From IMG/VR virus record IMGVR_UViG_3300044614_002617, positions 32,001 through 96,000 of that record: a stretch of DNA of 64,000 nucleotides. The stretch is one strand, 5' to 3'. Made by a program: the position numbers and the translations under genes. The notes below the pieces were generated by a model. That model made no database searches, was not told where the DNA came from, and worked only from the letters and a program-made list of their open reading frames with translations. Shown one piece after another: positions 1 through 64,000 of this stretch. The DNA is from a virus. Within the stretch, counting starts at the first letter, position 1, and each line of letters opens with the position of its first letter.

Positions 1-2
1 CC

Positions 3-2456
3 TTTGAGCGCCAAAATGCTATTTCCGCTGAGATGTTAGCGCGCTCAGCCGCCGATAGCGGACTGCAGAACAACATCGACGCAGTTGCAATGAGTCTTGC
101 TCAAGAGCTTCTAGATCGCACCTCTGGTGATGCAAGTGTATTGGCGTCTGCTCAGGCATATGCTGATCAAAAAATCTCTGACCTTGTTAATTCTGCTCCT
201 GCAGTTCTTAACACTCTCAAAGAACTTTCCGATGCACTTGGCGGCGATCAGAATTTTGCAGCTACTGTCGCCGGTCAAATCGGTGACGTTCAAGCTAATG
301 TTGATGCCGAAGAAGCAAGAGCGATTGCAGTTGAAGCTTCATTACAGGCTTCAGTAGCTATCCTTCAGGGTGCTCTTGATTCAGAAGTAATTGCACGAGC
401 TGCCGCTGATGATTTGATTCAAGCTTCTATCGCAACAGAAGCATCTAATCGTGCTCAGGAAGTCGCCGATGAGATGACCGCTCGTCAAGCAGCCGATGCC
501 GCTATCGCAGCAGACCTTGCCGATGAGGCGGCTCGCGCAACAAATGCGGAAGATGTTCTCGACGCTAAGATTGATCAGGAAATTTTTGACCGTTCAGAAG
601 CAATTACAAGTGAACAGCAATCTCGCCAAAGCGCAGACAATGCTTTGCAAAGCTCAATTACCCTAGAGGCTTCAAATCGTTCTGCGGAAGATGCTGTATT
701 AAATACAAAAATTGTTGATATTAACTTAAATCTTAATACACAGATTATTTCGCTATTTGAAAACAATGCCGCTGTATACGCCGATGCGCTTGCTGGCACT
801 CAAGACCCAAACAATCGAGATGGTTGGTATTTTAAAAATGCTACTCAAGGGCAGAAAATTAACTGGTATTTCTTTGACGGATCTAAAGAGAATATTTCTC
901 TTGGAGACTTTAGTGCATACGCGGTGGTAACTTTTGACTCAGTTGTTAGTAAGCCATTCTTGGCGGTTTATACAACTCCGACTGCATCCGGAAACGCAGC
1001 CAGCTGGTATAAATCAAGAGTAGTTTACGTTGCTGACAGTTCTGCTGTGGTTGGCGTTAAGTATCTCATGCACTTTGGTCAAGACCCTAAAGTTCACCCT
1101 GAGCTGCCTCGCCTATCTATGTCTCCATCATCTAGCTCAAATGGTACAAGAGACGCTTCTGAGCGCATATTGACAGCCGCACTTGGTTCAGATTCAGGAA
1201 CTTCTGCGAATAACTGTCAATTTGTTGCCGAGTCGGTCGGCGTTTATAGCCCTGCAATTAAACGTAAATCCAAGCTTGAGATTCGCAAGTCTTCTAGGAT
1301 TGACTTAAATGCTGAAATTACCAGCAGAACGGCTGGGGATGCTCAGGCTGTCCAGACAGCTAAAAGCTACACAGATGCTCAAATTGCAGCACTTAATTAC
1401 GTTTCATCTGTCAATGGTCTAGCTGGGGCAGTTAGCTTAGGGTCTGACCAAATTACTGAAGGTTCACAAAACCTTTACTTCACGGAAATGCGAGCAAAAA
1501 GCGCCGCCGTTGTTAATAATATGTCTGGTTCGCAATCGGACTTAGCTCCGTCCGTATCCGCAGTTAAAACTTATGCTGCCCAATACATGAAAAAAGGCTC
1601 TGCAATTTGGTGTTTGGCCGGCGGCGAATACCCAACTTTGCAAGCAGCTATTGATGCGGCTTCTCCCGGACAGGTGATTCTTCTTGGCGAAGGCACTTGG
1701 GGCGACGCAACACTTAAGGGGCGCGTTGATATTATTGGTTTAGGTGCTCCTAAAAATACTAATATCGTTGTTGGTAAACTTAGTTTTGCTCCAACGAGTG
1801 GTTCTGCTGTAGACAATCAAGTGTTTCTTTCAAATATGCTTATTAGCGCTAGTTCCACTGCTAGCGGCATATCACTTGGCGGTACGGCTCCGGTTCGTCT
1901 TAATTTAAATGGCTGTTATGTATATAGAGGTTCTGGCACGTCAACCTTAGTAAGCTTAGCAAATACAGACACAACCGCAACGACTGTAAGAATGGATGGG
2001 TGTGCTGTCATTTCCGGAGGAACGGACGGAACGCTTGTTACAAGCAGCGTTAGATACTTGAGAATCACGAGTTCGGAATTTTCAGGTGCCTCAAAAGCAT
2101 TTATTGTAAATGGTGGCCTTACCCAGATTGCTATTTCTAATATTGAAACAAACTCCGCTACGGAAATTATTCAAGTTACAGCAGGTGCAACATGTACGGT
2201 TAGTACATGCCTTGTTCGTAACCTAACAACAAACGGAAGCGGCGTTTCCGTTGCAACAAACGGCGTTTTTATTGCATCTACTCTTGCTATGTTTGATGTG
2301 GCAAGCGGGACAGGATACTGTGTAAGAGGTACGGGAACAATGATCTACGATATGATTTCTTTTAATCATATTGCTGTTTTGCAGCCAAGAAACATAAAAT
2401 TGCAAAACACTCTCAGCGTTGTTCAGCTGCCTTCTACACCCACCTTAGTGCCGTGA
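3..2456 (+). CDS. Virion fibre/tailspike-like protein, 5'-truncated: coiled-coil repeats, globular middle domain, C-terminal pectin-lyase-like beta-helix
   Basis: Frame is open from nt 3. E-x-x-x-R-x-x-x-D repeats and APAVLNTLKELSDAL motif shared with 41679 and 42609; EG.xNLYFT motif; YPTLQAAIDAA..GQVILL.EGT entry typical of beta-helix proteins. Confidence 0.7.
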   Translation, partial: FERQNAISAEMLARSAADSGLQNNIDAVAMSLAQELLDRTSGDASVLASAQAYADQKISDLVNSAPAVLNTLKELSDALGGDQNFAATVAGQIGDVQANVDAEEARAIAVEASLQASVAILQGALDSEVIARAAADDLIQASIATEASNRAQEVADEMTARQAADAAIAADLADEAARATNAEDVLDAKIDQEIFDRSEAITSEQQSRQSADNALQSSITLEASNRSAEDAVLNTKIVDINLNLNTQIISLFENNAAVYADALAGTQDPNNRDGWYFKNATQGQKINWYFFDGSKENISLGDFSAYAVVTFDSVVSKPFLAVYTTPTASGNAASWYKSRVVYVADSSAVVGVKYLMHFGQDPKVHPELPRLSMSPSSSSNGTRDASERILTAALGSDSGTSANNCQFVAESVGVYSPAIKRKSKLEIRKSSRIDLNAEITSRTAGDAQAVQTAKSYTDAQIAALNYVSSVNGLAGAVSLGSDQITEGSQNLYFTEMRAKSAAVVNNMSGSQSDLAPSVSAVKTYAAQYMKKGSAIWCLAGGEYPTLQAAIDAASPGQVILLGEGTWGDATLKGRVDIIGLGAPKNTNIVVGKLSFAPTSGSAVDNQVFLSNMLISASSTASGISLGGTAPVRLNLNGCYVYRGSGTSTLVSLANTDTTATTVRMDGCAVISGGTDGTLVTSSVRYLRITSSEFSGASKAFIVNGGLTQIAISNIETNSATEIIQVTAGATCTVSTCLVRNLTTNGSGVSVATNGVFIASTLAMFDVASGTGYCVRGTGTMIYDMISFNHIAVLQPRNIKLQNTLSVVQLPSTPTLVP

Positions 2457-2791
2457 TGATTGTTGGTCACCTAAAAGATGTTGTTAAGGGAAAAGCAAAG
2501 TTTTTCTCAAGACGCTCTTCTAGGTGGCCATCATTGCGTAAATCTTATCTGGAGACTCATAACTCATGTGCGGCTTGCGGCTGCACTGAGTTTTTAGAGG
2601 TACACCACATCGAACCTTTTCATGAGAACCCCGCCCTAGAGCTAGACGCAAACAATCTAATTACGTTATGCGACAAACCCGGTAAAGATAATTGTCATTT
2701 AGAAATAGGCCATCTTGGTAGTTTTAGAAACAAAAACCCCAACGTCCGAGAAGACGCAGCCAAAATTCTTCAAGAAAAAACTAAAGAATAG
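2453..2791 (+). CDS. HNH endonuclease
   Basis: CAAC...LEVHHIEP...NLITLC...CH motif. Confidence 0.85.
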   Translation: MMIVGHLKDVVKGKAKFFSRRSSRWPSLRKSYLETHNSCAACGCTEFLEVHHIEPFHENPALELDANNLITLCDKPGKDNCHLEIGHLGSFRNKNPNVREDAAKILQEKTKE

Positions 2792-2808
2792 TTTCTACAA
2801 TCCGATAA
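2782..2808 (+). promoter_or_regulatory. sigma28/FliA-type promoter
   Basis: TAAA-N15-TCCGATAA versus consensus TAAA-N15-GCCGATAA; about 20 nt upstream of an ATG with a G-rich RBS. Confidence 0.75.
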
Positions 2809-2827
2809 ATAATCATGGGGGTATCCT

Positions 2828-2932
2828 ATGAAATTTGTTTTGGGCGCAATCGGTGTGTTTTTTAGTTATTTCATAATTAAAATCACAATGTTCTGGATCG
2901 GATTGTGCGTGTGGATTTTAAATTTGCTGTAA
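2828..2932 (+). CDS. 34-aa hydrophobic membrane peptide (not in ORF track)
   Basis: MKFVLGAIGVFFSYFIIKITMFWIGLCVWILNLL; GGGGG RBS; directly after sigma28-type promoter. Confidence 0.6.
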   Translation: MKFVLGAIGVFFSYFIIKITMFWIGLCVWILNLL

Positions 2933-2967
2933 AATTAAGTTGGCTGCTCACCCAATAAAGGAAAGAA

Positions 2968-3288
2968 ATGAAAAATATTTACGTTTGCGCTCCGTGGCGT
3001 GACCCCAACTCTATCTTGCAGTTTAATCAAATCTGTAATAAAATCATTGAGATGGGTAATAATCCTGTATGTTGGGCTACGGCATATCACTCTCTTCTTG
3101 ACTTTTCCGATTACAAAAACAGAGACAAAGCCGTTGCCATGGGGCTAATGCTAATGCACGGATGTCACGAAATATGGGTTTTTGGAGCAAAAACGCCGAT
3201 AATGCTTCAGGAGCTAGAAGCCGCTGCCGAAAAAAACATTCAAATTATAGAATACTCTATTCTTGACTTTCTTTGCAGTTCAAGGTAA
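2968..3288 (+). CDS. DUF4406 / nucleoside deoxyribosyltransferase-like protein
   Basis: IYVCAPW...CHEIWVFG...M..E...A...I.I pattern. Confidence 0.55.
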   Translation: MKNIYVCAPWRDPNSILQFNQICNKIIEMGNNPVCWATAYHSLLDFSDYKNRDKAVAMGLMLMHGCHEIWVFGAKTPIMLQELEAAAEKNIQIIEYSILDFLCSSR

Positions 3289-3291
3289 AAT
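3263..3291 (+). promoter_or_regulatory. sigma70-type promoter
   Basis: TTGACT-N17-TAAAAT upstream of 3316 and the portal gene. Confidence 0.7.
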
Positions 3292-3315
3292 GTCAAAGAC
3301 TATAGGAGTTTTGGC

Positions 3316-4296
3316 ATGTCCTATCTATCCTTGACTTTAAATACAGCGGCTTCTTCGGTTGAAAATCCGCTCAAATCAACGACCGCCTCGACTATGAATT
3401 TTGAGGTCGGTGGCCTAAAGTTAGATATTGCTGAAGGGTTTTCTGTTTCTCTAGACCCCTACGAAGAAAGAGTAATTGCTTCTACTCGAAAATCATTGAG
3501 TTTAGACAGCACGACCCAGATTGAAATTATTCAACCGTACAACAGCTTAGATCAAGAATCTTTGTGGAGAGTCAGATGGATTGGAGGAACTAATCCAAAC
3601 TTTCGTGTTCGTCGTGCACTAACCGTTAATGATTTGACTACCGTAAGTGTAACTAGGCTAAACGATAATGTAACTCGCGTGCAATTTTCTGGCGCAATAG
3701 GCTCTAATGTTAAACTAAACGATATTCTTTTATTTGAAAAAGATAATGATATTGGACTGCAATCTCCGTTTAATGCAGTTAATACCGGAGTTCCATGTCG
3801 AATTGTAGGTATTAGTTCCAATTATTTAGATGTAGAAGATTTTGGAGTTTTGGTAAACGATCCAAATGTTTTGATGGGTTTTGATTATTTAGATATTTTA
3901 AAAGTTTTTTCTTCGTTTGGGGCGCAAACAACGGATACTTTAAATATCACGTCTACCGCTTTCAATTACGGAAACAGAGGCGCGTTTAAAATTGTTGCCG
4001 TCTCTGCCGATTATATTGACATCGAGGCACCGTCATTGGTGCCCGAAACGGTGACTAACATTACGGAAGGGTTTAGGATTTTTATTAATACTATTTATTA
4101 TATTGCACTAAAAGCAAAAGGCTCGTTTAAGTTAATGATTGACGAAAAAGAGCTTGACCTCTCTCCCTTAAATGATACAGCTATATTTGCAAGCTCTGTA
4201 ACTTGTTCAGAGATTATTGTTAAAAATCATTCAGACGGTATGCTTATGGTTGAAGGTTTGTGGTGTGCCTCTGGAATGAACGGAACTGCTTGTTAA
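3316..4296 (+). CDS. Hypothetical beta-rich virion protein
   Basis: 326-aa ORF, GGAG RBS, immediately upstream of portal. Confidence 0.5.
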   Translation: MSYLSLTLNTAASSVENPLKSTTASTMNFEVGGLKLDIAEGFSVSLDPYEERVIASTRKSLSLDSTTQIEIIQPYNSLDQESLWRVRWIGGTNPNFRVRRALTVNDLTTVSVTRLNDNVTRVQFSGAIGSNVKLNDILLFEKDNDIGLQSPFNAVNTGVPCRIVGISSNYLDVEDFGVLVNDPNVLMGFDYLDILKVFSSFGAQTTDTLNITSTAFNYGNRGAFKIVAVSADYIDIEAPSLVPETVTNITEGFRIFINTIYYIALKAKGSFKLMIDEKELDLSPLNDTAIFASSVTCSEIIVKNHSDGMLMVEGLWCASGMNGTAC

Positions 4297-4311
4297 TAAT
4301 AGGAAATTTCA

Positions 4312-6309
4312 ATGTCAGATGATAAGAAAATTACTATCAAAATAGCAGATGGCGTAAGTCCAGACGAAAATATTAACGTCAACTCTATTGACGACGTAAC
4401 TGGAATTATTAAGCAACGTCTTGGGCGCACAATGCTGTCTAAGTCCGATGTTCAAAAAATCAACGAAGAAGAGTTTAAGAAGCGCAAATACAAACAATCT
4501 AAAGTCAAGTTTGGTTCACGTTTTAATACTCGTATTGGCGTAGGCGACTCTCTTTCAAAAGAACCTAAGCGCCTCTCAGACGCTGAGCTCAAAGAACTTT
4601 CTCTTATCGACCCCTATATTGGGGCAATCATCAATACCCGCGTTGCCCAGATTTCCAGCTTCGGCGCTCGGTCTGAGTCTAAGTTTGACAAGGGTGTTCG
4701 CGTTATTGATTTAGAAGAAATTCGCCGCGAAGATTTTGATAACGAAGAAGCCTTCGAGCGTGAACTCAAGCTCCGCGAAGCAGAAAAGAAAGCTATTCTT
4801 GAGTGGGTATTAAAGTGCGGAACTTCTGACAAAAAAGTTCTTGACGAAATGTACGAGGCCGCCGATCCTACCTTTAAACACTGTTCGCTGAAAGATTACT
4901 TTCAGGCTCAAACTCGCGCCCTGTTGACATTTGGTCGCAGCGCTCGCCAGAACCTTTTGAACGCTGATGGGACTATCTGTGCCTTCAGGCCAACTCCGAT
5001 TGAGACTATTAAGCAAGTCAAGTTTGGTTCTAAGGTTCACGTAACGGCAGTCTCTGATATCGCGCAGCAGTCAGAGGCGGACGCCGCTGAATACAACAAG
5101 ATTCCTGTCAACGAAAAGCCCATTGCCTACGTTCAAGAGGTAGATGGCGTTCAGACTGGCTTTTTTACAGAAGAAGACCTGAAAGTTGTTTACTACCAAG
5201 TCCAGTCATTCCTCGACCTCAATGGTTATCCTATGGGGCCGATTGAGTTCGCTTTGTTTTTGGTTTATATCCATCAGCACACCCTCAGCTACCTTCGTAA
5301 TCAGTTTGTTAAAGGACAGCTCTCTAAGAGTATGATTGTGGTCAGGCCCACCGACCCATCAGTCAAAATCTCCGACGAAGATATTGAGTCTTTTAAAATG
5401 GAGATTCAAAACCTAGCGACAAGAACAGACAATAGTTCTGTTATTCCGGTTATTGGCGGCCCCGTTGAGCTTGAGCTCATCAAGACAACGGAAACTCCAA
5501 AAGACATGGAATGGATGCAAGTTGAACAGACTGTTATTCGTGCGTTATGCTCCGCTTTCCAAATCTCCCCTACAGAAGCTGGCTTTGGGCAGCTTGGCGA
5601 CACCGCAGGTATGGGTCAAGGCAGTCGTGACTACGAACTCGTTCAGGGTGAAGAGCGCGGCCTCAGGCTCCTTGTAGATATCTTAATGGAAGATGTCAAC
5701 GATGCTGTTTATCAAAACTTCCCAGAAGCTAAAAAACGCTACAGGGTTGCGGCGTTTGGTATTGGTAATGAAACACGCGAAGGTGTAATTCAGCGCCAAT
5801 CTCAAGAACTACAAACAACAGCGACTCTAAATTCGCTGTTCAGTGATTCTGACAAAAATCGTCAATTTGAGTTCGGCGGCGATGTTCCCTTAGCTCCTCT
5901 GTTTCATCAGAATGTGGCTCGATACATGACTTATGGAAAGTTTATGGAGGCGTATTTTGGAATGGAAGGTGCCTCTAAGCGTCCAGAGCTAGACTTTATT
6001 ATCGACCCTAGTCTTAACCAAGCTTATCAGCAACTTAAGATGGGTATGCAGCAGATGCAGGCTCAGCAGCAAGCGCTCGGGCTGGAAGGTCAAAAAATGC
6101 AGCTCGAGGCACAGCAAGCTCAGATGCAACAAGCGGCTCAGGGCGAGCAGCAAGCTCAACAGAGCCAACCACAGCCACAACCAGAAGAGCAGCAAAAGTC
6201 AGAAGACGTTGAGCTTCAAAAGGCATGGGAAGAATCCATGAAGGCTAATCACGAAAGTCTGTTAAAATCATGGCTTAGAGTTCATGACTCGAAGATTGAT
6301 GAAGAGTGA
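4312..6309 (+). CDS. Phage portal protein
   Basis: YPMGPIE, FVKG, KDMEW, ICSAF-like RALCSAFQISPTEAG, GLR.L pattern of HK97-family portals; Gln-rich C-terminal tail. Confidence 0.8.
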   Translation: MSDDKKITIKIADGVSPDENINVNSIDDVTGIIKQRLGRTMLSKSDVQKINEEEFKKRKYKQSKVKFGSRFNTRIGVGDSLSKEPKRLSDAELKELSLIDPYIGAIINTRVAQISSFGARSESKFDKGVRVIDLEEIRREDFDNEEAFERELKLREAEKKAILEWVLKCGTSDKKVLDEMYEAADPTFKHCSLKDYFQAQTRALLTFGRSARQNLLNADGTICAFRPTPIETIKQVKFGSKVHVTAVSDIAQQSEADAAEYNKIPVNEKPIAYVQEVDGVQTGFFTEEDLKVVYYQVQSFLDLNGYPMGPIEFALFLVYIHQHTLSYLRNQFVKGQLSKSMIVVRPTDPSVKISDEDIESFKMEIQNLATRTDNSSVIPVIGGPVELELIKTTETPKDMEWMQVEQTVIRALCSAFQISPTEAGFGQLGDTAGMGQGSRDYELVQGEERGLRLLVDILMEDVNDAVYQNFPEAKKRYRVAAFGIGNETREGVIQRQSQELQTTATLNSLFSDSDKNRQFEFGGDVPLAPLFHQNVARYMTYGKFMEAYFGMEGASKRPELDFIIDPSLNQAYQQLKMGMQQMQAQQQALGLEGQKMQLEAQQAQMQQAAQGEQQAQQSQPQPQPEEQQKSEDVELQKAWEESMKANHESLLKSWLRVHDSKIDEE

Positions 6310-6310
6310 T

Positions 6311-6338
6311 TAAAGTTTGTTTTTATGTGTTCCGATAG
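6311..6338 (+). promoter_or_regulatory. sigma28/FliA-type promoter
   Basis: TAAAGTTT...TCCGATAG, 16-nt spacer after TAAA; upstream of GGAGG and ATG 6359. Confidence 0.7.
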
Positions 6339-6358
6339 TTAATGTGGAGGTACCTGTT

Positions 6359-6661
6359 ATGGCAAATAAAGCTCAAGAGGCGCGTGAAGTGGCAGATAGT
6401 TTTAATCAACCAGAACAAAAAGCTAAGCGTATGGCTGAATTGGTTGGTCATATTGTAGATATTTTGATTGAAGATGCGTTGGCTGCCGCCAAGCGCGGGC
6501 TATACGATATGTCGTATAAGATGGAAGATATGGAAAAAGAACGTATCCGTATTGCTAACCTTCAAGAAGAAGAGGTTACTCGCGGCGTTATTGAAAAAAT
6601 GAATGAACTTGGCTTTCAGGCAGGTTTTGCTCGTCCATATATTAATGTTTCATGGAAATAA
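6359..6661 (+). CDS. Hypothetical protein
   Basis: Start reassigned to ATG 6359 (GGAGG RBS). Confidence 0.6.
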   Translation: MANKAQEAREVADSFNQPEQKAKRMAELVGHIVDILIEDALAAAKRGLYDMSYKMEDMEKERIRIANLQEEEVTRGVIEKMNELGFQAGFARPYINVSWK

Positions 6662-6888
6662 ATCAGTCTCTTGATCAGCTCATTGAGTTGGTCAAAAAAA
6701 TCCTATTAAAAAAGAAAACAAAAGTTATTGGAATTGAAGATTTAGGCAGATCTGCCCAAAAAGCAGATATAAAAGTTTTTCTTGACGAAGATAATGTTGC
6801 CGAGTTATGTTTTAGGCTGCGCGAAGAGAATATAATCGCTCGACCTCAAGGGAGGGGCATCTTTCGCCACATTAGAATTGTGGAGTAG
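6652..6888 (+). CDS. Hypothetical protein
   Basis: ORF overlapping the previous stop, operon context. Confidence 0.5.
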   Translation: MEINQSLDQLIELVKKILLKKKTKVIGIEDLGRSAQKADIKVFLDEDNVAELCFRLREENIIARPQGRGIFRHIRIVE

Positions 6889-6890
6889 TT

Positions 6891-7328
6891 ATGTCTGAAC
6901 ACGAAAAAATAGTAGAAACGCTGCTTGGTCGCAAAAGTAGATTGATTGCTGGTTCTAAGTCAGGCTATAGACGCCGTCATCCCAAAAACCTTATTTGCTT
7001 TAATGCGAATGTAGTCGTTGAGGGCTTGGGCAAGGTTTGGTATGGAGACTTGGACATTACCTTAGACGAGGCCTTGTTGGTTAGGCTGGCTCAGCTTCTT
7101 GAGAGAGAAGTTTATGTGCTCCAAGAGATGGACGGGCGGTTTGACAATGAAGAAGCACCTAAAGTTGAAAAGGCTGTATATAAGGTTGCCAAAATACCTT
7201 TTTTAAGCTGGCATGTGTACGAAGGTGAGATTCGCATTGAATATTATGAAAGAAGCAAGAAGAGCGGCGTTATTCAAGAAAAATCAAAAAAACAGATAGA
7301 CAAGATTATAGAAAGGCTTAAAGAGTAG
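6891..7328 (+). CDS. Hypothetical protein
   Basis: 145-aa ORF, GGAG RBS. Confidence 0.6.
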   Translation: MSEHEKIVETLLGRKSRLIAGSKSGYRRRHPKNLICFNANVVVEGLGKVWYGDLDITLDEALLVRLAQLLEREVYVLQEMDGRFDNEEAPKVEKAVYKVAKIPFLSWHVYEGEIRIEYYERSKKSGVIQEKSKKQIDKIIERLKE

Positions 7329-7382
7329 AGCGGAAAGCAGCTTTTGTTTAAATGAAAACATACTTTTCTTTATGGTGTTTAA

Positions 7383-7997
7383 GTGAAACCAAATCTTCCT
7401 ACAGTGACTCTTATTATTGCTGATTGCGTTGATTACGACAGAGCTAGATTGTCTTTTGAGCACTGTAGGGCGTTGTGTAATTTTGGGGACGCCAAGCTTC
7501 TAACTCACTTTGATACCCAAGATTCTAATGTAGTCAAAATCCCCCCAATCAAGTCTATTGAAGAATACTCTCACTTTATGATCAAAGACTTGGCCAACTA
7601 TTTTGACACTCAGCACGTCTTGGTGGCTCAATGGGATGGGTTTGTTTGGAAGCCAGAGCTGTGGGACAACAAGTTCCTGCAGTACGACTACATTGGCGCT
7701 CCATGGCCTGAGAGCGTTCTATTCAAGGGAGTTCCTAAGCATTTCAACGTCGGTAATGGTGGATTCTCTTTAAGAAGTAAAAGACTTCAAGATTTTTTAC
7801 GAGATGACGATAAGATTACTATGCACAGGGCAGAAGATGTAGCCATCTGTCAGCTCAATAGGGCATACTTGGAAGCCAAGGGGTTTACGTTTGCTCCGTT
7901 TGAGTTGGCCGAGAAGTTTAGTTGGGAATGTTTAGAAATGAGTCCAGCGTTTGGAGTTCATGCTAGGCTAAGGCTTGTTAATAGGAACAAAAGATGA
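7383..7997 (+). CDS. DUF5672-family glycosyltransferase-like protein
   Basis: QWDGFV...FLQYDYIGAPW...VGNGGFSLRS...EDV signature. Confidence 0.75.
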   Translation: MKPNLPTVTLIIADCVDYDRARLSFEHCRALCNFGDAKLLTHFDTQDSNVVKIPPIKSIEEYSHFMIKDLANYFDTQHVLVAQWDGFVWKPELWDNKFLQYDYIGAPWPESVLFKGVPKHFNVGNGGFSLRSKRLQDFLRDDDKITMHRAEDVAICQLNRAYLEAKGFTFAPFELAEKFSWECLEMSPAFGVHARLRLVNRNKR

Positions 7998-8239
7998 TCA
8001 GACTACTACTGTTACTACTATTGGTTGGTTGTGCAACTGCTCCAAAGCCAAAACAGCCAGACTTGTGTGCAACTGTTTATGACCCTCATCTTTGCCTTAT
8101 TACTATTGACAGCACGACATTTGCCGCCCATGGCAGTAATCGTTGTGTTGCTGTTAGAAAGTTAAAAAAAACACTCGAAGAAAGAAACCACAATCCACTA
8201 ATAGTAGAAAAAGCGGAATGCGGAAGAGTCCATGAATAA
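7994..8239 (+). CDS. Putative lipoprotein
   Basis: MIRLLLLLLLVG-C lipobox; Cys-rich mature part. Confidence 0.65.
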   Translation: MIRLLLLLLLVGCATAPKPKQPDLCATVYDPHLCLITIDSTTFAAHGSNRCVAVRKLKKTLEERNHNPLIVEKAECGRVHE

Positions 8240-8417
8240 TCTTTTGCAATTACAGAAAATTTATGATTTGGCAGTTGAGCTGTTCGGCGATAAAAAAACA
8301 GCAAATGAGTGGTTAAATACGCCAAATCATTTATTTTTTGATAAAACGCCGCTTGAGTATGCTCATAGTGTAAACGCTCAGAGTGTTATTGATACGTTGT
8401 TGGAAATGATGTTGTAA
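8232..8417 (+). CDS. Stand-alone Xre/MbcA/ParS antitoxin C-terminal domain (DUF2384-like)
   Basis: AVELFGD...A.EWLNTPN..F...TPLEY signature; no HTH domain and no adjacent RES toxin. Confidence 0.75.
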   Translation: MNNLLQLQKIYDLAVELFGDKKTANEWLNTPNHLFFDKTPLEYAHSVNAQSVIDTLLEMML

Positions 8418-8501
8418 GTGAAAATGATTTTATGTCTTGTTTATGTTTGAATCTGTGTATCGCAAAGCGACGGTAAACAAATGGGAGCCGGAGGACAAGC
8501 C

Positions 8502-8840
8502 ATGAAAGCCGTTTCAAAGTTTAGTTACATGACTATAGACGGTATCGGTTACTTCGAGCCAGAAGAAGCAATGACCTACGACGAGGCGCTGCAATGGGCA
8601 AAGATACGCGGCCTACGTCTTCTGACTCGTGGTGAGTGGTGTGATTTATGGGACCATAAGGAAGAGTTTAGAAAGAGTTGCCGAAATGCTGTTTATTGGA
8701 CGGCTTCGGTGTGTGCTAATAATGGTCTATATGTGTGGTTCTTTAATGGATTCAATGGGGACCTAGAATCCACCGGTCGTTATGGTTCTTATGTAGTTCG
8801 TGCAGTGCAAGAAGACGCAGAGGCTAATTATGGCTATTGA
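8502..8840 (+). CDS. DUF1566/Lcl C-type-lectin-fold protein
   Basis: MTYDEA..WA...RL.T..E...L...YWTAS...WFFN..NG...VRAV; start moved to 8502 (GGAGG RBS). Confidence 0.65.
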   Translation: MKAVSKFSYMTIDGIGYFEPEEAMTYDEALQWAKIRGLRLLTRGEWCDLWDHKEEFRKSCRNAVYWTASVCANNGLYVWFFNGFNGDLESTGRYGSYVVRAVQEDAEANYGY

Positions 8841-8931
8841 AGAACGCATTGAAGTCGCCTGCGACAATGCAGCTTGGTTTGTACACCAGTACCTCGTCCG
8901 ATATGGTTGTTAATTAGGGGGAGTATGGCAA

Positions 8932-9240
8932 ATGAGACGGTCGGAGATGATTGAGCACATTGCACAAGAACTGATTGATGTGGCTGTCGATGAAAGGTCA
9001 CGCAACACAGCGTACCATGGCTACTTCCAACGCAAAGCCGCAGACCTACTGGACATGATTGAGGGGTTTGGGATGCAGCCGCCGTCTGCAGTCTTCGTGA
9101 TAGATTGGGACAGATGGGACCCTGACAGAAAAGAATGGTATCCGAGCAAAGAAAGAATCCACTCGAACAAATGGGAAAACGAGTTATCCAAAGAATTAGG
9201 AGAACTGGTAGAGAAGGAGCCAGAAGATGAAACGAAGTGA
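8932..9240 (+). CDS. MxRS-GMxPP-WE family paralog 1
   Basis: MRRSE..., GMQPP, NKWE; paralogous to 9227 and 9836. Confidence 0.65.
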   Translation: MRRSEMIEHIAQELIDVAVDERSRNTAYHGYFQRKAADLLDMIEGFGMQPPSAVFVIDWDRWDPDRKEWYPSKERIHSNKWENELSKELGELVEKEPEDETK

Positions 9241-9451
9241 GCTAGTTAACAAAATAAGTGAATACTTAAAAGAAGCTGGTTATAGTGCTGACATATCAGA
9301 CTACAATACAGTTCACCGGATTGTTTTTTTGGCTGAAATGGAAGGAATGCTTCCTCCAGCAATCAAAGTGCCCACAACCGGACAAGAAGATGGCGAAGTT
9401 TTTGAGCTAAACCTGCTAGTTAATGAGTGGGAGCCGGAGGAAAAACAATGA
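9227..9451 (+). CDS. MxRS-GMxPP-WEPE family paralog 2
   Basis: MKRSE..., GMLPP, NEWEPE. Confidence 0.65.
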   Translation: MKRSELVNKISEYLKEAGYSADISDYNTVHRIVFLAEMEGMLPPAIKVPTTGQEDGEVFELNLLVNEWEPEEKQ

Positions 9452-9801
9452 ACAACCAACAAGCATTTAATAAGATGGTAAGACACCTGAGAAGACAGAA
9501 TAAACGTAGCTCTAACCAAGACGGCGGGATTTGTAGCTATCGTACTTACGATGGACTGAGGTGCGCGGTTGGTGCCCTGATTCCAAATCGCCTTTACGAT
9601 TCACATATTGAACATCAAACTATTGAATATGCAATGAAAACACATCCCCCTTTGGGTGAATATCTTGCAGGAGTCTCTCTTAACCTAATGAAGCACATGC
9701 AAGAAATACATGACGACGAGCCTGTGGGCAAATGGGAACAGTGCTTTGAGGAGGCTGCAAAAAAGTTCAACCTAACACTTCCGAAGAAAGCACAGAGCTA
9801 G
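9448..9801 (+). CDS. Hypothetical phage protein
   Basis: CSYR...G.RCAVGALIP and Q.IHD motifs; ATGA overlap at 9448. Confidence 0.6.
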   Translation: MNNQQAFNKMVRHLRRQNKRSSNQDGGICSYRTYDGLRCAVGALIPNRLYDSHIEHQTIEYAMKTHPPLGEYLAGVSLNLMKHMQEIHDDEPVGKWEQCFEEAAKKFNLTLPKKAQS

Positions 9802-9835
9802 CGGAAAGTGACAACAAACGAACGGGAGCCAGAAA

Positions 9836-10264
9836 ATGAAACGCAGTGGCCTACAGCAGATACTTAAAGACAGAATCGAAATGCGCATAAGAGAAGGTCA
9901 TTATGCGTCCGACAATACAGACTATGAAAGATGGGCGTTTGCACATTTTCTCGCGGATGAGCTAATCTCTTTGATTGAAGAGCAAGGAATGCAACCCCCA
10001 TCTGCCCCATTCCGGGTACGCAATAAACGCTGGAACCCAAAGAAAGAAGAATGGTACGAAATTGAAGAGTGGGCAATGTTAGACCAATGGGAGCCGGAGG
10101 GGGAAGCAACGCCGGATGGTTATGCTAATACTCTGCCAGATGGAGGCACTGCTGTAGGGCAGGGTGAGCCAAGTTTTACCTCTTTTAAAGACCTAACTGA
10201 AGAAGAGTGGGCGGTGCTAGACGAAAGTTTAAAACATGTAGGTCTTAGGACAAAAAATGAATAA
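9836..10264 (+). CDS. MxRS-GMxPP-WEPE family paralog 3 with C-terminal extension
   Basis: MKRS..., GMQPP, RWNPKKEEWY (compare RWDPDRKEWY in 8932), QWEPE. Confidence 0.65.
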   Translation: MKRSGLQQILKDRIEMRIREGHYASDNTDYERWAFAHFLADELISLIEEQGMQPPSAPFRVRNKRWNPKKEEWYEIEEWAMLDQWEPEGEATPDGYANTLPDGGTAVGQGEPSFTSFKDLTEEEWAVLDESLKHVGLRTKNE

Positions 10265-10532
10265 CAAAATCATTGATGAAATCCTTGATGAATTCGATTT
10301 TGAAAGAGTCCACAAGGTCATGAAGGCACTCAACTGGACTTGGCACGATACAGACGGCGTACCTACCATCGGCGACCTACGACGACAGGCAAGGACACTG
10401 CTGCAGGAACTGCTCAAGCACAACTACTACTGCACAGGTACGGGCGGGCTGTTTGCCTACAGAATAGCCGATACTGTGGGACTGCGATTTGAGGTCACTA
10501 GTTATGAAGTGGAAAAGGATTTGTCGGTATGA
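10257..10532 (+). CDS. Hypothetical phage protein
   Basis: 91-aa ORF in overlapping-gene run. Confidence 0.6.
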   Translation: MNNKIIDEILDEFDFERVHKVMKALNWTWHDTDGVPTIGDLRRQARTLLQELLKHNYYCTGTGGLFAYRIADTVGLRFEVTSYEVEKDLSV

Positions 10533-10825
10533 AAGTCTACATCATCTGCTTCGACGGTGACCACATCTGTCATCCCACGGCATTTCTTGACCGAGAGAAG
10601 GCAGAGGAGCGTCTCAGAATTATGCAAGACGAGATGGATGCGGACGCAGATAAACATCAATGCAAGAGTTATTCGCAATGGTACTCGGTGGAGGAGTTAG
10701 AAATGGAACGCCCCATTAAGTTGAGCACCGAAGGTACTTTGAAGTTCCTTGAAATGCTAGACGGACAGGCTGAACCAAACGAAAACCTCAGAAAGGCTGC
10801 ATTGGAATCAGAAGACGCAACTTAA
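10529..10825 (+). CDS. Hypothetical protein with DUF1778 (TacA/AtaR)-like C-terminal segment
   Basis: C-terminal IKLSTEG..KFLEMLD...EPNENLRKA resembles I.LS.E....F...LD.P..PN..L..A. Confidence 0.5.
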   Translation: MKVYIICFDGDHICHPTAFLDREKAEERLRIMQDEMDADADKHQCKSYSQWYSVEELEMERPIKLSTEGTLKFLEMLDGQAEPNENLRKAALESEDAT

Positions 10826-10898
10826 ATTTCACATTTATGAAACTTAGATTACGCACTGACGAAATAATAGCTTTATTCTCTTTTAAAAAGAATAACTA

Positions 10899-10926
10899 TA
10901 AAGTTATATCAATCAGAATCCGATAA
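10899..10926 (+). promoter_or_regulatory. sigma28/FliA-type promoter
   Basis: TAAAGTT...TCCGATAA, 16-nt spacer; upstream of GGGGGG RBS and ATG 10948. Confidence 0.72.
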
Positions 10927-10947
10927 ATAAAACAAAGGGGGGTAGTT

Positions 10948-11127
10948 ATGTTTTACACTATTTCAGCAACGATTGATGACGAAGTTTACGTAGTTGCTAC
11001 AAATGTTCCAGATGACGAGCTTGAGGGCGAGCTACAGCATTTAACCCGCAGACATGCATTTAAGAATGTTGTAAGATTTGAAATAACACAAGAGATTGTT
11101 TTAGATCATTCCCCTATCCTAAAATAA
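10948..11127 (+). CDS. 59-aa hypothetical protein (not in ORF track)
   Basis: MFYTISATIDDEVYVVATNV...PILK; RBS and promoter upstream. Confidence 0.6.
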   Translation: MFYTISATIDDEVYVVATNVPDDELEGELQHLTRRHAFKNVVRFEITQEIVLDHSPILK

Positions 11128-11155
11128 CTAAAACTTAATTTTAACTTCCATCAAA

Positions 11156-11184
11156 TTGACAAATCTCTAGACATTGCCTATCCT
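11156..11184 (+). promoter_or_regulatory. sigma70-type promoter
   Basis: TTGACA-N17-TATCCT upstream of 11205. Confidence 0.55.
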
Positions 11185-11204
11185 TACTTTAAAGGAGAGG
11201 CGGT

Positions 11205-11507
11205 ATGTCTGATTTGCTTAATAATCTTGATTCGGTCGAACAAAACGCAGAAAAACAACAAGAATTCTTTAAAATGCTAGACGAAATGGTGTCTTCTTAT
11301 GGGCATCTTGTCCTGGAAGTTCAATCCATGGGGCAAAAAATTCAAGAATTAGCCGGACTTGCTCATTGGACAAAAGAACATACTGAGTATCTTTTAGCAA
11401 AAGATGAAGAGTATATGGCAGCCGTTAAAGCATTTATGGACTCAAAGGAGAGCAGCGATGGCAGCGAAGCCGACGCGGTTTCAGCAGACGTGTCCGAGAA
11501 AGCTTGA
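11205..11507 (+). CDS. Hypothetical coiled-coil protein
   Basis: AAGGAGAGG RBS, 100 aa. Confidence 0.6.
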   Translation: MSDLLNNLDSVEQNAEKQQEFFKMLDEMVSSYGHLVLEVQSMGQKIQELAGLAHWTKEHTEYLLAKDEEYMAAVKAFMDSKESSDGSEADAVSADVSEKA

Positions 11508-12105
11508 AAAGCTTCCATCGACACACTGCCCACTAGCCGTAGAGTCTATCGAAGCAATCAAGGCGGGACAGCCAGACAAAGTCACCTGTCCTTTCTTTGT
11601 TAACGACATGCATTCTAATTATTGCTTTTGGAAATTTATGGATGAGGACGGCGAGGCTATTGACTCTGCCCGCAGGATTGCACAGCTTAATGTTATACAA
11701 GAAGCAGAAGTCAAAGAAATCATTTCAAATACCGCAAAAACTATTTTAACAACGGTAGATGTAGAAGATGTTCAGCTTTTTAAAGAATCAGTCTATGAGG
11801 CCATGCCAGAAGCGTCTTATGATATTTACACTCAAGAATCGTGGGTGGAAGAAGTTGTAGGAGCGGAAGGTCTGCCACAAGAGCCGGGCAAACCGGGACG
11901 TAAAAAGAAGGTTAAAATTCAAGCACCTAAGGGGTTTTCGGGTGGACATGCTCTGCATAAGTCGGGAAAGAGAACTCAGTTGACAGGACTGTCTTCTAAA
12001 TGGCACGAGCACGTTAAGGAGTTTCAAAAAGGCGATACACCTATCCGTATGTCTTCTAATACTATGACAAAAAAGAAGAAAGACGAAAAAGATGAAGACG
12101 CATGA
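11458..12105 (+). CDS. Cys-rich protein with possible HTH and basic tail (putative regulator)
   Basis: CP...CP...CPFF...YCFW then RRIAQL......EV..II; start at ATG 11458. Confidence 0.45.
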   Translation: MAAKPTRFQQTCPRKLEKLPSTHCPLAVESIEAIKAGQPDKVTCPFFVNDMHSNYCFWKFMDEDGEAIDSARRIAQLNVIQEAEVKEIISNTAKTILTTVDVEDVQLFKESVYEAMPEASYDIYTQESWVEEVVGAEGLPQEPGKPGRKKKVKIQAPKGFSGGHALHKSGKRTQLTGLSSKWHEHVKEFQKGDTPIRMSSNTMTKKKKDEKDEDA

Positions 12106-12298
12106 AGCGATTGAAAAACTAAAGTCGAGTAACCCAAGCGATCGCGAAGATGGGGTATGGGTTCTCTATGTGAACTCATTACATTGTTATAAAACCTTAA
12201 AATATCACGCGGAGCGCGAAGCAGACTGGAAACTAAAAGACTTACTAAATAAAATGCTAAGCGATTTTAGGATTTTGCATGAAAAAGAAAACAGTTAA
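12092..12298 (+). CDS. Hypothetical protein
   Basis: Overlapping ORF in operon. Confidence 0.5.
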   Translation: MKTHEAIEKLKSSNPSDREDGVWVLYVNSLHCYKTLKYHAEREADWKLKDLLNKMLSDFRILHEKENS

Positions 12299-13415
12299 AA
12301 ATATTAAACCAGTTTTAAAAACAATACAACATCTCAAGTTTATTAAGCAACTTGAGAAAAACGGCAATTTAGCTTACCAAATAGTCGCTGACAGGATGAT
12401 TGATGATATTGTAAGTTATCTTAAGTCAGAAAAGCTCGCTAAAGCCGAAGACTCTCACAATATTCCAAAAAATTGGACAAAGCTAGTTCCTCGTATTCAA
12501 ATCAATGTAAACAATACACTTGGTCCAATTATTGAAAAATATATGCTTGCTCTTAAGTATGCGCTATTGGGTAAGGCCGCCGGGCAAGATGCCGAAAATG
12601 CCGTTGAAGAGCTAGGACTAAAAACATATTTACCAAAAGGGCTGCTGTTTCAAGGTTTTTTTGACGCGGTGGACACTCAGTCCGATTACTTTTCCAAGGC
12701 TCTAAAGTTACCTAAAATCAAGACAGATGCATCTAAAGATCCTTTTATCGAGTATACTTTTAGGTTCATCAAAGAAAAGACGGCAAGACATCTCGATAAA
12801 ACGCTTGTCGAAATGAAGACCAAAGCCTTAACCGCAATTGAACAGGTTATCACAGAACACAACCATGAAAATACCTCAAATGTTCATCGGGTTGCCAACC
12901 AACTTGCATCTGAGCTAACAGAAACGAAGAAAAAACGCGAAGCCGTTCATGATGCTGTCAAAGCGGTTGCTGAGCATAAGCTCAGTTTGACCAAAGCAAA
13001 GCAGACCCTTAAAGATACTTTTAAAGACTATTCAACAAACTGGGACTTGGTTGTTAGAACCGAGGTAGGCATGGCATCGGCCACAGCAACAAGCCAAGCA
13101 ATCATGAATTTAGCCGGCTCTAAAGACAAGGATGTAATTGTTACTATCGTTTCGATTGAAGACGATAGGGTGTCTGAAGAGTGTAAGAATTGGTCAAGAA
13201 ACGACGACGGCTCTCTGAAATACTTTAGGCTTACATCTTTAAGGCCAGCAGGCTATAATTTGGGAAAAAAGAAAGCACAATGGGAAAACTGTCAACCACT
13301 GCGCCATTTTAGATGTCGTTGTACTTTGGTATACGTTCCAAGGGGTTACAAAGTGGATAGCTTTGGTTCGTTGGTAAAATTAGCCGAGGGCGAAGAAATT
13401 AAACTAGAGCGTTAA
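12279..13415 (+). CDS. MuF/SPP1 gp7-like minor head morphogenesis protein
   Basis: W.LVVRTE..., D.RV...C, PLRHFRCRCTL (HPxCRC-like) C-terminal motif. Confidence 0.7.
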   Translation: MKKKTVKNIKPVLKTIQHLKFIKQLEKNGNLAYQIVADRMIDDIVSYLKSEKLAKAEDSHNIPKNWTKLVPRIQINVNNTLGPIIEKYMLALKYALLGKAAGQDAENAVEELGLKTYLPKGLLFQGFFDAVDTQSDYFSKALKLPKIKTDASKDPFIEYTFRFIKEKTARHLDKTLVEMKTKALTAIEQVITEHNHENTSNVHRVANQLASELTETKKKREAVHDAVKAVAEHKLSLTKAKQTLKDTFKDYSTNWDLVVRTEVGMASATATSQAIMNLAGSKDKDVIVTIVSIEDDRVSEECKNWSRNDDGSLKYFRLTSLRPAGYNLGKKKAQWENCQPLRHFRCRCTLVYVPRGYKVDSFGSLVKLAEGEEIKLER

Positions 13416-13417
13416 TT

Positions 13418-13681
13418 TTACGCATCCTCTTCTCTGCTTTTAATAATATGAATTTTTTCTTGTTTTAGATATGTACTAAACACCTTAACGAGATGTTTTT
13501 CTACAGCGACTTTCCAGCTTTCGCTGAGAGGGGAAAGATTTGCTGTATTTCCAGATTGGGCATTATATGCAATTGCATGAGCCATTTTAATAAGATCTTG
13601 CGCATAAATAACTAAATGATAGTCACCTGTTCTGCCGTCTGCAATCAAATCGTCAATCTCTTCCTTTGAGTATATTTTCAT
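13418..13681 (-). CDS. Hypothetical protein
   Basis: ORF in minus-strand operon. Confidence 0.55.
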   Translation of the reverse strand: MKIYSKEEIDDLIADGRTGDYHLVIYAQDLIKMAHAIAYNAQSGNTANLSPLSESWKVAVEKHLVKVFSTYLKQEKIHIIKSREEDA

Positions 13682-13998
13682 TCCGCGCCCTTTCTGGATA
13701 GACTACTATTAATACTATTTTTTGCCGTTTTCCATTTGTCTGCAGAAATCCTTATTTGCCTTTCTGCTAAACCAACTATCTCCCACTGATTGTCTAAAGA
13801 CATTAAGGTGGTACGACCAAATTTAACAATTTCATCGCTTTCTGTCAATATATAAATAGTCATCTTGTTGAGCATAATAATTACCCCACAACAAGAGTCT
13901 GCTTCTTGATTTGTAAACTCAACGGTATCGCCCAGCTCAGCTTCCATTAGCTGTAGCTCATCGTAAGCCCATGGCGTTGTAACTGTTTCTGCACTCAT
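13678..13998 (-). CDS. Hypothetical protein
   Basis: GGAG RBS, 106 aa. Confidence 0.55.
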   Translation of the reverse strand: MSAETVTTPWAYDELQLMEAELGDTVEFTNQEADSCCGVIIMLNKMTIYILTESDEIVKFGRTTLMSLDNQWEIVGLAERQIRISADKWKTAKNSINSSLSRKGAE

Positions 13999-14009
13999 AG
14001 TCTACTCCA

Positions 14010-14285
14010 TTAGGGTGCTGGTATAAGTTTCCAAAAAGGGTTGTCGCTGGAATAAGAGTAAATTAAAATTTTTTTATAATACCAACCATCCGGACGATGA
14101 ATTTTTAATCCATCAATATATTCATCTGTATACCCCTCCAGCTGGTTGCAGTCTCTCAGGACTTGCAAAATCTCTTCTTTTGAAGGCATTGAAGACATCA
14201 TCACAACAGAATGATAATCGTCTTGGTTTGTGTTCCAGTACGAAACAATATACAGCTTATATCTATGCGGAAGAGAAAAGCTCAT
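14010..14285 (-). CDS. Hypothetical protein
   Basis: 91-aa ORF in operon. Confidence 0.5.
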   Translation of the reverse strand: MSFSLPHRYKLYIVSYWNTNQDDYHSVVMMSSMPSKEEILQVLRDCNQLEGYTDEYIDGLKIHRPDGWYYKKILIYSYSSDNPFWKLIPAP

Positions 14286-14296
14286 TGTCTACCCTA

Positions 14297-15223
14297 TTAA
14301 AAAATATTAAGCCTTTCTAAGGCGCTGATAAATTTAAACGCAGACATTTTTGAAACACATTCAGCCACTTCCATTTTTCTTGGGCAATTTGAAAAATCCC
14401 AAAAGTTTAAATTCCAATCTGATTCGCAAAAATTACAAATTATATTCGGAACAACCGGAATCGTTTGGGCTATGCCTCTATACGGAATGCGCAATTCAGG
14501 CTTAATTGTAGTAAAACCGCATACCACTGGAGTTTGGGTTGTCCATGCAATGTGAATAGGGCCGCCATCCATACCAACAACGGCTCTAGACTTGCTCATA
14601 ATAGCAGCAAGCTCTCTAAATGATGTTTTATCTCTTAAGTCTACTCCAAATCCCGGATACTCAAAGTCGCTCATTGCCAAATTGTTTTTCCATATACTGA
14701 TAGATCCTGTTTTTCCTACATAAACAGGAATCAGCCCTTTTGCATAAACGTATTCCGCTATTTTTTTAATTTCGGTTGGCAGAATAGTTCTTTGCTTATC
14801 TCTGTATGTAGTTATGATTACAACCGCTTTACTGAAATCTACGCCGTACTTACTAACATCCACTGGCTTTAGGGGCACATATTGCAATTCAGCGTCGCTG
14901 AGTATTTTTGCCATTAAGCCAATACAAGCGTAGTGAGTTAACTTAAGCCTCGAAGGAGTCAGCTTACATAGATTGCCGCCCGGAGCAGGAATATTTAGAT
15001 AGCGAACTGAATAATCTTTGTCGTAACTTCCGCTGATTTCTGTAAATTTTTCTTCTGGAACAAAAGGAAACAAATCTTTAAAATCTGGATAGATTCCAAC
15101 TTTATAGTCGGTTTGCTGATGATACGTTTCGATTGCATGCTTAAGAATAGGAGCAGCGGCAATCAAGTCACCTACGGCGGCGCTATTAAGGCAATAAATT
15201 GTTTTATTCGCAAACATAATCAA
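14297..15223 (-). CDS. Glycosyltransferase family 9 (heptosyltransferase-like)
   Basis: VGDLI near N-terminus; DLRDKTSFRELAAIM...VGMDGGPIHIA. Confidence 0.8.
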   Translation of the reverse strand: MIMFANKTIYCLNSAAVGDLIAAAPILKHAIETYHQQTDYKVGIYPDFKDLFPFVPEEKFTEISGSYDKDYSVRYLNIPAPGGNLCKLTPSRLKLTHYACIGLMAKILSDAELQYVPLKPVDVSKYGVDFSKAVVIITTYRDKQRTILPTEIKKIAEYVYAKGLIPVYVGKTGSISIWKNNLAMSDFEYPGFGVDLRDKTSFRELAAIMSKSRAVVGMDGGPIHIAWTTQTPVVCGFTTIKPELRIPYRGIAQTIPVVPNIICNFCESDWNLNFWDFSNCPRKMEVAECVSKMSAFKFISALERLNIF

Positions 15224-16671
15224 ACCTCTTTATAAACAATATCATCCGTTATTGTTTCATAAACGCCATATCTTGATTTAGCATACTGTTTAAAAATATC
15301 AAAGAACTTTTCGCTATCACTATTCCAAATTCCATAACCAGCAGTTGTAATATCAATAAAGATAAGTTTTTTTCCTTTCTTGTACCGTAACCCACGACCA
15401 ATAACCTGTCGAGTCAGAGCCTCCGCCGAGTTTTGAACGCAAGAAATCATAAAGTCAACATCGGGCAAGTCGATGCCCTCTCCCAGTAGGCTGCTGTTGG
15501 AAACCAGCAAATTAGTCTTTCCGTCTTTGAATTTATAAAAAGGATTTCGATAGCCACTGTGGGCGGGCTCGCAGTTTACTCCCATCTCAGTTGCATATTC
15601 ACAAAATTCTGCTGATGGCTCTACGGTTTTAAATAGTACCAAGACCTTAAGGCCTCTGTTTAGTCCACTTTTTACTAAATTAAGCACCGTATGAAGTGCT
15701 TTTTCATGAGTCGAAAGCATCTTATAAGCTGTCTGCTGATGGGTCATCTCTCGAACGCGCCCCAGTCCAGTGACCGTAAGGCAAGTGATGGCTACGGGAC
15801 AAAGGTACTCATTATCAATAGCCCACTTACTGTCTCTTTGAAAGACGATAGGCCCAACAATTCCATGAAAGCCCAACTCTAAATTATCCGCTCTAACTGG
15901 CGTTGCGGTAAACCCATAAATATATTTAGCTCGACTTCCAAAAATAGCCAGCTCTTTATACATATTAGAGGAGGAATGGTGAGCTTCGTCAATAATAATA
16001 GCATCGAAGATGTCTGAATAGTTACGGCCACTATTAACAGTAGCAATAGCAATATCAACACCCTCTTTAAATTTATGTTTTCCACCGATGCCGCAACTTT
16101 TAGGAGCAATCTGTTTGATATCTTTAAGCATCTGAGAGATAAGTTCGACAGTGGGAACAACGATGAGGACTCGGAGGCCGCGCTCGATGAGGGCGCGGCT
16201 TAGTAGACTGATACACATTGACTTGCCAGTTCCTGTAGGCAGGACAATACAACCTCTCTTGTACTGAAGGGCTGTTCTGACTGCTTCGGCTTGATAGTCT
16301 CTTGGAACTTTAGGTCCAACGGGAGATAGGTTAAGCTCTCTGTCTTTTTCTTTATGGCCTTCCATATTGGGAACAAGCCACCAGAATCCGGGAGGTACGC
16401 TCAAAGTACCGTCTTCATTATCGCCATAAAACTCAACTTTGGTTTCTAACTCTAACTGTTTAATTTCATTTTTAATTTTGATTGCGTGTTTGTCGTTGTA
16501 AGGTTTTTGGCGTTTGAGTTGTTTAATCTTTGAAATAACGCCCTTATTTTCAACCGTCAAGAGTTTCTTGACAGTTTCAAGTACGTCTGAAGAGCCAGAC
16601 AGGGTAATTTCATTATTTTTATATTCACCTATAAGACCGTGTATGGGCTCAAAGGCATTATCTTTAGCCAT
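15220..16671 (-). CDS. SF2 DEAH-box helicase (UvsW-like)
   Basis: PRDYQ, PTGTGKS, DEAHH, TATP, EGIDLP, QVIGRGLR. Confidence 0.92.
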   Translation of the reverse strand: MAKDNAFEPIHGLIGEYKNNEITLSGSSDVLETVKKLLTVENKGVISKIKQLKRQKPYNDKHAIKIKNEIKQLELETKVEFYGDNEDGTLSVPPGFWWLVPNMEGHKEKDRELNLSPVGPKVPRDYQAEAVRTALQYKRGCIVLPTGTGKSMCISLLSRALIERGLRVLIVVPTVELISQMLKDIKQIAPKSCGIGGKHKFKEGVDIAIATVNSGRNYSDIFDAIIIDEAHHSSSNMYKELAIFGSRAKYIYGFTATPVRADNLELGFHGIVGPIVFQRDSKWAIDNEYLCPVAITCLTVTGLGRVREMTHQQTAYKMLSTHEKALHTVLNLVKSGLNRGLKVLVLFKTVEPSAEFCEYATEMGVNCEPAHSGYRNPFYKFKDGKTNLLVSNSSLLGEGIDLPDVDFMISCVQNSAEALTRQVIGRGLRYKKGKKLIFIDITTAGYGIWNSDSEKFFDIFKQYAKSRYGVYETITDDIVYKEV

Positions 16672-16689
16672 AAGTTCTCCGTTTTGTTT

Positions 16690-16718
16690 GTATTACCAAA
16701 CACAAACATATGAGTCAA
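16690..16718 (-). promoter_or_regulatory. sigma70-type promoter for helicase/GT9 operon
   Basis: TTGACT-N17-TAATAC with TG extension on minus strand. Confidence 0.6.
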
Positions 16719-16754
16719 TGATAAAATATAACAAGTATTTCATAGGGGTTTCAG

Positions 16755-17537
16755 ATGGGACTAAAAGTCTTTGGATTGGGTGCAGTACAATCAGTCGATA
16801 AACAAGGCGAACTGATTGAAATTGCTAATATTGATACATCCAATCTACGTATGATTACAGACGAGCATAATTCTGACCAAAAGGGAGCTTGGTGTATTGT
16901 TGGCGGGATTACTGCCCACAAAAAGATTATGTCTGAAAAAGACTGCGAAACTCCCCGTCAAAAGAAGTGCTGGGACTTGGTAAAAGTTCCATATCTTTAT
17001 GTTGAAGGAGAACTCGCCGATGGACACCCTAACGCTGACGCCGCTGCTGCTCTTATCCGGTACACTGCTGCTAATCCTGATATTCCCCTAAAGATCGGTA
17101 TGTCAATTGAAGGGCTTATCTTGAAACGCGGTGGCCCAGAGGGCTCTGCCGAGCATAAAGTCATCAAGCAATCTTCTGCGGACGCTATCGCTATTACGGC
17201 CAAACCCTGTAATCCACAGGCCCAAATGTTTCCAATGAACGATCTTATGAAATCTTCGATTGAGCCTCCCCCTGCAGAATATCTACAGAAGTTCATGAAG
17301 TCCGAAGGGGCTACCGAGTCGTTTAAACACCGCCCAGAAATTCGTCTTCAGCAGAAGCTCCAAGAGTTGAAAAAATCTTTGGAAGATGTTTTAAAAGGTG
17401 GTACATGCTCTGTTAAGTGCTGGAACTGTGGTGACACTGAGCGCATGTTCAAAGCATCGAGAGAGTGGAGCAATCGTTGCAAAAAATGCGGAGATGCTCG
17501 TAGTATGAAAGACATCTGGAACGCTTTAAACCAATAA
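16755..17537 (+). CDS. Prohead (capsid maturation) protease with C-terminal Zn ribbon
   Basis: VDKQGELI, DEH, LYVEGEL, GMSIEG, AITAKPCNP (HK97/U35-type); CWNC...CKKC. Confidence 0.75.
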   Translation: MGLKVFGLGAVQSVDKQGELIEIANIDTSNLRMITDEHNSDQKGAWCIVGGITAHKKIMSEKDCETPRQKKCWDLVKVPYLYVEGELADGHPNADAAAALIRYTAANPDIPLKIGMSIEGLILKRGGPEGSAEHKVIKQSSADAIAITAKPCNPQAQMFPMNDLMKSSIEPPPAEYLQKFMKSEGATESFKHRPEIRLQQKLQELKKSLEDVLKGGTCSVKCWNCGDTERMFKASREWSNRCKKCGDARSMKDIWNALNQ

Positions 17538-17546
17538 GAGGATGAT

Positions 17547-17924
17547 ATGCCAAACATTTTTTCTGACAATGGTGTAGCTGGACTAAAGCTAGATTACGGC
17601 GAAGCAACAAAAGCCGCTTTGGCTGCAGCCACGGAGCTTGCCCCGGTAATGTTGATTACGTTGGCAGATCAGTCTCATAAAATTATTTTCCATAATGATT
17701 CTGACCAAGAAGTGCAAGTTTTGATTGCAAACCCATCTAGCTTGGAAGGAGCTTGGCAAAAACTACTTTGTCTTGCTCCCGGGCAAAGTTTGCCAATTGA
17801 AAACTATGCTGGGCCTATGTGCCTATTTCCGCCTCGCACTAAATTTGCAGCATATTCTCTTGGATCGCATGTTGGAATCGCCGATCCGGAAGGCAAGTGC
17901 AGAGTTTACGCTTGGTTGGCGTAA
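17547..17924 (+). CDS. Hypothetical virion protein
   Basis: Follows protease, GAGG RBS. Confidence 0.5.
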   Translation: MPNIFSDNGVAGLKLDYGEATKAALAAATELAPVMLITLADQSHKIIFHNDSDQEVQVLIANPSSLEGAWQKLLCLAPGQSLPIENYAGPMCLFPPRTKFAAYSLGSHVGIADPEGKCRVYAWLA

Positions 17925-17930
17925 ATAATT

Positions 17931-17956
17931 AAGGGGAGCTATGCTCCCCTTTTTTT
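17931..17956 (+). terminator. Intrinsic terminator between convergent genes
   Basis: AAGGGGAGC-tat-GCTCCCCTT followed by T run. Confidence 0.85.
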
Positions 17957-18506
17957 ATTTCTTGCCCAGTCTTGCTACTTCTTGAACTATCACATCAAAG
18001 ACAGAAGTGCTTCTCTCGTCAGCCATCTCAAGTAGTCGCTTCAGAAGAAGCTCAAGGGTTTTATTAGCTATTTGTTTATCGTAATCAGCCTGAGCAGCCC
18101 CATGAACAATAATGCGATAATCACCCGTCGTAGCAACATCCTGGGTTTTATCTTTTAGAACCTTTGAAAGAACTTCTGGCTTTTTTGACCTCGCTTTTGA
18201 TGGGGTTTTCTTAGAAGAATTATTAAGAACAAACACATCTGGCTTGGGTGTAGGCTTAGCAACGGATGCCTTCTTGGATTTATTTTTTGATTTCTTGGAG
18301 GCAAACTCAGCCCTTAGTGCACTCAAGATTGGCAGCTCTTCAGAGGCGTTTTCTTTGTTTTCTTCTTGGTTAAGTGCCTGCTTAGCCTCCTCAAGAGAGG
18401 AAAACCGTCCCAAGTAGATCCTCTTGGAGTCACGAACGACTCTGACAAGATATTTACGTTCAGTTGCGCTGTAAGAAATACCCTTAATTCCAATTTTCAT
18501 AATCAT
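17955..18506 (-). CDS. AP2-domain DNA-binding protein
   Basis: KGISY...KY..RV......IYLGRFSSLEEA; Lys-rich linker; no HNH domain. Confidence 0.7.
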   Translation of the reverse strand: MIMKIGIKGISYSATERKYLVRVVRDSKRIYLGRFSSLEEAKQALNQEENKENASEELPILSALRAEFASKKSKNKSKKASVAKPTPKPDVFVLNNSSKKTPSKARSKKPEVLSKVLKDKTQDVATTGDYRIIVHGAAQADYDKQIANKTLELLLKRLLEMADERSTSVFDVIVQEVARLGKK

Positions 18507-18766
18507 TCTCCCTCTTTAACAAATCTTTTGGTTACTGCACACCACTCTCCAAACATTCCATCGCGAGCAAAACGCCTATTGTCTTCAGCGGGATCGCCCA
18601 CATGAAGATGAGCAAGCCCTAGTTCATCCAATCTATGAACAGCCAAATTGAACATAGATGGCGCGTAGGTGCTACGCTCGTCGGCGTATCTTTGAGCCAT
18701 CCACATGGTATCTTCAATAATCTGTTTTAGTTTTTCATTTTCTTCCTTTAATTTTTTCATCGTCAC
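18503..18766 (-). CDS. Hypothetical protein
   Basis: GGAGG RBS; WMAQRYA..R.TYAP motif. Confidence 0.6.
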   Translation of the reverse strand: MTMKKLKEENEKLKQIIEDTMWMAQRYADERSTYAPSMFNLAVHRLDELGLAHLHVGDPAEDNRRFARDGMFGEWCAVTKRFVKEGE

Positions 18767-18854
18767 AGGACACCTCCCTTTCGCTGATAGTTAGCAGCAG
18801 CATCAAAGAAGATACCAAAACAGTCCCAAAAATTGCAAGAAGAATATTTTGCAT
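18735..18854 (-). CDS. 39-aa membrane peptide (not in ORF track)
   Basis: MQNILLAIFGTVLVSSLMLLLTISEREV...; GGGGGG RBS; follows sigma28-type promoter. Confidence 0.55.
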   Translation of the reverse strand: MQNILLAIFGTVLVSSLMLLLTISEREVSCDDEKIKGRK

Positions 18855-18875
18855 AACTTACCCCCCATATCCTTC

Positions 18876-18902
18876 TATTCGGAAATTGCTTGAAAAACTT
18901 TA
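18876..18902 (-). promoter_or_regulatory. sigma28/FliA-type promoter
   Basis: TAAAGTTT...TCCGAATA with 15-nt spacer on minus strand. Confidence 0.65.
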
Positions 18903-18918
18903 GCCGTTATTGTAAAAT
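18890..18918 (+). promoter_or_regulatory. sigma70-type promoter of the fibre operon
   Basis: TTGAAA-N17-TAAAAT; overlaps the divergent sigma28-type site. Confidence 0.6.
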
Positions 18919-18959
18919 AAGCCTATATTGTTGCACCCAAAATTCCCTAAGAGGGCAAA

Positions 18960-21900
18960 ATGTCTGAAATTTTACACAAAGACTTGATTGGCGAAGACAT
19001 TCACGAGTTGCGTATTGCGATTGGATCGTCTGCCCCTTCTTCTATGCCTTTGTTTGTCGGGCAGGGATATTACGATATTGTCAATAAAAAGTTTTATGTT
19101 TCGCAAGGAACGGCTACAATTTCTGATTGGGTTACCACGGAAATCCCTCCCTTTTTAGCATTTATGGATACAAGGACTATTACTTGGACTTCTAATACAG
19201 CTGGAAATCAAATCACTTACAGCGCAAATGTTGAAGAGGCTGAGCTAATCCTTACATCTGAAAATGTTACTGATTTTTCAAATGCTGTTTTGACTATTCC
19301 TCAAATTGTTTCCTTGTTGGCGGATCAACACACTCGTTTGATTATGAGAACCGGCGGCGAACCTCAGCCAACTGTTTGGAATCCTGTTTATTTCAATGGT
19401 CTAGAGCTCGATAGCGATTCTCAAAAAATCAGATTGTCACAAGATTTGTCGGATATTGGTACTCCTACTTTTAATGAAGTGACGCTTACTGTTAGAGCAA
19501 AAACCCCTATCCTAACTTTGACTCCGGATGGTGTGCCCGCTTCCGCATCGCTTTATCTTGATGCTGATAAAGGCATGGTTGCAAGAGGATACGCTGGTTC
19601 AACGTCTAGCTTTACGCTTCAGAACGAGGCTGGCACGGACGTACTTAACAATCCGGTTGGTTCTAATCAACTAATCGCCCCCTCGCTAGCGGCTGGAGCT
19701 GGAGCGTCGGGCGTGGTGCATTCCAACGCAAACGGTCTTTTAAGTGCATCTAAAATTGTCGATGCAGACGTTGATGCTGCAGCGGCAATTCAGGGAACCA
19801 AAATCGTCCCTGATTTTGGAAGTCAAGATATTACGACAACTGGCAGTATTTTTGTTGATACAATTGAATCGAATACTGATGATATTGGTATTTTGACAGG
19901 AAACGCAAACAAAAATATTTCGATTGGTACAGGCTCTGGATACAATACAATTACGCTTGGCGGCATAAACTCTACCGTTAATATCTCAGGAGCAACATAC
20001 ACCACTCCAATTGAGTATGTCTCTGAAGATAAAAACATTGTCGTAAACTTTAATGCATCTGGCCAGGATTCGCAGGACTCAGGCGTTTATGTTCAAGAAG
20101 AATACGCCGGTGCTCATATTGATTTGTTGGATGTCACCTGGCAATCTGGAAATACAGTTAGATATGCAGTTGACGGAGCCGGAAGCGGAGTTGATGGGCT
20201 TACTGCCGGCGAATATATTCGTGTTACTGGTTTTGTAAACAGTCAAAATAATGGAACTTTTAAGGCACTTACGGTAGATCCTGCATATATTGATGCCATT
20301 AACCCTAAAAGAACTGATGCCTCATTAGACGAAACCGGAGTTGCTGCTTCAAGCGCAGCTCGTTTGTTGCTAAACGGATATGTTCATGTGGGCTCTACTC
20401 GCATGAGCTGGGAAGTTCGAGCGCCTGCTCACTTGGGAATTATTGAACTAAAACCACAAGCAGTTGCAAAAACATTACTTTTAACTAGCGAATCCGCAGA
20501 CAACGTAACCGTTAAATTTAATACAAATTTGACGATTGATCAAGATTTGCAAAAAACCTCGGCGGTTGAGTTTTCTGAACTAACGGTTTCTGATTTAACT
20601 ACGGGCGTTCTGCATGCCGATGTGGACGGCAAGGTCTCTTCATCTTTGATTGTTAATGCCGATGTTGACGGTGCGGCTGCAATTGCAGGAACTAAAATTG
20701 TTCCTGACTTTGGAAGCCAAGATATTACAACGACTGGGCACTCTTCTTCTGCAAGTGTAAAAATTACCGGCACTGAACCAGTTGGAGGAGCTAATTTATT
20801 TTCTAGCCCCTCTAATGGATTAGTAGTTAGGGGAATTGCAGGAACAGGTTCTCAATTTAAATTTATAAGTGATTTGGGTGTAAATTTAGTAACAATTTCA
20901 GACACATCTGTTACTCTACATAACTTAACAAGTGGCCTAGTTAAATCATCCGCAGGTGTACTGTCGTCTTCCTTGCTTGTTGATGCCGATGTTGATGCAG
21001 CGGCTAATATTCAGGGCAGTAAGATTGAAGCGGCTAGTGCAACAAATGCGGGCGCCGTTACTACATCTTCGCAGTCATTTTCTGGAGATAAAACATTTAC
21101 CGGAAGCTTAACTTTTTCTAGTTTTGCTACGGCGGGAGTCGTTCATAACGATGAATACGGTTTGTTGTCTACATCGTTAATAATGAACGCCGACGTTGAT
21201 CCAATGGCAGCGATTTCTGCTTCTAAAATCGCCAATCAGCCAGCAGGAAACATTGCAGCCACGGACGTTCAAAGTGCGATCAATGAGATTGACACGGACA
21301 AAGTAGCAAAAGCCGGCGATAGTATGACCGGCAACCTATCCTTTTCCTCAAATTTTGGAATTGAGTCATCAGCCGCCTTAAGCACTTTAAATGTTGGTAC
21401 CGCTCCAAACACTTCTGTTCTTAATTTAGGAACAGGAAGCTCAACGAATGTGATTAATTTGGGAACGGGCTCTGGCGTAACCACAATTAATATTGGTGGC
21501 GCAGGCGATACAATTAATATTACGGGCACCCTAAACAGCGTTAATGTTACAGACATGGATGTAACTGATAAAAATATTACGCTCAATAAACAAGGGGCAC
21601 TAGCATCCGGAGACGGCGCCGGCCTTAATATTGAAGAAAATGCAGTTATTGCTGGATATGCTAAAGTTATAAACAGCCGAACAAGTTGGGGCTTTAAAGC
21701 GCCAGCAAATCAAGGAGAAGTTCAATTAACACCACCCGTTGGCTCATATATTGCAGAATTTAAGATCCCCGCATTAACAGCGTCGGCAGTTTATACGTTC
21801 CCCGCCGCAACCGACACCTTGGTTGGCCGAAATAGCACTGATAGTTTGTCTAACAAAACTCTTCTTGATCCGATTATTGATCAGATTAGTCCGTACAACG

Positions 21901-23867
21901 TAGATAAAACACTAAAAATTAACAGTACGGCAGCATTAAAAATTCCTGCTGGAACCGACGCACAGCGAGCTGCGTTTACTGCAGAAGACGGAATGGTTAG
22001 GTACAATACAACAAGTAATTTTTTTGAAGGTCATTCAGGCGGCGGGTGGTCACCGCTAAGCGGAGGAAAGGTTGTTACCGTATCTTCTTTTACTACTTTA
22101 TCTAATGAAATTAGATATTTAACAAACACATTTGCGGCACCGTTTGCGGTTACCTTGCCATTTGGCGTTTTAAATTCAAGAATTGAAATCAAAGATTCTA
22201 CATATACATGGAAAAACAACAACCTAACTGTTATCCCTGCATCGGGGCAAAGGATCGATGGGTTTGCGATCGATGAGCATTTAGTTTGCGATGTTGACGG
22301 TGGATGGATTACCCTAGATTGGGATTCTGCTAACTCTCGATGGAATCTTTCAACCAACGCAATTGTTGACCTAAACGACACATACGCGACTGAGAGTTAT
22401 GCCGGTATTGTTAGCACAGGGATTCAAACTTTTGCAGGCACAAAGACTTTTAACGATGGAATTGTGCTAAAAACAAATACAACTCCTGCGATTGCTCCCG
22501 CAGATGGGATTCAGGTTTACGCCAAAAATGATAACAAACTATACACGCTTAACTCTTTGGGTATTGAGCAGGCGGTTGGTTCCGGCGGATCTGTACTGTC
22601 TATTTCTCAAGCCGCACATGGTTTTACATTTAACGATATCGGTCGTCCCTTGTATCTTAACGGTTCAGTATATGCTTTTGCGCAAGCTGATACTGAAGCA
22701 AAAGCCGAAGTTGCTGCTCTGCTTAGTCGCGTTGTTGATGTTGATAATTTTGAAATTTGTCTTGGCGGGGAAGTGTCACCAGTTGGCGCAAACTTGATCG
22801 TCGGTGGCGGCGCTCTTACACCCGGAGAAGTGTATTTCCTCTCCGCATCCGAAGCTGGTAAGATTTCAACTACTCCACCTTCTGTTGTAGGTCAAATTTC
22901 CAAGCCCGTTGGTATTGCCCGAACTACGACTGAGCTTGATTTCTTCAATATGACCGGTTCTACAGTTGGCGGCACAAACGTATACACGCAGATTGGCCTT
23001 ACTAATAACGCGGTTACAACCATTCAAAATGCTTCGGCTTATGACAGCGTTGAGCTTTCTGGTTGGGTTTATGTTAACGCAACTGTTAAATATCGTTTTG
23101 CTATCAAAGTTCAGGTAACTAAAAAGGGCGATAATACTAATTATTTGGTAAGCTTCCAACATTCCGGTGACACTCCACCGTCTGGATTTGACGTTGACGC
23201 TACGGCGGCTGGTCTTGTGCAAGTCACATTACCCTCAATTGCCGGATTCACGTCTGCAGTTATTCAGTTTAATCTAAATGGCCCTGCGGTTGGCGCTAGC
23301 TTGCCGTTGCAAATCGAATCAACTAATGTAAGTTTTAGTACGGTACAGGCTAAAGATAGTACCGGTATTGCCTTTAAAAATTCATCCGGAACCACGGTCG
23401 CAACCTTAAATAATAGCGGCCATTTACTTTTGCCAAAAATTCCAGCGTTTTATGCATGGCGGCCTGGTGGCAATCAATCGACTTTAACGGGTGCGTTTGG
23501 AACGATTGCGCCCGTATTTAACACAACAAGAGTAAATGTTGATAACTGTTATAACACAACAAATGGTCGTTTTACCGCACCAGTTGCGGGTATTTATGAA
23601 TTCCAGTTTGGCATTACCGCAAGATGGGTGTCTGCGGTAGGAAATCTAGAACCAACATTCTATGTAGATGGTTCAAATGTTTCACCCAGAGGTTGTGGAT
23701 ATACAACATTAACTGCGGTTCAAGACCACGACTTTATGCATGTTTATGTAATGGTATCGCTCAATGCCGGACAATACGTTCAGTGCGGAATTCATGCTTG
23801 CTCCGCAGGTGTTGATTACTACTATGGTGAAAATTTAGCGTATTTTTCTGGTAAATTAATAGGTTAA
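18960..23867 (+). CDS. Giant tail fibre/adhesin with C-terminal C1q-like domain
   Basis: 1635 aa; repeated SS.IVxADVDxxAAI.GxKI motifs; C-terminal PAFYA...FNT...N...YNTTNGRFTAPVAGIYEF...FSGKLIG. Confidence 0.8.
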   Translation: MSEILHKDLIGEDIHELRIAIGSSAPSSMPLFVGQGYYDIVNKKFYVSQGTATISDWVTTEIPPFLAFMDTRTITWTSNTAGNQITYSANVEEAELILTSENVTDFSNAVLTIPQIVSLLADQHTRLIMRTGGEPQPTVWNPVYFNGLELDSDSQKIRLSQDLSDIGTPTFNEVTLTVRAKTPILTLTPDGVPASASLYLDADKGMVARGYAGSTSSFTLQNEAGTDVLNNPVGSNQLIAPSLAAGAGASGVVHSNANGLLSASKIVDADVDAAAAIQGTKIVPDFGSQDITTTGSIFVDTIESNTDDIGILTGNANKNISIGTGSGYNTITLGGINSTVNISGATYTTPIEYVSEDKNIVVNFNASGQDSQDSGVYVQEEYAGAHIDLLDVTWQSGNTVRYAVDGAGSGVDGLTAGEYIRVTGFVNSQNNGTFKALTVDPAYIDAINPKRTDASLDETGVAASSAARLLLNGYVHVGSTRMSWEVRAPAHLGIIELKPQAVAKTLLLTSESADNVTVKFNTNLTIDQDLQKTSAVEFSELTVSDLTTGVLHADVDGKVSSSLIVNADVDGAAAIAGTKIVPDFGSQDITTTGHSSSASVKITGTEPVGGANLFSSPSNGLVVRGIAGTGSQFKFISDLGVNLVTISDTSVTLHNLTSGLVKSSAGVLSSSLLVDADVDAAANIQGSKIEAASATNAGAVTTSSQSFSGDKTFTGSLTFSSFATAGVVHNDEYGLLSTSLIMNADVDPMAAISASKIANQPAGNIAATDVQSAINEIDTDKVAKAGDSMTGNLSFSSNFGIESSAALSTLNVGTAPNTSVLNLGTGSSTNVINLGTGSGVTTINIGGAGDTINITGTLNSVNVTDMDVTDKNITLNKQGALASGDGAGLNIEENAVIAGYAKVINSRTSWGFKAPANQGEVQLTPPVGSYIAEFKIPALTASAVYTFPAATDTLVGRNSTDSLSNKTLLDPIIDQISPYNVDKTLKINSTAALKIPAGTDAQRAAFTAEDGMVRYNTTSNFFEGHSGGGWSPLSGGKVVTVSSFTTLSNEIRYLTNTFAAPFAVTLPFGVLNSRIEIKDSTYTWKNNNLTVIPASGQRIDGFAIDEHLVCDVDGGWITLDWDSANSRWNLSTNAIVDLNDTYATESYAGIVSTGIQTFAGTKTFNDGIVLKTNTTPAIAPADGIQVYAKNDNKLYTLNSLGIEQAVGSGGSVLSISQAAHGFTFNDIGRPLYLNGSVYAFAQADTEAKAEVAALLSRVVDVDNFEICLGGEVSPVGANLIVGGGALTPGEVYFLSASEAGKISTTPPSVVGQISKPVGIARTTTELDFFNMTGSTVGGTNVYTQIGLTNNAVTTIQNASAYDSVELSGWVYVNATVKYRFAIKVQVTKKGDNTNYLVSFQHSGDTPPSGFDVDATAAGLVQVTLPSIAGFTSAVIQFNLNGPAVGASLPLQIESTNVSFSTVQAKDSTGIAFKNSSGTTVATLNNSGHLLLPKIPAFYAWRPGGNQSTLTGAFGTIAPVFNTTRVNVDNCYNTTNGRFTAPVAGIYEFQFGITARWVSAVGNLEPTFYVDGSNVSPRGCGYTTLTAVQDHDFMHVYVMVSLNAGQYVQCGIHACSAGVDYYYGENLAYFSGKLIG

Positions 23868-23878
23868 CGGAGTAAAAC

Positions 23879-24331
23879 ATGGCAAAAACTACATTAATAG
23901 AAAAAGGCCAAATACTCCAATGCGCATATTATGGGGAGTTTAACGGCAGCGGTTCTAACAACAACTGGTCTTTGGTTTTAGGAACTGCGGCATTCACTCC
24001 AAGAAAAGCAAATTCTCAAATCTTAATAATGTACAACGGTACTCTTTATAACAACTCAACGCCATCCTCCGCAGGTGGTGGAGCGCGATTAAAAAGAAAT
24101 GGAGTTGTGATTCAGTCTGCTCAAAATGCGGATGGTGGAGGAACATCGCCATATGCAATGTATGCTTCTGGGTTGGGTAATATGGCTACGAGACTTCATT
24201 ACCAATACTTAGATACACCAAATACAACATCATCAATTAATTATTCAATAGAAGTATGTTCATATACTTCACCTGGTTCATCATTTACTGCGTTTGGTTG
24301 GTCAGTAGTGATAATGGAGATAGCGGGGTAA
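23879..24331 (+). CDS. Small fibre-associated protein
   Basis: FTP...NSQILI...YLDTP.TTS.I.Y...MEIAG pattern common beside phage fibre genes. Confidence 0.55.
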   Translation: MAKTTLIEKGQILQCAYYGEFNGSGSNNNWSLVLGTAAFTPRKANSQILIMYNGTLYNNSTPSSAGGGARLKRNGVVIQSAQNADGGGTSPYAMYASGLGNMATRLHYQYLDTPNTTSSINYSIEVCSYTSPGSSFTAFGWSVVIMEIAG

Positions 24332-24333
24332 GT

Positions 24334-24798
24334 ATGGCAAAAGTACCATTAATACAAAGCAGTTATCCAGTTTTCCCTGAACGACCATCATTTTTTATAG
24401 GTTGGCCTGGGGCAATGTCCTTAACTGGAACCGCTGCTCTTCCTCCTACGGGAGGAACGGTAAAATTTAATAATGGCTCTCATTTTAATACGTCAACAAT
24501 GCGATTTACTTGCCCTGTTGCTGGGCTGTATTTAATAGGTGCAAGCTATTTGCGACAAAATGCAAACAATGTTGTAGTTCGCATGAATGCTTTTAAAAAT
24601 GGAACTAATGAAAACCAACAATTGCGTTCTACTGAAGCATATACTGGTTTTAATTATACAGCTGGACAATGGTGGTTATTAAGAGCAAACATCGGAGATA
24701 TTTTAGATGTTAGGATTTCTGCAGATTCAGCAACAACTTTATATGCAGATGGTGGTAATGGTGAATATAATTGGATTTGTGGATATTTAGTGGGGTAA
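24334..24798 (+). CDS. C1q-like domain protein
   Basis: PSFF...FNNGSHFNTSTMRFTCPVAGLY...GYLVG; start at 24334. Confidence 0.7.
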   Translation: MAKVPLIQSSYPVFPERPSFFIGWPGAMSLTGTAALPPTGGTVKFNNGSHFNTSTMRFTCPVAGLYLIGASYLRQNANNVVVRMNAFKNGTNENQQLRSTEAYTGFNYTAGQWWLLRANIGDILDVRISADSATTLYADGGNGEYNWICGYLVG

Positions 24799-24801
24799 TA
24801 T

Positions 24802-25509
24802 ATGTCATCGTCAGTAATTAAACAACAATCTTCGGGTATTGCGACAGAAACGCAAAGTGGACTAGTTAGCACTGATACACAATCGTTCGGTGGCGACAAA
24901 ACGTTTGCGGGCACTAAAGTAGTGGTAAATGGCAATGTTGGAGTGGGCACTGCAACGCCGGGCGCTAAAATGCAACTTTCCGCAGGAGATGCTTCGTATG
25001 CTTGGTACGGCCCAAATACAACATGGGGTGGATTTCTTATAGTTGGTGCATGTCCGAATCAAGTTACTACACTTAAAGCACAAATCATTTCAACCGATGG
25101 CAATATGCATTTAGACTCAGCAACATCAAAAAGTGCTTATATAAATTATTACTCACAAGGCAATACATATATTAATGGGCAAGCCGGAAATGTTGGAATA
25201 GGAACATTAACGCCTAGTTATAAGTTACATGTGAACGGTTCTGGATTTTTTAGTTCAAGCGTTTTTTGTAATAAAGGTGGATTTTCAAGCGGAGATGGAA
25301 ACTATCTTAACGGATTAGACGGATTCTACGGTTCAAGTTACGATGGTTATTATCTTATGAATCGACCAGGATTTAGCAGTGCATTTTGGCAACATGACCA
25401 TGGTGGTTCTACTGGAACTATTCAATGGGCAACTTCGTACGGTCAAGCTTTATATAGAAGAAATCGAACTGATAATAATACTTGGACAGCATGGAGGCAG
25501 GTTGACTAA
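24802..25509 (+). CDS. Short tail fibre-like protein
   Basis: GNVG(V/I)GT..P repeats; C-terminal YRR......WTAWR; N-terminus shared with 25882. Confidence 0.65.
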   Translation: MSSSVIKQQSSGIATETQSGLVSTDTQSFGGDKTFAGTKVVVNGNVGVGTATPGAKMQLSAGDASYAWYGPNTTWGGFLIVGACPNQVTTLKAQIISTDGNMHLDSATSKSAYINYYSQGNTYINGQAGNVGIGTLTPSYKLHVNGSGFFSSSVFCNKGGFSSGDGNYLNGLDGFYGSSYDGYYLMNRPGFSSAFWQHDHGGSTGTIQWATSYGQALYRRNRTDNNTWTAWRQVD

Positions 25510-25856
25510 TGATCTTATATTTAAACATTAAAGAAAACAGAATAGAAGCCATCTTAAAACGTCCAGACCCTAACAACCCCTTTAAACCATATTGTAAGGA
25601 GTTAGAACTTCCTGATGATTTTAATATTCAAGTTGAATATTTAAATGCTGAGGGGGAATCTCGCCTTAGGGAAATGACGGTCGAAGAGTTAGAAACTGCG
25701 TTGAGCTACAGAGAACGAAGATATAATAATTATCCAAAACTTGCAGAACAGATGGATATGCTTTGGCATGCTATGGACAAAGGGGAATTACCCAAGGTTG
25801 AATCTTTTTACAATGCTATTAAACAAGTTAAAGAACAATTTCCTAAAGATAACTAA
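25509..25856 (+). CDS. Putative tail fibre assembly chaperone
   Basis: R...YP.LAEQMDMLWH...IK.VK..FPK motif. Confidence 0.6.
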   Translation: MILYLNIKENRIEAILKRPDPNNPFKPYCKELELPDDFNIQVEYLNAEGESRLREMTVEELETALSYRERRYNNYPKLAEQMDMLWHAMDKGELPKVESFYNAIKQVKEQFPKDN

Positions 25857-25881
25857 TTTTGGACTATTTGTGGAGTAAGAA

Positions 25882-26826
25882 ATGTCATCCTCGGTAATAT
25901 CTCAACAATCCTTAGGGCTAGCGACCGAGACTCAGAGCGGATTGGTTGGTACTGGGACACAATCGTTCAGTGGGGATAAGACGTTTGCCGGCGCGTATAC
26001 TGTTAGGGCAATTCAGCAGGTGGGCGTGCCAAATATAGGAACGCACGCAGGATATCTTATACTTGCAAAAGCGTATGTAAGCGGATTGCAAGAAGTTTCT
26101 GAAATTACAGGAACATTTTTGTTAAGCAGAGGTGGCACCGGAACCGGCAACAGAGGAGACACTTATACAGTTGTATCAAGATCGGCATACAATGGAGAGG
26201 GCTTAACTGTTCAGGTTTCAGTTGCGGGTAATCGTTTTTTTGTGAGAACAGTCAAGGTTACTTACCAAGGAACGATATACCATGCAATAGAAACTACTGT
26301 AACTGGGGGCGAACCAAATAATGGCATTTCATTCCAAGGTGTTATCAAAAATGCAACCCCGATTTATGTAGATGCTACATATGTTTCAAGTATTTCTGCC
26401 TTTGGAAACTTTACGATTTTAGAAAACGGAATACTTCAAAAACCTCAAACTCCGTCTTTTAGTGGTTCGTTTTCTACATATACATCGAATACGTCAAATT
26501 ATAACCCCAACCTAGCGACTTCTTTTAATGTTGGATTTGCTGTAAATGCTGGGCAATCTAGGATTACGGTTCCAGTTGCAGGAAAATATTTTGTTCAGGC
26601 TCAGCAGCTTGTAAATACCGTTGGAACAAGTGTTTATTTACATATAAGGAAAAATTCAAACACAGTAAGATATGCGTATAGCAATAATGACGATACATAC
26701 GACATGAACGTGTCTGCTATGGTAGATTGTGCAGCAAACGATTATATTGATTTTTATTATTCTGGAACGACAACATATTCGTGGGCAGACCCTCACTCCG
26801 GTGTTATTTGCTATTTAATAGGATAA
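25882..26826 (+). CDS. Short fibre with C-terminal C1q-like domain
   Basis: N-terminus paralogous to 24802; RITVPVAGKYFV...CAANDYI...YLIG. Confidence 0.7.
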   Translation: MSSSVISQQSLGLATETQSGLVGTGTQSFSGDKTFAGAYTVRAIQQVGVPNIGTHAGYLILAKAYVSGLQEVSEITGTFLLSRGGTGTGNRGDTYTVVSRSAYNGEGLTVQVSVAGNRFFVRTVKVTYQGTIYHAIETTVTGGEPNNGISFQGVIKNATPIYVDATYVSSISAFGNFTILENGILQKPQTPSFSGSFSTYTSNTSNYNPNLATSFNVGFAVNAGQSRITVPVAGKYFVQAQQLVNTVGTSVYLHIRKNSNTVRYAYSNNDDTYDMNVSAMVDCAANDYIDFYYSGTTTYSWADPHSGVICYLIG

Positions 26827-26839
26827 AAAGGAGAATAAT

Positions 26840-27094
26840 ATGCAGGACATAACAATAAGTCTCACGGAAACCGAGTTCAAAGCGTTGAATGTGGCAGCTC
26901 TTTCGCCTCAAGAGTGGGCTAAAAACGCCGTCAAGAGCCGTGCCCAAATCGCGATCGATGAAATTGTTCAATTGTGTGTCGCAAAAAGTCTTGAAGAACA
27001 GGTACAGATTCCTAGTTCCAAAGAAGAAATTGTAGACTTGGCAATCGCTAAGGGATGGGTTAAGATAGCTTCATCGGAGGTGTCAAATGGCTGA
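26840..27094 (+). CDS. Small protein following C1q fibre (putative chaperone)
   Basis: ITISLT.TE.KAL...QEW..NAV..RA.IAIDEI. Confidence 0.5.
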   Translation: MQDITISLTETEFKALNVAALSPQEWAKNAVKSRAQIAIDEIVQLCVAKSLEEQVQIPSSKEEIVDLAIAKGWVKIASSEVSNG

Positions 27095-27482
27095 TTTAAG
27101 TACAATTGCTACGGCTGGTAGAGATTTTCAAGATGGTGGATTTAAAATCAATTATGGCGTATATAGCCCTACCGTAACTACCGTTTCTGGAATTGCAAAC
27201 GCAAATTTTGGCAACTCCTTTAGAGATATGAGAACTGGGAACAGAACCATTAATGTTCATAATCTCAAAGATGGACAATCTTTAACAATTTTGGTTCAGG
27301 GCGCACTGAACAATGTTATTACAATAGCTGTGTTTAGCGATGCGGGAGTCACTTCCGTTCCCGTAAAATACGGAGCAGGACAAAGCGGCACCATGGCATC
27401 CGCCTACTCGCTTTTTACCGTTTATCGTGTTGGGGGGGATTTAAATTTTGCAGTGATTGGGCCAATTCACGGGATATCGTAA
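27087..27482 (+). CDS. Virion adaptor-like protein, paralog of 38712
   Basis: QDG..KI.YGV.SPTV...GNRT..VHN.KDGQS.TILVQGA...HGIS. Confidence 0.6.
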   Translation: MADLSTIATAGRDFQDGGFKINYGVYSPTVTTVSGIANANFGNSFRDMRTGNRTINVHNLKDGQSLTILVQGALNNVITIAVFSDAGVTSVPVKYGAGQSGTMASAYSLFTVYRVGGDLNFAVIGPIHGIS

Positions 27483-27483
27483 T

Positions 27484-28878
27484 ATGTTTTTTAATAATGC
27501 CGTTGGTGTGCTAGCAACACAAAAAGCAACTGAAACAGAAGAAAAAATTACATCTTCTATAACAAAAACAATGACATCCGCATACGTACCTCAAAGTATT
27601 AAAGTTTGGGGCACTGGCGGGGGAGCCGGTGGAGCCAATGGAGCAAATGGGGCAAATGGTAATACCGGCGGCTCAGGAGTAAACGGAGGTACCGGTATAG
27701 CTGGATCCGGAGACAGCGGAGGTCGTGGCTGGTCGAGCGGCGGATACGGTTACGGTGGAGCCGGCGGAGCTGGCGGAGCCGCTGGCAACGGAGGAGCAGG
27801 CGGAGCCGGTGGAGCAGGCGGAGCAGGCGGTGGAAAAGGATCCGGAAATTTAAATAATTACATTTCTGAAAATTACAATACATATGATTTTTTTTCTGAT
27901 TTTATTGGCGGGGTTGATATCGCAATTGTTGTTGGAAACGGAGGGAACGCTCAAACAAACGGAAGTTCATCTGGCCTAAGTGTTAATGGGGTTCAAAAAA
28001 TTATGTATTCAGGTGGGCTCATAAACCAATCACCTGGAACGCCGGGAGCAAACGGAACAAACGGTACGGCTGGCAGCGGCGGAGCCGGTGGAGCCGGGGG
28101 TGCGCTCGTCGGAGGATCTGGAGTAAATGGCGGAGGCGCAGGAGGAGGAAGTGGCGGAGCTGGTGGCAGCGGACGAGGAGCCGGTGGAACCGGGGGCGCC
28201 GGTGGGATTGGTGGAAGCAAGAACATTGGTTTCGTCTTAAATGGTATAGAATACGGAACCGGGGGCGCCGGTGGTAACGGGGGCGCCGGTGGTAACGGTG
28301 GAATTGGTGGACTTGGTGGAAATGGCGGAAATGGCGGAAATGGTTATGGAGGGGGAGGCGGAGGACAGTCTGTTTATCAAACAGACTTTTGGTACTCTTA
28401 CGCTGGAAACTCCGGAGGTTGGGGCTGGGGCGGCGGCGGCGGTAGCGGGGCGGCTGATATCTTCGCAGCTTTACCTGGAGGAAACGGAGGCTCTTCGGTA
28501 AATGGATACAGTGGAGGAGCCGGAGGTGTGCTTCCGCCTAGTAGTTATGGAGGGGGAAGCGGAGGCGGCGGCGGTGCCGGCTCCGGCGGAAATGGCGGTG
28601 GCGGTGGCGTTGGGTATTATTCAGGAGATGTGTACTATCCGGGCGGCGGAGGCGGCGGTGGCTGGGGCGGCGGAGGAAATGGCGGACGAGGGCAAGGATA
28701 TTTGGGGCCATACTCCGGGGGCTCAGAAAGCGGCTATGGCGGAAGCGGTGGAGGATACGGAGGAGCAGGCGGAGCCGGGGGTGCTTCTGGTGGGGCAGGA
28801 ACATCCGGAACTGCCGGTCAAGCTGGACAAGCTGGCAAAAATGGCATAATAATTATTAGATATAAAGTGTTTGAGTAG
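27484..28878 (+). CDS. Glycine-rich (polyglycine-II-like) adhesin
   Basis: Long GGxGGx tracts; N- and C-termini nearly identical to 39143. Confidence 0.65.
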   Translation: MFFNNAVGVLATQKATETEEKITSSITKTMTSAYVPQSIKVWGTGGGAGGANGANGANGNTGGSGVNGGTGIAGSGDSGGRGWSSGGYGYGGAGGAGGAAGNGGAGGAGGAGGAGGGKGSGNLNNYISENYNTYDFFSDFIGGVDIAIVVGNGGNAQTNGSSSGLSVNGVQKIMYSGGLINQSPGTPGANGTNGTAGSGGAGGAGGALVGGSGVNGGGAGGGSGGAGGSGRGAGGTGGAGGIGGSKNIGFVLNGIEYGTGGAGGNGGAGGNGGIGGLGGNGGNGGNGYGGGGGGQSVYQTDFWYSYAGNSGGWGWGGGGGSGAADIFAALPGGNGGSSVNGYSGGAGGVLPPSSYGGGSGGGGGAGSGGNGGGGGVGYYSGDVYYPGGGGGGGWGGGGNGGRGQGYLGPYSGGSESGYGGSGGGYGGAGGAGGASGGAGTSGTAGQAGQAGKNGIIIIRYKVFE

Positions 28879-28896
28879 AAACTAGAATACAAAAAT

Positions 28897-28925
28897 TTGA
28901 CTTTAAAAAAACTGTTTTGTAAAAT
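28897..28925 (+). promoter_or_regulatory. sigma70-type promoter
   Basis: TTGACT-N17-TAAAAT. Confidence 0.7.
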
Positions 28926-28943
28926 TTTTTTGGAGGTTCTTAT

Positions 28944-29678
28944 ATGTCAGATATTATTGTAAGAAATGCTGGCACAGCCGTTTCTACTATTCTAGAAACA
29001 ATTAAGCCAATGTCGGTCATCAAAAAAGAAGATCAGCAGTTTCTTGTTGAGCATAAAGAGCATTTTGCTCAGGTATTTGAAAAAACGCACATCTGGAGAA
29101 CAGACACACAAAAGCTTTCAATTGTTTCGGATAGCTATCACCCAACTCTACACTCTAAGTTTCATCAAGCAATTCTAGAACAAAAAGTTCAATTAGACCA
29201 GACTTTCTATTTGGCAAAAGATTTTGAAATGAAAAAAATTGAAATTGAAGAACTAATGCTAGATCTAGAGGATCTGGGCGATACCGCTAGGGACGAACTT
29301 AAAAGACGTAAATTTGAAATTGAACTTCAGTTTAAAAAGTATGAACTAGATCAAATGGTTATTTCCATGAATTATAGAATGGCGGAAGTAAAAGGTTGGC
29401 AAAAAATTCAAGAAGATCTTTTAATTAAACTGCGAGAATCGGGAATGGACGAGGAAACAATTTGGAGCAAAGACGCTGGAGAGGTGGAGTCAATGTTCTT
29501 TGGTACACTTACTCGCTTGCAGGGTCTGGCCAAAACAACGGACGGTGCCGAAGCAAATAACCTAATAGCTTTGGCTCAGTTTTACGTACAAAAAGTTCAA
29601 GAAAGTGGAAGACTTCCGGAATTAAAAAAGAAATGCAATAAGGCTCAACTGGACTCTCTTAAATTTTTAGGATATTAA
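28944..29678 (+). CDS. Coiled-coil protein (putative chaperone), likely related to 35772
   Basis: Helical, KKIEIEEL...RRKFEIE; follows Gly-rich gene. Confidence 0.55.
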   Translation: MSDIIVRNAGTAVSTILETIKPMSVIKKEDQQFLVEHKEHFAQVFEKTHIWRTDTQKLSIVSDSYHPTLHSKFHQAILEQKVQLDQTFYLAKDFEMKKIEIEELMLDLEDLGDTARDELKRRKFEIELQFKKYELDQMVISMNYRMAEVKGWQKIQEDLLIKLRESGMDEETIWSKDAGEVESMFFGTLTRLQGLAKTTDGAEANNLIALAQFYVQKVQESGRLPELKKKCNKAQLDSLKFLGY

Positions 29679-29681
29679 TAT

Positions 29682-29708
29682 TAAAGTTCTTGCAACAAAA
29701 GACGATAA
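29682..29708 (+). promoter_or_regulatory. sigma28/FliA-type promoter
   Basis: TAAAGTT...GACGATAA with 15-nt spacer; heads island 29736-31036. Confidence 0.72.
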
Positions 29709-29735
29709 GATTTATGGTAAGCATGGGAGGTTCTC

Positions 29736-29804
29736 ATGCTTATTAGCTTTTTTTTAATTATTTTGATGGCTTACGTATTCGCCAGAACAGGGAGAACTTT
29801 ATGA
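29736..29804 (+). CDS. 22-aa hydrophobic peptide (not in ORF track)
   Basis: MLISFFLIILMAYVFARTGRTL; GGGAGG RBS; ATGA overlap with next gene. Confidence 0.45.
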   Translation: MLISFFLIILMAYVFARTGRTL

Positions 29805-29989
29805 AAATGATTTATACACTAATGGATTACGAAAACGGTAAACTAAACGCAGAAGAAACAATTAAATTGTTTCAGAATTTGATTGACAGTGGGCTTATTT
29901 TTGGTCTGCAGGGTCATTATTTGGAAGTAGCTAGAGATTTGGTAGAAGCTGGCTTGGTTAATCTCACAACTGCTGACATTGAGGAGTGA
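29801..29989 (+). CDS. Small hypothetical phage protein
   Basis: YENG.L..EE.I.LFQ.LIDSG....LQGHY...A..L.EAG motif. Confidence 0.6.
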   Translation: MKMIYTLMDYENGKLNAEETIKLFQNLIDSGLIFGLQGHYLEVARDLVEAGLVNLTTADIEE

Positions 29990-29991
29990 TT

Positions 29992-30144
29992 ATGGTAATG
30001 GAAATGTTTGTTAATAGAATTTTAAATATCTTGCTAAATAAAAATACACTTATTCATACAACAAAAGAAATAGCAGAAGCTCAAAACATGGCTCGCCGAG
30101 CAATTGCTACCTATGAGGCGGTTGTTACAGGGAATATCTTATGA
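29992..30144 (+). CDS. 50-aa hypothetical protein (not in ORF track)
   Basis: GAGGAG RBS, ATGA overlap with next gene. Confidence 0.5.
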   Translation: MVMEMFVNRILNILLNKNTLIHTTKEIAEAQNMARRAIATYEAVVTGNIL

Positions 30145-30305
30145 CCAATAAGCATGATGACGAAGAGGGTCGTCCACCAGAAACATTAAATGAAGCTCTG
30201 ATGTTTCTGGCCTACCACACAGGAATGTTTGCTTTAAAAGTGGCAGCTATTATTGCTGTCTGGGTTATGTTAGTAGACCTTTTAAGAAGCCTTATGATGC
30301 CCTAG
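30141..30305 (+). CDS. 54-aa membrane protein (not in ORF track)
   Basis: C-terminal hydrophobic helix; coupled to the previous ORF. Confidence 0.5.
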   Translation: MTNKHDDEEGRPPETLNEALMFLAYHTGMFALKVAAIIAVWVMLVDLLRSLMMP

Positions 30306-30314
30306 GGAGTTTTT

Positions 30315-30653
30315 ATGCTTAACATTATTATTATAGCTGGTATTGTTTTAGGTGGCATGTCTCTTTCCGCTGCAAAAAGAAAGCCATTGCCTGTAGGCAG
30401 CTGCATTGCCGATAAGTTACTCTGTAATGCAAACGACCCTAATCTTGATCCATGGCAAGTCGAGTGTTACAACGGCGCATTGCTGAGAATCGAGGCGGTC
30501 GGAAAGCATTCTTACAAAACGGGTTGCGTTGAAGAAACTTTTCATTGTAAAGGATTTGTTTCTTTTAGAGACGCAAGAGATTTTTTCTTTCCGATTGAAT
30601 GTCCACCCAAGGTGATGCGTCTTCGTAATTCCGTTCCGCTTCCAAAGGAGTAA
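30315..30653 (+). CDS. Cys-rich exported/membrane-anchored protein
   Basis: N-terminal hydrophobic segment, 6 Cys. Confidence 0.55.
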   Translation: MLNIIIIAGIVLGGMSLSAAKRKPLPVGSCIADKLLCNANDPNLDPWQVECYNGALLRIEAVGKHSYKTGCVEETFHCKGFVSFRDARDFFFPIECPPKVMRLRNSVPLPKE

Positions 30654-30656
30654 GCA

Positions 30657-30842
30657 ATGCCACAAACACTGATCTTGCTGACTTGTGTAATGGTGTTACT
30701 AGCTTGTTTACTTTATGTTGCCGACATGGCAAATAATTTTGTTGACACAGCGACTCAAATTTATTGCGAGCAACGAGCTGATTTTAGTAAATGCTCTCAA
30801 GAATTTAAAGAAAAAATGTCAACTCTGATGAAAAGGCACTAA
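30657..30842 (+). CDS. Small membrane protein
   Basis: N-terminal TM helix, AAGGAG RBS. Confidence 0.55.
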   Translation: MPQTLILLTCVMVLLACLLYVADMANNFVDTATQIYCEQRADFSKCSQEFKEKMSTLMKRH

Positions 30843-30856
30843 TTCTACGGTTTTTT

Positions 30857-31036
30857 ATGTCTCTAAATATTAAAAAGCTCAGAGAGCAAATAATTCTAAC
30901 AAAAGAAGGCGATGACTATGTCGCCACTCACCCTTCTCATCCTACACTTTCTGTTTGTGCACCGACAATTTTTGAAGCAGAGCAAGAAATCTTACAATAT
31001 GTTATGTATATGATTTTACTAGAAAATATAAAATAA
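30857..31036 (+). CDS. 59-aa HicB-like antitoxin N-terminal domain (not in ORF track)
   Basis: IILTKEGDDYVATHPSHPTLSVCAPTIFEAEQEI resembles HicB E.D..Y.A..P.LP.....G.T..EA. Confidence 0.5.
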   Translation: MSLNIKKLREQIILTKEGDDYVATHPSHPTLSVCAPTIFEAEQEILQYVMYMILLENIK

Positions 31037-31051
31037 AAGTTTATATTTTCT
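31021..31051. terminator. AT-rich hairpin between convergent genes
   Basis: AGAAAATATAAA-N7-TTTATATTTTCT. Confidence 0.4.
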
Positions 31052-31104
31052 GCTTTTGATTACATTCTGTGTAATCGTTAACAGAAAATACAAACCCAAG
31101 AAGT

Positions 31105-31557
31105 TCAAATCGGATTTGACATTTTTTGAATCAGACTAAGCGTTGTTTTAGCTCTGTAAATTTCGTATTTTTTACCCTCGATTGAGCATCTTTTCTCATC
31201 CTTGTGCATTGCAGCCTTAACTTGTTTTACCTCTTCTTCAATCTCAGGAGAATAGTTTTTGCCGTCCTCTAGCAGCACTTTTACGTAAACAGTAACCATA
31301 TCGTTACTTAAAGCGGCCACTGTTAGATAAGGTGCCCCAAGGGTTACGTTTGTTTTACTAGTAACCGCTGAACCAAGAGCATTTGCCATTTCGCTGGGAG
31401 AAAGCAATACAACTCCTAATGCGTCGGACGCTTTGGTTAGCTCAGCCACTTCATCAACGCAAGACGTTGTTGGCTCTTCAAGAATTTTATTAATAGCCAA
31501 ACCACTTAATGTTATTACCGCCGCTGCTGCCAAACCAAACTTTGTTACTCTTTTCAT
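31105..31557 (-). CDS. Membrane-anchored hypothetical protein
   Basis: N-terminal signal/TM segment. Confidence 0.55.
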   Translation of the reverse strand: MKRVTKFGLAAAAVITLSGLAINKILEEPTTSCVDEVAELTKASDALGVVLLSPSEMANALGSAVTSKTNVTLGAPYLTVAALSNDMVTVYVKVLLEDGKNYSPEIEEEVKQVKAAMHKDEKRCSIEGKKYEIYRAKTTLSLIQKMSNPI

Positions 31558-31847
31558 TACTCACCTCCTGTTTCATTATCGTATTTTTTATTAGAAACTT
31601 TAATATTTTCTTTATCGTCGCCATTCCACTCTTTTTTTACATGCTCATCTAATTTAGGCTTGTGTTTCAGCGGATAGTAATGATTTGTAATTACGTTCAG
31701 CACCATGGCTACATGCTGAGCTTTAAAACCTTCAGGCAATTTACTTGCCAGCTCTTCAGTTAAGTGATCAAAACATAATTTTTTTGAAAACATTGGAGTA
31801 ACCATCGCGTCGCATTTTTTGCATTTTTGCCACCGCTCATTTTCCAT
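31557..31847 (-). CDS. Hypothetical protein with CxxC...C..H
   Basis: AGGAG RBS. Confidence 0.55.
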   Translation of the reverse strand: MENERWQKCKKCDAMVTPMFSKKLCFDHLTEELASKLPEGFKAQHVAMVLNVITNHYYPLKHKPKLDEHVKKEWNGDDKENIKVSNKKYDNETGGE

Positions 31848-31858
31848 AAGTCTCCTAA

Positions 31859-32398
31859 TTAAAAAAAGATTTCTTCAAACTCTTCATAATCTTTTTCAAA
31901 AATTCGCATAGTCTTATCTTTGTCAGAAATAGCTTTTAAGATGGGGGTTTTGCCCACATTATCTATTTCCGTAAAAATCCACTTAGTTCTGGTGGACTTA
32001 TGAAACAAAACAGAGCCGACAGAAAACGGAAGTTTTTTTGATTTTTCGGTCTTTTTTTCTTCGGAAGTATTAGTGCGCGAATCATCCACCCACCCCCAAT
32101 TTTGTTGTGATGAGGGAGGATATGTAGTGGTGTTTGTTTGAGTCTTGGTTGACAGGTCTATTTTAACTAAGCTCAAAGACACGGGGTCTTGATACTCAAC
32201 AGTCGTTATCCATGCGTCATAAGTGCATGGAATCAATCTTTTAATCATACTGTCGTGCACACTATACTGACTGTATGTTGGGTACAACATTGTAAAATTA
32301 TGACAATCTTTACTGTCTACCGTTCCATCCGCCTGCAGAACAAACGAAGAGATTTGGTCAAAATACATATCGCCTTGGTCTAGTGGTTTTGCAGCCAT
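31859..32398 (-). CDS. Hypothetical protein
   Basis: GGAG RBS, 179 aa. Confidence 0.55.
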   Translation of the reverse strand: MAAKPLDQGDMYFDQISSFVLQADGTVDSKDCHNFTMLYPTYSQYSVHDSMIKRLIPCTYDAWITTVEYQDPVSLSLVKIDLSTKTQTNTTTYPPSSQQNWGWVDDSRTNTSEEKKTEKSKKLPFSVGSVLFHKSTRTKWIFTEIDNVGKTPILKAISDKDKTMRIFEKDYEEFEEIFF

Positions 32399-32527
32399 AC
32401 CAACTCCAACTGTTATTTTGAATAAAAATCAATTAAAAATCTTAACAAAGCCGGCAATATTAAAATTAATATAATAATAACAATGTCTTGCATTTTTACT
32501 CCTATATTTTTTTTAACTTGCAACCAC

Positions 32528-32556
32528 ATACTAAACCTGATATAAATGTCTTGCAA
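32528..32556 (-). promoter_or_regulatory. sigma70-type promoter
   Basis: TTGCAA-N17-TAGTAT on minus strand. Confidence 0.55.
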
Positions 32557-32643
32557 GCTCTTTTTGGTTTTTTAAAATTGTTTGTAAAAATCATAGACTT
32601 AAATATTAAAATAGGTATGCGTTTTTAGTACAAAGGAGAAAAC

Positions 32644-34875
32644 GTGAGCTATGTAGGCAAAAAACCTAGCTTTAAGCAGGTTCGCACAAATGAAATCGTT
32701 GTCCCAAAGGGCACCGACATTACTACAGCTGGAGTGATTACTGCTCTAGACGTTAGTAACATCAGTTTTGTGAAGCTTACGGCTGCTACTGAGTTGCAAG
32801 GCATCGTAGCGCCTGAGTCTCCGGCAATTGATGGTAAGTTGGTAACTATCGTAAACGCTTCTTCATCGGATTTGGTTATTTCTGATCAATCCGGCGGAGC
32901 GTCTGTAAATAATCGCATAGTTACCGGCACAAGTCGAAATATGCGAATTACCGCCGGCGCTTCTTTTACGGTCGCATATGATGTTGATTCGTCTCGATGG
33001 CGAGTTACCGCTACATCGGCAGATGTTAATATTGGTCGATTGGACGTTGGAACTGGCGCACTTGCTCTAAACTCAGAAGACGTCTCCCTTACTCCGGAAA
33101 ATATCAATTCATCTTTGATTGAGGTTACGGCGGGAACCGCCGCTAAAATTCGTTCCGTTGACACACAGAATGTCGGAAATCTTATTGTTTTTACCAACAA
33201 AACTGGTCAAATTTTTCAAATTAAAAATGAAGATACTGACGTACTCGTTGCGGAAAAGCGTATTCGCACTGGTACAGGCGGCCCAATCCTAATTCAAAAT
33301 AACGCCTCTGTGATGTTGGGCTACTTGGCCGATAGATGGCACGTAGTTGGTGGTACCGGATCGGGTGGTGGCGCCACGGAACAGGTTACACAAACTGGAA
33401 TTGGAAACTTGCTTACATATCCCGTTGGTACTCCACTTTATGTTGACACAACAACGGGTCTGTGGACAAAAGCAAGTGCCGTTTCGGCAGACGCTGCAGA
33501 AGTTGCAGGCCTTCTTGGTCGTAGCCTAAACACTAATTTTGCTGAAGTTGCTTTGGCGGGAGAAGTAAGCGAAGTAACCGCAGATGCCTTTGCGGAGGCC
33601 GTATTGCCACCCAAGGGCTCCGCTGTGTTTTTGTCTACCACAGCGGGAAAACTTACAGTTTCCGATGTGACTACAGTTGGGTGTATTAGTAAACCAGTCG
33701 GCATTGTCCATAATGTAACAGGAACATCTTCGGTTGATATTATATTTTACAATCAACGAGGGGTTGTTGTTGGCGGCGTAAACGCAAGAACACAAATTCT
33801 TCTTGGTGGCTCCCCAAGTGCGCCGGTTGTTACGCCAATTCAAAATGTTTCACAATACGAAGCGGGTGAGATTGCCGGTTGGATTACAATTAATGCGAGC
33901 ACTGATTATCAGTTTTATTTTCAAGCTCAGTTTACAAAAATTCCTAACACATCGAATTACAGTATTGCCGTTCCTCAAACAGTTGGGTCGACTCCTCCAG
34001 CGGGTTTTTCGATGGACGTTGTGTCAGGAGTCGTGCAAGTAACTTTGCCCGCGTTGGCTGGTTTTGTTACTGCATACGTCAATTTTGCTCTAAATGCACC
34101 GGCAGTTGGCGCAACACTGCCTTTAAGTATTAATTCAACGAGTGTGTATACAACATACAAAATGGTGTCTGGCGCATACAGTATTGGGAGCACGGACAGC
34201 TTAATTGCCGCAACCGGCGCAAGCACTTATGCTATTACCCTACCGACGGCTGTCGGTGCCTTGGGCGTTGCCTATACGATTAAGTCCGAAATGAACGCGG
34301 GAGTTGCGCTAACGGTTAACACAACAAGCGGACAGCTTATAGACACGGTTTCATCTAAAACACTAGCAACTGGCGAAGTTCTTAAGGTTGTAAGTGACGG
34401 AAATAAATGGATAGCTATTATTTCTCAACAAGACGTAACCGCAGCATTAACCGCATCTAGGGCGGTTCAAACGGATGTGGATAAAAAATTAGTCAGCGCT
34501 GGCTTTAGCTTGCCTGCTGTTGCCGGCTCTAATTTGCAATTTTTATCGTCCAATGGAGATGGAACTTCGTCTTGGAGAGACGTTATAAAGCTAACCGCAA
34601 CCACAAGCGGAGCCGTTGATGCAAGCCTAAGCGATTCTTTTATTCACAACGGGAGCGGCTCTAGAACAATTTCTGTCAGTAATTTAACGGATGGCCAGAC
34701 AATTAACATAAACGTGCAGGGCGCAAATGGAAATGTTATTAGTTGGACTACTACAGGCTTAACGCAAAAAACAGGAATAACTTATAGTAATACGATGATC
34801 AGCGTGAATAGCATTTTCACACTGTCTCGCTTTGGGTCAAATGTTTTTATTAGCTCTTTGCATGGATTTGGGTGA
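32644..34875 (+). CDS. Mosaic tail fibre/baseplate-appendage protein
   Basis: Shares a long block with 18960, a T4-fibre-like ITLP..DG.KW module with 37302, and its C-terminal domain with 27087/38712. Confidence 0.7.
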   Translation: MSYVGKKPSFKQVRTNEIVVPKGTDITTAGVITALDVSNISFVKLTAATELQGIVAPESPAIDGKLVTIVNASSSDLVISDQSGGASVNNRIVTGTSRNMRITAGASFTVAYDVDSSRWRVTATSADVNIGRLDVGTGALALNSEDVSLTPENINSSLIEVTAGTAAKIRSVDTQNVGNLIVFTNKTGQIFQIKNEDTDVLVAEKRIRTGTGGPILIQNNASVMLGYLADRWHVVGGTGSGGGATEQVTQTGIGNLLTYPVGTPLYVDTTTGLWTKASAVSADAAEVAGLLGRSLNTNFAEVALAGEVSEVTADAFAEAVLPPKGSAVFLSTTAGKLTVSDVTTVGCISKPVGIVHNVTGTSSVDIIFYNQRGVVVGGVNARTQILLGGSPSAPVVTPIQNVSQYEAGEIAGWITINASTDYQFYFQAQFTKIPNTSNYSIAVPQTVGSTPPAGFSMDVVSGVVQVTLPALAGFVTAYVNFALNAPAVGATLPLSINSTSVYTTYKMVSGAYSIGSTDSLIAATGASTYAITLPTAVGALGVAYTIKSEMNAGVALTVNTTSGQLIDTVSSKTLATGEVLKVVSDGNKWIAIISQQDVTAALTASRAVQTDVDKKLVSAGFSLPAVAGSNLQFLSSNGDGTSSWRDVIKLTATTSGAVDASLSDSFIHNGSGSRTISVSNLTDGQTININVQGANGNVISWTTTGLTQKTGITYSNTMISVNSIFTLSRFGSNVFISSLHGFG

Positions 34876-34878
34876 TAT

Positions 34879-35775
34879 ATGGCTTTTCCAATTGCTCATT
34901 TTCAAAATTTTATCGGTAGGGGTTATTTCGGTGGAGGTTTTTCCGGTAGTTTTTTAAACGAAATAGATGGTATACAATTTAATACTGAAGCTGCCATCAA
35001 CCCATCTGCAACTCTAGCGGTAGTTAGAATTAATTTGGCGGGCGTCAATTCAGCATCCAGGGGTTATTTCGGTGGAGGTTTTTCTGGCGGCGCCACATAT
35101 TCAAATGAAATAGATGGTATACAATTTAATACTGAAGCTGCCATCAACCCATCTGCAACTTTGGCGGTAGCTAGAACTTCATTGGCGGGCGTCAATTCAG
35201 CATCCAGGGGTTATTTCGGTGGAGGTTTTGATGTCAGTTCGGTAAACGAAATAGATGGAATAGATTTTAATACTGAAGCTGCCATCAACCCATCTGCAAC
35301 TTTGGCGGCAGCTAGAGATGGTTTGGTAGGCGTCAATTCGGCATCTAGAGGTTATTTTGGTGGAGGTGCATATACAAACGAAATAGATGGCATACAATTT
35401 AATACTGAAGCTGCCATCAACCCATCTGCAACTCTAGCGGTAGCTAGATTTGGAATGGCAGGCGTCAATTCGGCATCCAGGGGTTATTTCGGTGGAGGTT
35501 TTGATACTAACGGTCTGGTAAACGAAATAGATGGAATAGATTTTAATACTGAAGCTGCCATCAACCCATCTGCAACTCTAGTAGAATCCAGAGGCGGCTC
35601 AGCGGGTGTTAATTCGATGTCTAGGGGTTATTTTGGTGGAGGGTATTCTGGTAACCCTACATATTCAAATGAAATAGACGGAATACAGTTTAGCACTGAA
35701 GTCGTCACAAATCCATCTGCAACTTTGGCAGTAGCTAGAAATAATCTAGCAGGCGTTCAGTGGGGTGCATTATGA
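34879..35775 (+). CDS. Six-bladed Kelch-like beta-propeller repeat protein
   Basis: 6 copies of RGYFGGG-x-NEIDGI.F.TE...NPSATL...R...GVNS. Confidence 0.75.
   Translation: MAFPIAHFQNFIGRGYFGGGFSGSFLNEIDGIQFNTEAAINPSATLAVVRINLAGVNSASRGYFGGGFSGGATYSNEIDGIQFNTEAAINPSATLAVARTSLAGVNSASRGYFGGGFDVSSVNEIDGIDFNTEAAINPSATLAAARDGLVGVNSASRGYFGGGAYTNEIDGIQFNTEAAINPSATLAVARFGMAGVNSASRGYFGGGFDTNGLVNEIDGIDFNTEAAINPSATLVESRGGSAGVNSMSRGYFGGGYSGNPTYSNEIDGIQFSTEVVTNPSATLAVARNNLAGVQWGAL
34918..35760 (+). repeat. Six tandem coding repeats, spacing 132-147 nt
   Basis: Units start at 34918, 35059, 35206, 35347, 35479, 35623; near-identical DNA scaffold. Confidence 0.9.
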
Positions 35776-36395
35776 AATACTCTGAATTGGTAGAAAAAGA
35801 GCTTTTGGATAAATGCGAAGATATTCCGTTTGGCAATTCGCTATATCAGGACGAAAGTTTTGTCCTTAACACTTCTTATACGGATGCTCGAGCGGTTCGC
35901 AATATAGGCCTTGCATTATCTGCACGGGTTAGAGCGCTAAAAGAGTTGGAATACGGGCTAGAAACACTTCAAGTAGAACTGGAAGAGTTGGATTATAAAA
36001 TTGAAAATAGTCCAGATTCTTTTGAGCGTCGAAAGTTGGCTATAGAAAAAAGAAAAAAACAAGACGGCACTGCGTATACATTAAAGCTGCTAAAAGATAC
36101 GCTATATGAAATTGAATATTTTCGTAAAATATTAGAAAAATTACCAAAATTATCAAGAGCAGAGTTTGAAGAGCAAGAAAAACAATATTTTATGGAATCT
36201 TTAACTAGACAAGCAGTTGGGTTGAGCGAACCTGACAAAAACCTCGCAGCTATGGGGCTGAAAGAACGTCCAAAGGTAGACTTTATTTCTGCCACTTTAT
36301 CTGAAAAATTAAATATATCAGTATCCGCCGTTTTAGGCGGCATAGTCTTGCCATCCCACGAAAATATTCTTAAGCTAAGCGGAGGAGATGAATAA
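35772..36395 (+). CDS. Coiled-coil protein (putative chaperone)
   Basis: ATGA overlap; LQVELEEL...RRKLAIE...FEEQEK.YF. Confidence 0.55.
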   Translation: MKYSELVEKELLDKCEDIPFGNSLYQDESFVLNTSYTDARAVRNIGLALSARVRALKELEYGLETLQVELEELDYKIENSPDSFERRKLAIEKRKKQDGTAYTLKLLKDTLYEIEYFRKILEKLPKLSRAEFEEQEKQYFMESLTRQAVGLSEPDKNLAAMGLKERPKVDFISATLSEKLNISVSAVLGGIVLPSHENILKLSGGDE

Positions 36396-37054
36396 TGCCT
36401 ATAGTTTCAATGTTAGTAAGCGTTAATGGGCCTGGAACTATCCCTCTTGGTGCTGTTATTTCGATTGGCAATCCTGGGGCATGGGCTTTGCCCGCTGCGG
36501 GAGAAATCAAAGATGGATATGCTCTGTGTAACGGTCAAGCCTTTCCTGCCGGCAGTAGCCCGTTATTTTCTGGAACAATGCCAAACCTTTCAGACAGTAG
36601 ATTTTTGCAAGGTTCTAGTTCTGTGGGCGGAACAGGCGGTGCCAATAGCAAAACACTAGCGACCGCTGAGTTACCTGCACATACTCATACAATGGCACAC
36701 ACTCACGGTATAGATCATGACCACCCCAACGCTTCAACAGGCTCTAGCGGTGACCATGACCATAGAATTTTGTCTCCATTTGGAGGTGCCGGGAATGAAT
36801 ACTTAAGTTGGAATACTGGACCCGATAACAACTACGCGGGACCTGAATTAAATGCAACTAATTCGCCTCCAGACAACTTTTCTTTAGTTAGAACGGAGTA
36901 TTTAGGTAGTCATACACACAGTTTGGATTTACCAAATTTTACTGGAACATCTGGAGCCGCTTCTAATTCAACGACGAGCCCCGTTGGCTCTGGAACTTCT
37001 TTTGATATTCGTCCACAATACTTTAATGTTGTTTATTTGATGAGGGTAATTTAA
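36395..37054 (+). CDS. Phage tail collar domain protein
   Basis: GYALCNGQ...MPNL...FLQG...ELPAHTH...HxH repeats...RPQYFNVVYLMRV. Confidence 0.8.
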   Translation: MPIVSMLVSVNGPGTIPLGAVISIGNPGAWALPAAGEIKDGYALCNGQAFPAGSSPLFSGTMPNLSDSRFLQGSSSVGGTGGANSKTLATAELPAHTHTMAHTHGIDHDHPNASTGSSGDHDHRILSPFGGAGNEYLSWNTGPDNNYAGPELNATNSPPDNFSLVRTEYLGSHTHSLDLPNFTGTSGAASNSTTSPVGSGTSFDIRPQYFNVVYLMRVI

Positions 37055-37055
37055 T

Positions 37056-37292
37056 ATGGAATATGTAATTGTTTATAAATACAAGGCATCTTGGTTTTGG
37101 AAAAAACAAAAAGTAACCGGTCACTCCTATAATAAAGAAGTGGACAAGCTAGTTCTCTTTAAAAAAGACGGTTCACTTGAAGAGGTTGCGGAGTGGTCTA
37201 AGCATCACGTTAAGTTGGGTGTGGACTTTGTTGCTGCGCAAAAAAAGCAAATGGAAAAAGAAACAGGAACAGATATAAAGTTAAATGTATAA
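37056..37292 (+). CDS. Hypothetical protein
   Basis: 78-aa ORF in operon. Confidence 0.55.
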   Translation: MEYVIVYKYKASWFWKKQKVTGHSYNKEVDKLVLFKKDGSLEEVAEWSKHHVKLGVDFVAAQKKQMEKETGTDIKLNV

Positions 37293-37301
37293 GGATTTAT
37301 T

Positions 37302-38687
37302 ATGGCTTTAAAAACAATATATCAAGGCCCAAATGGCGCCGTTGCTATAGATGAACAGCAGAATACGACTGTATCTGCTGATTATAATGCTGTTTTTTCT
37401 GATTATATTATCACTGCCACAGGAGCAGGAAACTTTACGATTACCCTACCTCCAGCAAATCCGTCCAACGGTAAAAATGTAGTCGTTAAGTGCTTGACTA
37501 CAAACCCAATCACAGTGAGCGCTCAAAGCGGAGAGTTTATTGACACTGTACCCTCCAAGGCTCTTTTAAACGGCGAAGTTCTTGAGGTGCTAAGTGACGG
37601 TACCAAATGGATTAATACCGCAGGCGATGCAATCTCTGGTTCAAAAATTATTAACGGAACTGTTACCGGAGATAAATTAGCTGCCAACAGTGTTACTGCT
37701 GACAAATTAGCTACTAACAGTGTTACTGCGGATAAAATCGCTAACAATACAATAACAGGAGCAAAATTAGCCGCAGACAGCGTTACGGCCGACAAAATTG
37801 CCACTGGAGCCGTTGGAACAACTGAAATTAGTACAAGTGCTGAGCCAACTGTTAGTACGATATATTCTAATAGTTGGTTTAGAAGCAATGGAAATTCTGG
37901 CTGGTACAATCAAACGTATGGCGGCGGAATTTTTATGGAATCTTCGGATGTTATAAAAACCTATGGAGGTAAAAATTTTTACTGTAGCGGACAAATTTCT
38001 GCAGGAAGCTTTTGGGGATCTTATTACGGAACAATGTACCCATCAACCATTAGGTTTTACCCAGACAATCCGGGATCTGGAACAGGAGATACCGCAATTA
38101 TGTCTTGGGGTCAAAAATCAAGTTTTACGGAAAATTGCAGACTAACCATTGAGGTTCAAAACGACCCAACCGATGATGTTTTAATTACAACAAATCAGGG
38201 ATATATACAAGTCGGCGGAACAGATTACGACGCCGGAATAAATATAAAAGCATCGAGTCAGATAATTTTATGGTATCCCAATAGACGTTTTGTATTACAA
38301 TCCGATGGAAATGCGGTAATATACAATCAATTTGGTACGGCAGTGTGGGCATCGGGAACAGCCGGTTCGGATCTTAAATTAAAAGAAAATATAAAAACAT
38401 ATACAGAGCTCAGTGTAGAAAAAATTAAAAAATTAAGAGTAATAGAGTTTAATTATATAGAAAATTACGATAATTCTATGGAAACAAAAGTAGGTTTTAT
38501 TGCTCAAGATGTAGAAAAAATTATACCTCAAGCGGTAAAAAGCATTGGTCAAAATCAAGAAAAAACTCTTTTGCTTCATAAAGAAGAAATAGTTCCGTAT
38601 CTTGTAAAAGCCGTTCAGGAGCAGCAAACACAAATAGAAGCTTTGGAAGAACGAATTAAAAAATTAGAAGAATTGATAAAATATTAA
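37302..38687 (+). CDS. Tail fibre with C-terminal peptidase S74 intramolecular chaperone
   Basis: VTADKLA 10-aa repeats; WFRSNG.SGWY; SDLKLKENI...GFIAQDV...LVKAVQE; QSDGNAVIY lectin-like motif. Confidence 0.85.
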   Translation: MALKTIYQGPNGAVAIDEQQNTTVSADYNAVFSDYIITATGAGNFTITLPPANPSNGKNVVVKCLTTNPITVSAQSGEFIDTVPSKALLNGEVLEVLSDGTKWINTAGDAISGSKIINGTVTGDKLAANSVTADKLATNSVTADKIANNTITGAKLAADSVTADKIATGAVGTTEISTSAEPTVSTIYSNSWFRSNGNSGWYNQTYGGGIFMESSDVIKTYGGKNFYCSGQISAGSFWGSYYGTMYPSTIRFYPDNPGSGTGDTAIMSWGQKSSFTENCRLTIEVQNDPTDDVLITTNQGYIQVGGTDYDAGINIKASSQIILWYPNRRFVLQSDGNAVIYNQFGTAVWASGTAGSDLKLKENIKTYTELSVEKIKKLRVIEFNYIENYDNSMETKVGFIAQDVEKIIPQAVKSIGQNQEKTLLLHKEEIVPYLVKAVQEQQTQIEALEERIKKLEELIKY

Positions 38688-38711
38688 TTTTATTAAAAAA
38701 AGGAAGTAATC

Positions 38712-39131
38712 ATGGCAAATTCAGCAATTGCAACAGCTACCCTAACAGACCTAAGAACTCGCTATCAAGACGGGAGTTTGAAAATTGATTATGGTGTTTT
38801 TAGTCCAACTGTTGATGTAAGTAGTAATACTGTTGATGCTTCTTTGGGCGCGAACTTTAAAGCCTTGGGTTCGGGCAACAGAACCTTGTCTGTTCATAAT
38901 ATGAAAGATGGCCAATCTGTAACGATTTTAGTTCAAGGCGCAGTAAACGATGCTATTACGTTAAATGCGTACTCCGACGGAGGAGTAACAGCATTATCGG
39001 TAAAATTTGCTGCAGGTCAAAACGGAATTATGGCTTCTGCATGGTCGTTGTTTACTGTTATGAGAATCGGTGGGACAAGCGGCGCAGGCGCTAATTTTGC
39101 CGTTGTTGGTGTAATGCACGGAATTTCATAA
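38712..39131 (+). CDS. Virion adaptor-like protein, paralog of 27087
   Basis: Aligns over its full length with 27087. Confidence 0.6.
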   Translation: MANSAIATATLTDLRTRYQDGSLKIDYGVFSPTVDVSSNTVDASLGANFKALGSGNRTLSVHNMKDGQSVTILVQGAVNDAITLNAYSDGGVTALSVKFAAGQNGIMASAWSLFTVMRIGGTSGAGANFAVVGVMHGIS

Positions 39132-39142
39132 GAGAGATAAAA

Positions 39143-40516
39143 ATGATATTCAATGCTCCAATTAAAGTAACCCCTCAAAGAACCGAAGAAGTTGAAGAAA
39201 AAATTACATCTTCTACAACAAAAACAATGACATCTGCATATGTACCTCAAAGCATTAAGGTTTGGGGTATTGGCGGAGGCGCAGGAGGAGGAGGAGGCGG
39301 GAGCGGAAGCAACGGTAGCTCCGGTGGGGCGGGATGGACAGGCGAAACCGGTGGAGGCGGTAGCGGGAGTGCTGGGTCAAATGCTCCCGATCAGTATTCC
39401 AATCCCGGAAATTCAGGAACCGGGGGTACAGCTTATGGAGGTTACGGTGGAGCTGGTGGAGCGGGTGGAAGCGGAGGCTCGGGCGGAAATGGTGGAGCGG
39501 GCGGAAACGGGGGCGGCCGAGGAGCTGGAAACTTAAATGGTTACCTTGCCGGAAACTCTTTTGACAGCTTAGCCGATTACATTGGAAATTTGACTTTGAG
39601 TATTACTATCGGTAGCGGGGGATCTGCCAATTCAAGTGGCGGCACTACTGTTGTTGCAATTAACGCTGTGCCTAAAATTACCTATTCCGGTGGCCTGCTG
39701 TCTGCAGGAAATGCTGGAAACGGAGGGGGTTTTGGCAGTGGAGGAGGTAGTGGCAGTGGAGGAGGATCCAGAGGCTCTGGCCAGGTTTTGGGACCAAACG
39801 GTAAGGATGCTAGGGGGGCGCCGGGCGGCGGTCGCGGTGGCGGAGGTTCTGGAGGTGGCGGAGGTTCTGGAGGTGGCGGAGGTTCTGGCGGAGCAGGCCA
39901 ATCTGGAATAATTATTTCAGGAATCGAATATGGCGGAGGGGGCTCTGGTGGGGCCGGAGGTTCCGGCGGAGCTGGCGGAGCCGGAGGTAACGGCGGAGCG
40001 GGCGGAAACGGTGGCATGGGATATGGAGGCGGCGGAGGAGGAAGCTTTGAGTCTGCCTTTAGAAACGGTGGCTCCGGAGGAGCTGGGTGGGCAGGCGGAG
40101 GAGGCGGATCTACTGGGGCGCCATCATCATTTTCAGGAAGCGGAGGTATATCCATTTATAGCGGAAGATCCGGCGGTTCTGGGGGGCAAGGTGCATTAAG
40201 AACCACGGTAGGATATGTTTATTTTTATGGCGGTGGCGGCGGCGGAGGAGGAACGTGGCAAAACGGAGGAAGAGGTACAAATGCATCGGCAATAAGCCAA
40301 ACGCATGGAACAGCCGGAGCCGGCGGCGCTGATGGCGGCGGAGGCGGTGGGCGGTTTGGATCCGGTGGTGGTCGCGGTGGCGCTGGGGGCGGAGTTGGTG
40401 GAGCTGGAGGAGACGGCGGAGCATCTGGCGCTGGGGGCGGAAGCGGACAAACCGGACAAGCTGGACAAGCTGGCAAAAATGGCATAATAATATTAAGATA
40501 TAAAATATTCAAATAA
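39143..40516 (+). CDS. Glycine-rich adhesin, paralog of 27484
   Basis: EEKITSS.TKTMTSAYVPQSIKVWG and GQAGQAGKNGIII.RYK.F shared. Confidence 0.65.
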   Translation: MIFNAPIKVTPQRTEEVEEKITSSTTKTMTSAYVPQSIKVWGIGGGAGGGGGGSGSNGSSGGAGWTGETGGGGSGSAGSNAPDQYSNPGNSGTGGTAYGGYGGAGGAGGSGGSGGNGGAGGNGGGRGAGNLNGYLAGNSFDSLADYIGNLTLSITIGSGGSANSSGGTTVVAINAVPKITYSGGLLSAGNAGNGGGFGSGGGSGSGGGSRGSGQVLGPNGKDARGAPGGGRGGGGSGGGGGSGGGGGSGGAGQSGIIISGIEYGGGGSGGAGGSGGAGGAGGNGGAGGNGGMGYGGGGGGSFESAFRNGGSGGAGWAGGGGGSTGAPSSFSGSGGISIYSGRSGGSGGQGALRTTVGYVYFYGGGGGGGGTWQNGGRGTNASAISQTHGTAGAGGADGGGGGGRFGSGGGRGGAGGGVGGAGGDGGASGAGGGSGQTGQAGQAGKNGIIILRYKIFK

Positions 40517-40529
40517 GGAGGCAACTATC

Positions 40530-41078
40530 ATGGCACTAAGAGATTATCTTTCTGCAAAGACCTATACTGCAATTTCAAATTTAATCTACGAAAAAAACCT
40601 CAAACGCTGCACAGCGATGCTTGAGATCTGGACAGATGATTCAAAAACGCTTCTTCTCGCAAACAAAGGCGTAACAATTGACGGAACAATTAAAATTCCT
40701 CCTGTCGCAAGTCTAGAGATTCTAGCTCAATCTGAGCCAGAAGACAAAAACCCTGACATGTACTATATTATTGCTCAAGACGCAAAAGGCTCATTTGCTG
40801 GTTATGAAGGACAGCTAACGCGGTTCAACCCACATACAAATAATTGGGATAAGTGGGTTTTGTGGGAAGGTCTTATGGTTTTTGTTGAAGATGAAAGTAA
40901 GTATTATCAAAGAGTCGACGGAAACTGGAAAGAAAATCTAGATTGCTCTTCCGATGCTCGCATTTGGGACAAATGGATGGCTCCCGAAATTGCTATGGCA
41001 AAGGGAACCAATCCTATGCAACAAATGTATAAATTTATGAAAACATTGCCACAATTTAAAAACTGCAAAGACGCTTAA
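40530..41078 (+). CDS. Protein with DUF2793-like domain
   Basis: YYII...A.G.FAG.EGQL......W......EG..VFVEDE..YY....G.W. Confidence 0.55.
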   Translation: MALRDYLSAKTYTAISNLIYEKNLKRCTAMLEIWTDDSKTLLLANKGVTIDGTIKIPPVASLEILAQSEPEDKNPDMYYIIAQDAKGSFAGYEGQLTRFNPHTNNWDKWVLWEGLMVFVEDESKYYQRVDGNWKENLDCSSDARIWDKWMAPEIAMAKGTNPMQQMYKFMKTLPQFKNCKDA

Positions 41079-41094
41079 AAATAATTATAGACAC

Positions 41095-41133
41095 AATCTC
41101 CATCATCTGATATATGGATGATGGAGATTTTTT
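41095..41133 (+). terminator. 13-bp hairpin plus T run overlapping the RBS of 41134
   Basis: AATCTCCATCATC-N9-GATGATGGAGATT followed by TTTT. Confidence 0.55.
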
Positions 41134-41655
41134 ATGAATCAGTTTTACGTGAGAAAAAAATTTATGGTTTTTGTGGCTTATCTTTTAATGGGTACATTAT
41201 TAACTGCCTATGGGGTTGACCGCTATAGGTTCAAAGGCCCTAAATACCAAGCTCCAGAAACCATCGAAGCCGTCGATTACTTTAAAGCAAAATGTATAGA
41301 ATATAAAGTTCAAGATTATTGCGCGTATGGATTTCGCAATCTTGTAAGAATTGATGTAGTAAATGAAATTTGGTTTCAATCTCACAATAAAGATATTGTT
41401 CATATCGGTTTGGCCGAATATTCTGTCTTTTCTCCCTTAACAAAAATTTCAATTGACAAAAGGCTACTAGCCGATAAAGTAATTTTTGACACAACTGTTA
41501 TTCATGAGTTGGGGCATGCTGTGTTAAATCTTGACCACAACGACGAAAAGCCGGCAATCATGAACTCTTCGGTTGGAGACAGTTATTTTTTACAGGCAAA
41601 TTATGAAATATTAATAAATGAAATGTTTAAAGATTTTAGCGATTCAGTGAAATAA
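41134..41655 (+). CDS. Membrane-anchored metzincin/matrixin-like metalloprotease
   Basis: N-terminal TM; HELGHAVLNLDH with downstream IMN Met-turn. Confidence 0.75.
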   Translation: MNQFYVRKKFMVFVAYLLMGTLLTAYGVDRYRFKGPKYQAPETIEAVDYFKAKCIEYKVQDYCAYGFRNLVRIDVVNEIWFQSHNKDIVHIGLAEYSVFSPLTKISIDKRLLADKVIFDTTVIHELGHAVLNLDHNDEKPAIMNSSVGDSYFLQANYEILINEMFKDFSDSVK

Positions 41656-41678
41656 TTATTTGGTATGGGGGATTAAGA

Positions 41679-42557
41679 ATGGCTAACAATGACTTTGTAA
41701 CCGAAGAAAGTGTTAGGCAGCTGATTAATGAACTAATAGCCATTGAGTCTGCAGCCAGAGAAGCCCAAATTAATCAAGAAGCCGTTACGAGAGAGATAAA
41801 CGACGACGCTCTTGACCAACGGATTACTCAAGAAGTTGCAGAAAGACAGGAGCAGCTAAGATCGCTGCAAAACTCTGTAAACCAATCAATTACAAGGATT
41901 GATGGAAACGTCGCTCAGCTACAGGCACTGTTTAATCAAAGATATGACAAAACGACTCAACTTATCTCTAACCTTAACGCTTCTTTTGAGACAAAAATAG
42001 CTCTTCTAGACGGATTAATTGAAACAGTTAATTCCAATAAAGCAAAGCTAGATATTATCCTAGGAAACGAAACGGTTGCGGGCTCTATCGCGAAGACACT
42101 GTTTGATGCCAAAGCGTATACAGACAGCAAGGTTCAAGAGGTACTGGGGGGCGCGCCAGAGCTTTTAGATACTCTTAAAGAGCTAGCAGATTCGTTGGGA
42201 AACGATTCAAACTTTATTACGACTGTAAATAACTCAATACAGGAACTCAGGAACACATCTGCGTCTAACAAACAAGATATTTTAAATCTACTGTCTCAAG
42301 ACCTTATTAAGAAAAAAGTAATACCTATCACTCAAGCGCATATTCAGCAAGGATATGTGGAACTAGACGATATTGAAATTGTTCCCGATTCGATCGTTGC
42401 TTTTATTAATCGTCTTGGTTTGTTTGAAGGCGAGGACTTCTCTGTATCAGAAGTCGGAAGCAAAACAAGATTTATCTTTCAAAACAACTTACTGCAAAAC
42501 GCTTATGAAGAGTTAGAGGCAGGCGATGTTTTGAGGGTAAAATATTGGACTTTGTAA
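41679..42557 (+). CDS. Coiled-coil fibre protein (family member)
   Basis: APELLDTLKELADSL; C-terminal domain shared with 42609 and 46150. Confidence 0.65.
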   Translation: MANNDFVTEESVRQLINELIAIESAAREAQINQEAVTREINDDALDQRITQEVAERQEQLRSLQNSVNQSITRIDGNVAQLQALFNQRYDKTTQLISNLNASFETKIALLDGLIETVNSNKAKLDIILGNETVAGSIAKTLFDAKAYTDSKVQEVLGGAPELLDTLKELADSLGNDSNFITTVNNSIQELRNTSASNKQDILNLLSQDLIKKKVIPITQAHIQQGYVELDDIEIVPDSIVAFINRLGLFEGEDFSVSEVGSKTRFIFQNNLLQNAYEELEAGDVLRVKYWTL

Positions 42558-42608
42558 TTTTTCTTTGTTAAATAAGGACTATACCGTTTAAACAAAGGAG
42601 AAGAGTAG

Positions 42609-45600
42609 ATGACGGTCAACTTAAGAATTAAGAAAAAGAACATTGACGATAATGCGATTGACGGTACAAAAATTCAACTTCTTCAAAATGAATCGGTAAA
42701 AGCCGTTGACTCTTCTGGACAAGTCGTTGACCTTGTTAAGTTAGATGCAAACGGAAATGTTTTAGGTAACGGCCACGAATTGGCTAAAAAAGCAGATCTT
42801 ATTCAAGAAGCTTCTAGTCGGGTTGCAGGCGACAACTCCTTGGATGCTCGTCTAGATATTCTTGAAGGCGACGCACAGACAGTCGGTTCCGTTCAAAAAG
42901 CTCTTAAAGACGGAAAAGACTATACAGACGAGCAGCTACTAAACGAAAAAACCGCTCGCATTAATGCTGATAACGTATTGCAACAAAACATTGATACGGA
43001 AACTTTGGCCAGAATCGACGCAGACCGAGAAGAGCAGTCTGCTCGTATTGCTGCAGATAATCTAGAAAAGTCTCAAAGAGAAGCTGCAGATGTGGAGCTT
43101 CGAGGGCTGATTGATGATGAAGTTGCTGCAAGAATTTCGGGAGACTCTTCCTTAACCCAAAGACTAAACTCTTTGGAAGCCGATGAAAACACAGACGGAT
43201 CTCTCTTAAAAATTTTTAAAGATGCCAAAACATATACAGACACAAAAGTAAACATTGAAATCACCTCCAGAAGGGCTGCCGACAACTCTCTCGATGCTCG
43301 TCTAGATGTTGTTCAGGGAGATAGTGGCACTCCGGGCTCTATTGCTAAGGCGCAGTGGGATGCCGAAAGATACGCTGACAGCGAAGTTGCTGCCGAAAGG
43401 GCACTTCGTGAAGACGGAGACTCCGACCTATACTCTAAAATTGAACTCGAAGTGACAAGCTTGTATGCAGCCATAAATTCAGCGCAGCACAGTTTGGGCA
43501 CACGAATCACAGATGAGACAAATCAAAGAGTCAACGGAGACAACTCCCTTGATGCCCGCCTAGACGTAGTCCAAGGCGATGAAAATACTGCGGGTTCTAT
43601 CTCTAAGGCTTTAAAAGATGCTAAGGCTTACACAGACCAAAAGGCTCTTGATGCCGACGCTAATCTAATTAACGCAATTAACACCGAAACAACGCTGCGT
43701 ATTGCTTCAGATAATTCTCTCGATGCTCGTCTAGACGTAGTTCAAGGCAATGAGAATACTGCGGGCTCTGTTCTTAAATCGCTTAAAGACGCTAAGGAAT
43801 ATACAGACGGTCAGGTTGCTGTTGAAAAAACAAGAGCAATGACCGCAGAAGCCAGCCTAAATACCAAGATTGAGTTCTTTAAAGACAACGCAGATCCGGC
43901 GGCAATCGACTCCCTTAAGGAAATTGTAACTGCATTCCAAGCTGCGGACAATAACCTTAATAATGCTATTAGTAATATCTCTGTAAACGTAACTGCTGAA
44001 CTTAATGCAGAAATTACTTCTAGAAGGGCTGCCGACACCAGTCTGGACTCTAAGATTACGGCCACCGTTTCTGTAGAAGCTTCAATTAGAGCTTTGTCTG
44101 ATACTAATTTAGGCTCTCGAATCGACACCGAAATAACTAATCGCACAAATGGCGACAATAGTTTGGGCACACGAATTACGGACGAAACAAACCAAAGAGT
44201 CGCTGGAGATAATTCCCTAACTACACGTCTAAATGTAGTTCAAGGCGATGAAAATACTGCGGGTTCTATCTCTAAGGCTTTAAAAGACGCTAAAGCATAC
44301 ACAGACCAAAAGGCTCTCGACGCTGATGCCAACCTGCTTAATGCGATTAATGCAGAGGTTACCTCTAGGCAGGCTGCCGTTAGTTCGGAGGCTACATCTA
44401 GAGCCAACGGAGACAACTCTCTTGATGCGCGTCTAGATGTAGTTCAGGGAGATGGTACCCCGGGATCCATCTCTAAAGCTCAGTATGATGCTGAAAGGTA
44501 CGCTGATCACGTTGTTGCTATCGAAAAAACAAGAGCTATTACTGCAGAAAATAGCCTCCACTATCGTTTAAATTTCTTTGAAGAAAACACAGATAGCGCT
44601 AAACTTGATTCTCTAAAAGAAATTGTAGACGCTTTCCAGTCTGCAGACGGTAACCTTAATAATGCCATTAGCAATATTTCCGTAAACGTAACTGCTGAAC
44701 TTAATGCAGAAATCACCTCCAGAAGGGCTGCCGAGTCATCCCTCGACGAAAGATTGGACATTGTTCAAGGAGATAGTGGCACTCCGGGCTCTATTGCTAA
44801 GGCGCAGTGGGATGCCGAAAGATACGCTGACAGCGAAGTTGCCCATGAGCGCATCAGGGCAGAAACCGCCGAGGCGTCACTAAGAAATGCGGTCAATGAC
44901 GAAGCCAGCGCTAGGCTATCGGGAGACGCGGATTTAAGTTCTAGAATCAGCGTACTTGAAGGCGATTATCTAACTACCGGCTCTATTGCCAATATGTTGG
45001 CTCAAGCAAAAGAGTATACAGATCAAGAGATTGACAAAGAAGAGTCGGCTCGAATCGCTGATGTTAATGCGGAAGAGTCTGCACGTATTCAAGCAATTAA
45101 TACAGAAGCGACTGCCCGAGCGGACGGCGATGATCAGTTGGCTAGTCTTATTCAGGCTGAAACGAATAACCGTGTGTCAGCTATTAATACTGAAAGAAAT
45201 TCAAGAACTTCTGCCGTCAACCAACTTAATAGTAAAATTGACACAGAGACAAACAGTCGTCAAACAGCTGTAATTAGTCTTGAAAATGCTTTGGAAGACG
45301 AAACGACTTATCGCATTGAAAGCGATTCTGAGTTGCAAAGTCAAATAGACGATCTTTTAACCCGAGTAGGGGCGGTCGAAATTACGGCTGCTGAGGGTGG
45401 CTCTACTTTTGATTTGCAAGAAAAAACAGAAAGAATTGCGGCTGACTCTTCGTTAGAGGCGGCGATTTCTGCCGAAGTTACCTCAAGGCAACAGGCAATC
45501 GCTGATTTGGTTGGCGCGGCGCCGGCTCTTTTAGACACCCTAAAAGAATTGTCCGATGCTTTGGGTCAAGACGCTAACTTTGCAACAACTATTACAAATA

Positions 45601-45965
45601 GATTTAACGCAATTGAATCTAGCTTAACTATCGCCACTCAGGATGGAGTAATATATACAAATCAAAAACATGAAGAAATACTAAGTCTTATTTCTAACAC
45701 GTTGTTAAAGCAAGAATCTTTTGTTCTTGATGAAGAAGATGTTGCAAACGGGTATGTAGAGTGGCCAGAAACTGGAATTATCTTAAGATCCATTAATGCG
45801 TTTGCCGACCGTTTGTGTATTTTTGAAGGAACTGACTATTCCCTAACTGTAACGAATGGCATAGCTCGGCTTACATTCTTAAATAGTCTTACTGGCAACG
45901 GAGCAGAAGCGGTAGAGGAGGGTGATTCAATCAGGATCACTTATTGGAAAACTCCAACTACTTAA
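42609..45965 (+). CDS. Long repetitive coiled-coil fibre protein
   Basis: Repeated E..R...DNSLDARLDVVQG...GSI.KA..DA..Y.D units; shared N- and C-terminal domains. Confidence 0.7.
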   Translation: MTVNLRIKKKNIDDNAIDGTKIQLLQNESVKAVDSSGQVVDLVKLDANGNVLGNGHELAKKADLIQEASSRVAGDNSLDARLDILEGDAQTVGSVQKALKDGKDYTDEQLLNEKTARINADNVLQQNIDTETLARIDADREEQSARIAADNLEKSQREAADVELRGLIDDEVAARISGDSSLTQRLNSLEADENTDGSLLKIFKDAKTYTDTKVNIEITSRRAADNSLDARLDVVQGDSGTPGSIAKAQWDAERYADSEVAAERALREDGDSDLYSKIELEVTSLYAAINSAQHSLGTRITDETNQRVNGDNSLDARLDVVQGDENTAGSISKALKDAKAYTDQKALDADANLINAINTETTLRIASDNSLDARLDVVQGNENTAGSVLKSLKDAKEYTDGQVAVEKTRAMTAEASLNTKIEFFKDNADPAAIDSLKEIVTAFQAADNNLNNAISNISVNVTAELNAEITSRRAADTSLDSKITATVSVEASIRALSDTNLGSRIDTEITNRTNGDNSLGTRITDETNQRVAGDNSLTTRLNVVQGDENTAGSISKALKDAKAYTDQKALDADANLLNAINAEVTSRQAAVSSEATSRANGDNSLDARLDVVQGDGTPGSISKAQYDAERYADHVVAIEKTRAITAENSLHYRLNFFEENTDSAKLDSLKEIVDAFQSADGNLNNAISNISVNVTAELNAEITSRRAAESSLDERLDIVQGDSGTPGSIAKAQWDAERYADSEVAHERIRAETAEASLRNAVNDEASARLSGDADLSSRISVLEGDYLTTGSIANMLAQAKEYTDQEIDKEESARIADVNAEESARIQAINTEATARADGDDQLASLIQAETNNRVSAINTERNSRTSAVNQLNSKIDTETNSRQTAVISLENALEDETTYRIESDSELQSQIDDLLTRVGAVEITAAEGGSTFDLQEKTERIAADSSLEAAISAEVTSRQQAIADLVGAAPALLDTLKELSDALGQDANFATTITNRFNAIESSLTIATQDGVIYTNQKHEEILSLISNTLLKQESFVLDEEDVANGYVEWPETGIILRSINAFADRLCIFEGTDYSLTVTNGIARLTFLNSLTGNGAEAVEEGDSIRITYWKTPTT

Positions 45966-45994
45966 GTTTATTATATAAATTCCATACCCCCATG

Positions 45995-46027
45995 GAGTCA
46001 GCCTGCTATAGGCTGACTCTTTTTTTT
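45995..46027 (+). terminator. Intrinsic terminator
   Basis: GAGTCAGCCT-gctat-AGGCTGACTC followed by T8. Confidence 0.9.
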
Positions 46028-46149
46028 AATATATTGTTATTGTTAGTTTTTTTAAAAAAGATATTAAAAAATAAGAAAAAAAACAAAATTGATATTTTCT
46101 GATAAAATTATATTGCATTTTATTAACAGCCAAAAAGGAGAGGCAAGGA

Positions 46150-48108
46150 ATGAGTAACTTACGTATTAAAAAGAAACACATTGACGCTAAGGCAATTGAC
46201 GGCTCAAAAATTGAACTATTAGCCGACGAGGCCCTTAAAGCGATTTCCAACGGTGTTGCCGTTGATCTTATTAAAATTGACAGCGCTGGTATTGTTTCGG
46301 CAAAAGGGCTACCAATTGCCTACTCTTCAGAAGTTTCTTCTGAAGCTTCCGTTCGTCTTGCTAAAGACGAAAGCCTTGAAACACGTATTTCTGGCGAAGC
46401 TTCTACTCGAGTTGCCAAGGTAGATAGTCTAGATTCACGTGTATCTTCAGAGTCTTCTACTCGTCTTGCTAAAGACAACAGCCTAGAAACTCGTATTTCT
46501 TCAGAAGAATCAGTTCGTCTTGCTAAAGATGGCAGCCTAGATTCACGTGTATCTGCCGAAGAGTCTGCCCGAGCTGCTGCTGATACAAGCCTAACTACTC
46601 GTATTTCTTCAGAAGAGTCTGTTCGTCTTGCTAAAGACAATAGCCTAGAGTCACGTCTTTCTTCGGAAGAAGCCGCTCGTCTTGCAGCAGACAATAGCTT
46701 AGTAAACCGCTTGTCGATGGAAACAGTTGAAGGTGTTTCGACTGAAGCTTCTATTCGTCTTATTAAAGACACTAGTCTTGAAACACGTCTTTCTACTGAA
46801 GAAGCTGCTCGTACATCTGCAGATTCTATTCTTGCCACAGCAATGCAGTCAGTAGTAGAAGCGGAAGCTTCTGTTCGTCTTGCTAAAGATGGCAGCCTTG
46901 AAGCTAAACTTTCTGGAGATATGTCTACAGAAGTTTCTTCAAGAGTTTCTGGCGACGTAAGTGTCCTTGCTGCTGCAAAAGCATACGTTGACGATGTTGT
47001 TGGTGTCGATTCAGCTTCTGTAGCTAACTTCCTCAATCTAGCTGCCGCAATGGAAGATAATGATCCTGCAACTGGAATTGTCAACTCTTTGGCCGCAGAG
47101 GCTTCTGCCCGCGCTGCCGCAGACACAAGCCTAGCTACTCGTATTTCTTCAGAAGAATCTGTTCGTCTTGCTAAAGATGGCAGCCTTGAAGCTAAACTTT
47201 CTGGAGATATGTCTACAGAAGTTTCCATCCGTGCTGCTGCTGATACAAGTCTAGAATCACGCATCTCTTCAGAAGAATCTGTTCGTCTTGCTAAAGATGG
47301 CAGCCTTGAAGCTAAACTTTCTGGAGATATGTCTACAGAAGTTTCCATCCGTGCTGCTGCTGACACAAGCCTAGAATCACGAGTATCTAACGAAGAATCA
47401 GCCCGCGCTTCTGCGGTTAGCTCAGAGGCTTCTGTTCGTGCTGCTGCCGATTCAAGCTTGGCAAGCCGTCTTGATAACATTGAGACAGCCGGCACAACCA
47501 ACGCTTCGTCACTCGGTGGAGGTATTTCAACAGAAGCATCCATTCGTGCCGCCGCTGATACAAGCCTTGAAACACGCATCTCTTCGGAAGCGTCCGCTCG
47601 CGCTGCTGCAGTTAGCTCAGAAGTTTCTTCTAGAGTTTCTGGCGACGCAAGTGTCCTTGCTGCCGCAAAGGCATATGTTGATGATGTTGTTGGCGTTGAC
47701 TCAGCTTCTGTAGCTAACTTTCTCAGTTTAGCTGCCGCAATGGAAGATAATGATCCTGCAACTGGAATCATTGACTCCTTGGCTGCTGAGGCTTCTTCTC
47801 GCGTTGCTGCTGATTCAAGCCTAGCAACAAGCATTTCCGACCTTGCTGCAAAACACCACAAAGAGAGCAAAGCTCTTGCTGCCGGTGATATCTCAAACGG
47901 CTATATTGACTTTGCTTTTGAAGCGAAGGCTGGATCGGTCGTTGCAGCTGTGGGTCGTCTCATGATTCACGAAGGTGAAGATTATGATCTCAGCGTAGTT
48001 GCTGGTAAAACCCGCCTTACATTTAAGGCCGGTGGACCTTTGGCTTCTAACGGAGCTGAAGCCGTTATTGCGGGAGATGTTATTTACGTTAAGTATATGA
48101 AGGCTTAA
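46150..48108 (+). CDS. Ser/Ala-rich 18-aa-repeat coiled-coil fibre protein
   Basis: E.S.R...D.SL..R.S repeats; NLRIKKK.ID..AIDG.KI N-terminus shared with 42609. Confidence 0.7.
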   Translation: MSNLRIKKKHIDAKAIDGSKIELLADEALKAISNGVAVDLIKIDSAGIVSAKGLPIAYSSEVSSEASVRLAKDESLETRISGEASTRVAKVDSLDSRVSSESSTRLAKDNSLETRISSEESVRLAKDGSLDSRVSAEESARAAADTSLTTRISSEESVRLAKDNSLESRLSSEEAARLAADNSLVNRLSMETVEGVSTEASIRLIKDTSLETRLSTEEAARTSADSILATAMQSVVEAEASVRLAKDGSLEAKLSGDMSTEVSSRVSGDVSVLAAAKAYVDDVVGVDSASVANFLNLAAAMEDNDPATGIVNSLAAEASARAAADTSLATRISSEESVRLAKDGSLEAKLSGDMSTEVSIRAAADTSLESRISSEESVRLAKDGSLEAKLSGDMSTEVSIRAAADTSLESRVSNEESARASAVSSEASVRAAADSSLASRLDNIETAGTTNASSLGGGISTEASIRAAADTSLETRISSEASARAAAVSSEVSSRVSGDASVLAAAKAYVDDVVGVDSASVANFLSLAAAMEDNDPATGIIDSLAAEASSRVAADSSLATSISDLAAKHHKESKALAAGDISNGYIDFAFEAKAGSVVAAVGRLMIHEGEDYDLSVVAGKTRLTFKAGGPLASNGAEAVIAGDVIYVKYMKA

Positions 48109-48120
48109 TAAGATAAGCTA

Positions 48121-48148
48121 AGAAGAGGGGGATAACCCCCTCTTCTCT
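48121..48148 (+). terminator. Hairpin terminator
   Basis: AGAAGAGGGGG-ataa-CCCCCTCTTCT. Confidence 0.75.
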
Positions 48149-48184
48149 AAATAAACATATATATAAAAAAAGGAAAAAATAAGT

Positions 48185-49936
48185 ATGCCAACATTACAGT
48201 TATCAAATCCAAATGGCGGTACGTGGACGGCCGGCCCTAATGCCAGTACTAGCAGAAGTATACCTTCAGCGTGCGGAACCGCAAGTGCGGCTTTAGTTTT
48301 TGGAGGCGTTTCCAATCAACAAGCGCAAATATTTAATGGATCTGCATGGTCTACGGACTCAGGATTAGCAAGCTATGGTACAGGAGCAATGTACGCCGGT
48401 GCAGGTTCCCTTAACGCCGCCCTATTTTGGGGTCAAAATGATACCGGCAATCAGGCTTCATCTTTTCAAAACATCAAACGCACGGGATCGACTTGGAGCG
48501 TTTCTACTTCTGGAACATTGAGCTATAAGGGGATGGCGGGATGCGGTTTGCAAAATGCTGCACTTTCAGTCGGCGGAACCACAGCTAGCTGGAACATAAG
48601 TAACAACACCTCAACTTTTAATGGTAGTACTTGGAGCACTCTTGGTGGGGTTAGCTTTTTTTCGCCCGCTAATAATAACAGAGGCTCAGGTTTCGGAAAC
48701 ACGGCGGTTACCGGAGCTACCAATGCTGCTTTGTTGTGCGGCGGAGATAGACAAAATACCACTCCTACCAATGTTTGTGAAAAATTTAATGGCAGCACCT
48801 GGAGCACCACTGGATCGCTCAATACTGCTCGAAGTCAAGTTGCATCCAGAGGAACCGAAAGTTCCGCTATGGTTTTTGGTGGGGCGGGAAGCTCTTCTGC
48901 ACTTAGCTCTTCTGAAGTTTTCAACGGCTCTACATGGGCTGTGGGACAGTCAATGACTAAAGCTAGAGCCTCGCATACTTCCGCCGGAAGCTCCTCCTCT
49001 TCAGCTGCCGCAATAGGGGAAGGCTATACGAACAACACCATAAGCATAGAAACATATGTGGGAGCGGGCGGAAATAATGCCGTTTCTCTTTCTGTGGCTG
49101 AAGGCGCTCTTGCTAATAGTACTATTGCTACCCTTTCTGCTTCAGAAGCAGGAATGGCGTTTACCAAGGTAGCGGGAGCTGGCGATACAGATAACGCTTC
49201 ATTTAACATCTCAGGCAGCGATCTTATTACACTTGCAAATTTCGATTATGAAACAAAAGCTTCATACTCTGTACGTGTTCGGGCATCTAACGGCTCAACA
49301 ACGTATGAAAATGTTGTAACAATTGATGTTTCAAACGTAAACGAAGCTCCATCTAACATTACGCTTTCTGTGGCTTCTATTCAAGAGGGCAATGCTGTTA
49401 ATGCTGTAATTGGTCAGCTTTCTGCAATTGACCCAGACACTGGAGACACCTCATTTACATTTAGCATTTCTGGCGGAGCCGATGCGGCTAAGTTTAACAT
49501 TAGCGGCAACGACCTTCGTGCTTCGCAAGCTTTTGATTACGAAGCTCCTGCCGACGCAAATGCCGACAATGTGTATGTTATTCAAATTACTGCACAAGAC
49601 GCCGGTGGTTTAACTTATGCCAAATCATTCAATATTAGCGTATCAAACAATGCGGCAGATGATTCTGTTGCAGTGTCCTCTTCGCAAGTTGTTAGCGGTA
49701 CGGGCGGCAAGGTGGCGGCTAGTTCGGCTAATAACCCAACAACGATTCCTTTCTTGCTCAACGGCGCAGCTCTTCCAGTTGGTTCAGTTGTTCGTTGGAC
49801 TGCCGGAAGTAATCAAAAGTTCTTAAAAATTGATGGCGGTGCCACTGCCTTTAAAGCGCTTCCGGTTTCGGCACCCGCCTCATGGGGCTGGAGCGAAGCA
49901 GGCGAAGCTGCTTGGGCTACATTGCAAAGCTTTTAA
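48185..49936 (+). CDS. Kelch-like propeller plus two cadherin-like domains
   Basis: FGG...FNGSTW repeats; FDYETKASYSVRVRA, NVNEAP, FDYEAPADANADNVY. Confidence 0.75.
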   Translation: MPTLQLSNPNGGTWTAGPNASTSRSIPSACGTASAALVFGGVSNQQAQIFNGSAWSTDSGLASYGTGAMYAGAGSLNAALFWGQNDTGNQASSFQNIKRTGSTWSVSTSGTLSYKGMAGCGLQNAALSVGGTTASWNISNNTSTFNGSTWSTLGGVSFFSPANNNRGSGFGNTAVTGATNAALLCGGDRQNTTPTNVCEKFNGSTWSTTGSLNTARSQVASRGTESSAMVFGGAGSSSALSSSEVFNGSTWAVGQSMTKARASHTSAGSSSSSAAAIGEGYTNNTISIETYVGAGGNNAVSLSVAEGALANSTIATLSASEAGMAFTKVAGAGDTDNASFNISGSDLITLANFDYETKASYSVRVRASNGSTTYENVVTIDVSNVNEAPSNITLSVASIQEGNAVNAVIGQLSAIDPDTGDTSFTFSISGGADAAKFNISGNDLRASQAFDYEAPADANADNVYVIQITAQDAGGLTYAKSFNISVSNNAADDSVAVSSSQVVSGTGGKVAASSANNPTTIPFLLNGAALPVGSVVRWTAGSNQKFLKIDGGATAFKALPVSAPASWGWSEAGEAAWATLQSF

Positions 49937-49962
49937 TATTATCGAATAATTAATTAAACAAT

Positions 49963-49993
49963 GCCCACCCCAAAAGGGTGGGTTTTGTTTTTT
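49963..49993 (+). terminator. Intrinsic terminator
   Basis: GCCCACCC-caaaa-GGGTGGGT followed by T-rich tail. Confidence 0.8.
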
Positions 49994-50036
49994 AATAGTA
50001 AAATGTTGCTGTAAGTCAACATAAAGAGAGAAATTC

Positions 50037-52268
50037 ATGAGCGGAAATACAACCACACCAATAGCAATGTCTGGCTATATTACCCCTGCCTATACCTTTA
50101 CTCCCGGTGTAGCCGGTGTGGGTACTATCAATCTCTCAGGGATTAATGGGTTTGACATCAAACGCCTCGTTGCAATTATCAATCAAACAGCCGGCGTGGT
50201 TATCTATTCATCCGCAAACTCTTCGTATAATTACACAAATGTAGTTGGAACTACAATAACACTCAAAGCCGACACAAGTGATCAAAATTCTACAGATATT
50301 TTGCAAGTTGTATACGACACAGGATATGTCGTTTTAGATCCAACCTTCCCAATCAATATTGACAGTGTTTATGTTTCTAATGAGGTCGAAGTTAAAAATG
50401 ATGCAGGCAACCCTATTCCTGTTACAGGTGCTCTTACAGATGCCCAGCTTCGTGCAACCCCTGTTCCAGTATCTATTTCGTCTTCAATCGAACTAGAAGT
50501 TAAAAACGATTCTGGAAATCCTTTGCCCATCTCAGGTGCAGTTAGCGCAACACAATCAGGTACTTGGAACATCAATGACGTTTCAGGAACAATTAGCCTG
50601 CCCACCGGAGCAGCAACTGCCGCTAAGCAAGACAGTCAATCAACGCAACTAACAGCCATCAAAGCTGCAATTGATGCCTTGTCGATTAATGCTTCAGCTC
50701 CTCAAGATATCTTGGGAGTTGGCGTTATGGGGTCGAGAAACAATCAGGTTGAAATTAATTTTGAGACAGCCCCCGGAAATACATTAATTACCGAAACTTT
50801 CACAGGCGGCGGTCTTGTAACAATTACGAATGGTCATTCTATTTATGCAACGGGAGCGGCGGCTACTGCCTCCGCAAAAGTAGTCACTGTTCAAAATGTT
50901 GTTTATCGCCCTGCGCATGAAATTTACAGCTATTTTACGGCTGCGTTCACTACGGGTGTTGCAAATACTTTTCAGCGAATTGGTATTTTTAATGACACAA
51001 ATGGTTTTTATATTGGATATGAAAATAATTTATTTGGAATTACTAAAAGAACTTCTGGGGCTAATACATTTGTTGCAAGAAGTTCGTGGAATGGTGACCC
51101 GCTGGATGGCAGCGGCACTTCTAGATTTACTCGCGGAGGCATTCCAGAGGCAATTAATCTAAACTACAGCAATCTTTTTAGAATTAGATTCGCTTGGCTA
51201 GGGTCTGGTCCCGTTGTATTTGAAGTGTTTAGTCCAGATGGTTTTTGGGTTGCTTTTCATACATTTAGGATACCAAATAGCTCATATGACCCATCAATCG
51301 CAAATCCAGATTTACCACTGAGCTTGCATATTTCTAAAAATGCGGCAAACGGTACAAATATTGCTGTTGCCACAGCTTGTTGGGCAGGCGGAACGACATC
51401 GGACTACGTTAAGATTAGCGATACCTTAACAACCAATACATTGGCATCTTTGACTCGCTCTGTTATTACAGGACAGACAACCGCAGGAGGCGGTGGGTTT
51501 GTTAATGTTAAAGTAAACCCATCGGGAGCACTAAACGTAGCGGCCACTCAAGACAGTGCGTGGAATATTACTAATATTACAGGCACAGTCAGCCTACCTA
51601 CAGGTGCAGCTACCTTAGCTGCACAAAATACCGGCAACGCAAGTCTAAGCAGTATTGACGGCAAAACCCCTGTGTTGGGGCAAGCAGCAATGGCCGGTTC
51701 TACTCCGGTCGTTATTGCCTCCAATCAATCGAACGTGCCCGTTGCGGTTCAAGACACATGGAAGGCAACTTATACAGCAGGTGCTACAAATTACACACCT
51801 TACGCAAATGCAACGGATATTTTGACAATTAGCGGCAGTGCAAATAAAGTCATCAGAATCTATAAAATTCATATTTCTGCAATAGCAACAGGAAATAATA
51901 CACATTATGATTTATTTTTAATTAAACGCTCTACAGCAAATACGGGCGGAACGCCAACAGCCATAACGCCCGTTGCCCACGACTCTTTAAATCCAACACC
52001 TACAGCGGTTGTAACTCGATACGCAAGCTTGCCGACATTGGGCACAACGGTTGGAACAATTAATCAAAGTGATTTGTTTGCGAGCACAAACAGCAAAGGT
52101 GCCGACAACCCCGTACAGCCCGGAAATGTTTTGCAAATTAATTTTGGTACACACCACAATCTTCAGCCCCTTACATTAAGGGGTGCGAATGAAGTATTGG
52201 CTATTAATTTGGGCGGCATTACTGTTGCGGCTAACTTAGAAATCGATATTGAGTGGACGGAAGAATAA
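50037..52268 (+). CDS. Virion structural protein with fibre-like linkers and a beta-sandwich domain
   Basis: EVKND.GNP.P and SLPTGAAT repeats; RIG.F...NGF, F.WLG.G.V.F pattern. Confidence 0.6.
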   Translation: MSGNTTTPIAMSGYITPAYTFTPGVAGVGTINLSGINGFDIKRLVAIINQTAGVVIYSSANSSYNYTNVVGTTITLKADTSDQNSTDILQVVYDTGYVVLDPTFPINIDSVYVSNEVEVKNDAGNPIPVTGALTDAQLRATPVPVSISSSIELEVKNDSGNPLPISGAVSATQSGTWNINDVSGTISLPTGAATAAKQDSQSTQLTAIKAAIDALSINASAPQDILGVGVMGSRNNQVEINFETAPGNTLITETFTGGGLVTITNGHSIYATGAAATASAKVVTVQNVVYRPAHEIYSYFTAAFTTGVANTFQRIGIFNDTNGFYIGYENNLFGITKRTSGANTFVARSSWNGDPLDGSGTSRFTRGGIPEAINLNYSNLFRIRFAWLGSGPVVFEVFSPDGFWVAFHTFRIPNSSYDPSIANPDLPLSLHISKNAANGTNIAVATACWAGGTTSDYVKISDTLTTNTLASLTRSVITGQTTAGGGGFVNVKVNPSGALNVAATQDSAWNITNITGTVSLPTGAATLAAQNTGNASLSSIDGKTPVLGQAAMAGSTPVVIASNQSNVPVAVQDTWKATYTAGATNYTPYANATDILTISGSANKVIRIYKIHISAIATGNNTHYDLFLIKRSTANTGGTPTAITPVAHDSLNPTPTAVVTRYASLPTLGTTVGTINQSDLFASTNSKGADNPVQPGNVLQINFGTHHNLQPLTLRGANEVLAINLGGITVAANLEIDIEWTEE

Positions 52269-52276
52269 CCTCTTAA

Positions 52277-52305
52277 TTGCCAAACATCCCAAAACGCGGT
52301 AAAAT
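52277..52305 (+). promoter_or_regulatory. sigma70-type promoter inside a 10-bp inverted repeat
   Basis: TTGCCA-N17-TAAAAT; GCCAAACATC/GATGTTTGGC arms. Confidence 0.65.
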
Positions 52306-52336
52306 GCTAGATGTTTGGCGTCTTTAGGGAGTTATC

Positions 52337-53047
52337 ATGCAAAGTCTTAAGTCTTTACAAAAACAGCTTGAAAAGTTGCAGAAAGCAGAAAAATGCAGTA
52401 AAGACAATAATTTAAATAAAAAAGCTCTTTTAAAAAAATCTCTTAAGTCTTTGTTAGCTGAATACGAAAAGCTCAAAAAAGCTGAATATCTTAATAATAC
52501 ATATTATCCAGATCATGTTGACGCTGCTCGTAAAAAAGAACATCCTACTAAAAAACACCTAATTGGCCATTATGCTAAAAATGGCGAACCTACTTGGACT
52601 TATAACAAACATCTTGCATACGAGCAGGATGAAGGTCTTAAAAAGCTTATTGATGGTAAGCAAATATCTAAAGATGGTAAGCTTTTACCAAACAAATTAA
52701 ATTCCCTGTCTCAAGAAAATATTCAACTGCTAAGAGAGCATACACTGAGCACTCTATTAAAAGATCCCGATAGGCATGTTATGGCCGCAAACACAGACCC
52801 CTCAAAACCCAAAGACCATGCAGAAGTCAGAGTTAGACACCTTATTAATGCCTTGACAGGCTCTGATGGGTATGAGTTAAAAGATAGTCCTATGGGTGGC
52901 TTTGAAATTTATGCTCCGAGACATTCTGGCTCTGATAAGGCACAAGACATTGCAACTCGTTGGACTTTTCACCCTAATAAAAAAAGATTTAGGTCTGAAA
53001 GAATCTATCCGATAAGTGTGAGCGGAGGGGATGGCGATGGAAAATAA
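52337..53047 (+). CDS. Putative internal head protein with LxK[S/A]-rich leader
   Basis: LQKAE, LKKS and LKKAE within the first 50 aa. Confidence 0.55.
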   Translation: MQSLKSLQKQLEKLQKAEKCSKDNNLNKKALLKKSLKSLLAEYEKLKKAEYLNNTYYPDHVDAARKKEHPTKKHLIGHYAKNGEPTWTYNKHLAYEQDEGLKKLIDGKQISKDGKLLPNKLNSLSQENIQLLREHTLSTLLKDPDRHVMAANTDPSKPKDHAEVRVRHLINALTGSDGYELKDSPMGGFEIYAPRHSGSDKAQDIATRWTFHPNKKRFRSERIYPISVSGGDGDGK

Positions 53048-53219
53048 ACAAATAAGTCATGAAGAGCTGATTGCTCGCGGCTTAGATCCAGACCTTGGCA
53101 GACTTATTGAAGAAGCTGAGCCAATGAGAATAGACAGAATTGGTTGGCTTGAGAGTAAGATAATTAGTATGTCTCTTTTTGTAAAGATATGGGCAGTAAA
53201 GATTCGGAGATTTTTTTAA
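53031..53219 (+). CDS. Small hypothetical protein
   Basis: GGAGG RBS. Confidence 0.5.
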   Translation: MAMENKQISHEELIARGLDPDLGRLIEEAEPMRIDRIGWLESKIISMSLFVKIWAVKIRRFF

Positions 53220-53980
53220 TGTCAAATGATAAAAAAGAGCATCAAAACAAAAAATCTTTCAAAGCAACGCCCGCTGTACTGCAGGCATTACGGGCCATAA
53301 AGACAGCTATTTTAGAAAAAAGACCCGTTGTCCTCAACAAAACAAGAGGCACACTCAAATTTCCTAAAATCCTCCCCAAAGACACACGCCCAGAAGAAAA
53401 CGTCAAGCAAATTCCTAAAAACGAGCCTCATCAAGAAATGAAACCCCATGGTCTATGGGACGTACAACCTGCTAAACAACAATTCATTCAAGCAGCACTG
53501 ACCGGAGTCCCTCCTGAACAAAGATACAGAGGCGCTCAGCAAATTCAAGAAGCAATTCAAGGTGGTATGCTCGGAGCCTACACTCACAAAACCAAACAAG
53601 CTTTTGCTCTTGAGCCTGACTTTGCCGTCAAAGGACACGAAGCCATTCATGCCATGGTAGACAAGGCGGCTACTCATTTTGGGGTAGATGAAAAACAAGT
53701 CTACGAGCATCTTAATAGCTTAATCCATCCAGAAGACAAAGAAATCTTGGCCCATACCCTTAAGACTACCGGCTATCCCTCTCACGTTCACTATTCTGAA
53801 ATGGTGCCTTGGATTCATACCATCTTGCACAACAAGCCAGCTAGAGAATATTTCTTTAATTCTTTAAAGTTTTATAAGAATAACGTCGATGAGACAAAAC
53901 AGAGGCAGGCGGTTCAGCGTCTTGGTAGGACATGGAACGCTATTGTAAAAATGGGTAAAGAGCTAGACAAGTTACCATGA
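53219..53980 (+). CDS. HExxH zincin-like protein (putative internal head protein)
   Basis: GHEAIH followed by a downstream SE; start at 53219 with GGAG RBS. Confidence 0.55.
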   Translation: MSNDKKEHQNKKSFKATPAVLQALRAIKTAILEKRPVVLNKTRGTLKFPKILPKDTRPEENVKQIPKNEPHQEMKPHGLWDVQPAKQQFIQAALTGVPPEQRYRGAQQIQEAIQGGMLGAYTHKTKQAFALEPDFAVKGHEAIHAMVDKAATHFGVDEKQVYEHLNSLIHPEDKEILAHTLKTTGYPSHVHYSEMVPWIHTILHNKPAREYFFNSLKFYKNNVDETKQRQAVQRLGRTWNAIVKMGKELDKLP

Positions 53981-53987
53981 GGAAGTT

Positions 53988-54389
53988 ATGAGTACATTAA
54001 AGCGCGGCTATTTGAACTGCGCAACATATAAAAATAATTACACTTTTTATATTGGAGAAGGGTTCTTACAAGATTCTTTTTTACATCTTGCTGTAAACCC
54101 AAATCCTAGCCTATTGTTTGCTGAGATGTTGACTGAATGCAAATGGACTCCTTACAAGTCTTATGTTGAGATGTTGGTAACAATTAAAGAATTGCCGTCA
54201 AATAAAAATATTCTTAATGATTTCAACAAAATGACTACTGATTGTTATTTGAGGCACACGGTTGGTGACCAAGAATCTGTCTATCTACTCAAAAACAATG
54301 AGCTATTTTGTACAGAAGACTTACAAAAGCCAATCAAGTTAAATGAATTGATGTTTTTAGACGGCAAGTGGACAATTGTAAAATCATGA
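53988..54389 (+). CDS. Hypothetical protein
   Basis: GAGG RBS. Confidence 0.5.
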   Translation: MSTLKRGYLNCATYKNNYTFYIGEGFLQDSFLHLAVNPNPSLLFAEMLTECKWTPYKSYVEMLVTIKELPSNKNILNDFNKMTTDCYLRHTVGDQESVYLLKNNELFCTEDLQKPIKLNELMFLDGKWTIVKS

Positions 54390-54411
54390 TATTTGACTGA
54401 AAGGCGTCGTT

Positions 54412-57072
54412 GTGAAAACACTCAAAGACCTAACAGATAGAATTGCTGCAGAACACGGCTTGGAGTGGTACCAACCCCTTAATAAAGCTGAAGATTCTGC
54501 TGGCATGACAGCTATTCACTTGGGTAACGGTTATTCACTGCACCATGAGCATTCTGAAAACGGCCATGACATTTGGGCTGTTGGGTTTAATGGCGAGCGT
54601 GCTGGCACCTTCATGTTAAGAACAGAAGACACTCGCAGAGGCAAGCCAATGGTGGCTTGGGCTGGCTTAGAGAAGCCACATAGAGGTAAAGGAATTGGAA
54701 CTCTTGCCTATAAAGCGTTAGCTGTTCATTACGGGGGGCTAGACTCAGATAAAGCATCGTCATCCGATGAAGCTGTTAAGGCTTGGATAAGGGCTGGCGG
54801 GCGTCAAATGAAGATAAAAAGTCAATTTGGCAAGCCTCGATATACTTTGGATGGGGATAAAAAGAATCTACCTATTAAATGGAATGAAGATTTGATTAAG
54901 GGCTTTAAAAGCCAGTGGGGTGGCACTCTTCCCGACACAGACAATTCGCACGTCGAAAGAAATGAATGGTGGCACGGAACTCCATCGGGAAGATTTCCTC
55001 TTAATAATATTCACGTGGGCAGCAAGAAAGCCGCTCATGAAGCCTTAACCGCAACAATAGGGCATCCTGTTGAGGGCGAGTGGGATGGTACTAGAGAATA
55101 CGGAAAGACCTTACTGGCTGGCAAAAAAACCTTGGAAGCTAGAGGGATTTCTATTACCGGCTATTCAGCAGACGCTCCGCTTGAAGACCACTATCCCACG
55201 GGTAAAGCCAAGTATTCCGACGGAACACAAGTTTCTTCGTCGGAAAAACCTAATATGCTAAGATTCAAGATAAAAGGCAAAATGACCAGCCATCCGCATA
55301 CGCCGAGAACAGATATGGCCGCAAATGCAATAATGAAAAGAAAAGGTATAAAACAAGGAATTTATTATGTAAACGAGGGGGAAGACCCTGGCTCAATTAG
55401 CGCCGTTGTTCCTTCGGTAGAGCATTTAGAACAAATTAATAATTCTATTAAAAAATCCTCTGACCTTAACTCTCTCATCCAACAAGCCAAAACCCGTTTA
55501 GAAGGCGTCAAAAAGGTTGGCTCTCAAGAGTCACGCCCTATGATATTTGCCAACAAAGACGAAACAAAACATGGGTTTGTAACTGTAGACCCTTCTAAAA
55601 AAGGCCAATGGCGCGTCACTCATTTCGTCAAAGGCAAGCCCGCAGGTCATTCAGAAGCACCTACATTTAGCGATGCCATCAAAGTAGCTCATGAGTCAGG
55701 CTATAACGTCTTTAAAGAAATTCCTGAAGAGCAACTCTTTAAAGCAGAGTCTCTTGTTAAGGCTGCTCATCCGTCGGACCTTAAAAAGATGGTTAACAAA
55801 ACAAACCACGATGCTAAAGAAATTGTAGACGCCGCTCCTCATGCTGTTCACGCACCTGACCAAGAATATGTTAATTTTTTAAATGACCCAAAAGTTCAAA
55901 AAGGACTAGGAAGTAAAGACGTTGGTGGAATTTCAGCCAAGATGGTGCATAAAGTAGGCGATGAAACTTACATGGCTAAGCCTTACTATAAAAAAGTTGA
56001 GTCAGCTGCACGAGCAATAAATCCGCATCCGATTTCTGGTTGGGCTTCTATAGCTACTAAAAATCTTTATAATGCTGCAAATATTGGGCATTTATGTGAA
56101 GATGTATCTTTTCACGAGCATAACGGTATTCCCATGACTGTTCATAAGTTTGCCAAAAATGCTCATGAAGTTGGTGATCCTGGTTATGAGTATACCTTTC
56201 AAAACAGAATTAAAAATCCTAACATTGAAGCTCAAGGTAAAAAAATAGCAATTATGGATTTTTTAACAAATAATTTAGACCGCCATACCTCAAATATTAT
56301 GTTTCATCCAAATGAAAAAAAAACCGACCATAATCTTCTTGCTATTGACCACGAAAGAAGCTTTCAGTATAATAAAGGATGGGGCATCTTAGAGCCCCGT
56401 TATGCCGTTAACGAAAGACCTCGATCTTATTTCAATCATTCACTAGGGCTTAAGCCTTTTTCAATAAGTGACGAAACCGACTTACCTGAGCATCAAACAA
56501 CAAAGGCGTGGTGGCGAGCAAATAAAGATAATATATCAAATTCTTTTAATAAAGATATAGAAAGCATTAAAGACCCTTATCTTAAAAATCACATTAAAAC
56601 TAACTTTACAAAAAGATGGGAATGGCTTAATGAGCATTCTAATCCAGACCATTTTGATTTTTTTGATGCTGCCAATATCCCTGTTGAAATGACTAAGGAA
56701 CGTCTTCCAAAAACCGATTATCAAGCAATTATAAAAAACTTGCCTGATAATCCTTATAAGGCACTCGGCGTTATTGATGGTCTTTTTGCCAAAAAGCTAT
56801 CTTTTGCCACAAAAGAAACTTTGGTAGATCTTTGGGACCAACAAGTTGATAAGATGTCTGGAGAAGAAGTTGGTAACTATCTTAAGGATATTGAAAAAAC
56901 AAAAAATCATCCTCACCCCAAAGGCGCTTACGGGTCCTTAATGAACAGATTGGTTCAGGAAAATCATCAACAGGGAATACAGCATTTAGTACAAAATAAC
57001 ATAATAGATTCGCCATATTGGAAAGAAAAGTTTAAAGCAGTACTAAGATTAGGGGCACCAAAAAAACCATGA
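54412..57072 (+). CDS. Polyvalent protein: GNAT-like + ADP-ribosyltransferase-like + unknown + PI3/4K/HipA-like kinase domains
   Basis: GLEKPHRGKGIGTLAY; WHGT...HVGS..AA...YYVNEGED..S.S.VV; MAKP...DFLTNNLDRHTSNIM...AIDHERSF. Confidence 0.7.
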   Translation: MKTLKDLTDRIAAEHGLEWYQPLNKAEDSAGMTAIHLGNGYSLHHEHSENGHDIWAVGFNGERAGTFMLRTEDTRRGKPMVAWAGLEKPHRGKGIGTLAYKALAVHYGGLDSDKASSSDEAVKAWIRAGGRQMKIKSQFGKPRYTLDGDKKNLPIKWNEDLIKGFKSQWGGTLPDTDNSHVERNEWWHGTPSGRFPLNNIHVGSKKAAHEALTATIGHPVEGEWDGTREYGKTLLAGKKTLEARGISITGYSADAPLEDHYPTGKAKYSDGTQVSSSEKPNMLRFKIKGKMTSHPHTPRTDMAANAIMKRKGIKQGIYYVNEGEDPGSISAVVPSVEHLEQINNSIKKSSDLNSLIQQAKTRLEGVKKVGSQESRPMIFANKDETKHGFVTVDPSKKGQWRVTHFVKGKPAGHSEAPTFSDAIKVAHESGYNVFKEIPEEQLFKAESLVKAAHPSDLKKMVNKTNHDAKEIVDAAPHAVHAPDQEYVNFLNDPKVQKGLGSKDVGGISAKMVHKVGDETYMAKPYYKKVESAARAINPHPISGWASIATKNLYNAANIGHLCEDVSFHEHNGIPMTVHKFAKNAHEVGDPGYEYTFQNRIKNPNIEAQGKKIAIMDFLTNNLDRHTSNIMFHPNEKKTDHNLLAIDHERSFQYNKGWGILEPRYAVNERPRSYFNHSLGLKPFSISDETDLPEHQTTKAWWRANKDNISNSFNKDIESIKDPYLKNHIKTNFTKRWEWLNEHSNPDHFDFFDAANIPVEMTKERLPKTDYQAIIKNLPDNPYKALGVIDGLFAKKLSFATKETLVDLWDQQVDKMSGEEVGNYLKDIEKTKNHPHPKGAYGSLMNRLVQENHQQGIQHLVQNNIIDSPYWKEKFKAVLRLGAPKKP

Positions 57073-57734
57073 TTCTTCACATTAAGAGCCACGTGACTAG
57101 CTTTGAGTACTCAATTCCTGCAACTTATGAAGGAATTAAAAGCCTTTTTGATATGTTTCCTTTTGTAGAACAAATAGTTGCACACCATCATAATTTAAAT
57201 CAGGCTCTCGAAGAGATTGTCGAGTATCTTAGCTCTCACCATATGGATGCTTGGTTGTCAGCAGAAGCACCTCTTAAAAAATCAGAAGACAAAACCCGCG
57301 TAGCCTCTATTGTTGTCTGCAGTGGCGACAGGATGTTGATGCTTCAACGTAGAGATAACGACAAGTGGACATTCCCCGGTGGCCATTTGAACAACGGCGA
57401 GTCGTTTATTGACGGTGCTGTAAGAGAGTTGTTTGAAGAGGCAGGCATCAGAGCAAACCCAGATGAACTTATTCTTATGGGCGACAAACAGACTTTCCAA
57501 GGCAAGACTATCCATGTCTACCTATATAAAGTCAATAGCGAAATAGCAACTACAGCATCGAACGATCCAGACAAAGAAGCCAAACAATTCAAGTGGTTGC
57601 CACATATTTTACCAGAAGAAATTAAAGAAAACCTCTACATTCCTGTAGGAGACAACGCTTCTTTGAGTATGTTTATGAAGTATCTCTTAAGTCAGAAGAT
57701 TCAGGAGCTTAAAAGCAAAATAAATAAAGATTAA
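57069..57734 (+). CDS. Nudix hydrolase with N-terminal extension
   Basis: Complete Nudix box GHLNNGESFIDGAVRELFEEAGI; PLKKSED at the domain start. Confidence 0.9.
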   Translation: MILHIKSHVTSFEYSIPATYEGIKSLFDMFPFVEQIVAHHHNLNQALEEIVEYLSSHHMDAWLSAEAPLKKSEDKTRVASIVVCSGDRMLMLQRRDNDKWTFPGGHLNNGESFIDGAVRELFEEAGIRANPDELILMGDKQTFQGKTIHVYLYKVNSEIATTASNDPDKEAKQFKWLPHILPEEIKENLYIPVGDNASLSMFMKYLLSQKIQELKSKINKD

Positions 57735-57940
57735 TTTACATTTTCTTTATTATTGGGTTTGTTCTCAATGGCGCGAATTAATCTTGCCGCATAATGTCTG
57801 TGAAAGTCTTGATTTGTTTTGTTGGAAGGATTTTTTTCTAATTCATCTAAATAAGCCATCAAGATTAATTTAGCTACTCTATTATCTTCGCTAATTCTTC
57901 TTATAAGATTTTCGTCGATTTTATATTCTGTTTGGTTCAT
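57731..57940 (-). CDS. Hypothetical protein
   Basis: Coupled to 57937-58569. Confidence 0.5.
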   Translation of the reverse strand: MNQTEYKIDENLIRRISEDNRVAKLILMAYLDELEKNPSNKTNQDFHRHYAARLIRAIENKPNNKENVN

Positions 57941-58569
57941 CTTATTGATTTCTTTATATTTTCGTATTCTTCATCTTTGACGTGATAGTCCCCAGCGTTT
58001 GCCGACTTAATTTGCCTTGCTCCGTTAATATACCATTCTCCGCCATCGTCGGCAATTTTCTTAATTAGCTCTTCATATGTCATATACATTCTGGCTGCGC
58101 ACCTATTTAACAAACCATACTCTTGAGCATAACTTTTAATTCCTTGAATAAGCACCTCGGGGACTGTAGCCGTGGTTTTACTTCCAAAAACCAAATAATG
58201 ATGATGCACCATTAAAAGAGTATTGTCTCTAAAAACCCTAATAGTGCAGTGTTGATAAATCTCAAAAGCTGCACTGGCAGCAAAATCAGCAACGCAAATG
58301 GTTCTATAGCGAGACATCCTAGTAATAATGGCTTCGGCGGCATCAACATCTCCGCCATTGCTTGAAATATACATTAAAACTGTGTCGCCCGGCTTGGCAT
58401 CCTGAATGTGCTTATCAAACTGACTTACAGCCAGCCAATCAACATCAAAACTAAAATTAAATACTTTACTAGAACTTACTTGCATTTCTGCCAGCACTTC
58501 CGCTGGAATACTTGGAATGGGCTTTGTGCAAGCCATCAGAAGTATTAGTAAAAGTAAAAAATATTTCAT
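57937..58569 (-). CDS. ClpP-like (crotonase-fold) serine protease with lipoprotein signal
   Basis: LLILLMA-C lipobox; ISSNGGDV, AASAA, LMVHH. Confidence 0.75.
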   Translation of the reverse strand: MKYFLLLLILLMACTKPIPSIPAEVLAEMQVSSSKVFNFSFDVDWLAVSQFDKHIQDAKPGDTVLMYISSNGGDVDAAEAIITRMSRYRTICVADFAASAAFEIYQHCTIRVFRDNTLLMVHHHYLVFGSKTTATVPEVLIQGIKSYAQEYGLLNRCAARMYMTYEELIKKIADDGGEWYINGARQIKSANAGDYHVKDEEYENIKKSIR

Positions 58570-59129
58570 TTTATTATCCTTTTAGCAGGATAAAAAACAG
58601 AATGAACAAGGCGCACACACTGTTCTTTGGTAATAACATTTTTTTCCATCAACGTAAACAAGGCGTTTCTTGCTGCTATAGAAGGACTATATGATAGGCA
58701 CATGTGCAATACATTTAAAAAAACTTTTTCATCCTCATTTAAATCCGCGCGATACGTATTTATATGCTCTTCTAAATCCGCTCTAACAGCAGAAATACGC
58801 TCGTCAAGCTCTCGACGCTCTTTAACATTTTGCTGCAAGGTTTTTTCGATTTTTTTGGCAATTAATAGGTTGACGCCTAAACGATTTGACACTTTACTCA
58901 AACAAAACAACAAGATGCGCCTTGCTGCAAAATCATCTAAAAAGTTACCTGACAGGACAATATCAATTTTGTCTAAAGAATCTATGTGATTTAATCTAAC
59001 AAAGTCAACGATTGTACCTTGCCAATTAGGATCTAGTGTCTTCCAGATACGTGGGCCAGCCTCTGATATGTAATACACATCAAATCTGTTAATTTTTCTA
59101 GATGTATCAAGAAGTTTGCTTTCTTTCAT
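58566..59129 (-). CDS. Hypothetical protein
   Basis: 187-aa ORF in operon. Confidence 0.55.
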   Translation of the reverse strand: MKESKLLDTSRKINRFDVYYISEAGPRIWKTLDPNWQGTIVDFVRLNHIDSLDKIDIVLSGNFLDDFAARRILLFCLSKVSNRLGVNLLIAKKIEKTLQQNVKERRELDERISAVRADLEEHINTYRADLNEDEKVFLNVLHMCLSYSPSIAARNALFTLMEKNVITKEQCVRLVHSVFYPAKRIIK

Positions 59130-59134
59130 AGACT

Positions 59135-59356
59135 TTATTTCTTTAAGCCTTTCTTAGGTTTTACATTTATTAGGAGCTTGGTGGCCTTGCCTTCGAGAAT
59201 AGAAATAGCCATAGAGGCTGGCATAGATAACCAAGTCATTCCGCCGTCTTCTGTATAAATAGAGCAATGTTCTTTGCGGGTCAAAACACGGCAGACTTTG
59301 TCTGGATTAATCCAAACTTCATTTCCATCACTGTCTACAAAGCTAATAAGTTTCAT
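59135..59356 (-). CDS. Small hypothetical protein
   Basis: V.INPD.V..V pattern; ATGA overlap. Confidence 0.5.
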   Translation of the reverse strand: MKLISFVDSDGNEVWINPDKVCRVLTRKEHCSIYTEDGGMTWLSMPASMAISILEGKATKLLINVKPKKGLKK

Positions 59357-59703
59357 TTTTTCTTCCTTTTTTTAGTATAAACTTCCTCTTCTTCTTCGTC
59401 ATACTCCGCATACTTATCATACGCATCTTCGGCTTCGTCTTCATAATCATTCCGAGGATACCCCGGAGACTTATAGTTTTTCAACTTATCGTCTTTTTTT
59501 GGGGGTTCTTTAGGTTCTACTTTTTTAGTAATCACCACTTCAGCGCCGCCCGGTACCAACCTAATCTCTTGAGTAGGAAACCTAAACTGGACGTAAGTCA
59601 AGAACTCGTCTATTGTTTCTTTCTCTCTCTCCCATTTGAAATCAAAAATCTCGGTTACGGTTCTGCCGGTCACACATTCATACTTACGACTAGATACCTT
59701 CAA
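59353..59703 (-). CDS. Hypothetical protein with acidic/basic tail
   Basis: AGGAG RBS, TTG start. Confidence 0.5.
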   Translation of the reverse strand: MKVSSRKYECVTGRTVTEIFDFKWEREKETIDEFLTYVQFRFPTQEIRLVPGGAEVVITKKVEPKEPPKKDDKLKNYKSPGYPRNDYEDEAEDAYDKYAEYDEEEEEVYTKKRKKK

Positions 59704-59740
59704 CTTTTTCTCCTAAATAGAAGGTTAATCTTCTTCTATT

Positions 59741-60046
59741 TTAGTCGGGAAAATGACGTTTTAGTGCAAATTCAATAATTTTAGACACTTCTTCTTTGGC
59801 CATACCGCCATTTTTCATGCTTTCTACGGTATAGAGTAAAATACATGCCATTGCTTCATTTCTGTGATTTTGGTTCTTAATAGCGTTGAGCCTGTTGGCA
59901 AAGTCATGCGATAATAGGCTGACCAAAATTGAAATTTGATCTATTTTTTTATTCTTTTTTTCTTTTTTTTCATTAATATCAATAACTTTCAAGAGAATCC
60001 TTTCTGTATCTAAATAGTGTTGATTTTGTTGAATTTTATCAACCAA
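59741..60046 (-). CDS. Hypothetical protein
   Basis: 101-aa ORF; start uncertain. Confidence 0.45.
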   Translation of the reverse strand: MVDKIQQNQHYLDTERILLKVIDINEKKEKKNKKIDQISILVSLLSHDFANRLNAIKNQNHRNEAMACILLYTVESMKNGGMAKEEVSKIIEFALKRHFPD

Positions 60047-60103
60047 CCATTAAGATATAAAATGATGGTAGCCTAATTTGGCCAACGAGACAATGGAGAA
60101 CTT

Positions 60104-60691
60104 ATGGAAAAAAAAATTTTAGACTCAGCGCTTCCTCTGATCAAAGCCTATGAGGGTTGTCATCTTAAAGCATACAAATGTCCAGCGGGTGTTTGGACTA
60201 TTGGCTGGGGGCAAACTGGCAAAGATATTAAGGAAGGTGTTGTTTGGACTCAAGAACAGGCCGATGCTGCTTTGGAAAAAAGCGTTGCTGAGCTCACCAA
60301 GGGGGCTCTTGAGTTAATTAAAGTTCGCTTACGTCCAGAGCAGATTGGAGCCTTGGTGTCATTTGCCTATAACGTAGGACTTGGTGACCTTGCTAAGAGT
60401 ACTTTACTCAGACTTGTTAACGCTAAGGCCGATACAGAAGACATTGTTAAGCAGTTTCTTGTGTGGAACAAGGCAGGTGGCAAGCCACTTATGGGTTTAC
60501 TCTATAGGCGAGCTTCTGAAGCTCTTATGTTTAAGTCAGAAACCTTTAAAAGATTCAACTCTCTGGAGGAGATGGAACCTTACTTTGAAATTGAGCATGA
60601 ACTGTTGCCACCTAAACCGGTTACCCCAACCAAACCCAAGGCGGCCGCTACTCCAAAAACCAAATCATCAGCGCCCAAAAAGAAAGTTTAA
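60104..60691 (+). CDS. GH24 lysozyme (endolysin)
   Basis: IKAYEG..LKAYKCPAGVWTIGWG; ALVSFAYNVG; W.KAGGK.L.GL..RR..E. Confidence 0.92.
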   Translation: MEKKILDSALPLIKAYEGCHLKAYKCPAGVWTIGWGQTGKDIKEGVVWTQEQADAALEKSVAELTKGALELIKVRLRPEQIGALVSFAYNVGLGDLAKSTLLRLVNAKADTEDIVKQFLVWNKAGGKPLMGLLYRRASEALMFKSETFKRFNSLEEMEPYFEIEHELLPPKPVTPTKPKAAATPKTKSSAPKKKV

Positions 60692-60694
60692 TTT

Positions 60695-61255
60695 ATGCTA
60701 TTAGAATTATACAAAAAAATTCCTAATTGGGGCAAGATCGGAGTCGTCTGTATCGCAGTAGGTTACTTTATTGGACGTAACTCTGTTCCTGTCCACACAG
60801 AAACTACTACCGATAAGGTAGTGGTTGTTGAAAAAGAAAAGAACGAAGAAGAAACCAAGTCAACCGAAGAGTCTACTACAAAAAAGACTGGTCCTGTAAT
60901 TATTGTAAGAGAGGAGACAAGGCCAGACGGTACCAAAATTGTAGAAAGAACAAAACAAGGTGGAACTAAAGAAGAGACTAAAAGGAAAGAAGACAATTCT
61001 AAAAAAGTAGAAGAAAAGACAAAAGTAGTTGAAGTTATTAAAGAAGTTAAAGTTACAGAACCGTTTCCAAGCTATTCTATCGGTGCTCACATCAAGGCAC
61101 CTGTAGATGAAATTACTTCAAATCATTTAAAGAAAGAATTGGACGTAACCGCTGGATACAGAGTCTACAAGAAATTATGGCTAGAGGGGGTTGTTTCCTC
61201 CCCCCTTGATTTCAAAAAGCCAGCACTTGGTGTTGGATTTCGGGTCGAGTTTTAA
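60695..61255 (+). CDS. Membrane-anchored protein with C-terminal beta-strands (spanin-like candidate)
   Basis: N-terminal TM, charged T/E/K linker, ends GVGFRVEF; directly after endolysin. Confidence 0.5.
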   Translation: MLLELYKKIPNWGKIGVVCIAVGYFIGRNSVPVHTETTTDKVVVVEKEKNEEETKSTEESTTKKTGPVIIVREETRPDGTKIVERTKQGGTKEETKRKEDNSKKVEEKTKVVEVIKEVKVTEPFPSYSIGAHIKAPVDEITSNHLKKELDVTAGYRVYKKLWLEGVVSSPLDFKKPALGVGFRVEF

Positions 61256-61627
61256 TTATTCGGCGGATTTTTGTTTTTCAGACAACACAAAAGCAGCCAT
61301 TTGAATAGTAGCCTTATAGGGGGCGATAGCTTCTTTAAGGCCGCTTTCTAACAGCTTTTTAGCTTCCACGGCTCTTTGATACTCTTCATGAGCTTCTAGC
61401 TCTTCTTCGCCTCGCTGAACCTGAACCGCAGAGTTAGCAATGAGCTCTTCTAGCTCCTGCTGAGACATCTTAAGAACTTCTTGAATACGGTCAAAAGACA
61501 TAAACTTAGCGACTTTGCTATGAAGTTTTTTTGGCACTCCATACTCTTCGAGCATTCCCTTCTTTTCTTTAGAAGAGACATCATCGGTAACTGATTCATT
61601 TGAATGAATTTTTTTAAGTCTAGCCAT
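61256..61627 (-). CDS. Hypothetical helical protein
   Basis: AGGAG RBS. Confidence 0.55.
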   Translation of the reverse strand: MARLKKIHSNESVTDDVSSKEKKGMLEEYGVPKKLHSKVAKFMSFDRIQEVLKMSQQELEELIANSAVQVQRGEEELEAHEEYQRAVEAKKLLESGLKEAIAPYKATIQMAAFVLSEKQKSAE

Positions 61628-61641
61628 AATCAAAACTCCTA

Positions 61642-62121
61642 TTAATAAAGTAGTGCGTCGTCTTCGGAATCGGGCAAATCAATTTCTTCGTACACTGGTT
61701 GTTTCCTAACAGCCCTAACAACTTGTTGAGGTTGAGGTGCCACCTTTCTTGGCTGCTGCTGAGGCTGTTGAGGCTGCTGCGCTCTCTGTTGCTGCGAAGG
61801 CTGGCCAACAACGCTCCGCACTGATTGTACCAAAGCTTGTTGAAGCTTAACACAAGAATTTACAATATCTTCGACCTTTTGTTGCGCCAAAGACAAATCT
61901 TCCTCAACTGCCTCATTTCCCATTAAAGACTCTACGTGCTTTTCAGCTGCCTCAACAAAAATCTTATGAATAGCGTCCCCTTGTGACATACTCAAAAACG
62001 CATCGCGAATTGCTTTAGACTCTACGGCTTCAATAATCTGATTAGCCAGCTTAACTTTCTGCAGAGTAGAAAGTTTCTTGGGAGTTGGCTGCTCAGTGTA
62101 TTCTACTGGTTCTGCGCTCAT
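61642..62121 (-). CDS. Hypothetical protein with Gln-rich and acidic tail
   Basis: AAGGAG RBS before ATG 62121. Confidence 0.55.
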   Translation of the reverse strand: MSAEPVEYTEQPTPKKLSTLQKVKLANQIIEAVESKAIRDAFLSMSQGDAIHKIFVEAAEKHVESLMGNEAVEEDLSLAQQKVEDIVNSCVKLQQALVQSVRSVVGQPSQQQRAQQPQQPQQQPRKVAPQPQQVVRAVRKQPVYEEIDLPDSEDDALLY

Positions 62122-62131
62122 TGGTTCTCCT

Positions 62132-62470
62132 TCAGTCAGCGACTTCTTCTTGCGCATTTTCTGCTCCCCAAGTTACTGTGAGTTCTCGTATTTCCTTAAG
62201 GAGCAAAACACTAAACTCCTTCGATGTTGTATTCTCAATCAGAATACTCTTAATTTTTGAAAAAAACAAGGAGTGTATACGTTTTTTGGGTATTCTTCCA
62301 ACAACATGGCCATACACATCGATATCTTCCTTAAAGCCAAGATCGTCCAAAGTCTGCGACGCAGCAACCTCAACTTGTTCGCGTGGGAACCTACCCTTAC
62401 GGAAGGGAGTTGAGGCAATATCCGCTGCCACAGTCAAGCAATCTATAGCTGCCGACTTATCTCCCCTCAT
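62132..62470 (-). CDS. Hypothetical protein
   Basis: Follows recombinase gene. Confidence 0.55.
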   Translation of the reverse strand: MRGDKSAAIDCLTVAADIASTPFRKGRFPREQVEVAASQTLDDLGFKEDIDVYGHVVGRIPKKRIHSLFFSKIKSILIENTTSKEFSVLLLKEIRELTVTWGAENAQEEVAD

Positions 62471-62472
62471 GT

Positions 62473-63618
62473 TTAGTCCTCAAGATCTACATTAACTGTT
62501 TCGTTTTCTGACAATTTCATGGAAGCCGTCATACACTGACGCTCAACCGCTGAATAAGATGGAGTTCCCGGCACTAACGAGTCTTCTGTCTTCTCTTGAC
62601 CGTGGAACTTGTGCTCCATGCCCTTGTCATCCTTATATGCCCACCAATGAAGACTGGGTTTGCCAGAGTCTCCCGTTGGGTGATAAACGACTCCTAGCTT
62701 CTTGGCCAAATTAAAGAGCGACCTGTTCTTATTAACAATTTGACAAGTTTCCATGTTTACCTGAAACTCAACAACACGCCCTTCGACAGTATTGCGACTC
62801 TTAAGAACACGAGCGCGGATTGTCTTACCAACCTTAACGGCATCCTTATCGCTGTTCTCAATAGTATTATTGTCGGCAGTCAGGCCGGCATCTTTACGCT
62901 CTACAGACTCCATGAGGAGCATAAGGTCAGCTTGGTGCTTGAGCTTTTGTCCACCGGTCACAATCCACTTTTTAGGGCCGCTTGGGTCTGCTGCCATGTC
63001 TTGAATAGCGTGCTGAATCAAAAAGCAAGCAACCTTGTTTTCAGCAGAGATACGAGTCATAGCTTTAACGAGCGGACCCATAACCTTAGCCATACCGCCA
63101 AACTTGTTGCCCGCTTGCTCAATCTCACCCTCTTTGATCTTCTTTTCGTCGTATGCAGCGGTAGCGCCGCCCAATGAGTCTACACCAATTGCAACAAGGC
63201 TTCCGGGAGCTTCTTTAACACCCTCTTCAAGCATAGATAGTTTGGCAAACACTTTATCTGGCTCGTTAGAGCTAATAATCAATAGGCGGTCAAGGTCAAT
63301 TCCAAATTGAGCAAGACGGCGTACACGATCAGGTTTATTGTGCAAATAGTATTCAATATCAAAGATTACAGCGCCTGCTTCTGGATTGGCCTTCATGAGC
63401 TGACCGATCCAGTAGTACATTAGGAATGACTTACAAGCTCCGGGAACACCGGCAAGAATAGTAATCCGATCTGTGGGGATTTTGCCTGTTCCCCAGTTGA
63501 GTGCGGGATCTCCTGCGTCAAAGTTGGTTTTATCCTCCTGAGACGCAAGGTTAGCCGCCATCACTGCATAATCAAGGTCGCGGGTCAATTTAGAGAAATA
63601 ACTTGGAAGCTTAGCCAT
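62473..63618 (-). CDS. RecA/UvsX-like recombinase
   Basis: Walker A GVPGACKS, FDIE, VDSLG, TGGQKLKH, VLKSR. Confidence 0.85.
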   Translation of the reverse strand: MAKLPSYFSKLTRDLDYAVMAANLASQEDKTNFDAGDPALNWGTGKIPTDRITILAGVPGACKSFLMYYWIGQLMKANPEAGAVIFDIEYYLHNKPDRVRRLAQFGIDLDRLLIISSNEPDKVFAKLSMLEEGVKEAPGSLVAIGVDSLGGATAAYDEKKIKEGEIEQAGNKFGGMAKVMGPLVKAMTRISAENKVACFLIQHAIQDMAADPSGPKKWIVTGGQKLKHQADLMLLMESVERKDAGLTADNNTIENSDKDAVKVGKTIRARVLKSRNTVEGRVVEFQVNMETCQIVNKNRSLFNLAKKLGVVYHPTGDSGKPSLHWWAYKDDKGMEHKFHGQEKTEDSLVPGTPSYSAVERQCMTASMKLSENETVNVDLED

Positions 63619-63660
63619 AAAGTCCCCCTAACAATAAACAAAAATAAAACAAGACCCTGA

Positions 63661-63999
63661 TTAATCAAGGTCTTTTTTAACGCCCAAAGCTTCGTTAATA
63701 ACTCGGCGAGCGTCTGCTTTGTAGTCTACAATACGGTTGATTTCGCGTGCAAGCTTTTTTTCTTGTTCGTCTGTAAGAGAGATTACTCTTTCAAGTGTGA
63801 CTGACTTTGGCTCATAAACCAATGGACAGCCTGACCAAACGACATTGATCTTTACAAATCCACCAAACAAAGAAATATTTTCTTTTTCTTCTTTATTAAC
63901 AAGTTCCTTTGAACAGACGGCCTGCGCAACGCGGTCGGCCGCCTTGGCTTTGACAGCCTCTCTTCCAAACAGCCAGTAGTCATCACGAATTAGCTGACG
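63661..63999 (-). CDS. C-terminal part of a probable second ClpP-like protease (truncated by window end)
   Basis: Frame open to window end: RQLIRDDYWLFGREAVKAKAADRV, matching ClpP RD.W..A.EA....L.D. Confidence 0.55.
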   Translation of the reverse strand, partial: RQLIRDDYWLFGREAVKAKAADRVAQAVCSKELVNKEEKENISLFGGFVKINVVWSGCPLVYEPKSVTLERVISLTDEQEKKLAREINRIVDYKADARRVINEALGVKKDLD

Positions 64000-64000
64000 A

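Follow-up and report, generated by a model that had tools for sequence, protein, structure and literature searches.

The head proteins and several enzymes of one uncultured phage share a short motif, a hydrophobic residue two positions before a lysine that is followed by serine or alanine ([LIFM]xK[SA]), and the question raised by the locus is what a motif shared in this way is for. The stretch analysed, referred to below as the window, comprises 64,000 nucleotides of a viral record (IMG/VR IMGVR_UViG_3300044614_002617, positions 32,001 to 96,000), and all positions given are those of the window. According to the original prediction, the prohead protease encoded at 16755..17537 recognises the motif and cleaves after its Lys, and the motif could predict the capsid cargo genome-wide; all of the motif strings it named are present in the translated ORFs of the genes to which they were assigned. 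The motif marks the portal, protease, scaffold and capsid of these uncultured, Mx1/SPO1-like phages and also sits at the joints of polyproteins, and it is therefore most likely the cut site of the head-maturation protease. That it is the substrate signal of the 16755 protease, used on head proteins and on multi-enzyme cargo alike, is the reading preferred here, with a probability of about 0.65. In the consensus of the site P3 is Leu or Met, P2 is free, P1 is Lys and P1' is Ser or Ala, Gly and Thr being less common there; P5 is often Glu, and P2'-P3' are often Glu or Asp; a slash in the strings below marks the predicted scissile bond.

Counts of [LIFM]xK[SA] were compared with a null of 1000 per-protein shuffles that kept composition. 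The whole 110-kb record contains 88 sites against 72.7 expected (p 0.04), and this excess is confined to seven head/cargo proteins, in which the motif is 2.5-fold over the shuffle (20 vs 7.88, Poisson p 2e-4), whereas all the remaining proteins are at expectation (68 vs 64.8), as would follow from the predicted enrichment of head and cargo proteins over a composition-matched null. The seven had been chosen post hoc when the motif was first noticed, so the independent tests are those made in relatives unseen at that time, and these are far stronger than the window-only statistics. For the polyprotein at 54412..57072 the count is not significant (4 vs 2.18) and the evidence is the position of the sites, not their density.

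The protease itself (260 aa, plus strand; PHROG 1028 head maturation protease, E 7.6e-7) stands apart in the window, between minus-strand genes; in G003, G005, G006, SP-10 and SPO1L5 the portal gene is followed by the protease gene, the scaffold-position gene and the capsid gene, in this order. It is 37% identical to the 'putative prohead protease' of Mx1 and is laid out as a catalytic domain (aa 1-160), a flexible linker (161-200), a helix (195-214) and a C-terminal zinc ribbon with four cysteines. An AF2 model reached a pLDDT of 80.8 overall and of ~90 over the catalytic domain. The best structural match of the model was T4 gp21 (5jbl_A, Z 9.4, rmsd 2.9 over 121 aa, VIA-align), the next ~30 rows were all herpesvirus proteases with Z of 6-9, and the top Foldseek matches were likewise all herpesvirus proteases (the best EBV, E 1.2e-3, probability 1.00). 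As modelled, the protein has the assemblin/T4 gp21-type (herpesvirus-protease) fold. H38, H91 and S117 are invariant, together with the four cysteines, in 15 homologues of 33-88% identity, and are candidate catalytic residues named from conservation only; the catalytic positions of gp21 are H85 and S140. Mx1 and many relatives have proteins of 500-1266 aa in which the assemblin-type protease is the N-terminal domain.

A predicted self-cleavage site, LMK/S (aa 164-167, 17244..17255, plus strand), lies just past the catalytic domain, within a segment (165-170) of pLDDT below 50 in the low-confidence linker of the model. Among the 15 homologues S167 never varies, and conservation of K166 is 90% or more. 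The position is conserved far more widely, since a match to [LIFMV]xK[SAGT] was found 8-24 residues past the end of the domain in 49/49 distinct relatives of the protease, mostly at +12 or +13. Among family representatives at 50% identity 92 of 121 carry a site past the domain vs 25% expected, about a quarter being without one at the expected place. The 115 C-terminal extensions of family proteases hold 420 motif sites where 138.8 are expected, and with any other residue at P1 the ratio stays at or below 1.15. Further sites in the 16755 protease are FMK/S (aa 180-183) and LKK/S (aa 205-208; 17292..17378 for the two, plus strand); L205 and K207 are invariant, and 'ALKKS' occurs near aa 180 in most homologues.

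The record is 67% complete and its capsid and scaffold genes are absent, and the tests on these proteins therefore rest on relatives. PHROG and Pfam scans of the 50 ORFs of the window found no capsid or terminase gene, and a PF05065 search gave no capsid match; the capsid gene was located in a complete relative, G001, by means of the Mx1 capsid protein. The proteases of G001 and G002 are 99% and 96% identical to that of 16755, and the G002 capsid protein is only 43% identical to that of G001. The N-terminus of the major capsid protein had been proposed as a place to look, and a site, given as L-x-K/[AS]xxAG, was found there in 36/36 distinct capsid-protein N-termini. It reads ..ERMAK/SFNAIG in G001, LRK/AMEAG in Mx1 and LNK/ALEAG in SPO1-type phages, and E21, K25 and A29 do not vary among 9 capsid proteins that share ~23% identity. 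A profile of the capsid proteins of 9 relatives matches SPO1 Gp6.1 (9vel_C) with E 7.5e-76, the phi812 capsid protein (5lii_P) with E 1.3e-28 and 9row_B with E 3.7e-26; by this comparison the relatives' major capsid protein is of the SPO1/Herelleviridae type.

When the proteins of each genome were ranked by motif excess, the capsid-adjacent, scaffold-type gene came first in G003 (8 vs 0.76), G005 (7 vs 1.09) and G006 (7 vs 0.99) and an acidic scaffold-like gene came first in G001 (7 vs 0.78), with the proteases second to fourth in G001, G002 and G005. The specificity of the motif shows in the scaffolds, where of all residues tried at X in [LIFM]xX[SA] K alone gives an excess (35 vs 4.5, p 7e-20), Ser at P1' standing at 28 vs 1.9 and Leu or Met being enriched at P3. 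Motif counts were 19 vs 6.6 in proteases and 14 vs 7.6 in portals, and the ratio in the remainder of five proteomes was 1.19. The motif is expected by chance about once per 400 aa, and non-head proteins of the record are among its top-ranked carriers, namely a lysozyme (60104-60691; 4 vs 0.84) and an 1118-aa tail-fibre protein (42609-45965) in which all matches fall inside a repeated GS[IV]xKA[LQ]KDAK unit. The tetrapeptide alone is therefore no predictor of cargo genome-wide, as had been hoped, and context is needed, in the form of site density, position in an N-terminal leader or at a module border, or a repeated tag. An extended pattern, E.[LIFM].K[SAGT], was rejected as a better predictor, being ~2-fold over the shuffle everywhere in all six genomes, replication enzymes included. 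The sites at aa 337 of the portal, at aa 231 in the zinc ribbon of the protease and in the lysozyme are probably buried and uncut.

The portal protein (665 aa, 4312..6309, plus strand; PHROG and Pfam portal matches) is 24% identical to the Mx1 portal across 72% of its length. Its N-terminal site, LSK/S (aa 42-45, 4435..4446, plus strand), would give a propeptide of ~44 residues. L-x-K/[SAG] occupies one alignment column here in six lineages, including G002, G005, G006 and Mx1, in a region that is otherwise unconserved. The sites in the C-terminal tail, QQK/SED (aa 627), LQK/A (635-638) and LLK/S (650-653; 6190..6270 for the three, plus strand), are conserved only in the 95%-identical portal of G001, the Mx1 tail having one ISK/S, and they are weaker evidence than the N-terminal site. 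A MuF-like minor head protein (378 aa, 12279..13415, plus strand), with weak PHROG matches to a minor head protein (E 2.3e-4) and to the portal-MuF part (E 4.6e-5), has 4 motif sites vs 1.33 expected. One of these, LAK/AED (aa 53-58, nt 12435-12452, plus strand), is kept in G001 as LAK/AED; a homologue search with this protein gave none more distant than G001.

The candidate cargo genes are found in a cluster (50037-57734) that comes after the tail-fibre genes on the late strand, the first member of which matches a 'virion structural protein' (PHROG 1645, E 5.6e-27). One cargo candidate (236 aa, 52337..53047, plus strand) has a leader with sites LQK/A (aa 14), LKK/S (32) and LKK/A (46) and contains a repeated tag, LKK/SLKSLLAEYEKLKK/AE (aa 26-52, nt 52412-52492, plus strand). 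Three copies of this tag are present in a 1340-aa protein of G001 and one in an 811-aa protein of G001, apart from these the tag profile matches best at the N-terminus of the scaffold-like protein of G001, and in G001 the core of the 52337 protein is fused into an 811-aa polyprotein. A second cargo candidate (263 aa, 53189..53980, plus strand) carries an HExxH (HEAIH) module and a site, LNK/T (aa 49-52, nt 53333-53344, plus strand), ahead of TRGTL, the conserved beginning of the module; in relatives this beginning, TRGTLTFPK, is preceded by L-x-K in every case, with four different modules lying upstream. Low-scoring atlas leads for this protein were to the LPD23/LPD1 polyvalent-protein domains and to metallopeptidase-like folds (M78, M48/MPTase-PolyVal, M76), and Pfam assigned it no peptidase family.

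The last gene of the cluster encodes a Nudix hydrolase (221 aa, 57069..57734, plus strand; Pfam NUDIX 62.9 bits, aa 76-179) in which LKK/SED (aa 69-74, nt 57273-57290, plus strand) directly precedes the Nudix fold. The Nudix module begins MKK/SED inside a G001 polyprotein, LQK/SED in P0018 and LKK/SED in P0023, and the Nudix proteins of the distant G005 and G006 have LNK/A and LKK/A right before the domain. A near-identical helix said to be shared by the C-terminus of this protein and the protease was rejected, because its 7/11 identities are at chance level (8% of random proteome 11-mers do no worse) and relatives show no conservation of the Nudix C-terminus. What has stood of the original prediction is thus its core, a site for the 16755 protease cut after Lys, for which comparative support is strong and cleavage is predicted; the tetrapeptide as a cargo predictor and the shared helix have fallen away.

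A further substrate candidate is the 886-aa polyprotein (54412..57072, plus strand; PI3_PI4_kinase 28.2 bits with a cut-off of 27.1, GNAT 19.7 bits and below its cut-off). A 22-aa leader is followed by four modules, of which the first is GNAT-like (aa 26-163), the second unassigned (164-348), the third small (349-450) and the fourth PI3/4-kinase-like (451-886), with sites LNK/A (aa 23), LIK/G (161), IKK/S (346), LFK/A (442) and LVK/A (448) at the junctions (nt 54478-54489, 54892-54903, 55447-55458, 55735-55746 and 55753-55764 respectively, plus strand). An 'ART-like' identity considered for aa 164-345 was dropped, having neither Pfam nor PDB sequence support; PF18760 is carried by the record of one relative. 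Other proteins of G001 also contain the modules at 23-163 and 346-450, the alignments between G000 and G001 end on the motif, and the 22-aa leader, which ends L[NQ]K/AED, is shared with G001 and with eight further architectures. An AF2 model of the whole protein from a 17-row alignment was unusable (mean pLDDT 40.8) and gave no structural support for the sites lying in linkers.

Altogether 17 polyprotein architectures of 531-1529 aa share the GNAT module, and the relatives in this size range combine PF00454, PF00293, PF00583 and PF18760 variably. Every module start comes after L-x-K, whichever module lies upstream. BLAST end-points among the 17 polyproteins were within 5 aa of L-x-K in 60% of cases vs 29% at random; these end-points are fuzzy and were therefore replaced by junctions fixed solely by where the downstream module begins. 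The 32 distinct junctions so defined have K at P1 in 100% and L at P3 in 94%, with A, S, T, N or G at P1'. The borders of the modules, in other words, coincide with the motif.

Three other explanations of these observations have to be weighed. Lys-, Leu- and Ser-rich helical proteins might yield such a motif by chance, and the window-only p values per protein are indeed modest (0.006-0.05) for proteins chosen post hoc, with the lysozyme and the tail-fibre repeat scoring too. The shuffles keep composition, however, the excess is found only in head/cargo proteins, independent genomes reach p 1e-20, and position is conserved in all the capsid N-termini and proteases compared (36/36 and 49/49). 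An effect of composition is refuted by the ranking in relatives and by the tests of specificity and of capsid and protease position, and is scarcely credible. A motif that is functional and never cut deserves more attention but is improbable as well. It could be a helix end before a Ser/Ala N-cap whose capping box is acidic, or else serve as a docking peptide in scaffold-like co-assembly, and the module borders would then reflect only recombination at a conserved linker. S-x-x-E/D after the Lys does resemble a helix-capping box, the extended pattern is in excess even in replication enzymes, and the 52337 tag resembles the N-terminal helix of the scaffold. Helix capping nevertheless leaves unexplained the invariant Lys and near-invariant Leu at the 32 junctions, the enrichment of K alone among 20 residues, and a fixed site 12 residues past the protease domain in a disordered linker; moreover, the same places (capsid N-terminus, portal N-terminus, scaffold and protease tail) are cut in SPN3US and T4.

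The strongest of the three, which is still unlikely, divides the work between two enzymes: the prohead protease would cut the head proteins, and for the polyprotein joints the candidate is a zincin-like HExxH module from the same gene cluster, encoded at 53189-53980 and in fused copies, which would act on itself or in trans, as has been suggested for polyvalent proteins generally. HEAIH is present in the 53189 protein, the low-scoring leads point to LPD domains and metallopeptidase-like folds, and according to Iyer et al. (2017) a zincin-like peptidase is the commonest domain of polyvalent proteins and is predicted to release their domains (PMC5512222). Against this, the junctions share one consensus (P3 L, P1 K, P1' A/S) with the capsid, scaffold, portal and protease sites, SPO1-type head modules carry the motif and no HExxH module was seen in them, the 54412 polyprotein is without an HExxH module of its own, and the 53189 protein matches no Pfam peptidase family. 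One protease with one specificity is also the simpler arrangement.

If the motif is the substrate signal of the prohead protease, maturation may proceed as follows. Inside the procapsid the protease would remove N-terminal propeptides of ~25 aa from the capsid protein and of ~44 aa from the portal, chop the scaffold into peptides and free itself from its own C-terminal tail at K166/S167. It would also cut the 52337, 53189, 54412, Nudix and MuF-like proteins at their leaders and module joints, and the separate enzymes so released would stay in the head and probably be injected with the DNA. Loading of the cargo would probably depend on the excised leaders, one of which is predicted to be an amphipathic tag of ~14 residues between two cut sites, resembling the N-terminal helix of the scaffold. 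Cleavage, packaging and injection are steps that we infer for the clade as a whole. A wider reading is offered tentatively, at a little under even odds: the single code, L-x-K then S/A, would be read by the whole lineage of assemblin-type proteases (at least 1,200 protein clusters) and would drive a plug-and-play cargo system in which modules are exchanged at the scissile bond, carried in by scaffold-mimicking leaders, cut in the procapsid and injected. The lineage in question comprises uncultured 100-180-kb phages and Myxococcus phage Mx1, the same code being found in SPO1-type head modules; the exchanged modules are acetyltransferase-like, kinase-like, Nudix, HExxH and others.

Were the code real, the injected protein arsenal of a large, mostly uncultured lineage could be read from motif plus context, and it would include kinase-like, acetyltransferase-like and Nudix enzymes which may hit host defences in the first seconds of infection. 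The mature capsid N-termini of the cultured phages Mx1 and SPO1, expected to begin AMEAGNF and ALEAGHT respectively, directly behind the conserved Lys, are concrete, testable predictions, and a natural cassette of leader plus cut site is suggested for loading foreign proteins into capsids. A literature search turned up no paper that formulates an L-x-K rule or says where the mature capsid protein of an SPO1-, A511- or Mx1-type phage begins, although one may exist. A cut after Lys would be invisible to standard tryptic virion proteomics, which may explain the absence of an earlier description, and there is a methodological warning here that processing after Lys is easily missed in tryptic digests.

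The system is of a kind already known, that of protease-processed head cargo and polyvalent proteins. Among the SPO1-type phages (Herelleviridae), an SPO1-like phage has the LNK/ALEAG capsid N-terminus and sites past the protease domain, and its scaffold-position gene has 10 motif sites vs 0.70 expected. The capsid proteins of A511/K-type phages lose ~20 N-terminal residues. The hosts of the Herelleviridae are Firmicutes, however, and no cargo polyprotein cluster was seen in the stretches examined. T4 gp21, as noted, is the best structural match of the 16755 protease. The T4 protease rule is L/I-x-E, so that P1 is Glu, and T4 cargo is encoded by separate small genes and not by reshuffled polyproteins. 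The short N-terminal leaders of T4 (IPI-III, Alt) have the protease motif at their end and are removed once they have brought enzymes, the ADP-ribosyltransferase Alt among them, into the head (PMC5512222); in sequence they are unrelated to both the 22-aa leader and the two-site tag described here.

The proteases of the giant phages (SPN3US gp245, phiKZ gp175) are also of the assemblin/gp21 type, with a three-residue motif and a preference for Ser at P1'. In SPN3US, gp245 acts at A-x-E on the capsid protein, on the portal, on ejection proteins and on the C-terminal tail of the enzyme itself, and the preferred P1' residue is Ser (PMC10052503). Removal of N-terminal propeptides from capsid, portal and ejection proteins, cutting of the protease's own tail and multiple cuts per propeptide are thus documented by measurement there (PMC10052503) and predicted here. 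Their motif has Glu at P1, in contrast to the Lys of L-x-K, their capsid lineage differs from the SPO1/Mx1 type, and their substrates are single proteins with long propeptides, whereas those proposed here include beads-on-a-string polyproteins whose modules are reshuffled exactly at the predicted cut sites. A basic P1 is known from the HK97-like protease of Staphylococcus phage phi12, a herpesvirus-like capsid protease that cuts CP at R128/L129 and Ccm at K87/Q88, with K or R at P1 (PMC8569155); unlike the present system it has, according to its authors, no wider consensus, a long delta domain is removed and there are no cargo proteins (PMC8569155). Closest in the nature of the cargo are the polyvalent proteins of Iyer, Burroughs, Anand, de Souza and Aravind (2017), described as large late proteins with disparate enzyme domains in a virion-gene context, predicted to be delivered with the DNA and connected with MuF domains as well as with peptidases of the assemblin-like and zincin-like kinds (PMC5512222). 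The 54412 polyprotein and its relatives similarly join several unrelated enzymatic or effector domains in one polypeptide. Release by embedded peptidases is proposed there, with neither a junction motif nor a general role for the prohead protease noted in the part available (PMC5512222), whereas the phages considered here appear to carry a sequence-readable junction code that is common to capsid, scaffold, portal and protease.

The 64-kb window (bases 32001-96000) is part of a viral record of 110,367 bp (~67% complete), and its source is a divergent myovirus-type phage. The portal protein (4312-6309) has 24% identity to that of Myxococcus phage Mx1, its remaining matches being Herelleviridae portals, and the large terminase, encoded directly upstream of the window, has 30% identity to the Mx1 terminase. 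The ORF at 16755-17537 matched the PHROG 'head maturation protease' (E 7.6e-7), and a search of 50,697 isolate genomes returned only the 'putative prohead protease' of Mx1 (37% identity). Its product is 99% identical to the protease of a complete 162,747-bp relative, G001; the capsid and scaffold genes are absent from the 110,367-bp record and are located in the portion present only in G001.

The original prediction was that [LIFM]xK[SA] is the site at which this protease cuts, after Lys, and every motif string it cited is present in the sequence. Over the whole record 88 matches were observed against 72.7 expected from 1000 per-protein shuffles, a slight enrichment. The entire excess falls in seven head or cargo proteins (portal, MuF-like, protease, the products of genes 52337, 53189 and 54412, and the Nudix protein 57069), a grouping chosen post hoc, with 20 matches against 7.88 (p 2e-4); all remaining proteins were at expectation (68 against 64.8). 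Two non-head proteins, a lysozyme and a tail-fibre protein whose matches lie in a repeat unit, also scored and, given this and the post hoc grouping, the idea was tested on genomes that had played no part in the prediction. The T4-type lysozyme (60104-60691; Pfam 137 bits) has four matches against 0.84 expected, and its G001 homologue three against 0.67; coincidence inside a folded domain is the probable cause, the alternative being a virion-associated, processed lysozyme. The repeat, GS[IV]xKA[LQ]KDAK, is present in eight copies in the tail-fibre-like protein (1118 aa; 42609-45965) and in two copies in a 1966-aa protein crossing the window start (1-2456); it raises the motif count and the head signal is unrelated to it.

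Relatives of the protease are encoded by 110 IMG/VR loci, a profile search of the family gave 1249 clusters at 50% identity (770 with E below 1e-10), and five further genomes of 160-177 kb were taken for independent tests. When their proteins were ranked blind by motif, the top one was encoded next to the capsid gene in G003 (8 observed against 0.76), G005 (7 against 1.09) and G006 (7 against 0.99) and was an acidic scaffold-like protein in G001 (7 against 0.78); the proteases of G001, G002 and G005 took second to fourth place. By class, scaffolds had 35 sites against 4.5 (p 7e-20), proteases 19 against 6.6 and portals 14 against 7.6. The expected enrichment was borne out by composition-matched counts, confined to head and cargo proteins here and with scaffolds at the top in four relatives. 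A scan of all 20 residues per position found enrichment only for Lys (P1), for Ser and, next, Ala (P1') and for Leu/Met (P3), and 115 family proteases had 420 sites in their C-terminal extensions against 138.8, with every other P1 residue at 1.15-fold or less. Use of the tetrapeptide alone as a predictor of cargo did not survive: it arises by chance about once per 400 residues, its ratio in the remainder of the five proteomes was 1.19, and it flags the lysozyme and the tail-fibre repeat. The helix said to be shared by protease and Nudix protein was at chance level and not conserved.

The capsid N-termini, to which the prediction had pointed, could be inspected in relatives, the gene being missing from this record. 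The G001 capsid protein has a 25-residue leader ending ERMAK↓SFNAIG (↓, predicted cut), and among capsid proteins at ~23% identity the residues E (P5), K (P1) and A (P4') are invariant. [LIFMV]xK↓[SAGT]xx[AS]G was found in 36/36 distinct N-termini from the fetched loci; Mx1 has LRK↓AMEAG, and the solved SPO1 Gp6.1 (9vel), matched by the capsid profile at E 7.5e-76, has LNK↓ALEAG at the same place. In an SPO1-like phage the scaffold-position gene has 10 sites against 0.70 expected, with further sites after its protease domain.

The predicted model of the protease is confident for residues 1-160 and best matches T4 gp21 (Z 9.4), then herpesvirus proteases. Its first site, LMK↓S (aa 164-167), lies directly after the domain in the least confident, presumably flexible, segment, with conservation of K166 and S167 across 15 homologues. 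A site 8-24 residues past the domain end, mostly at +12/+13, was found in 49/49 distinct relatives and, after the domain, in 92/121 more distant representatives (25% expected); SPN3US gp245 removes its own C-terminal tail at the corresponding place (PMC10052503). In several relatives (L126-L128, G005 60854-62041; G006 17385-19067; G003 98220-100199; L144:1403-2011, SPO1L5) the C-terminal part of the protease repeats the capsid N-terminal stretch including the motif, e.g. LNK↓ALTAGYGGAG in protease and LQK↓AISAGYGYAG in capsid protein; the window's protease has a zinc ribbon there (aa 222-245) whose four Cys are invariant. In Mx1 (1239 aa, L023:13002-16721) and many family members (500-1266 aa; P0051-P0181) the protease forms the N-terminal domain of a long motif-rich protein, and these are protease-anchored polyproteins. 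The 169-kb G002 (IMGVR_UViG_3300020204_000007) has two prohead-protease genes (164894-165676 and 89778-90539). One product is 96% identical to the window's, and next to its gene lies that of a conserved 125-aa protein of no known family (window 17547-17924); the other, its own, has 34% identity. Identity is only 39% between the portals of G002 and the window, and only 43% between the capsid proteins of G002 and G001. Protease and neighbour (16755-17924) seem to move as a cassette. The N-terminal site of the portal (aa 42-45) forms a single alignment column across six lineages in unconserved surroundings, and its C-terminal sites are conserved solely in near-identical G001. A Gln-rich low-complexity stretch (6050-6200, portal aa 580-630) lies N-terminal to the latter and is also found in G002, G003 and Mx1.

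In G001 the late cluster 52337-57734 has undergone rearrangement, its modules being found in different polypeptides, and both ends of the module alignments fall on the motif. Residues 23-163 of the 886-aa polyprotein 54412 (LNK↓AED to NEDLIK↓) correspond to G001 residues 277-417, the module at 346-450 starts at IKK↓SSD, and the Nudix module opens with LKK↓SED in the window and with MKK↓SED in G001. Even the distant Nudix proteins of G005 and G006 have LNK↓A and LKK↓A immediately before the fold. A search with the GNAT-like module found 17 proteins (531-1529 aa) with differing module orders. With junctions set solely from the conserved residues that open the downstream module, 32 distinct ones had K at P1 (100%), L at P3 (94%) and, at P1', A, S, T, N or G, regardless of the upstream module. 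The P side goes with the upstream and the P' side with the downstream module, as expected if the modules are mature polypeptides with a scissile bond at either end. The Nudix ORF and the stop of 54412 share 4 nt (ATGA, 57069-57072), and the Nudix module is fused into the polyprotein in P0018 and P0023, so split and fused forms alternate. Functions can be assigned only loosely: the PI3/4-kinase-like module is just above and the GNAT module just below the Pfam cut-off, residues 164-345 had no match in Pfam or a PDB sequence search, and the predicted model of 54412 was too poor to place sites in linkers.

Two kinds of leader were found, a 22-residue N-terminal one on 54412 and nine other architectures, and a tag of ~14 residues with a site on either side, which in 52337 reads LKK↓SLKSLLAEYEKLKK↓AE. 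A 1340-aa protein of G001 carries this tag three times, and the closest match elsewhere is to the scaffold-like protein of G001, at its N-terminus, which suggests that leaders may act as scaffold-mimicking loading signals. A lysozyme/chitinase-like protein encoded between the G002 capsid and portal genes (L110, 69435-70253) is a candidate for a wall hydrolase packaged in the head; it starts MQLKK↓SLKDL and ends in two repeats of the INEALQK↓SLEE type.

Chance is excluded as the source of the pattern, and a structural, uncleaved motif, which would leave the absolute Lys requirement unexplained, is very improbable. The main rival, itself unlikely though less so, would have the polyprotein joints cut by an HExxH module of the same cluster and the head proteins by the prohead protease. 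Such release has been proposed for polyvalent proteins (PMC5512222), and there are low-score leads for the module. As the junctions carry the very code of the head proteins, cutting of the joints by the prohead protease would be the simpler explanation. Tryptic proteomics is blind to cuts after Lys.

For T4 and phiKZ/SPN3US it is established that a gp21/assemblin-type protease processes capsid, portal, scaffold and ejection proteins at a three-residue motif (PMC10052503), basic P1 residues have been reported for phi12 (PMC8569155), and multi-domain polyvalent cargo proteins are already described (PMC5512222). What appears to be new, judging from sequence, is a putative L-x-K↓S/A specificity for the Mx1/SPO1-type lineage, its apparent role as the precise point at which reshuffled enzyme modules are exchanged, and the predicted excisable tags.

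Follow-up and report, generated by a model that had tools for sequence, protein, structure and literature searches.

Introduction

Polyvalent proteins of phages and conjugative elements, among which GNAT domains are found beside ART domains (Iyer, Burroughs, Anand, de Souza and Aravind 2017, PMC5512222), represent a known and almost entirely uncharacterised arsenal of phage effectors. A second group of related systems comprises the T4 capsid-targeting sequences and the propeptides on ejected proteins of phiKZ and SPN3US (PMC5694885). In T4, with Alt and the internal proteins, as well as in phiKZ and SPN3US, enzymes are packaged into the head and ejected, and the prohead protease removes an N-terminal leader at a short consensus that ends in Glu (L/I-x-E; S/A/G-x-E) and is common to portal, protease and ejection proteins (PMC5694885, PMC10052503). 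In HK97, the prohead protease gp4 cuts the capsid protein at K103/S104 (PMC10275583).

Here, an 886-aa ORF located in a window of 64,000 nucleotides (positions 32,001 to 96,000 of the IMG/VR virus record IMGVR_UViG_3300044614_002617) was analysed. Since its modules are shuffled among relatives and its neighbouring genes occur as fused modules elsewhere, the encoded protein was placed in the polyvalent class, of which it is, judged by sequence, a member that is here split over several genes. The preferred reading, for which we estimate a probability of about 0.6, is that of a packaged polyvalent effector which is trimmed at motifs between its modules and ejected together with the DNA. The new point is a Lys motif, [LIFM]-x-K-[ASGT], that marks every domain junction of the protein.

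The locus offers two families without Pfam annotation as such, namely an ART-like module that recurs across hundreds of polyvalent proteins, portal and MuF fusions among them, and a PI4KII/CtkA-like kinase frequent in large uncultured phages. Inside its single effector cassette, fusion and fission of genes can moreover be followed as in a clear natural experiment. In addition, the junction motif with its Lys as P1 provides a concrete hypothesis for the processing of polyvalent proteins. If the motif is a protease site, packaged cargo and mature boundaries would be predictable from metagenomic sequence alone, including that of uncultured phages; if it is not, the 886-aa protein simply adds a new, ordinary member to the polyvalent class.

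Results and discussion

The polyvalent ORF and its setting

The multi-domain layout that the preliminary description had proposed for the 886-aa ORF was confirmed, and four modules were delimited: a GNAT (A), an ART-superfamily-like fold (B), a small domain (C) and a kinase (D), as read from sequence and predicted fold (Table 1). The GTG start is aligned in register with the ATG starts of relatives and is preceded by a plausible RBS (aaagg). Tail-fibre and virion genes are located upstream of the ORF, and the NUDIX gene and a lysozyme gene downstream, which is a late-region setting. For many relatives, the stretch homologous to internal module A copies starts only at residues ~19-23, near the end of the short N-terminal leader. 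The whole 886-aa protein gave no match by tblastn among 50,697 phage records, nor in PHROGs or among the PDB sequences. For structure prediction the full-length alignment was set aside, due to the fact that solo module-B sequences were misaligned in it.

Table 1. Coordinates of the polyvalent ORF, its modules and junction motifs, and of the neighbouring and head genes within the window; residue numbers refer to the respective protein.
Feature	Position	Strand	Remarks
Portal protein	4312..6309	+	KSED at residues 629-632 of 665
MuF/SPP1-gp7-like minor head protein, candidate	12279..13415	+	LAKAED at residues 53-58
Prohead protease, candidate	16755..17537	+	phrog_1028 at 7.6e-7; FMKSEG at residues 180-185
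236-aa gene (up236)	52337..53047	+	internal module of polyvalent proteins P0008, P0025, P0027, P0013
263-aa gene (up263)	53189..53980	+	C-terminal module of polyvalent proteins P0011, P0013, P0025
886-aa polyvalent effector ORF (putative)	54412..57072	+	GTG start; stop overlaps ATG of next gene as ATGA
N-terminal leader, residues 1-22	54412..54477	+	precedes first junction motif; compare homology start in relatives
Junction motif 1, L23-N-K25-A26 (in LNKAED)	54478..54489	+	breakpoint at 23
Module A, predicted GNAT acetyltransferase fold, residues ~29-160	54496..54891	+	RGKGIG acetyl-CoA motif at 91-96; structural neighbours
Junction motif 2, L161-I-K163-G164	54892..54903	+	breakpoint 163/164 in P0004-P0006, P0014, P0015
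Module B, predicted ART-superfamily-like fold, residues 175-344	54934..55443	+	invariant H188, H201, Y319, N321, E324, D325
Junction motif 3, I346-K-K348-S349	55447..55458	+	breakpoint 344/345; pLDDT <50 at residues 346-348
Module C, small alpha/beta domain, residues 352-440	55465..55731	+	folded core ~377-428, pLDDT 66-77
Junction motifs 4 and 5, L442-F-K444-A445 and L448-V-K450-A451	55735..55764	+	breakpoints 444-450; pLDDT <50 at residues 440-449
Module D, predicted kinase core, type II PI4K/CtkA-like, residues 478-763	55843..56700	+	K523, D623-R-H-T-S-N628, D646
Module D, C-terminal helical extension, residues 764-886	56701..57069	+	conserved with the kinase in relatives
NUDIX gene	57069..57734	+	coupled translationally to the 886-aa ORF; NUDIX fold residues 76-179

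Module A is a predicted GNAT

A GNAT domain had been proposed for the N-terminal part of the protein, and this call is borne out by motif and predicted fold. The acetyl-CoA motif of the class (pattern Q/R-x-x-G-x-G/A) is found in module A as R91-G-K-G-I-G96, and the ESM Atlas structural neighbours of residues ~26-168 are GNATs in 10 of 10 cases (TM 0.55-0.63, predicted fold). Against Pfam Acetyltransf_1 (PF00583), module A stays below the gathering cut-off of 20.7 with 16.4 bits; the relative P0006, which is 93% identical over residues 1-164, scores 24.7 bits and passes the cut-off. A profile of residues 1-170 gave no true match among solved structures, only a spurious one to repeat proteins.

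Module B suggests a weakly matched ART-like fold

Module B represents a widespread, highly conserved family without Pfam annotation, with H188 in WHGT, H201 in HVGS and Y319, N321, E324 and D325 in YVNEGED as invariant residues. The ART domain of the preliminary description, which was based on these motifs, stands as far as the conserved motifs and a predicted ART-like fold are concerned, but not as a member of Pfam ART-PolyVal (PF18760). The latter assignment was rejected, as no match was obtained at E<=1, hhalign aligned 14 columns only (probability 7.9%), and both domains occur at different coordinates in the same proteins (P0055, P0065, P0087, P0092). In this respect module B differs from the ART-PolyVal (H-Y-D) family described in PMC5512222.

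The AF2 model of module B has a pLDDT >90, and among PDB folds none but the ART-superfamily toxins RES, ParT, MbcT and NatT extend over the entire module, with weak scores (Z 4.5-5.1). Its Atlas neighbours fall into ART-PolyVal, RES and PARP clusters, also weakly (TM 0.42-0.54). The comparison with the ART catalytic signature (H-Y-[EDQ], R-S-E or H-H-h on strands 1, 2 and 5) was based on the predicted model, where H188 lies on strand 1, H201 on strand 2 and E324/D325 before a strand. With RES, MbcT, ParT, NatT and ART-PolyVal, module B has in common a first strand with His (xWHG[ST]), next to the weak whole-domain match in fold, whereas instead of Tyr or Ser a His (LHxG[ST]) occupies the second signature position, and no sequence-profile relationship accompanies the weak fold scores. 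The module B profile matched no solved structure, a sequence-level link to any ART family is missing, and Foldseek with a model of modules B and C found no match in PDB and BFVD at E<=0.001. Taken together, the models suggest an ART-like fold that is weakly matched (Z about 5).

It is rather unlikely, in our estimation, that module B is instead a binding or scaffold domain independent of NAD+, with the ART fold as a distant echo. The low fold scores (TM about 0.5) and the 14-column alignment with ART-PolyVal would be compatible with such a role, but ART-superfamily families are the only ones to span the full module in both of the independent predicted models, the invariant His of the first strand fits the ART and PARP signature, and the invariant acidic pair ahead of a strand is ART-like. 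An Xre_MbcA_ParS_C antitoxin-like ORF (8232-8417) was also considered as a general partner of module B and rejected, as PF09722 was found in 1 of 41 other module-B-bearing viral records and in 0 of 5 kinase-family records. A TacA-like ORF is located at 10529-10825.

Module C and the kinase module D

Between the ART-like and the kinase part, a domain without assigned function had been noticed, and it was confirmed as module C. The module is similar to small uncharacterised phage proteins, and its best structural match is MmoD (Z 6.7 over 55 aa).

Module D spans residues 452-886, and its earlier designation as a PI3/4K/HipA-like kinase agrees with the present results. The match to Pfam PI3_PI4_kinase (PF00454) is a marginal pass (27.2 bits, cut-off 27.1), and many relatives carry PF00454. 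The catalytic set is complete, with the DRHxxN loop (DRHTSN), a metal-binding Asp and an ATP-binding Lys, and among 59 sequences K523, D623, R624, H625, N628 and D646 show no or almost no variation. The model (pLDDT 89.8) compares best with PI4KIIalpha (Z 19.0/18.1, 258 aa, 3.4 A), followed by CtkA (Z 13.6) and HipA (Z 11.8), and Foldseek retrieved PI4KIIbeta (E 2e-4); searching the module D profile against solved structures gave FAM20 catalytic-loop matches only (E>=0.04). Fold, DRHxxN loop, metal Asp and ATP Lys are thus common to module D, type II PI4K, H. pylori CtkA and HipA, at an identity of only about 11-13%. Specific to the present family are helices at the N-terminus and, at the C-terminus, the helical extension of 120 aa, and, in contrast to HipA, both the HipA N-terminal domain and a HipB partner are absent. 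The kinase described in PMC5512222, a paper that mentions neither 'PI3K' nor 'HipA', is of the S/T/Y type without C-terminal subdomain, whereas module D is PI3_PI4_kinase/PI4KIIalpha-like and has kept the helical C-lobe.

As the nearest structure is the lipid kinase PI4KIIalpha, module D may act on a lipid or small molecule; like the non-enzymatic reading of module B, to which it belongs, this proposal appears rather unlikely, since the next structural neighbours, CtkA, HipA, CotH and Fam20, are protein kinases.

An effector cassette with interchangeable modules

The 213 retrieved proteins show 17 architectures with sharp and shared breakpoints, among them A-B-C-D, A-C-D, A-x-C-APV-D, A-B-C-NUDIX, x-A-D and x-A-B-x. 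Fusion and fission also involve the genes next to the 886-aa ORF. The products of both upstream genes occur as modules of polyvalent proteins (Table 1), and P0007 is among those in which NUDIX forms part of the polyvalent chain. The NUDIX gene of the window consists of a payload-independent leader of 65-68 aa, followed by L69-K-K71-S72 (LKKSED) and the NUDIX fold; the 65-aa leader, terminated by the motif, was also found ahead of unrelated payloads in 9 other phage loci. In the 236-aa gene product, LQKAE and LKKAE are present near the N-terminus. From these gene and sequence comparisons, the 886-aa ORF is part of a putative late-gene effector cassette of 5.4 kb (52337-57734), whose modules are fused or split interchangeably among related phages. 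A -1 frameshift programmed at A_AAA_AAA and leading into the NUDIX gene was considered and rejected, as the site is kept in the closest relative only.

The protein shares several features with the class described in PMC5512222. At least two unrelated effector domains (GNAT, ART-like fold, kinase) are present in one phage polypeptide, a GNAT lies beside an ART-type domain, and the domains are heavily shuffled and recur in many architectures as well as solo. The links to MuF, portal and late genes, which are contextual ones, correspond as well, here through the MuF and portal fusions of module B, the late structural neighbourhood and a kinase gene in the head module of a distant phage (L003). 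The view that different functional domains are concatenated in a polyvalent-type protein was hence supported, with three enzyme-like modules and one without assigned function. Unlike the proteins described there, the 886-aa protein has no peptidase domain in cis, and its linkers contain the conserved Lys motif.

Evidence for a possible link to the capsid

In other phages, the fusion partners of module B include Phage_portal_3 (P0066, 1.7e-103) and Phage_Mu_F (P0052), and a capsid location of the 886-aa protein is supported because of these fusions. In L003, a distant phage, the kinase gene is flanked by a head maturation protease gene (phrog_94, 6e-31) and a virion structural gene. In the window itself, the candidate minor head protein showed similarity to a 'minor capsid protein' of Bacillus phage Nachito (3e-5) and a match below threshold to TIGR01641 (E 0.0025); neither PHROGs nor Pfam revealed a major capsid protein in the contig, which is ~67% complete. 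From this context we consider packaging of the 886-aa protein into the virion and its ejection somewhat more probable than its absence from the particle.

An enzyme that is never packaged and acts in the cytoplasm late or early in infection, where it would modify host or phage proteins of the producing cell or counter defence there, seems quite improbable. Modifying enzymes outside the virion have precedents in T4 ModA/ModB and T7 Gp0.7, the 886-aa protein itself is without a MuF or portal domain, and antitoxin-like binder domains of the phage could regulate toxin-like enzymes in the cell. Against it, the gene closes a block of virion genes that have its orientation, portal and MuF fusions of homologous modules exist, the kinase gene of a distant relative lies inside a head module, and the partner NUDIX gene has the layout of leader plus motif.

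The junction motif and its possible cleavage

The motifs which the preliminary description had named at the domain boundaries do lie in linkers at true module boundaries, where homology breaks (BLAST breakpoints against relatives of other architecture at 23, 163/164, 344/345 and 444-450). The junction copies account for 5 of the 6 matches of [LIFM].K[ASG] in the 886-aa protein. Across relatives, [LIFM]-x-K-[ASGT] was found in 12 of 18 non-redundant inter-module linkers, as compared to 2.6±1.4 in composition-preserving shuffles (maximum 8 in 2000) and 1.7±1.0 in intra-module controls, and near 149 of 626 homology breakpoints, with 51 expected. The motif was defined after the junctions had been seen, and the tested linkers belong to proteins related to each other; for these reasons the statistics lend support but are not independent proof. 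In the linkers of the more distant polyvalent lineages P0185, P0126, P0161 and P0087 the motif was not found.

Over the genome, 4 copies of the longer form [LIFM].K[AS]E[DG] were counted where 0.58 would be expected; they are located in the polyvalent, NUDIX, MuF-like and protease-like ORFs, and related forms are present in the portal, MuF-like and prohead-protease-like ORFs. This distribution fits that of the shared consensus of T4, phiKZ and SPN3US: as there, a short consensus is found in candidate head-core ORFs and in putative cargo, with linkers that are disordered in the models, the present pattern being defined post hoc. The differences are that the conserved residue is Lys and not Glu, and that the putative sites would separate several enzymes in one chain, following a polyprotein logic. 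The parallel to T4 Alt drawn earlier accordingly remains useful as an analogy of mechanism, but sequence homology to Alt is lacking. With the HK97 site, the motif has in common a Lys as putative P1, a small residue as putative P1' and an unstructured segment, a comparison that concerns the site pattern only.

By analogy with these systems the junction motif may be a protease cutting site, and cleavage there is regarded as a tentative proposal with slightly less than even chances. The alternative is an uncleaved multi-domain chain, packaged or not, in which the motif would be a linker or helix-capping element or a short recombination joint. Polyvalent proteins delivered at full length, e.g. N4 vRNAP and TraC1/Sog, were described by Iyer et al., and each module has its own motif copy at its edge, as expected from recombination within conserved joints. 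Moreover, a conserved copy, SDLKK (residues 454-458), lies in the model within a kinase-module helix that is predicted with confidence, so that part of the motif pattern could be structural. On the whole we consider an uncleaved chain unlikely, as the motif persists between protein sequences with as little as ~30% identity, closes the leader on separate genes where a domain joint is needless, and is also present in the protease-like, MuF-like and portal ORFs; in the structure models, additionally, the junctions at residues 346-348 and 440-449 are disordered and not helical caps.

Proposed course of packaging, trimming and ejection

According to the preferred reading of a packaged and trimmed effector, the protein would unite a GNAT with an ART-like fold that uses NAD+, a small domain of adaptor-like character and, as an atypical kinase, one of the type II PI4K/CtkA/HipA-like kind. 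The effector proteins would be synthesised late in infection and enter the prohead, where the phage maturation protease would trim exposed [LIFM]-x-K-[ASGT] junctions with Lys as P1, as in HK97 K103/S104. After ejection together with the DNA, we infer that host targets would be acetylated, ADP-ribosylated (or NAD+ consumed) and phosphorylated early in infection, and the NUDIX partner may handle nucleotide-diphosphate products.

A further-reaching version, more doubtful than cleavage as such, is that this phage lineage possesses a true injected-effector polyprotein, in which a Lys-P1 maturation protease cuts a universal [LIFM]-x-K-[ASGT] joint. Three roles would fall to such a joint: (i) capsid-targeting leaders that do not depend on the payload would be taken off, (ii) enzymes such as the GNAT, ART-like, kinase and NUDIX ones would be parted from each other, and (iii) a fused and a split gene would be equivalent under selection. 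The last of these roles would explain the free shuffling of effector cassettes.

The candidate for the protease is the ORF at 16755, the product of which is 37% identical to a putative prohead protease of Myxococcus phage Mx1. No Pfam match was obtained and, in contrast to HK97 gp4, similarity to a named Pfam protease family is not detectable; the assignment is a weak one. Two ClpP-like ORFs are also encoded by the phage.

Modular architecture of the 886-aa protein

The 886-aa ORF was confirmed with a GTG start codon, which is preceded by an RBS-like aaagg and aligns where close relatives start with ATG (MK[RT]LKEL...); the TGA stop of the ORF and the ATG of the following NUDIX gene share bases (ATGA). 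The source record is a linear IMG/VR virus sequence of 110 kb with an estimated completeness of 67%, and carries portal, tail-fibre, virion structural, helicase and lysozyme genes. Three codons 5′ of the stop lies an A_AAA_AAA heptamer, at which the −1 frame continues into the NUDIX ORF; a programmed frameshift is unsupported, because the heptamer is replaced by G_AAA_AAA in the closest relative and by an ordinary RBS in more distant ones.

Coordinates of the features discussed (window positions unless marked C1)
Feature	Position (strand)	Remarks	[LIFM].K[AS]E[DG] at residue
Portal	4312-6309	KSED close to C-terminus	
61-aa ORF	8232-8417 (+)	stand-alone Xre_MbcA_ParS_C (PF09722), 36.5 bits, cut-off 24.5	
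98-aa ORF	10529-10825 (+)	stand-alone antitoxin-type domain, borderline TacA1, 20.7 bits, cut-off 21	
MuF-like ORF	12279-13415		53
ORF 16755, protease-like	16755-17537 (+)		180
1,635-aa ORF	18960-23867	PHROG matches tail-protein-like only	
up236	52337-53047 (+)	236 aa	
up263	53189-53980 (+)	263 aa	
886-aa ORF	54412-57072 (+)	modules A-D	23
Heptamer	57060-57066	A_AAA_AAA	
NUDIX gene	57069-57734 (+)		69
ClpP-like ORF	57937-58569 (-)	begins MKYFLLLLILLMAC..., a lipoprotein-type signal, unusual in a ClpP-like protein	
Lysozyme	60104-60691 (+)	PF00959, 4e-40	
ClpP-like ORF	~63661-64617 (-)		
2,332-aa ORF	C1:6890-13888	outside the window	

When the 886-aa protein was compared exhaustively by phmmer with 1.84 billion cluster representatives, 693 matches were obtained, which fell into four independent blocks (residues ~19-166, ~171-350, ~350-445 and ~445-880; modules A to D). 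BLAST comparison with close relatives of other architectures placed the breakpoints at residues 23, 163/164, 344/345 and 444-450. The motifs PLNKAED, DLIKGF, SIKKSSD and LFKAESLVKAAH, proposed in the preliminary description to mark domain junctions, coincide exactly with these breakpoints; for B/C and C/D, their placement in linkers also agrees with disorder at the junction in predicted models.

The architectures A-B-C-D, A-C-D, A-x-C-D, A-x-C-ARTPolyVal-D, A-B-C-NUDIX, x-A-D and x-A-B-x were found among the retrieved proteins, together with many solo forms of modules B and D. Genes up236, up263 and NUDIX, separate in this phage, are internal modules in proteins of its relatives (up236-A-up263 in P0025, up236-A-D in P0008, up236-A-B-up263 in P0011 and P0013, A-B-C-NUDIX in P0007), and GNAT and kinase are paired again in the distant proteins P0022 and P0054. 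Such domain shuffling, including GNAT neighbouring ART, has been described for polyvalent proteins (PMC5512222) and resembles the pattern found here, with a GNAT beside an ART-like module. The same modules in several orders, with fusion and fission involving neighbouring genes, agree with the proposed polyvalent-type concatenation: the 886-aa protein is a member of this known class, the cassette extends past the ORF, and two of the domain families within the protein are poorly described so far.

Fold assignment of the modules

Module A is a GNAT, as initially proposed. It scored 16.4 bits against the Pfam GNAT profile (threshold 20.7), P0006, 93% identical over this region, exceeded the threshold at 24.7 bits, the acetyl-CoA-type motif RGKGIG is present, and 10/10 structural neighbours in the ESM Atlas are GNATs (TM 0.55-0.63). 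TacA, to which the 98-aa ORF shows its borderline match, is the antitoxin of GNAT toxins.

Module B belongs to a very widespread family without Pfam annotation, which occurs at ~50% identity in proteins whose length reaches 3,880 aa and has the consensus WHG[ST]...LHxG[ST]...WDGTREYGKTLLAGKK...YYxNxGEDxGSISAVVP. Assignment to Pfam ART-PolyVal was rejected, since the two domains have separate coordinates in P0055, P0065, P0087 and P0092; in profile-profile comparison (hhalign) the first strand alone was aligned, with a probability of 7.9%. Foldseek with the AF2 model (pLDDT >90 across the domain) found nothing. In an all-against-all VIA search, whole-domain coverage was limited to the ART-superfamily toxins VPA0770/RES, Xre-RES, ParT, MbcT and NatT (Z 4.5-5.1 over 102-116 residues), and an independent ESM Atlas model retrieved ART-PolyVal, RES and PARP clusters (TM 0.42-0.54). 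From these two lines of structural comparison, module B is assigned an ART-like fold with moderate confidence; the ART-like proposal is qualified to a predicted fold outside Pfam ART-PolyVal. The closest folds, RES, MbcT and ParT, are targets of Xre_MbcA_ParS_C, a domain that neutralises these toxins and is encoded by the 61-aa ORF. As a general partner of module B, PF09722 was rejected, with co-occurrence in 1/41 other module-B viral records.

Module C has a folded core (~377-428) forming a small alpha/beta domain, for which structure comparisons gave no convincing match. Module D (pLDDT 89.8, pTM 0.84) was correctly described as a PI3/4K/HipA-like kinase: the Pfam PI3_PI4_kinase score is barely over threshold, the closest fold is type II PI4K (Z 19.0, 258 aa, 3.4 Å; Foldseek concordant), followed by CtkA (Z 13.6), CotH, Fam20, HipA (11.8) and actin-fragmin kinase, and K523, D623-R-H-x-x-N628 and D646 are strictly or almost strictly conserved across 59 homologues. 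Stand-alone kinases of ~600 aa (P0026-P0048; loci L003-L010 of other phages) begin with a conserved module of their own, ~115 aa long, after which come SDLxK[AKS] and the kinase core.

Junction motif and candidate proteases

A variant of [LIFM]-x-K-[ASGT] is present at each junction of each close relative (DLIKG, DLVKT, ELVKA, DLEKA, LLKAE, SLKKS, MFKAE, SLTKA), and 5/6 [LIFM].K[ASG] matches in the 886-aa protein lie at junctions. The pattern, defined post hoc, was found in 12 of 18 non-redundant linkers between recognised modules (17 occurrences in total), compared with 1.7±1.0 in intra-module controls of matched length and 2.6±1.4 in composition-preserving shuffles, of which 0/2000 reached 12. 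Among homology-breakpoint clusters, which are non-independent, 149/626 have the motif within 8 residues (51 expected). Across the proteins encoded by the phage itself, four [LIFM].K[AS]E[DG] sites were counted, versus 0.58 expected. A leader of 65 aa opens the NUDIX gene; the same leader heads the gene that directly follows the kinase gene at nine further phage loci, with payloads unrelated to NUDIX, and terminates in [LI]-x-K-[SAG] in all loci carrying it. In the fused form P0007, PLSKAEPLQKSED precedes the NUDIX fold. Kinase gene and leader-bearing gene always overlap or abut in L003-L010, where the leader-bearing genes encode ~350-aa proteins with an Ala/Gly/Leu-rich hydrophobic stretch and payload after the motif.

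The motif is statistically real and lineage-specific, being missing from more distant lineages. A maturation-protease site is tentatively taken as its best explanation, with a probability of roughly 0.4. Cleavage after Lys by a prohead protease, as putative here, has a precedent in HK97 (K103/S104; PMC10275583), and leader removal from ejected enzymes is established in T4 and phiKZ-like phages (PMC5694885). The main rival is a conserved linker or recombination joint; a conserved copy, SDLKK (residues 454-458), lies inside a folded helix in the model. ORF 16755 is weakly protease-like (phrog_1028, 7.6e-7; 37% identity to the Mx1 'putative prohead protease') and had no match in Pfam. Of the two ClpP-like ORFs (PF00574, 24 and 57 bits), the one at 57937 is unlikely to be the head protease. 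The initial observation is confirmed and its interpretation supported in part, namely for membership in the polyvalent class and for motifs at the module junctions; cleavage, packaging in the capsid and injection are putative.

Capsid context

The effector cassette lies downstream of the tail-fibre/virion block on the same strand and, because of the lysozyme gene, between that block and a lysis gene. In other phages, module B forms a fusion with a portal protein (P0066; Phage_portal_3, 1.7e-103) and adjoins Phage_Mu_F (P0052), and in the distant phage locus L003 a solo kinase gene is located three genes past the gene of a head maturation protease (phrog_94, 6e-31), immediately followed by a virion structural protein gene. 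Gene context and these fusions suggest a contextual link between cassette and capsid. Two very large ORFs, of 1,635 and 2,332 aa, were also observed on the record.
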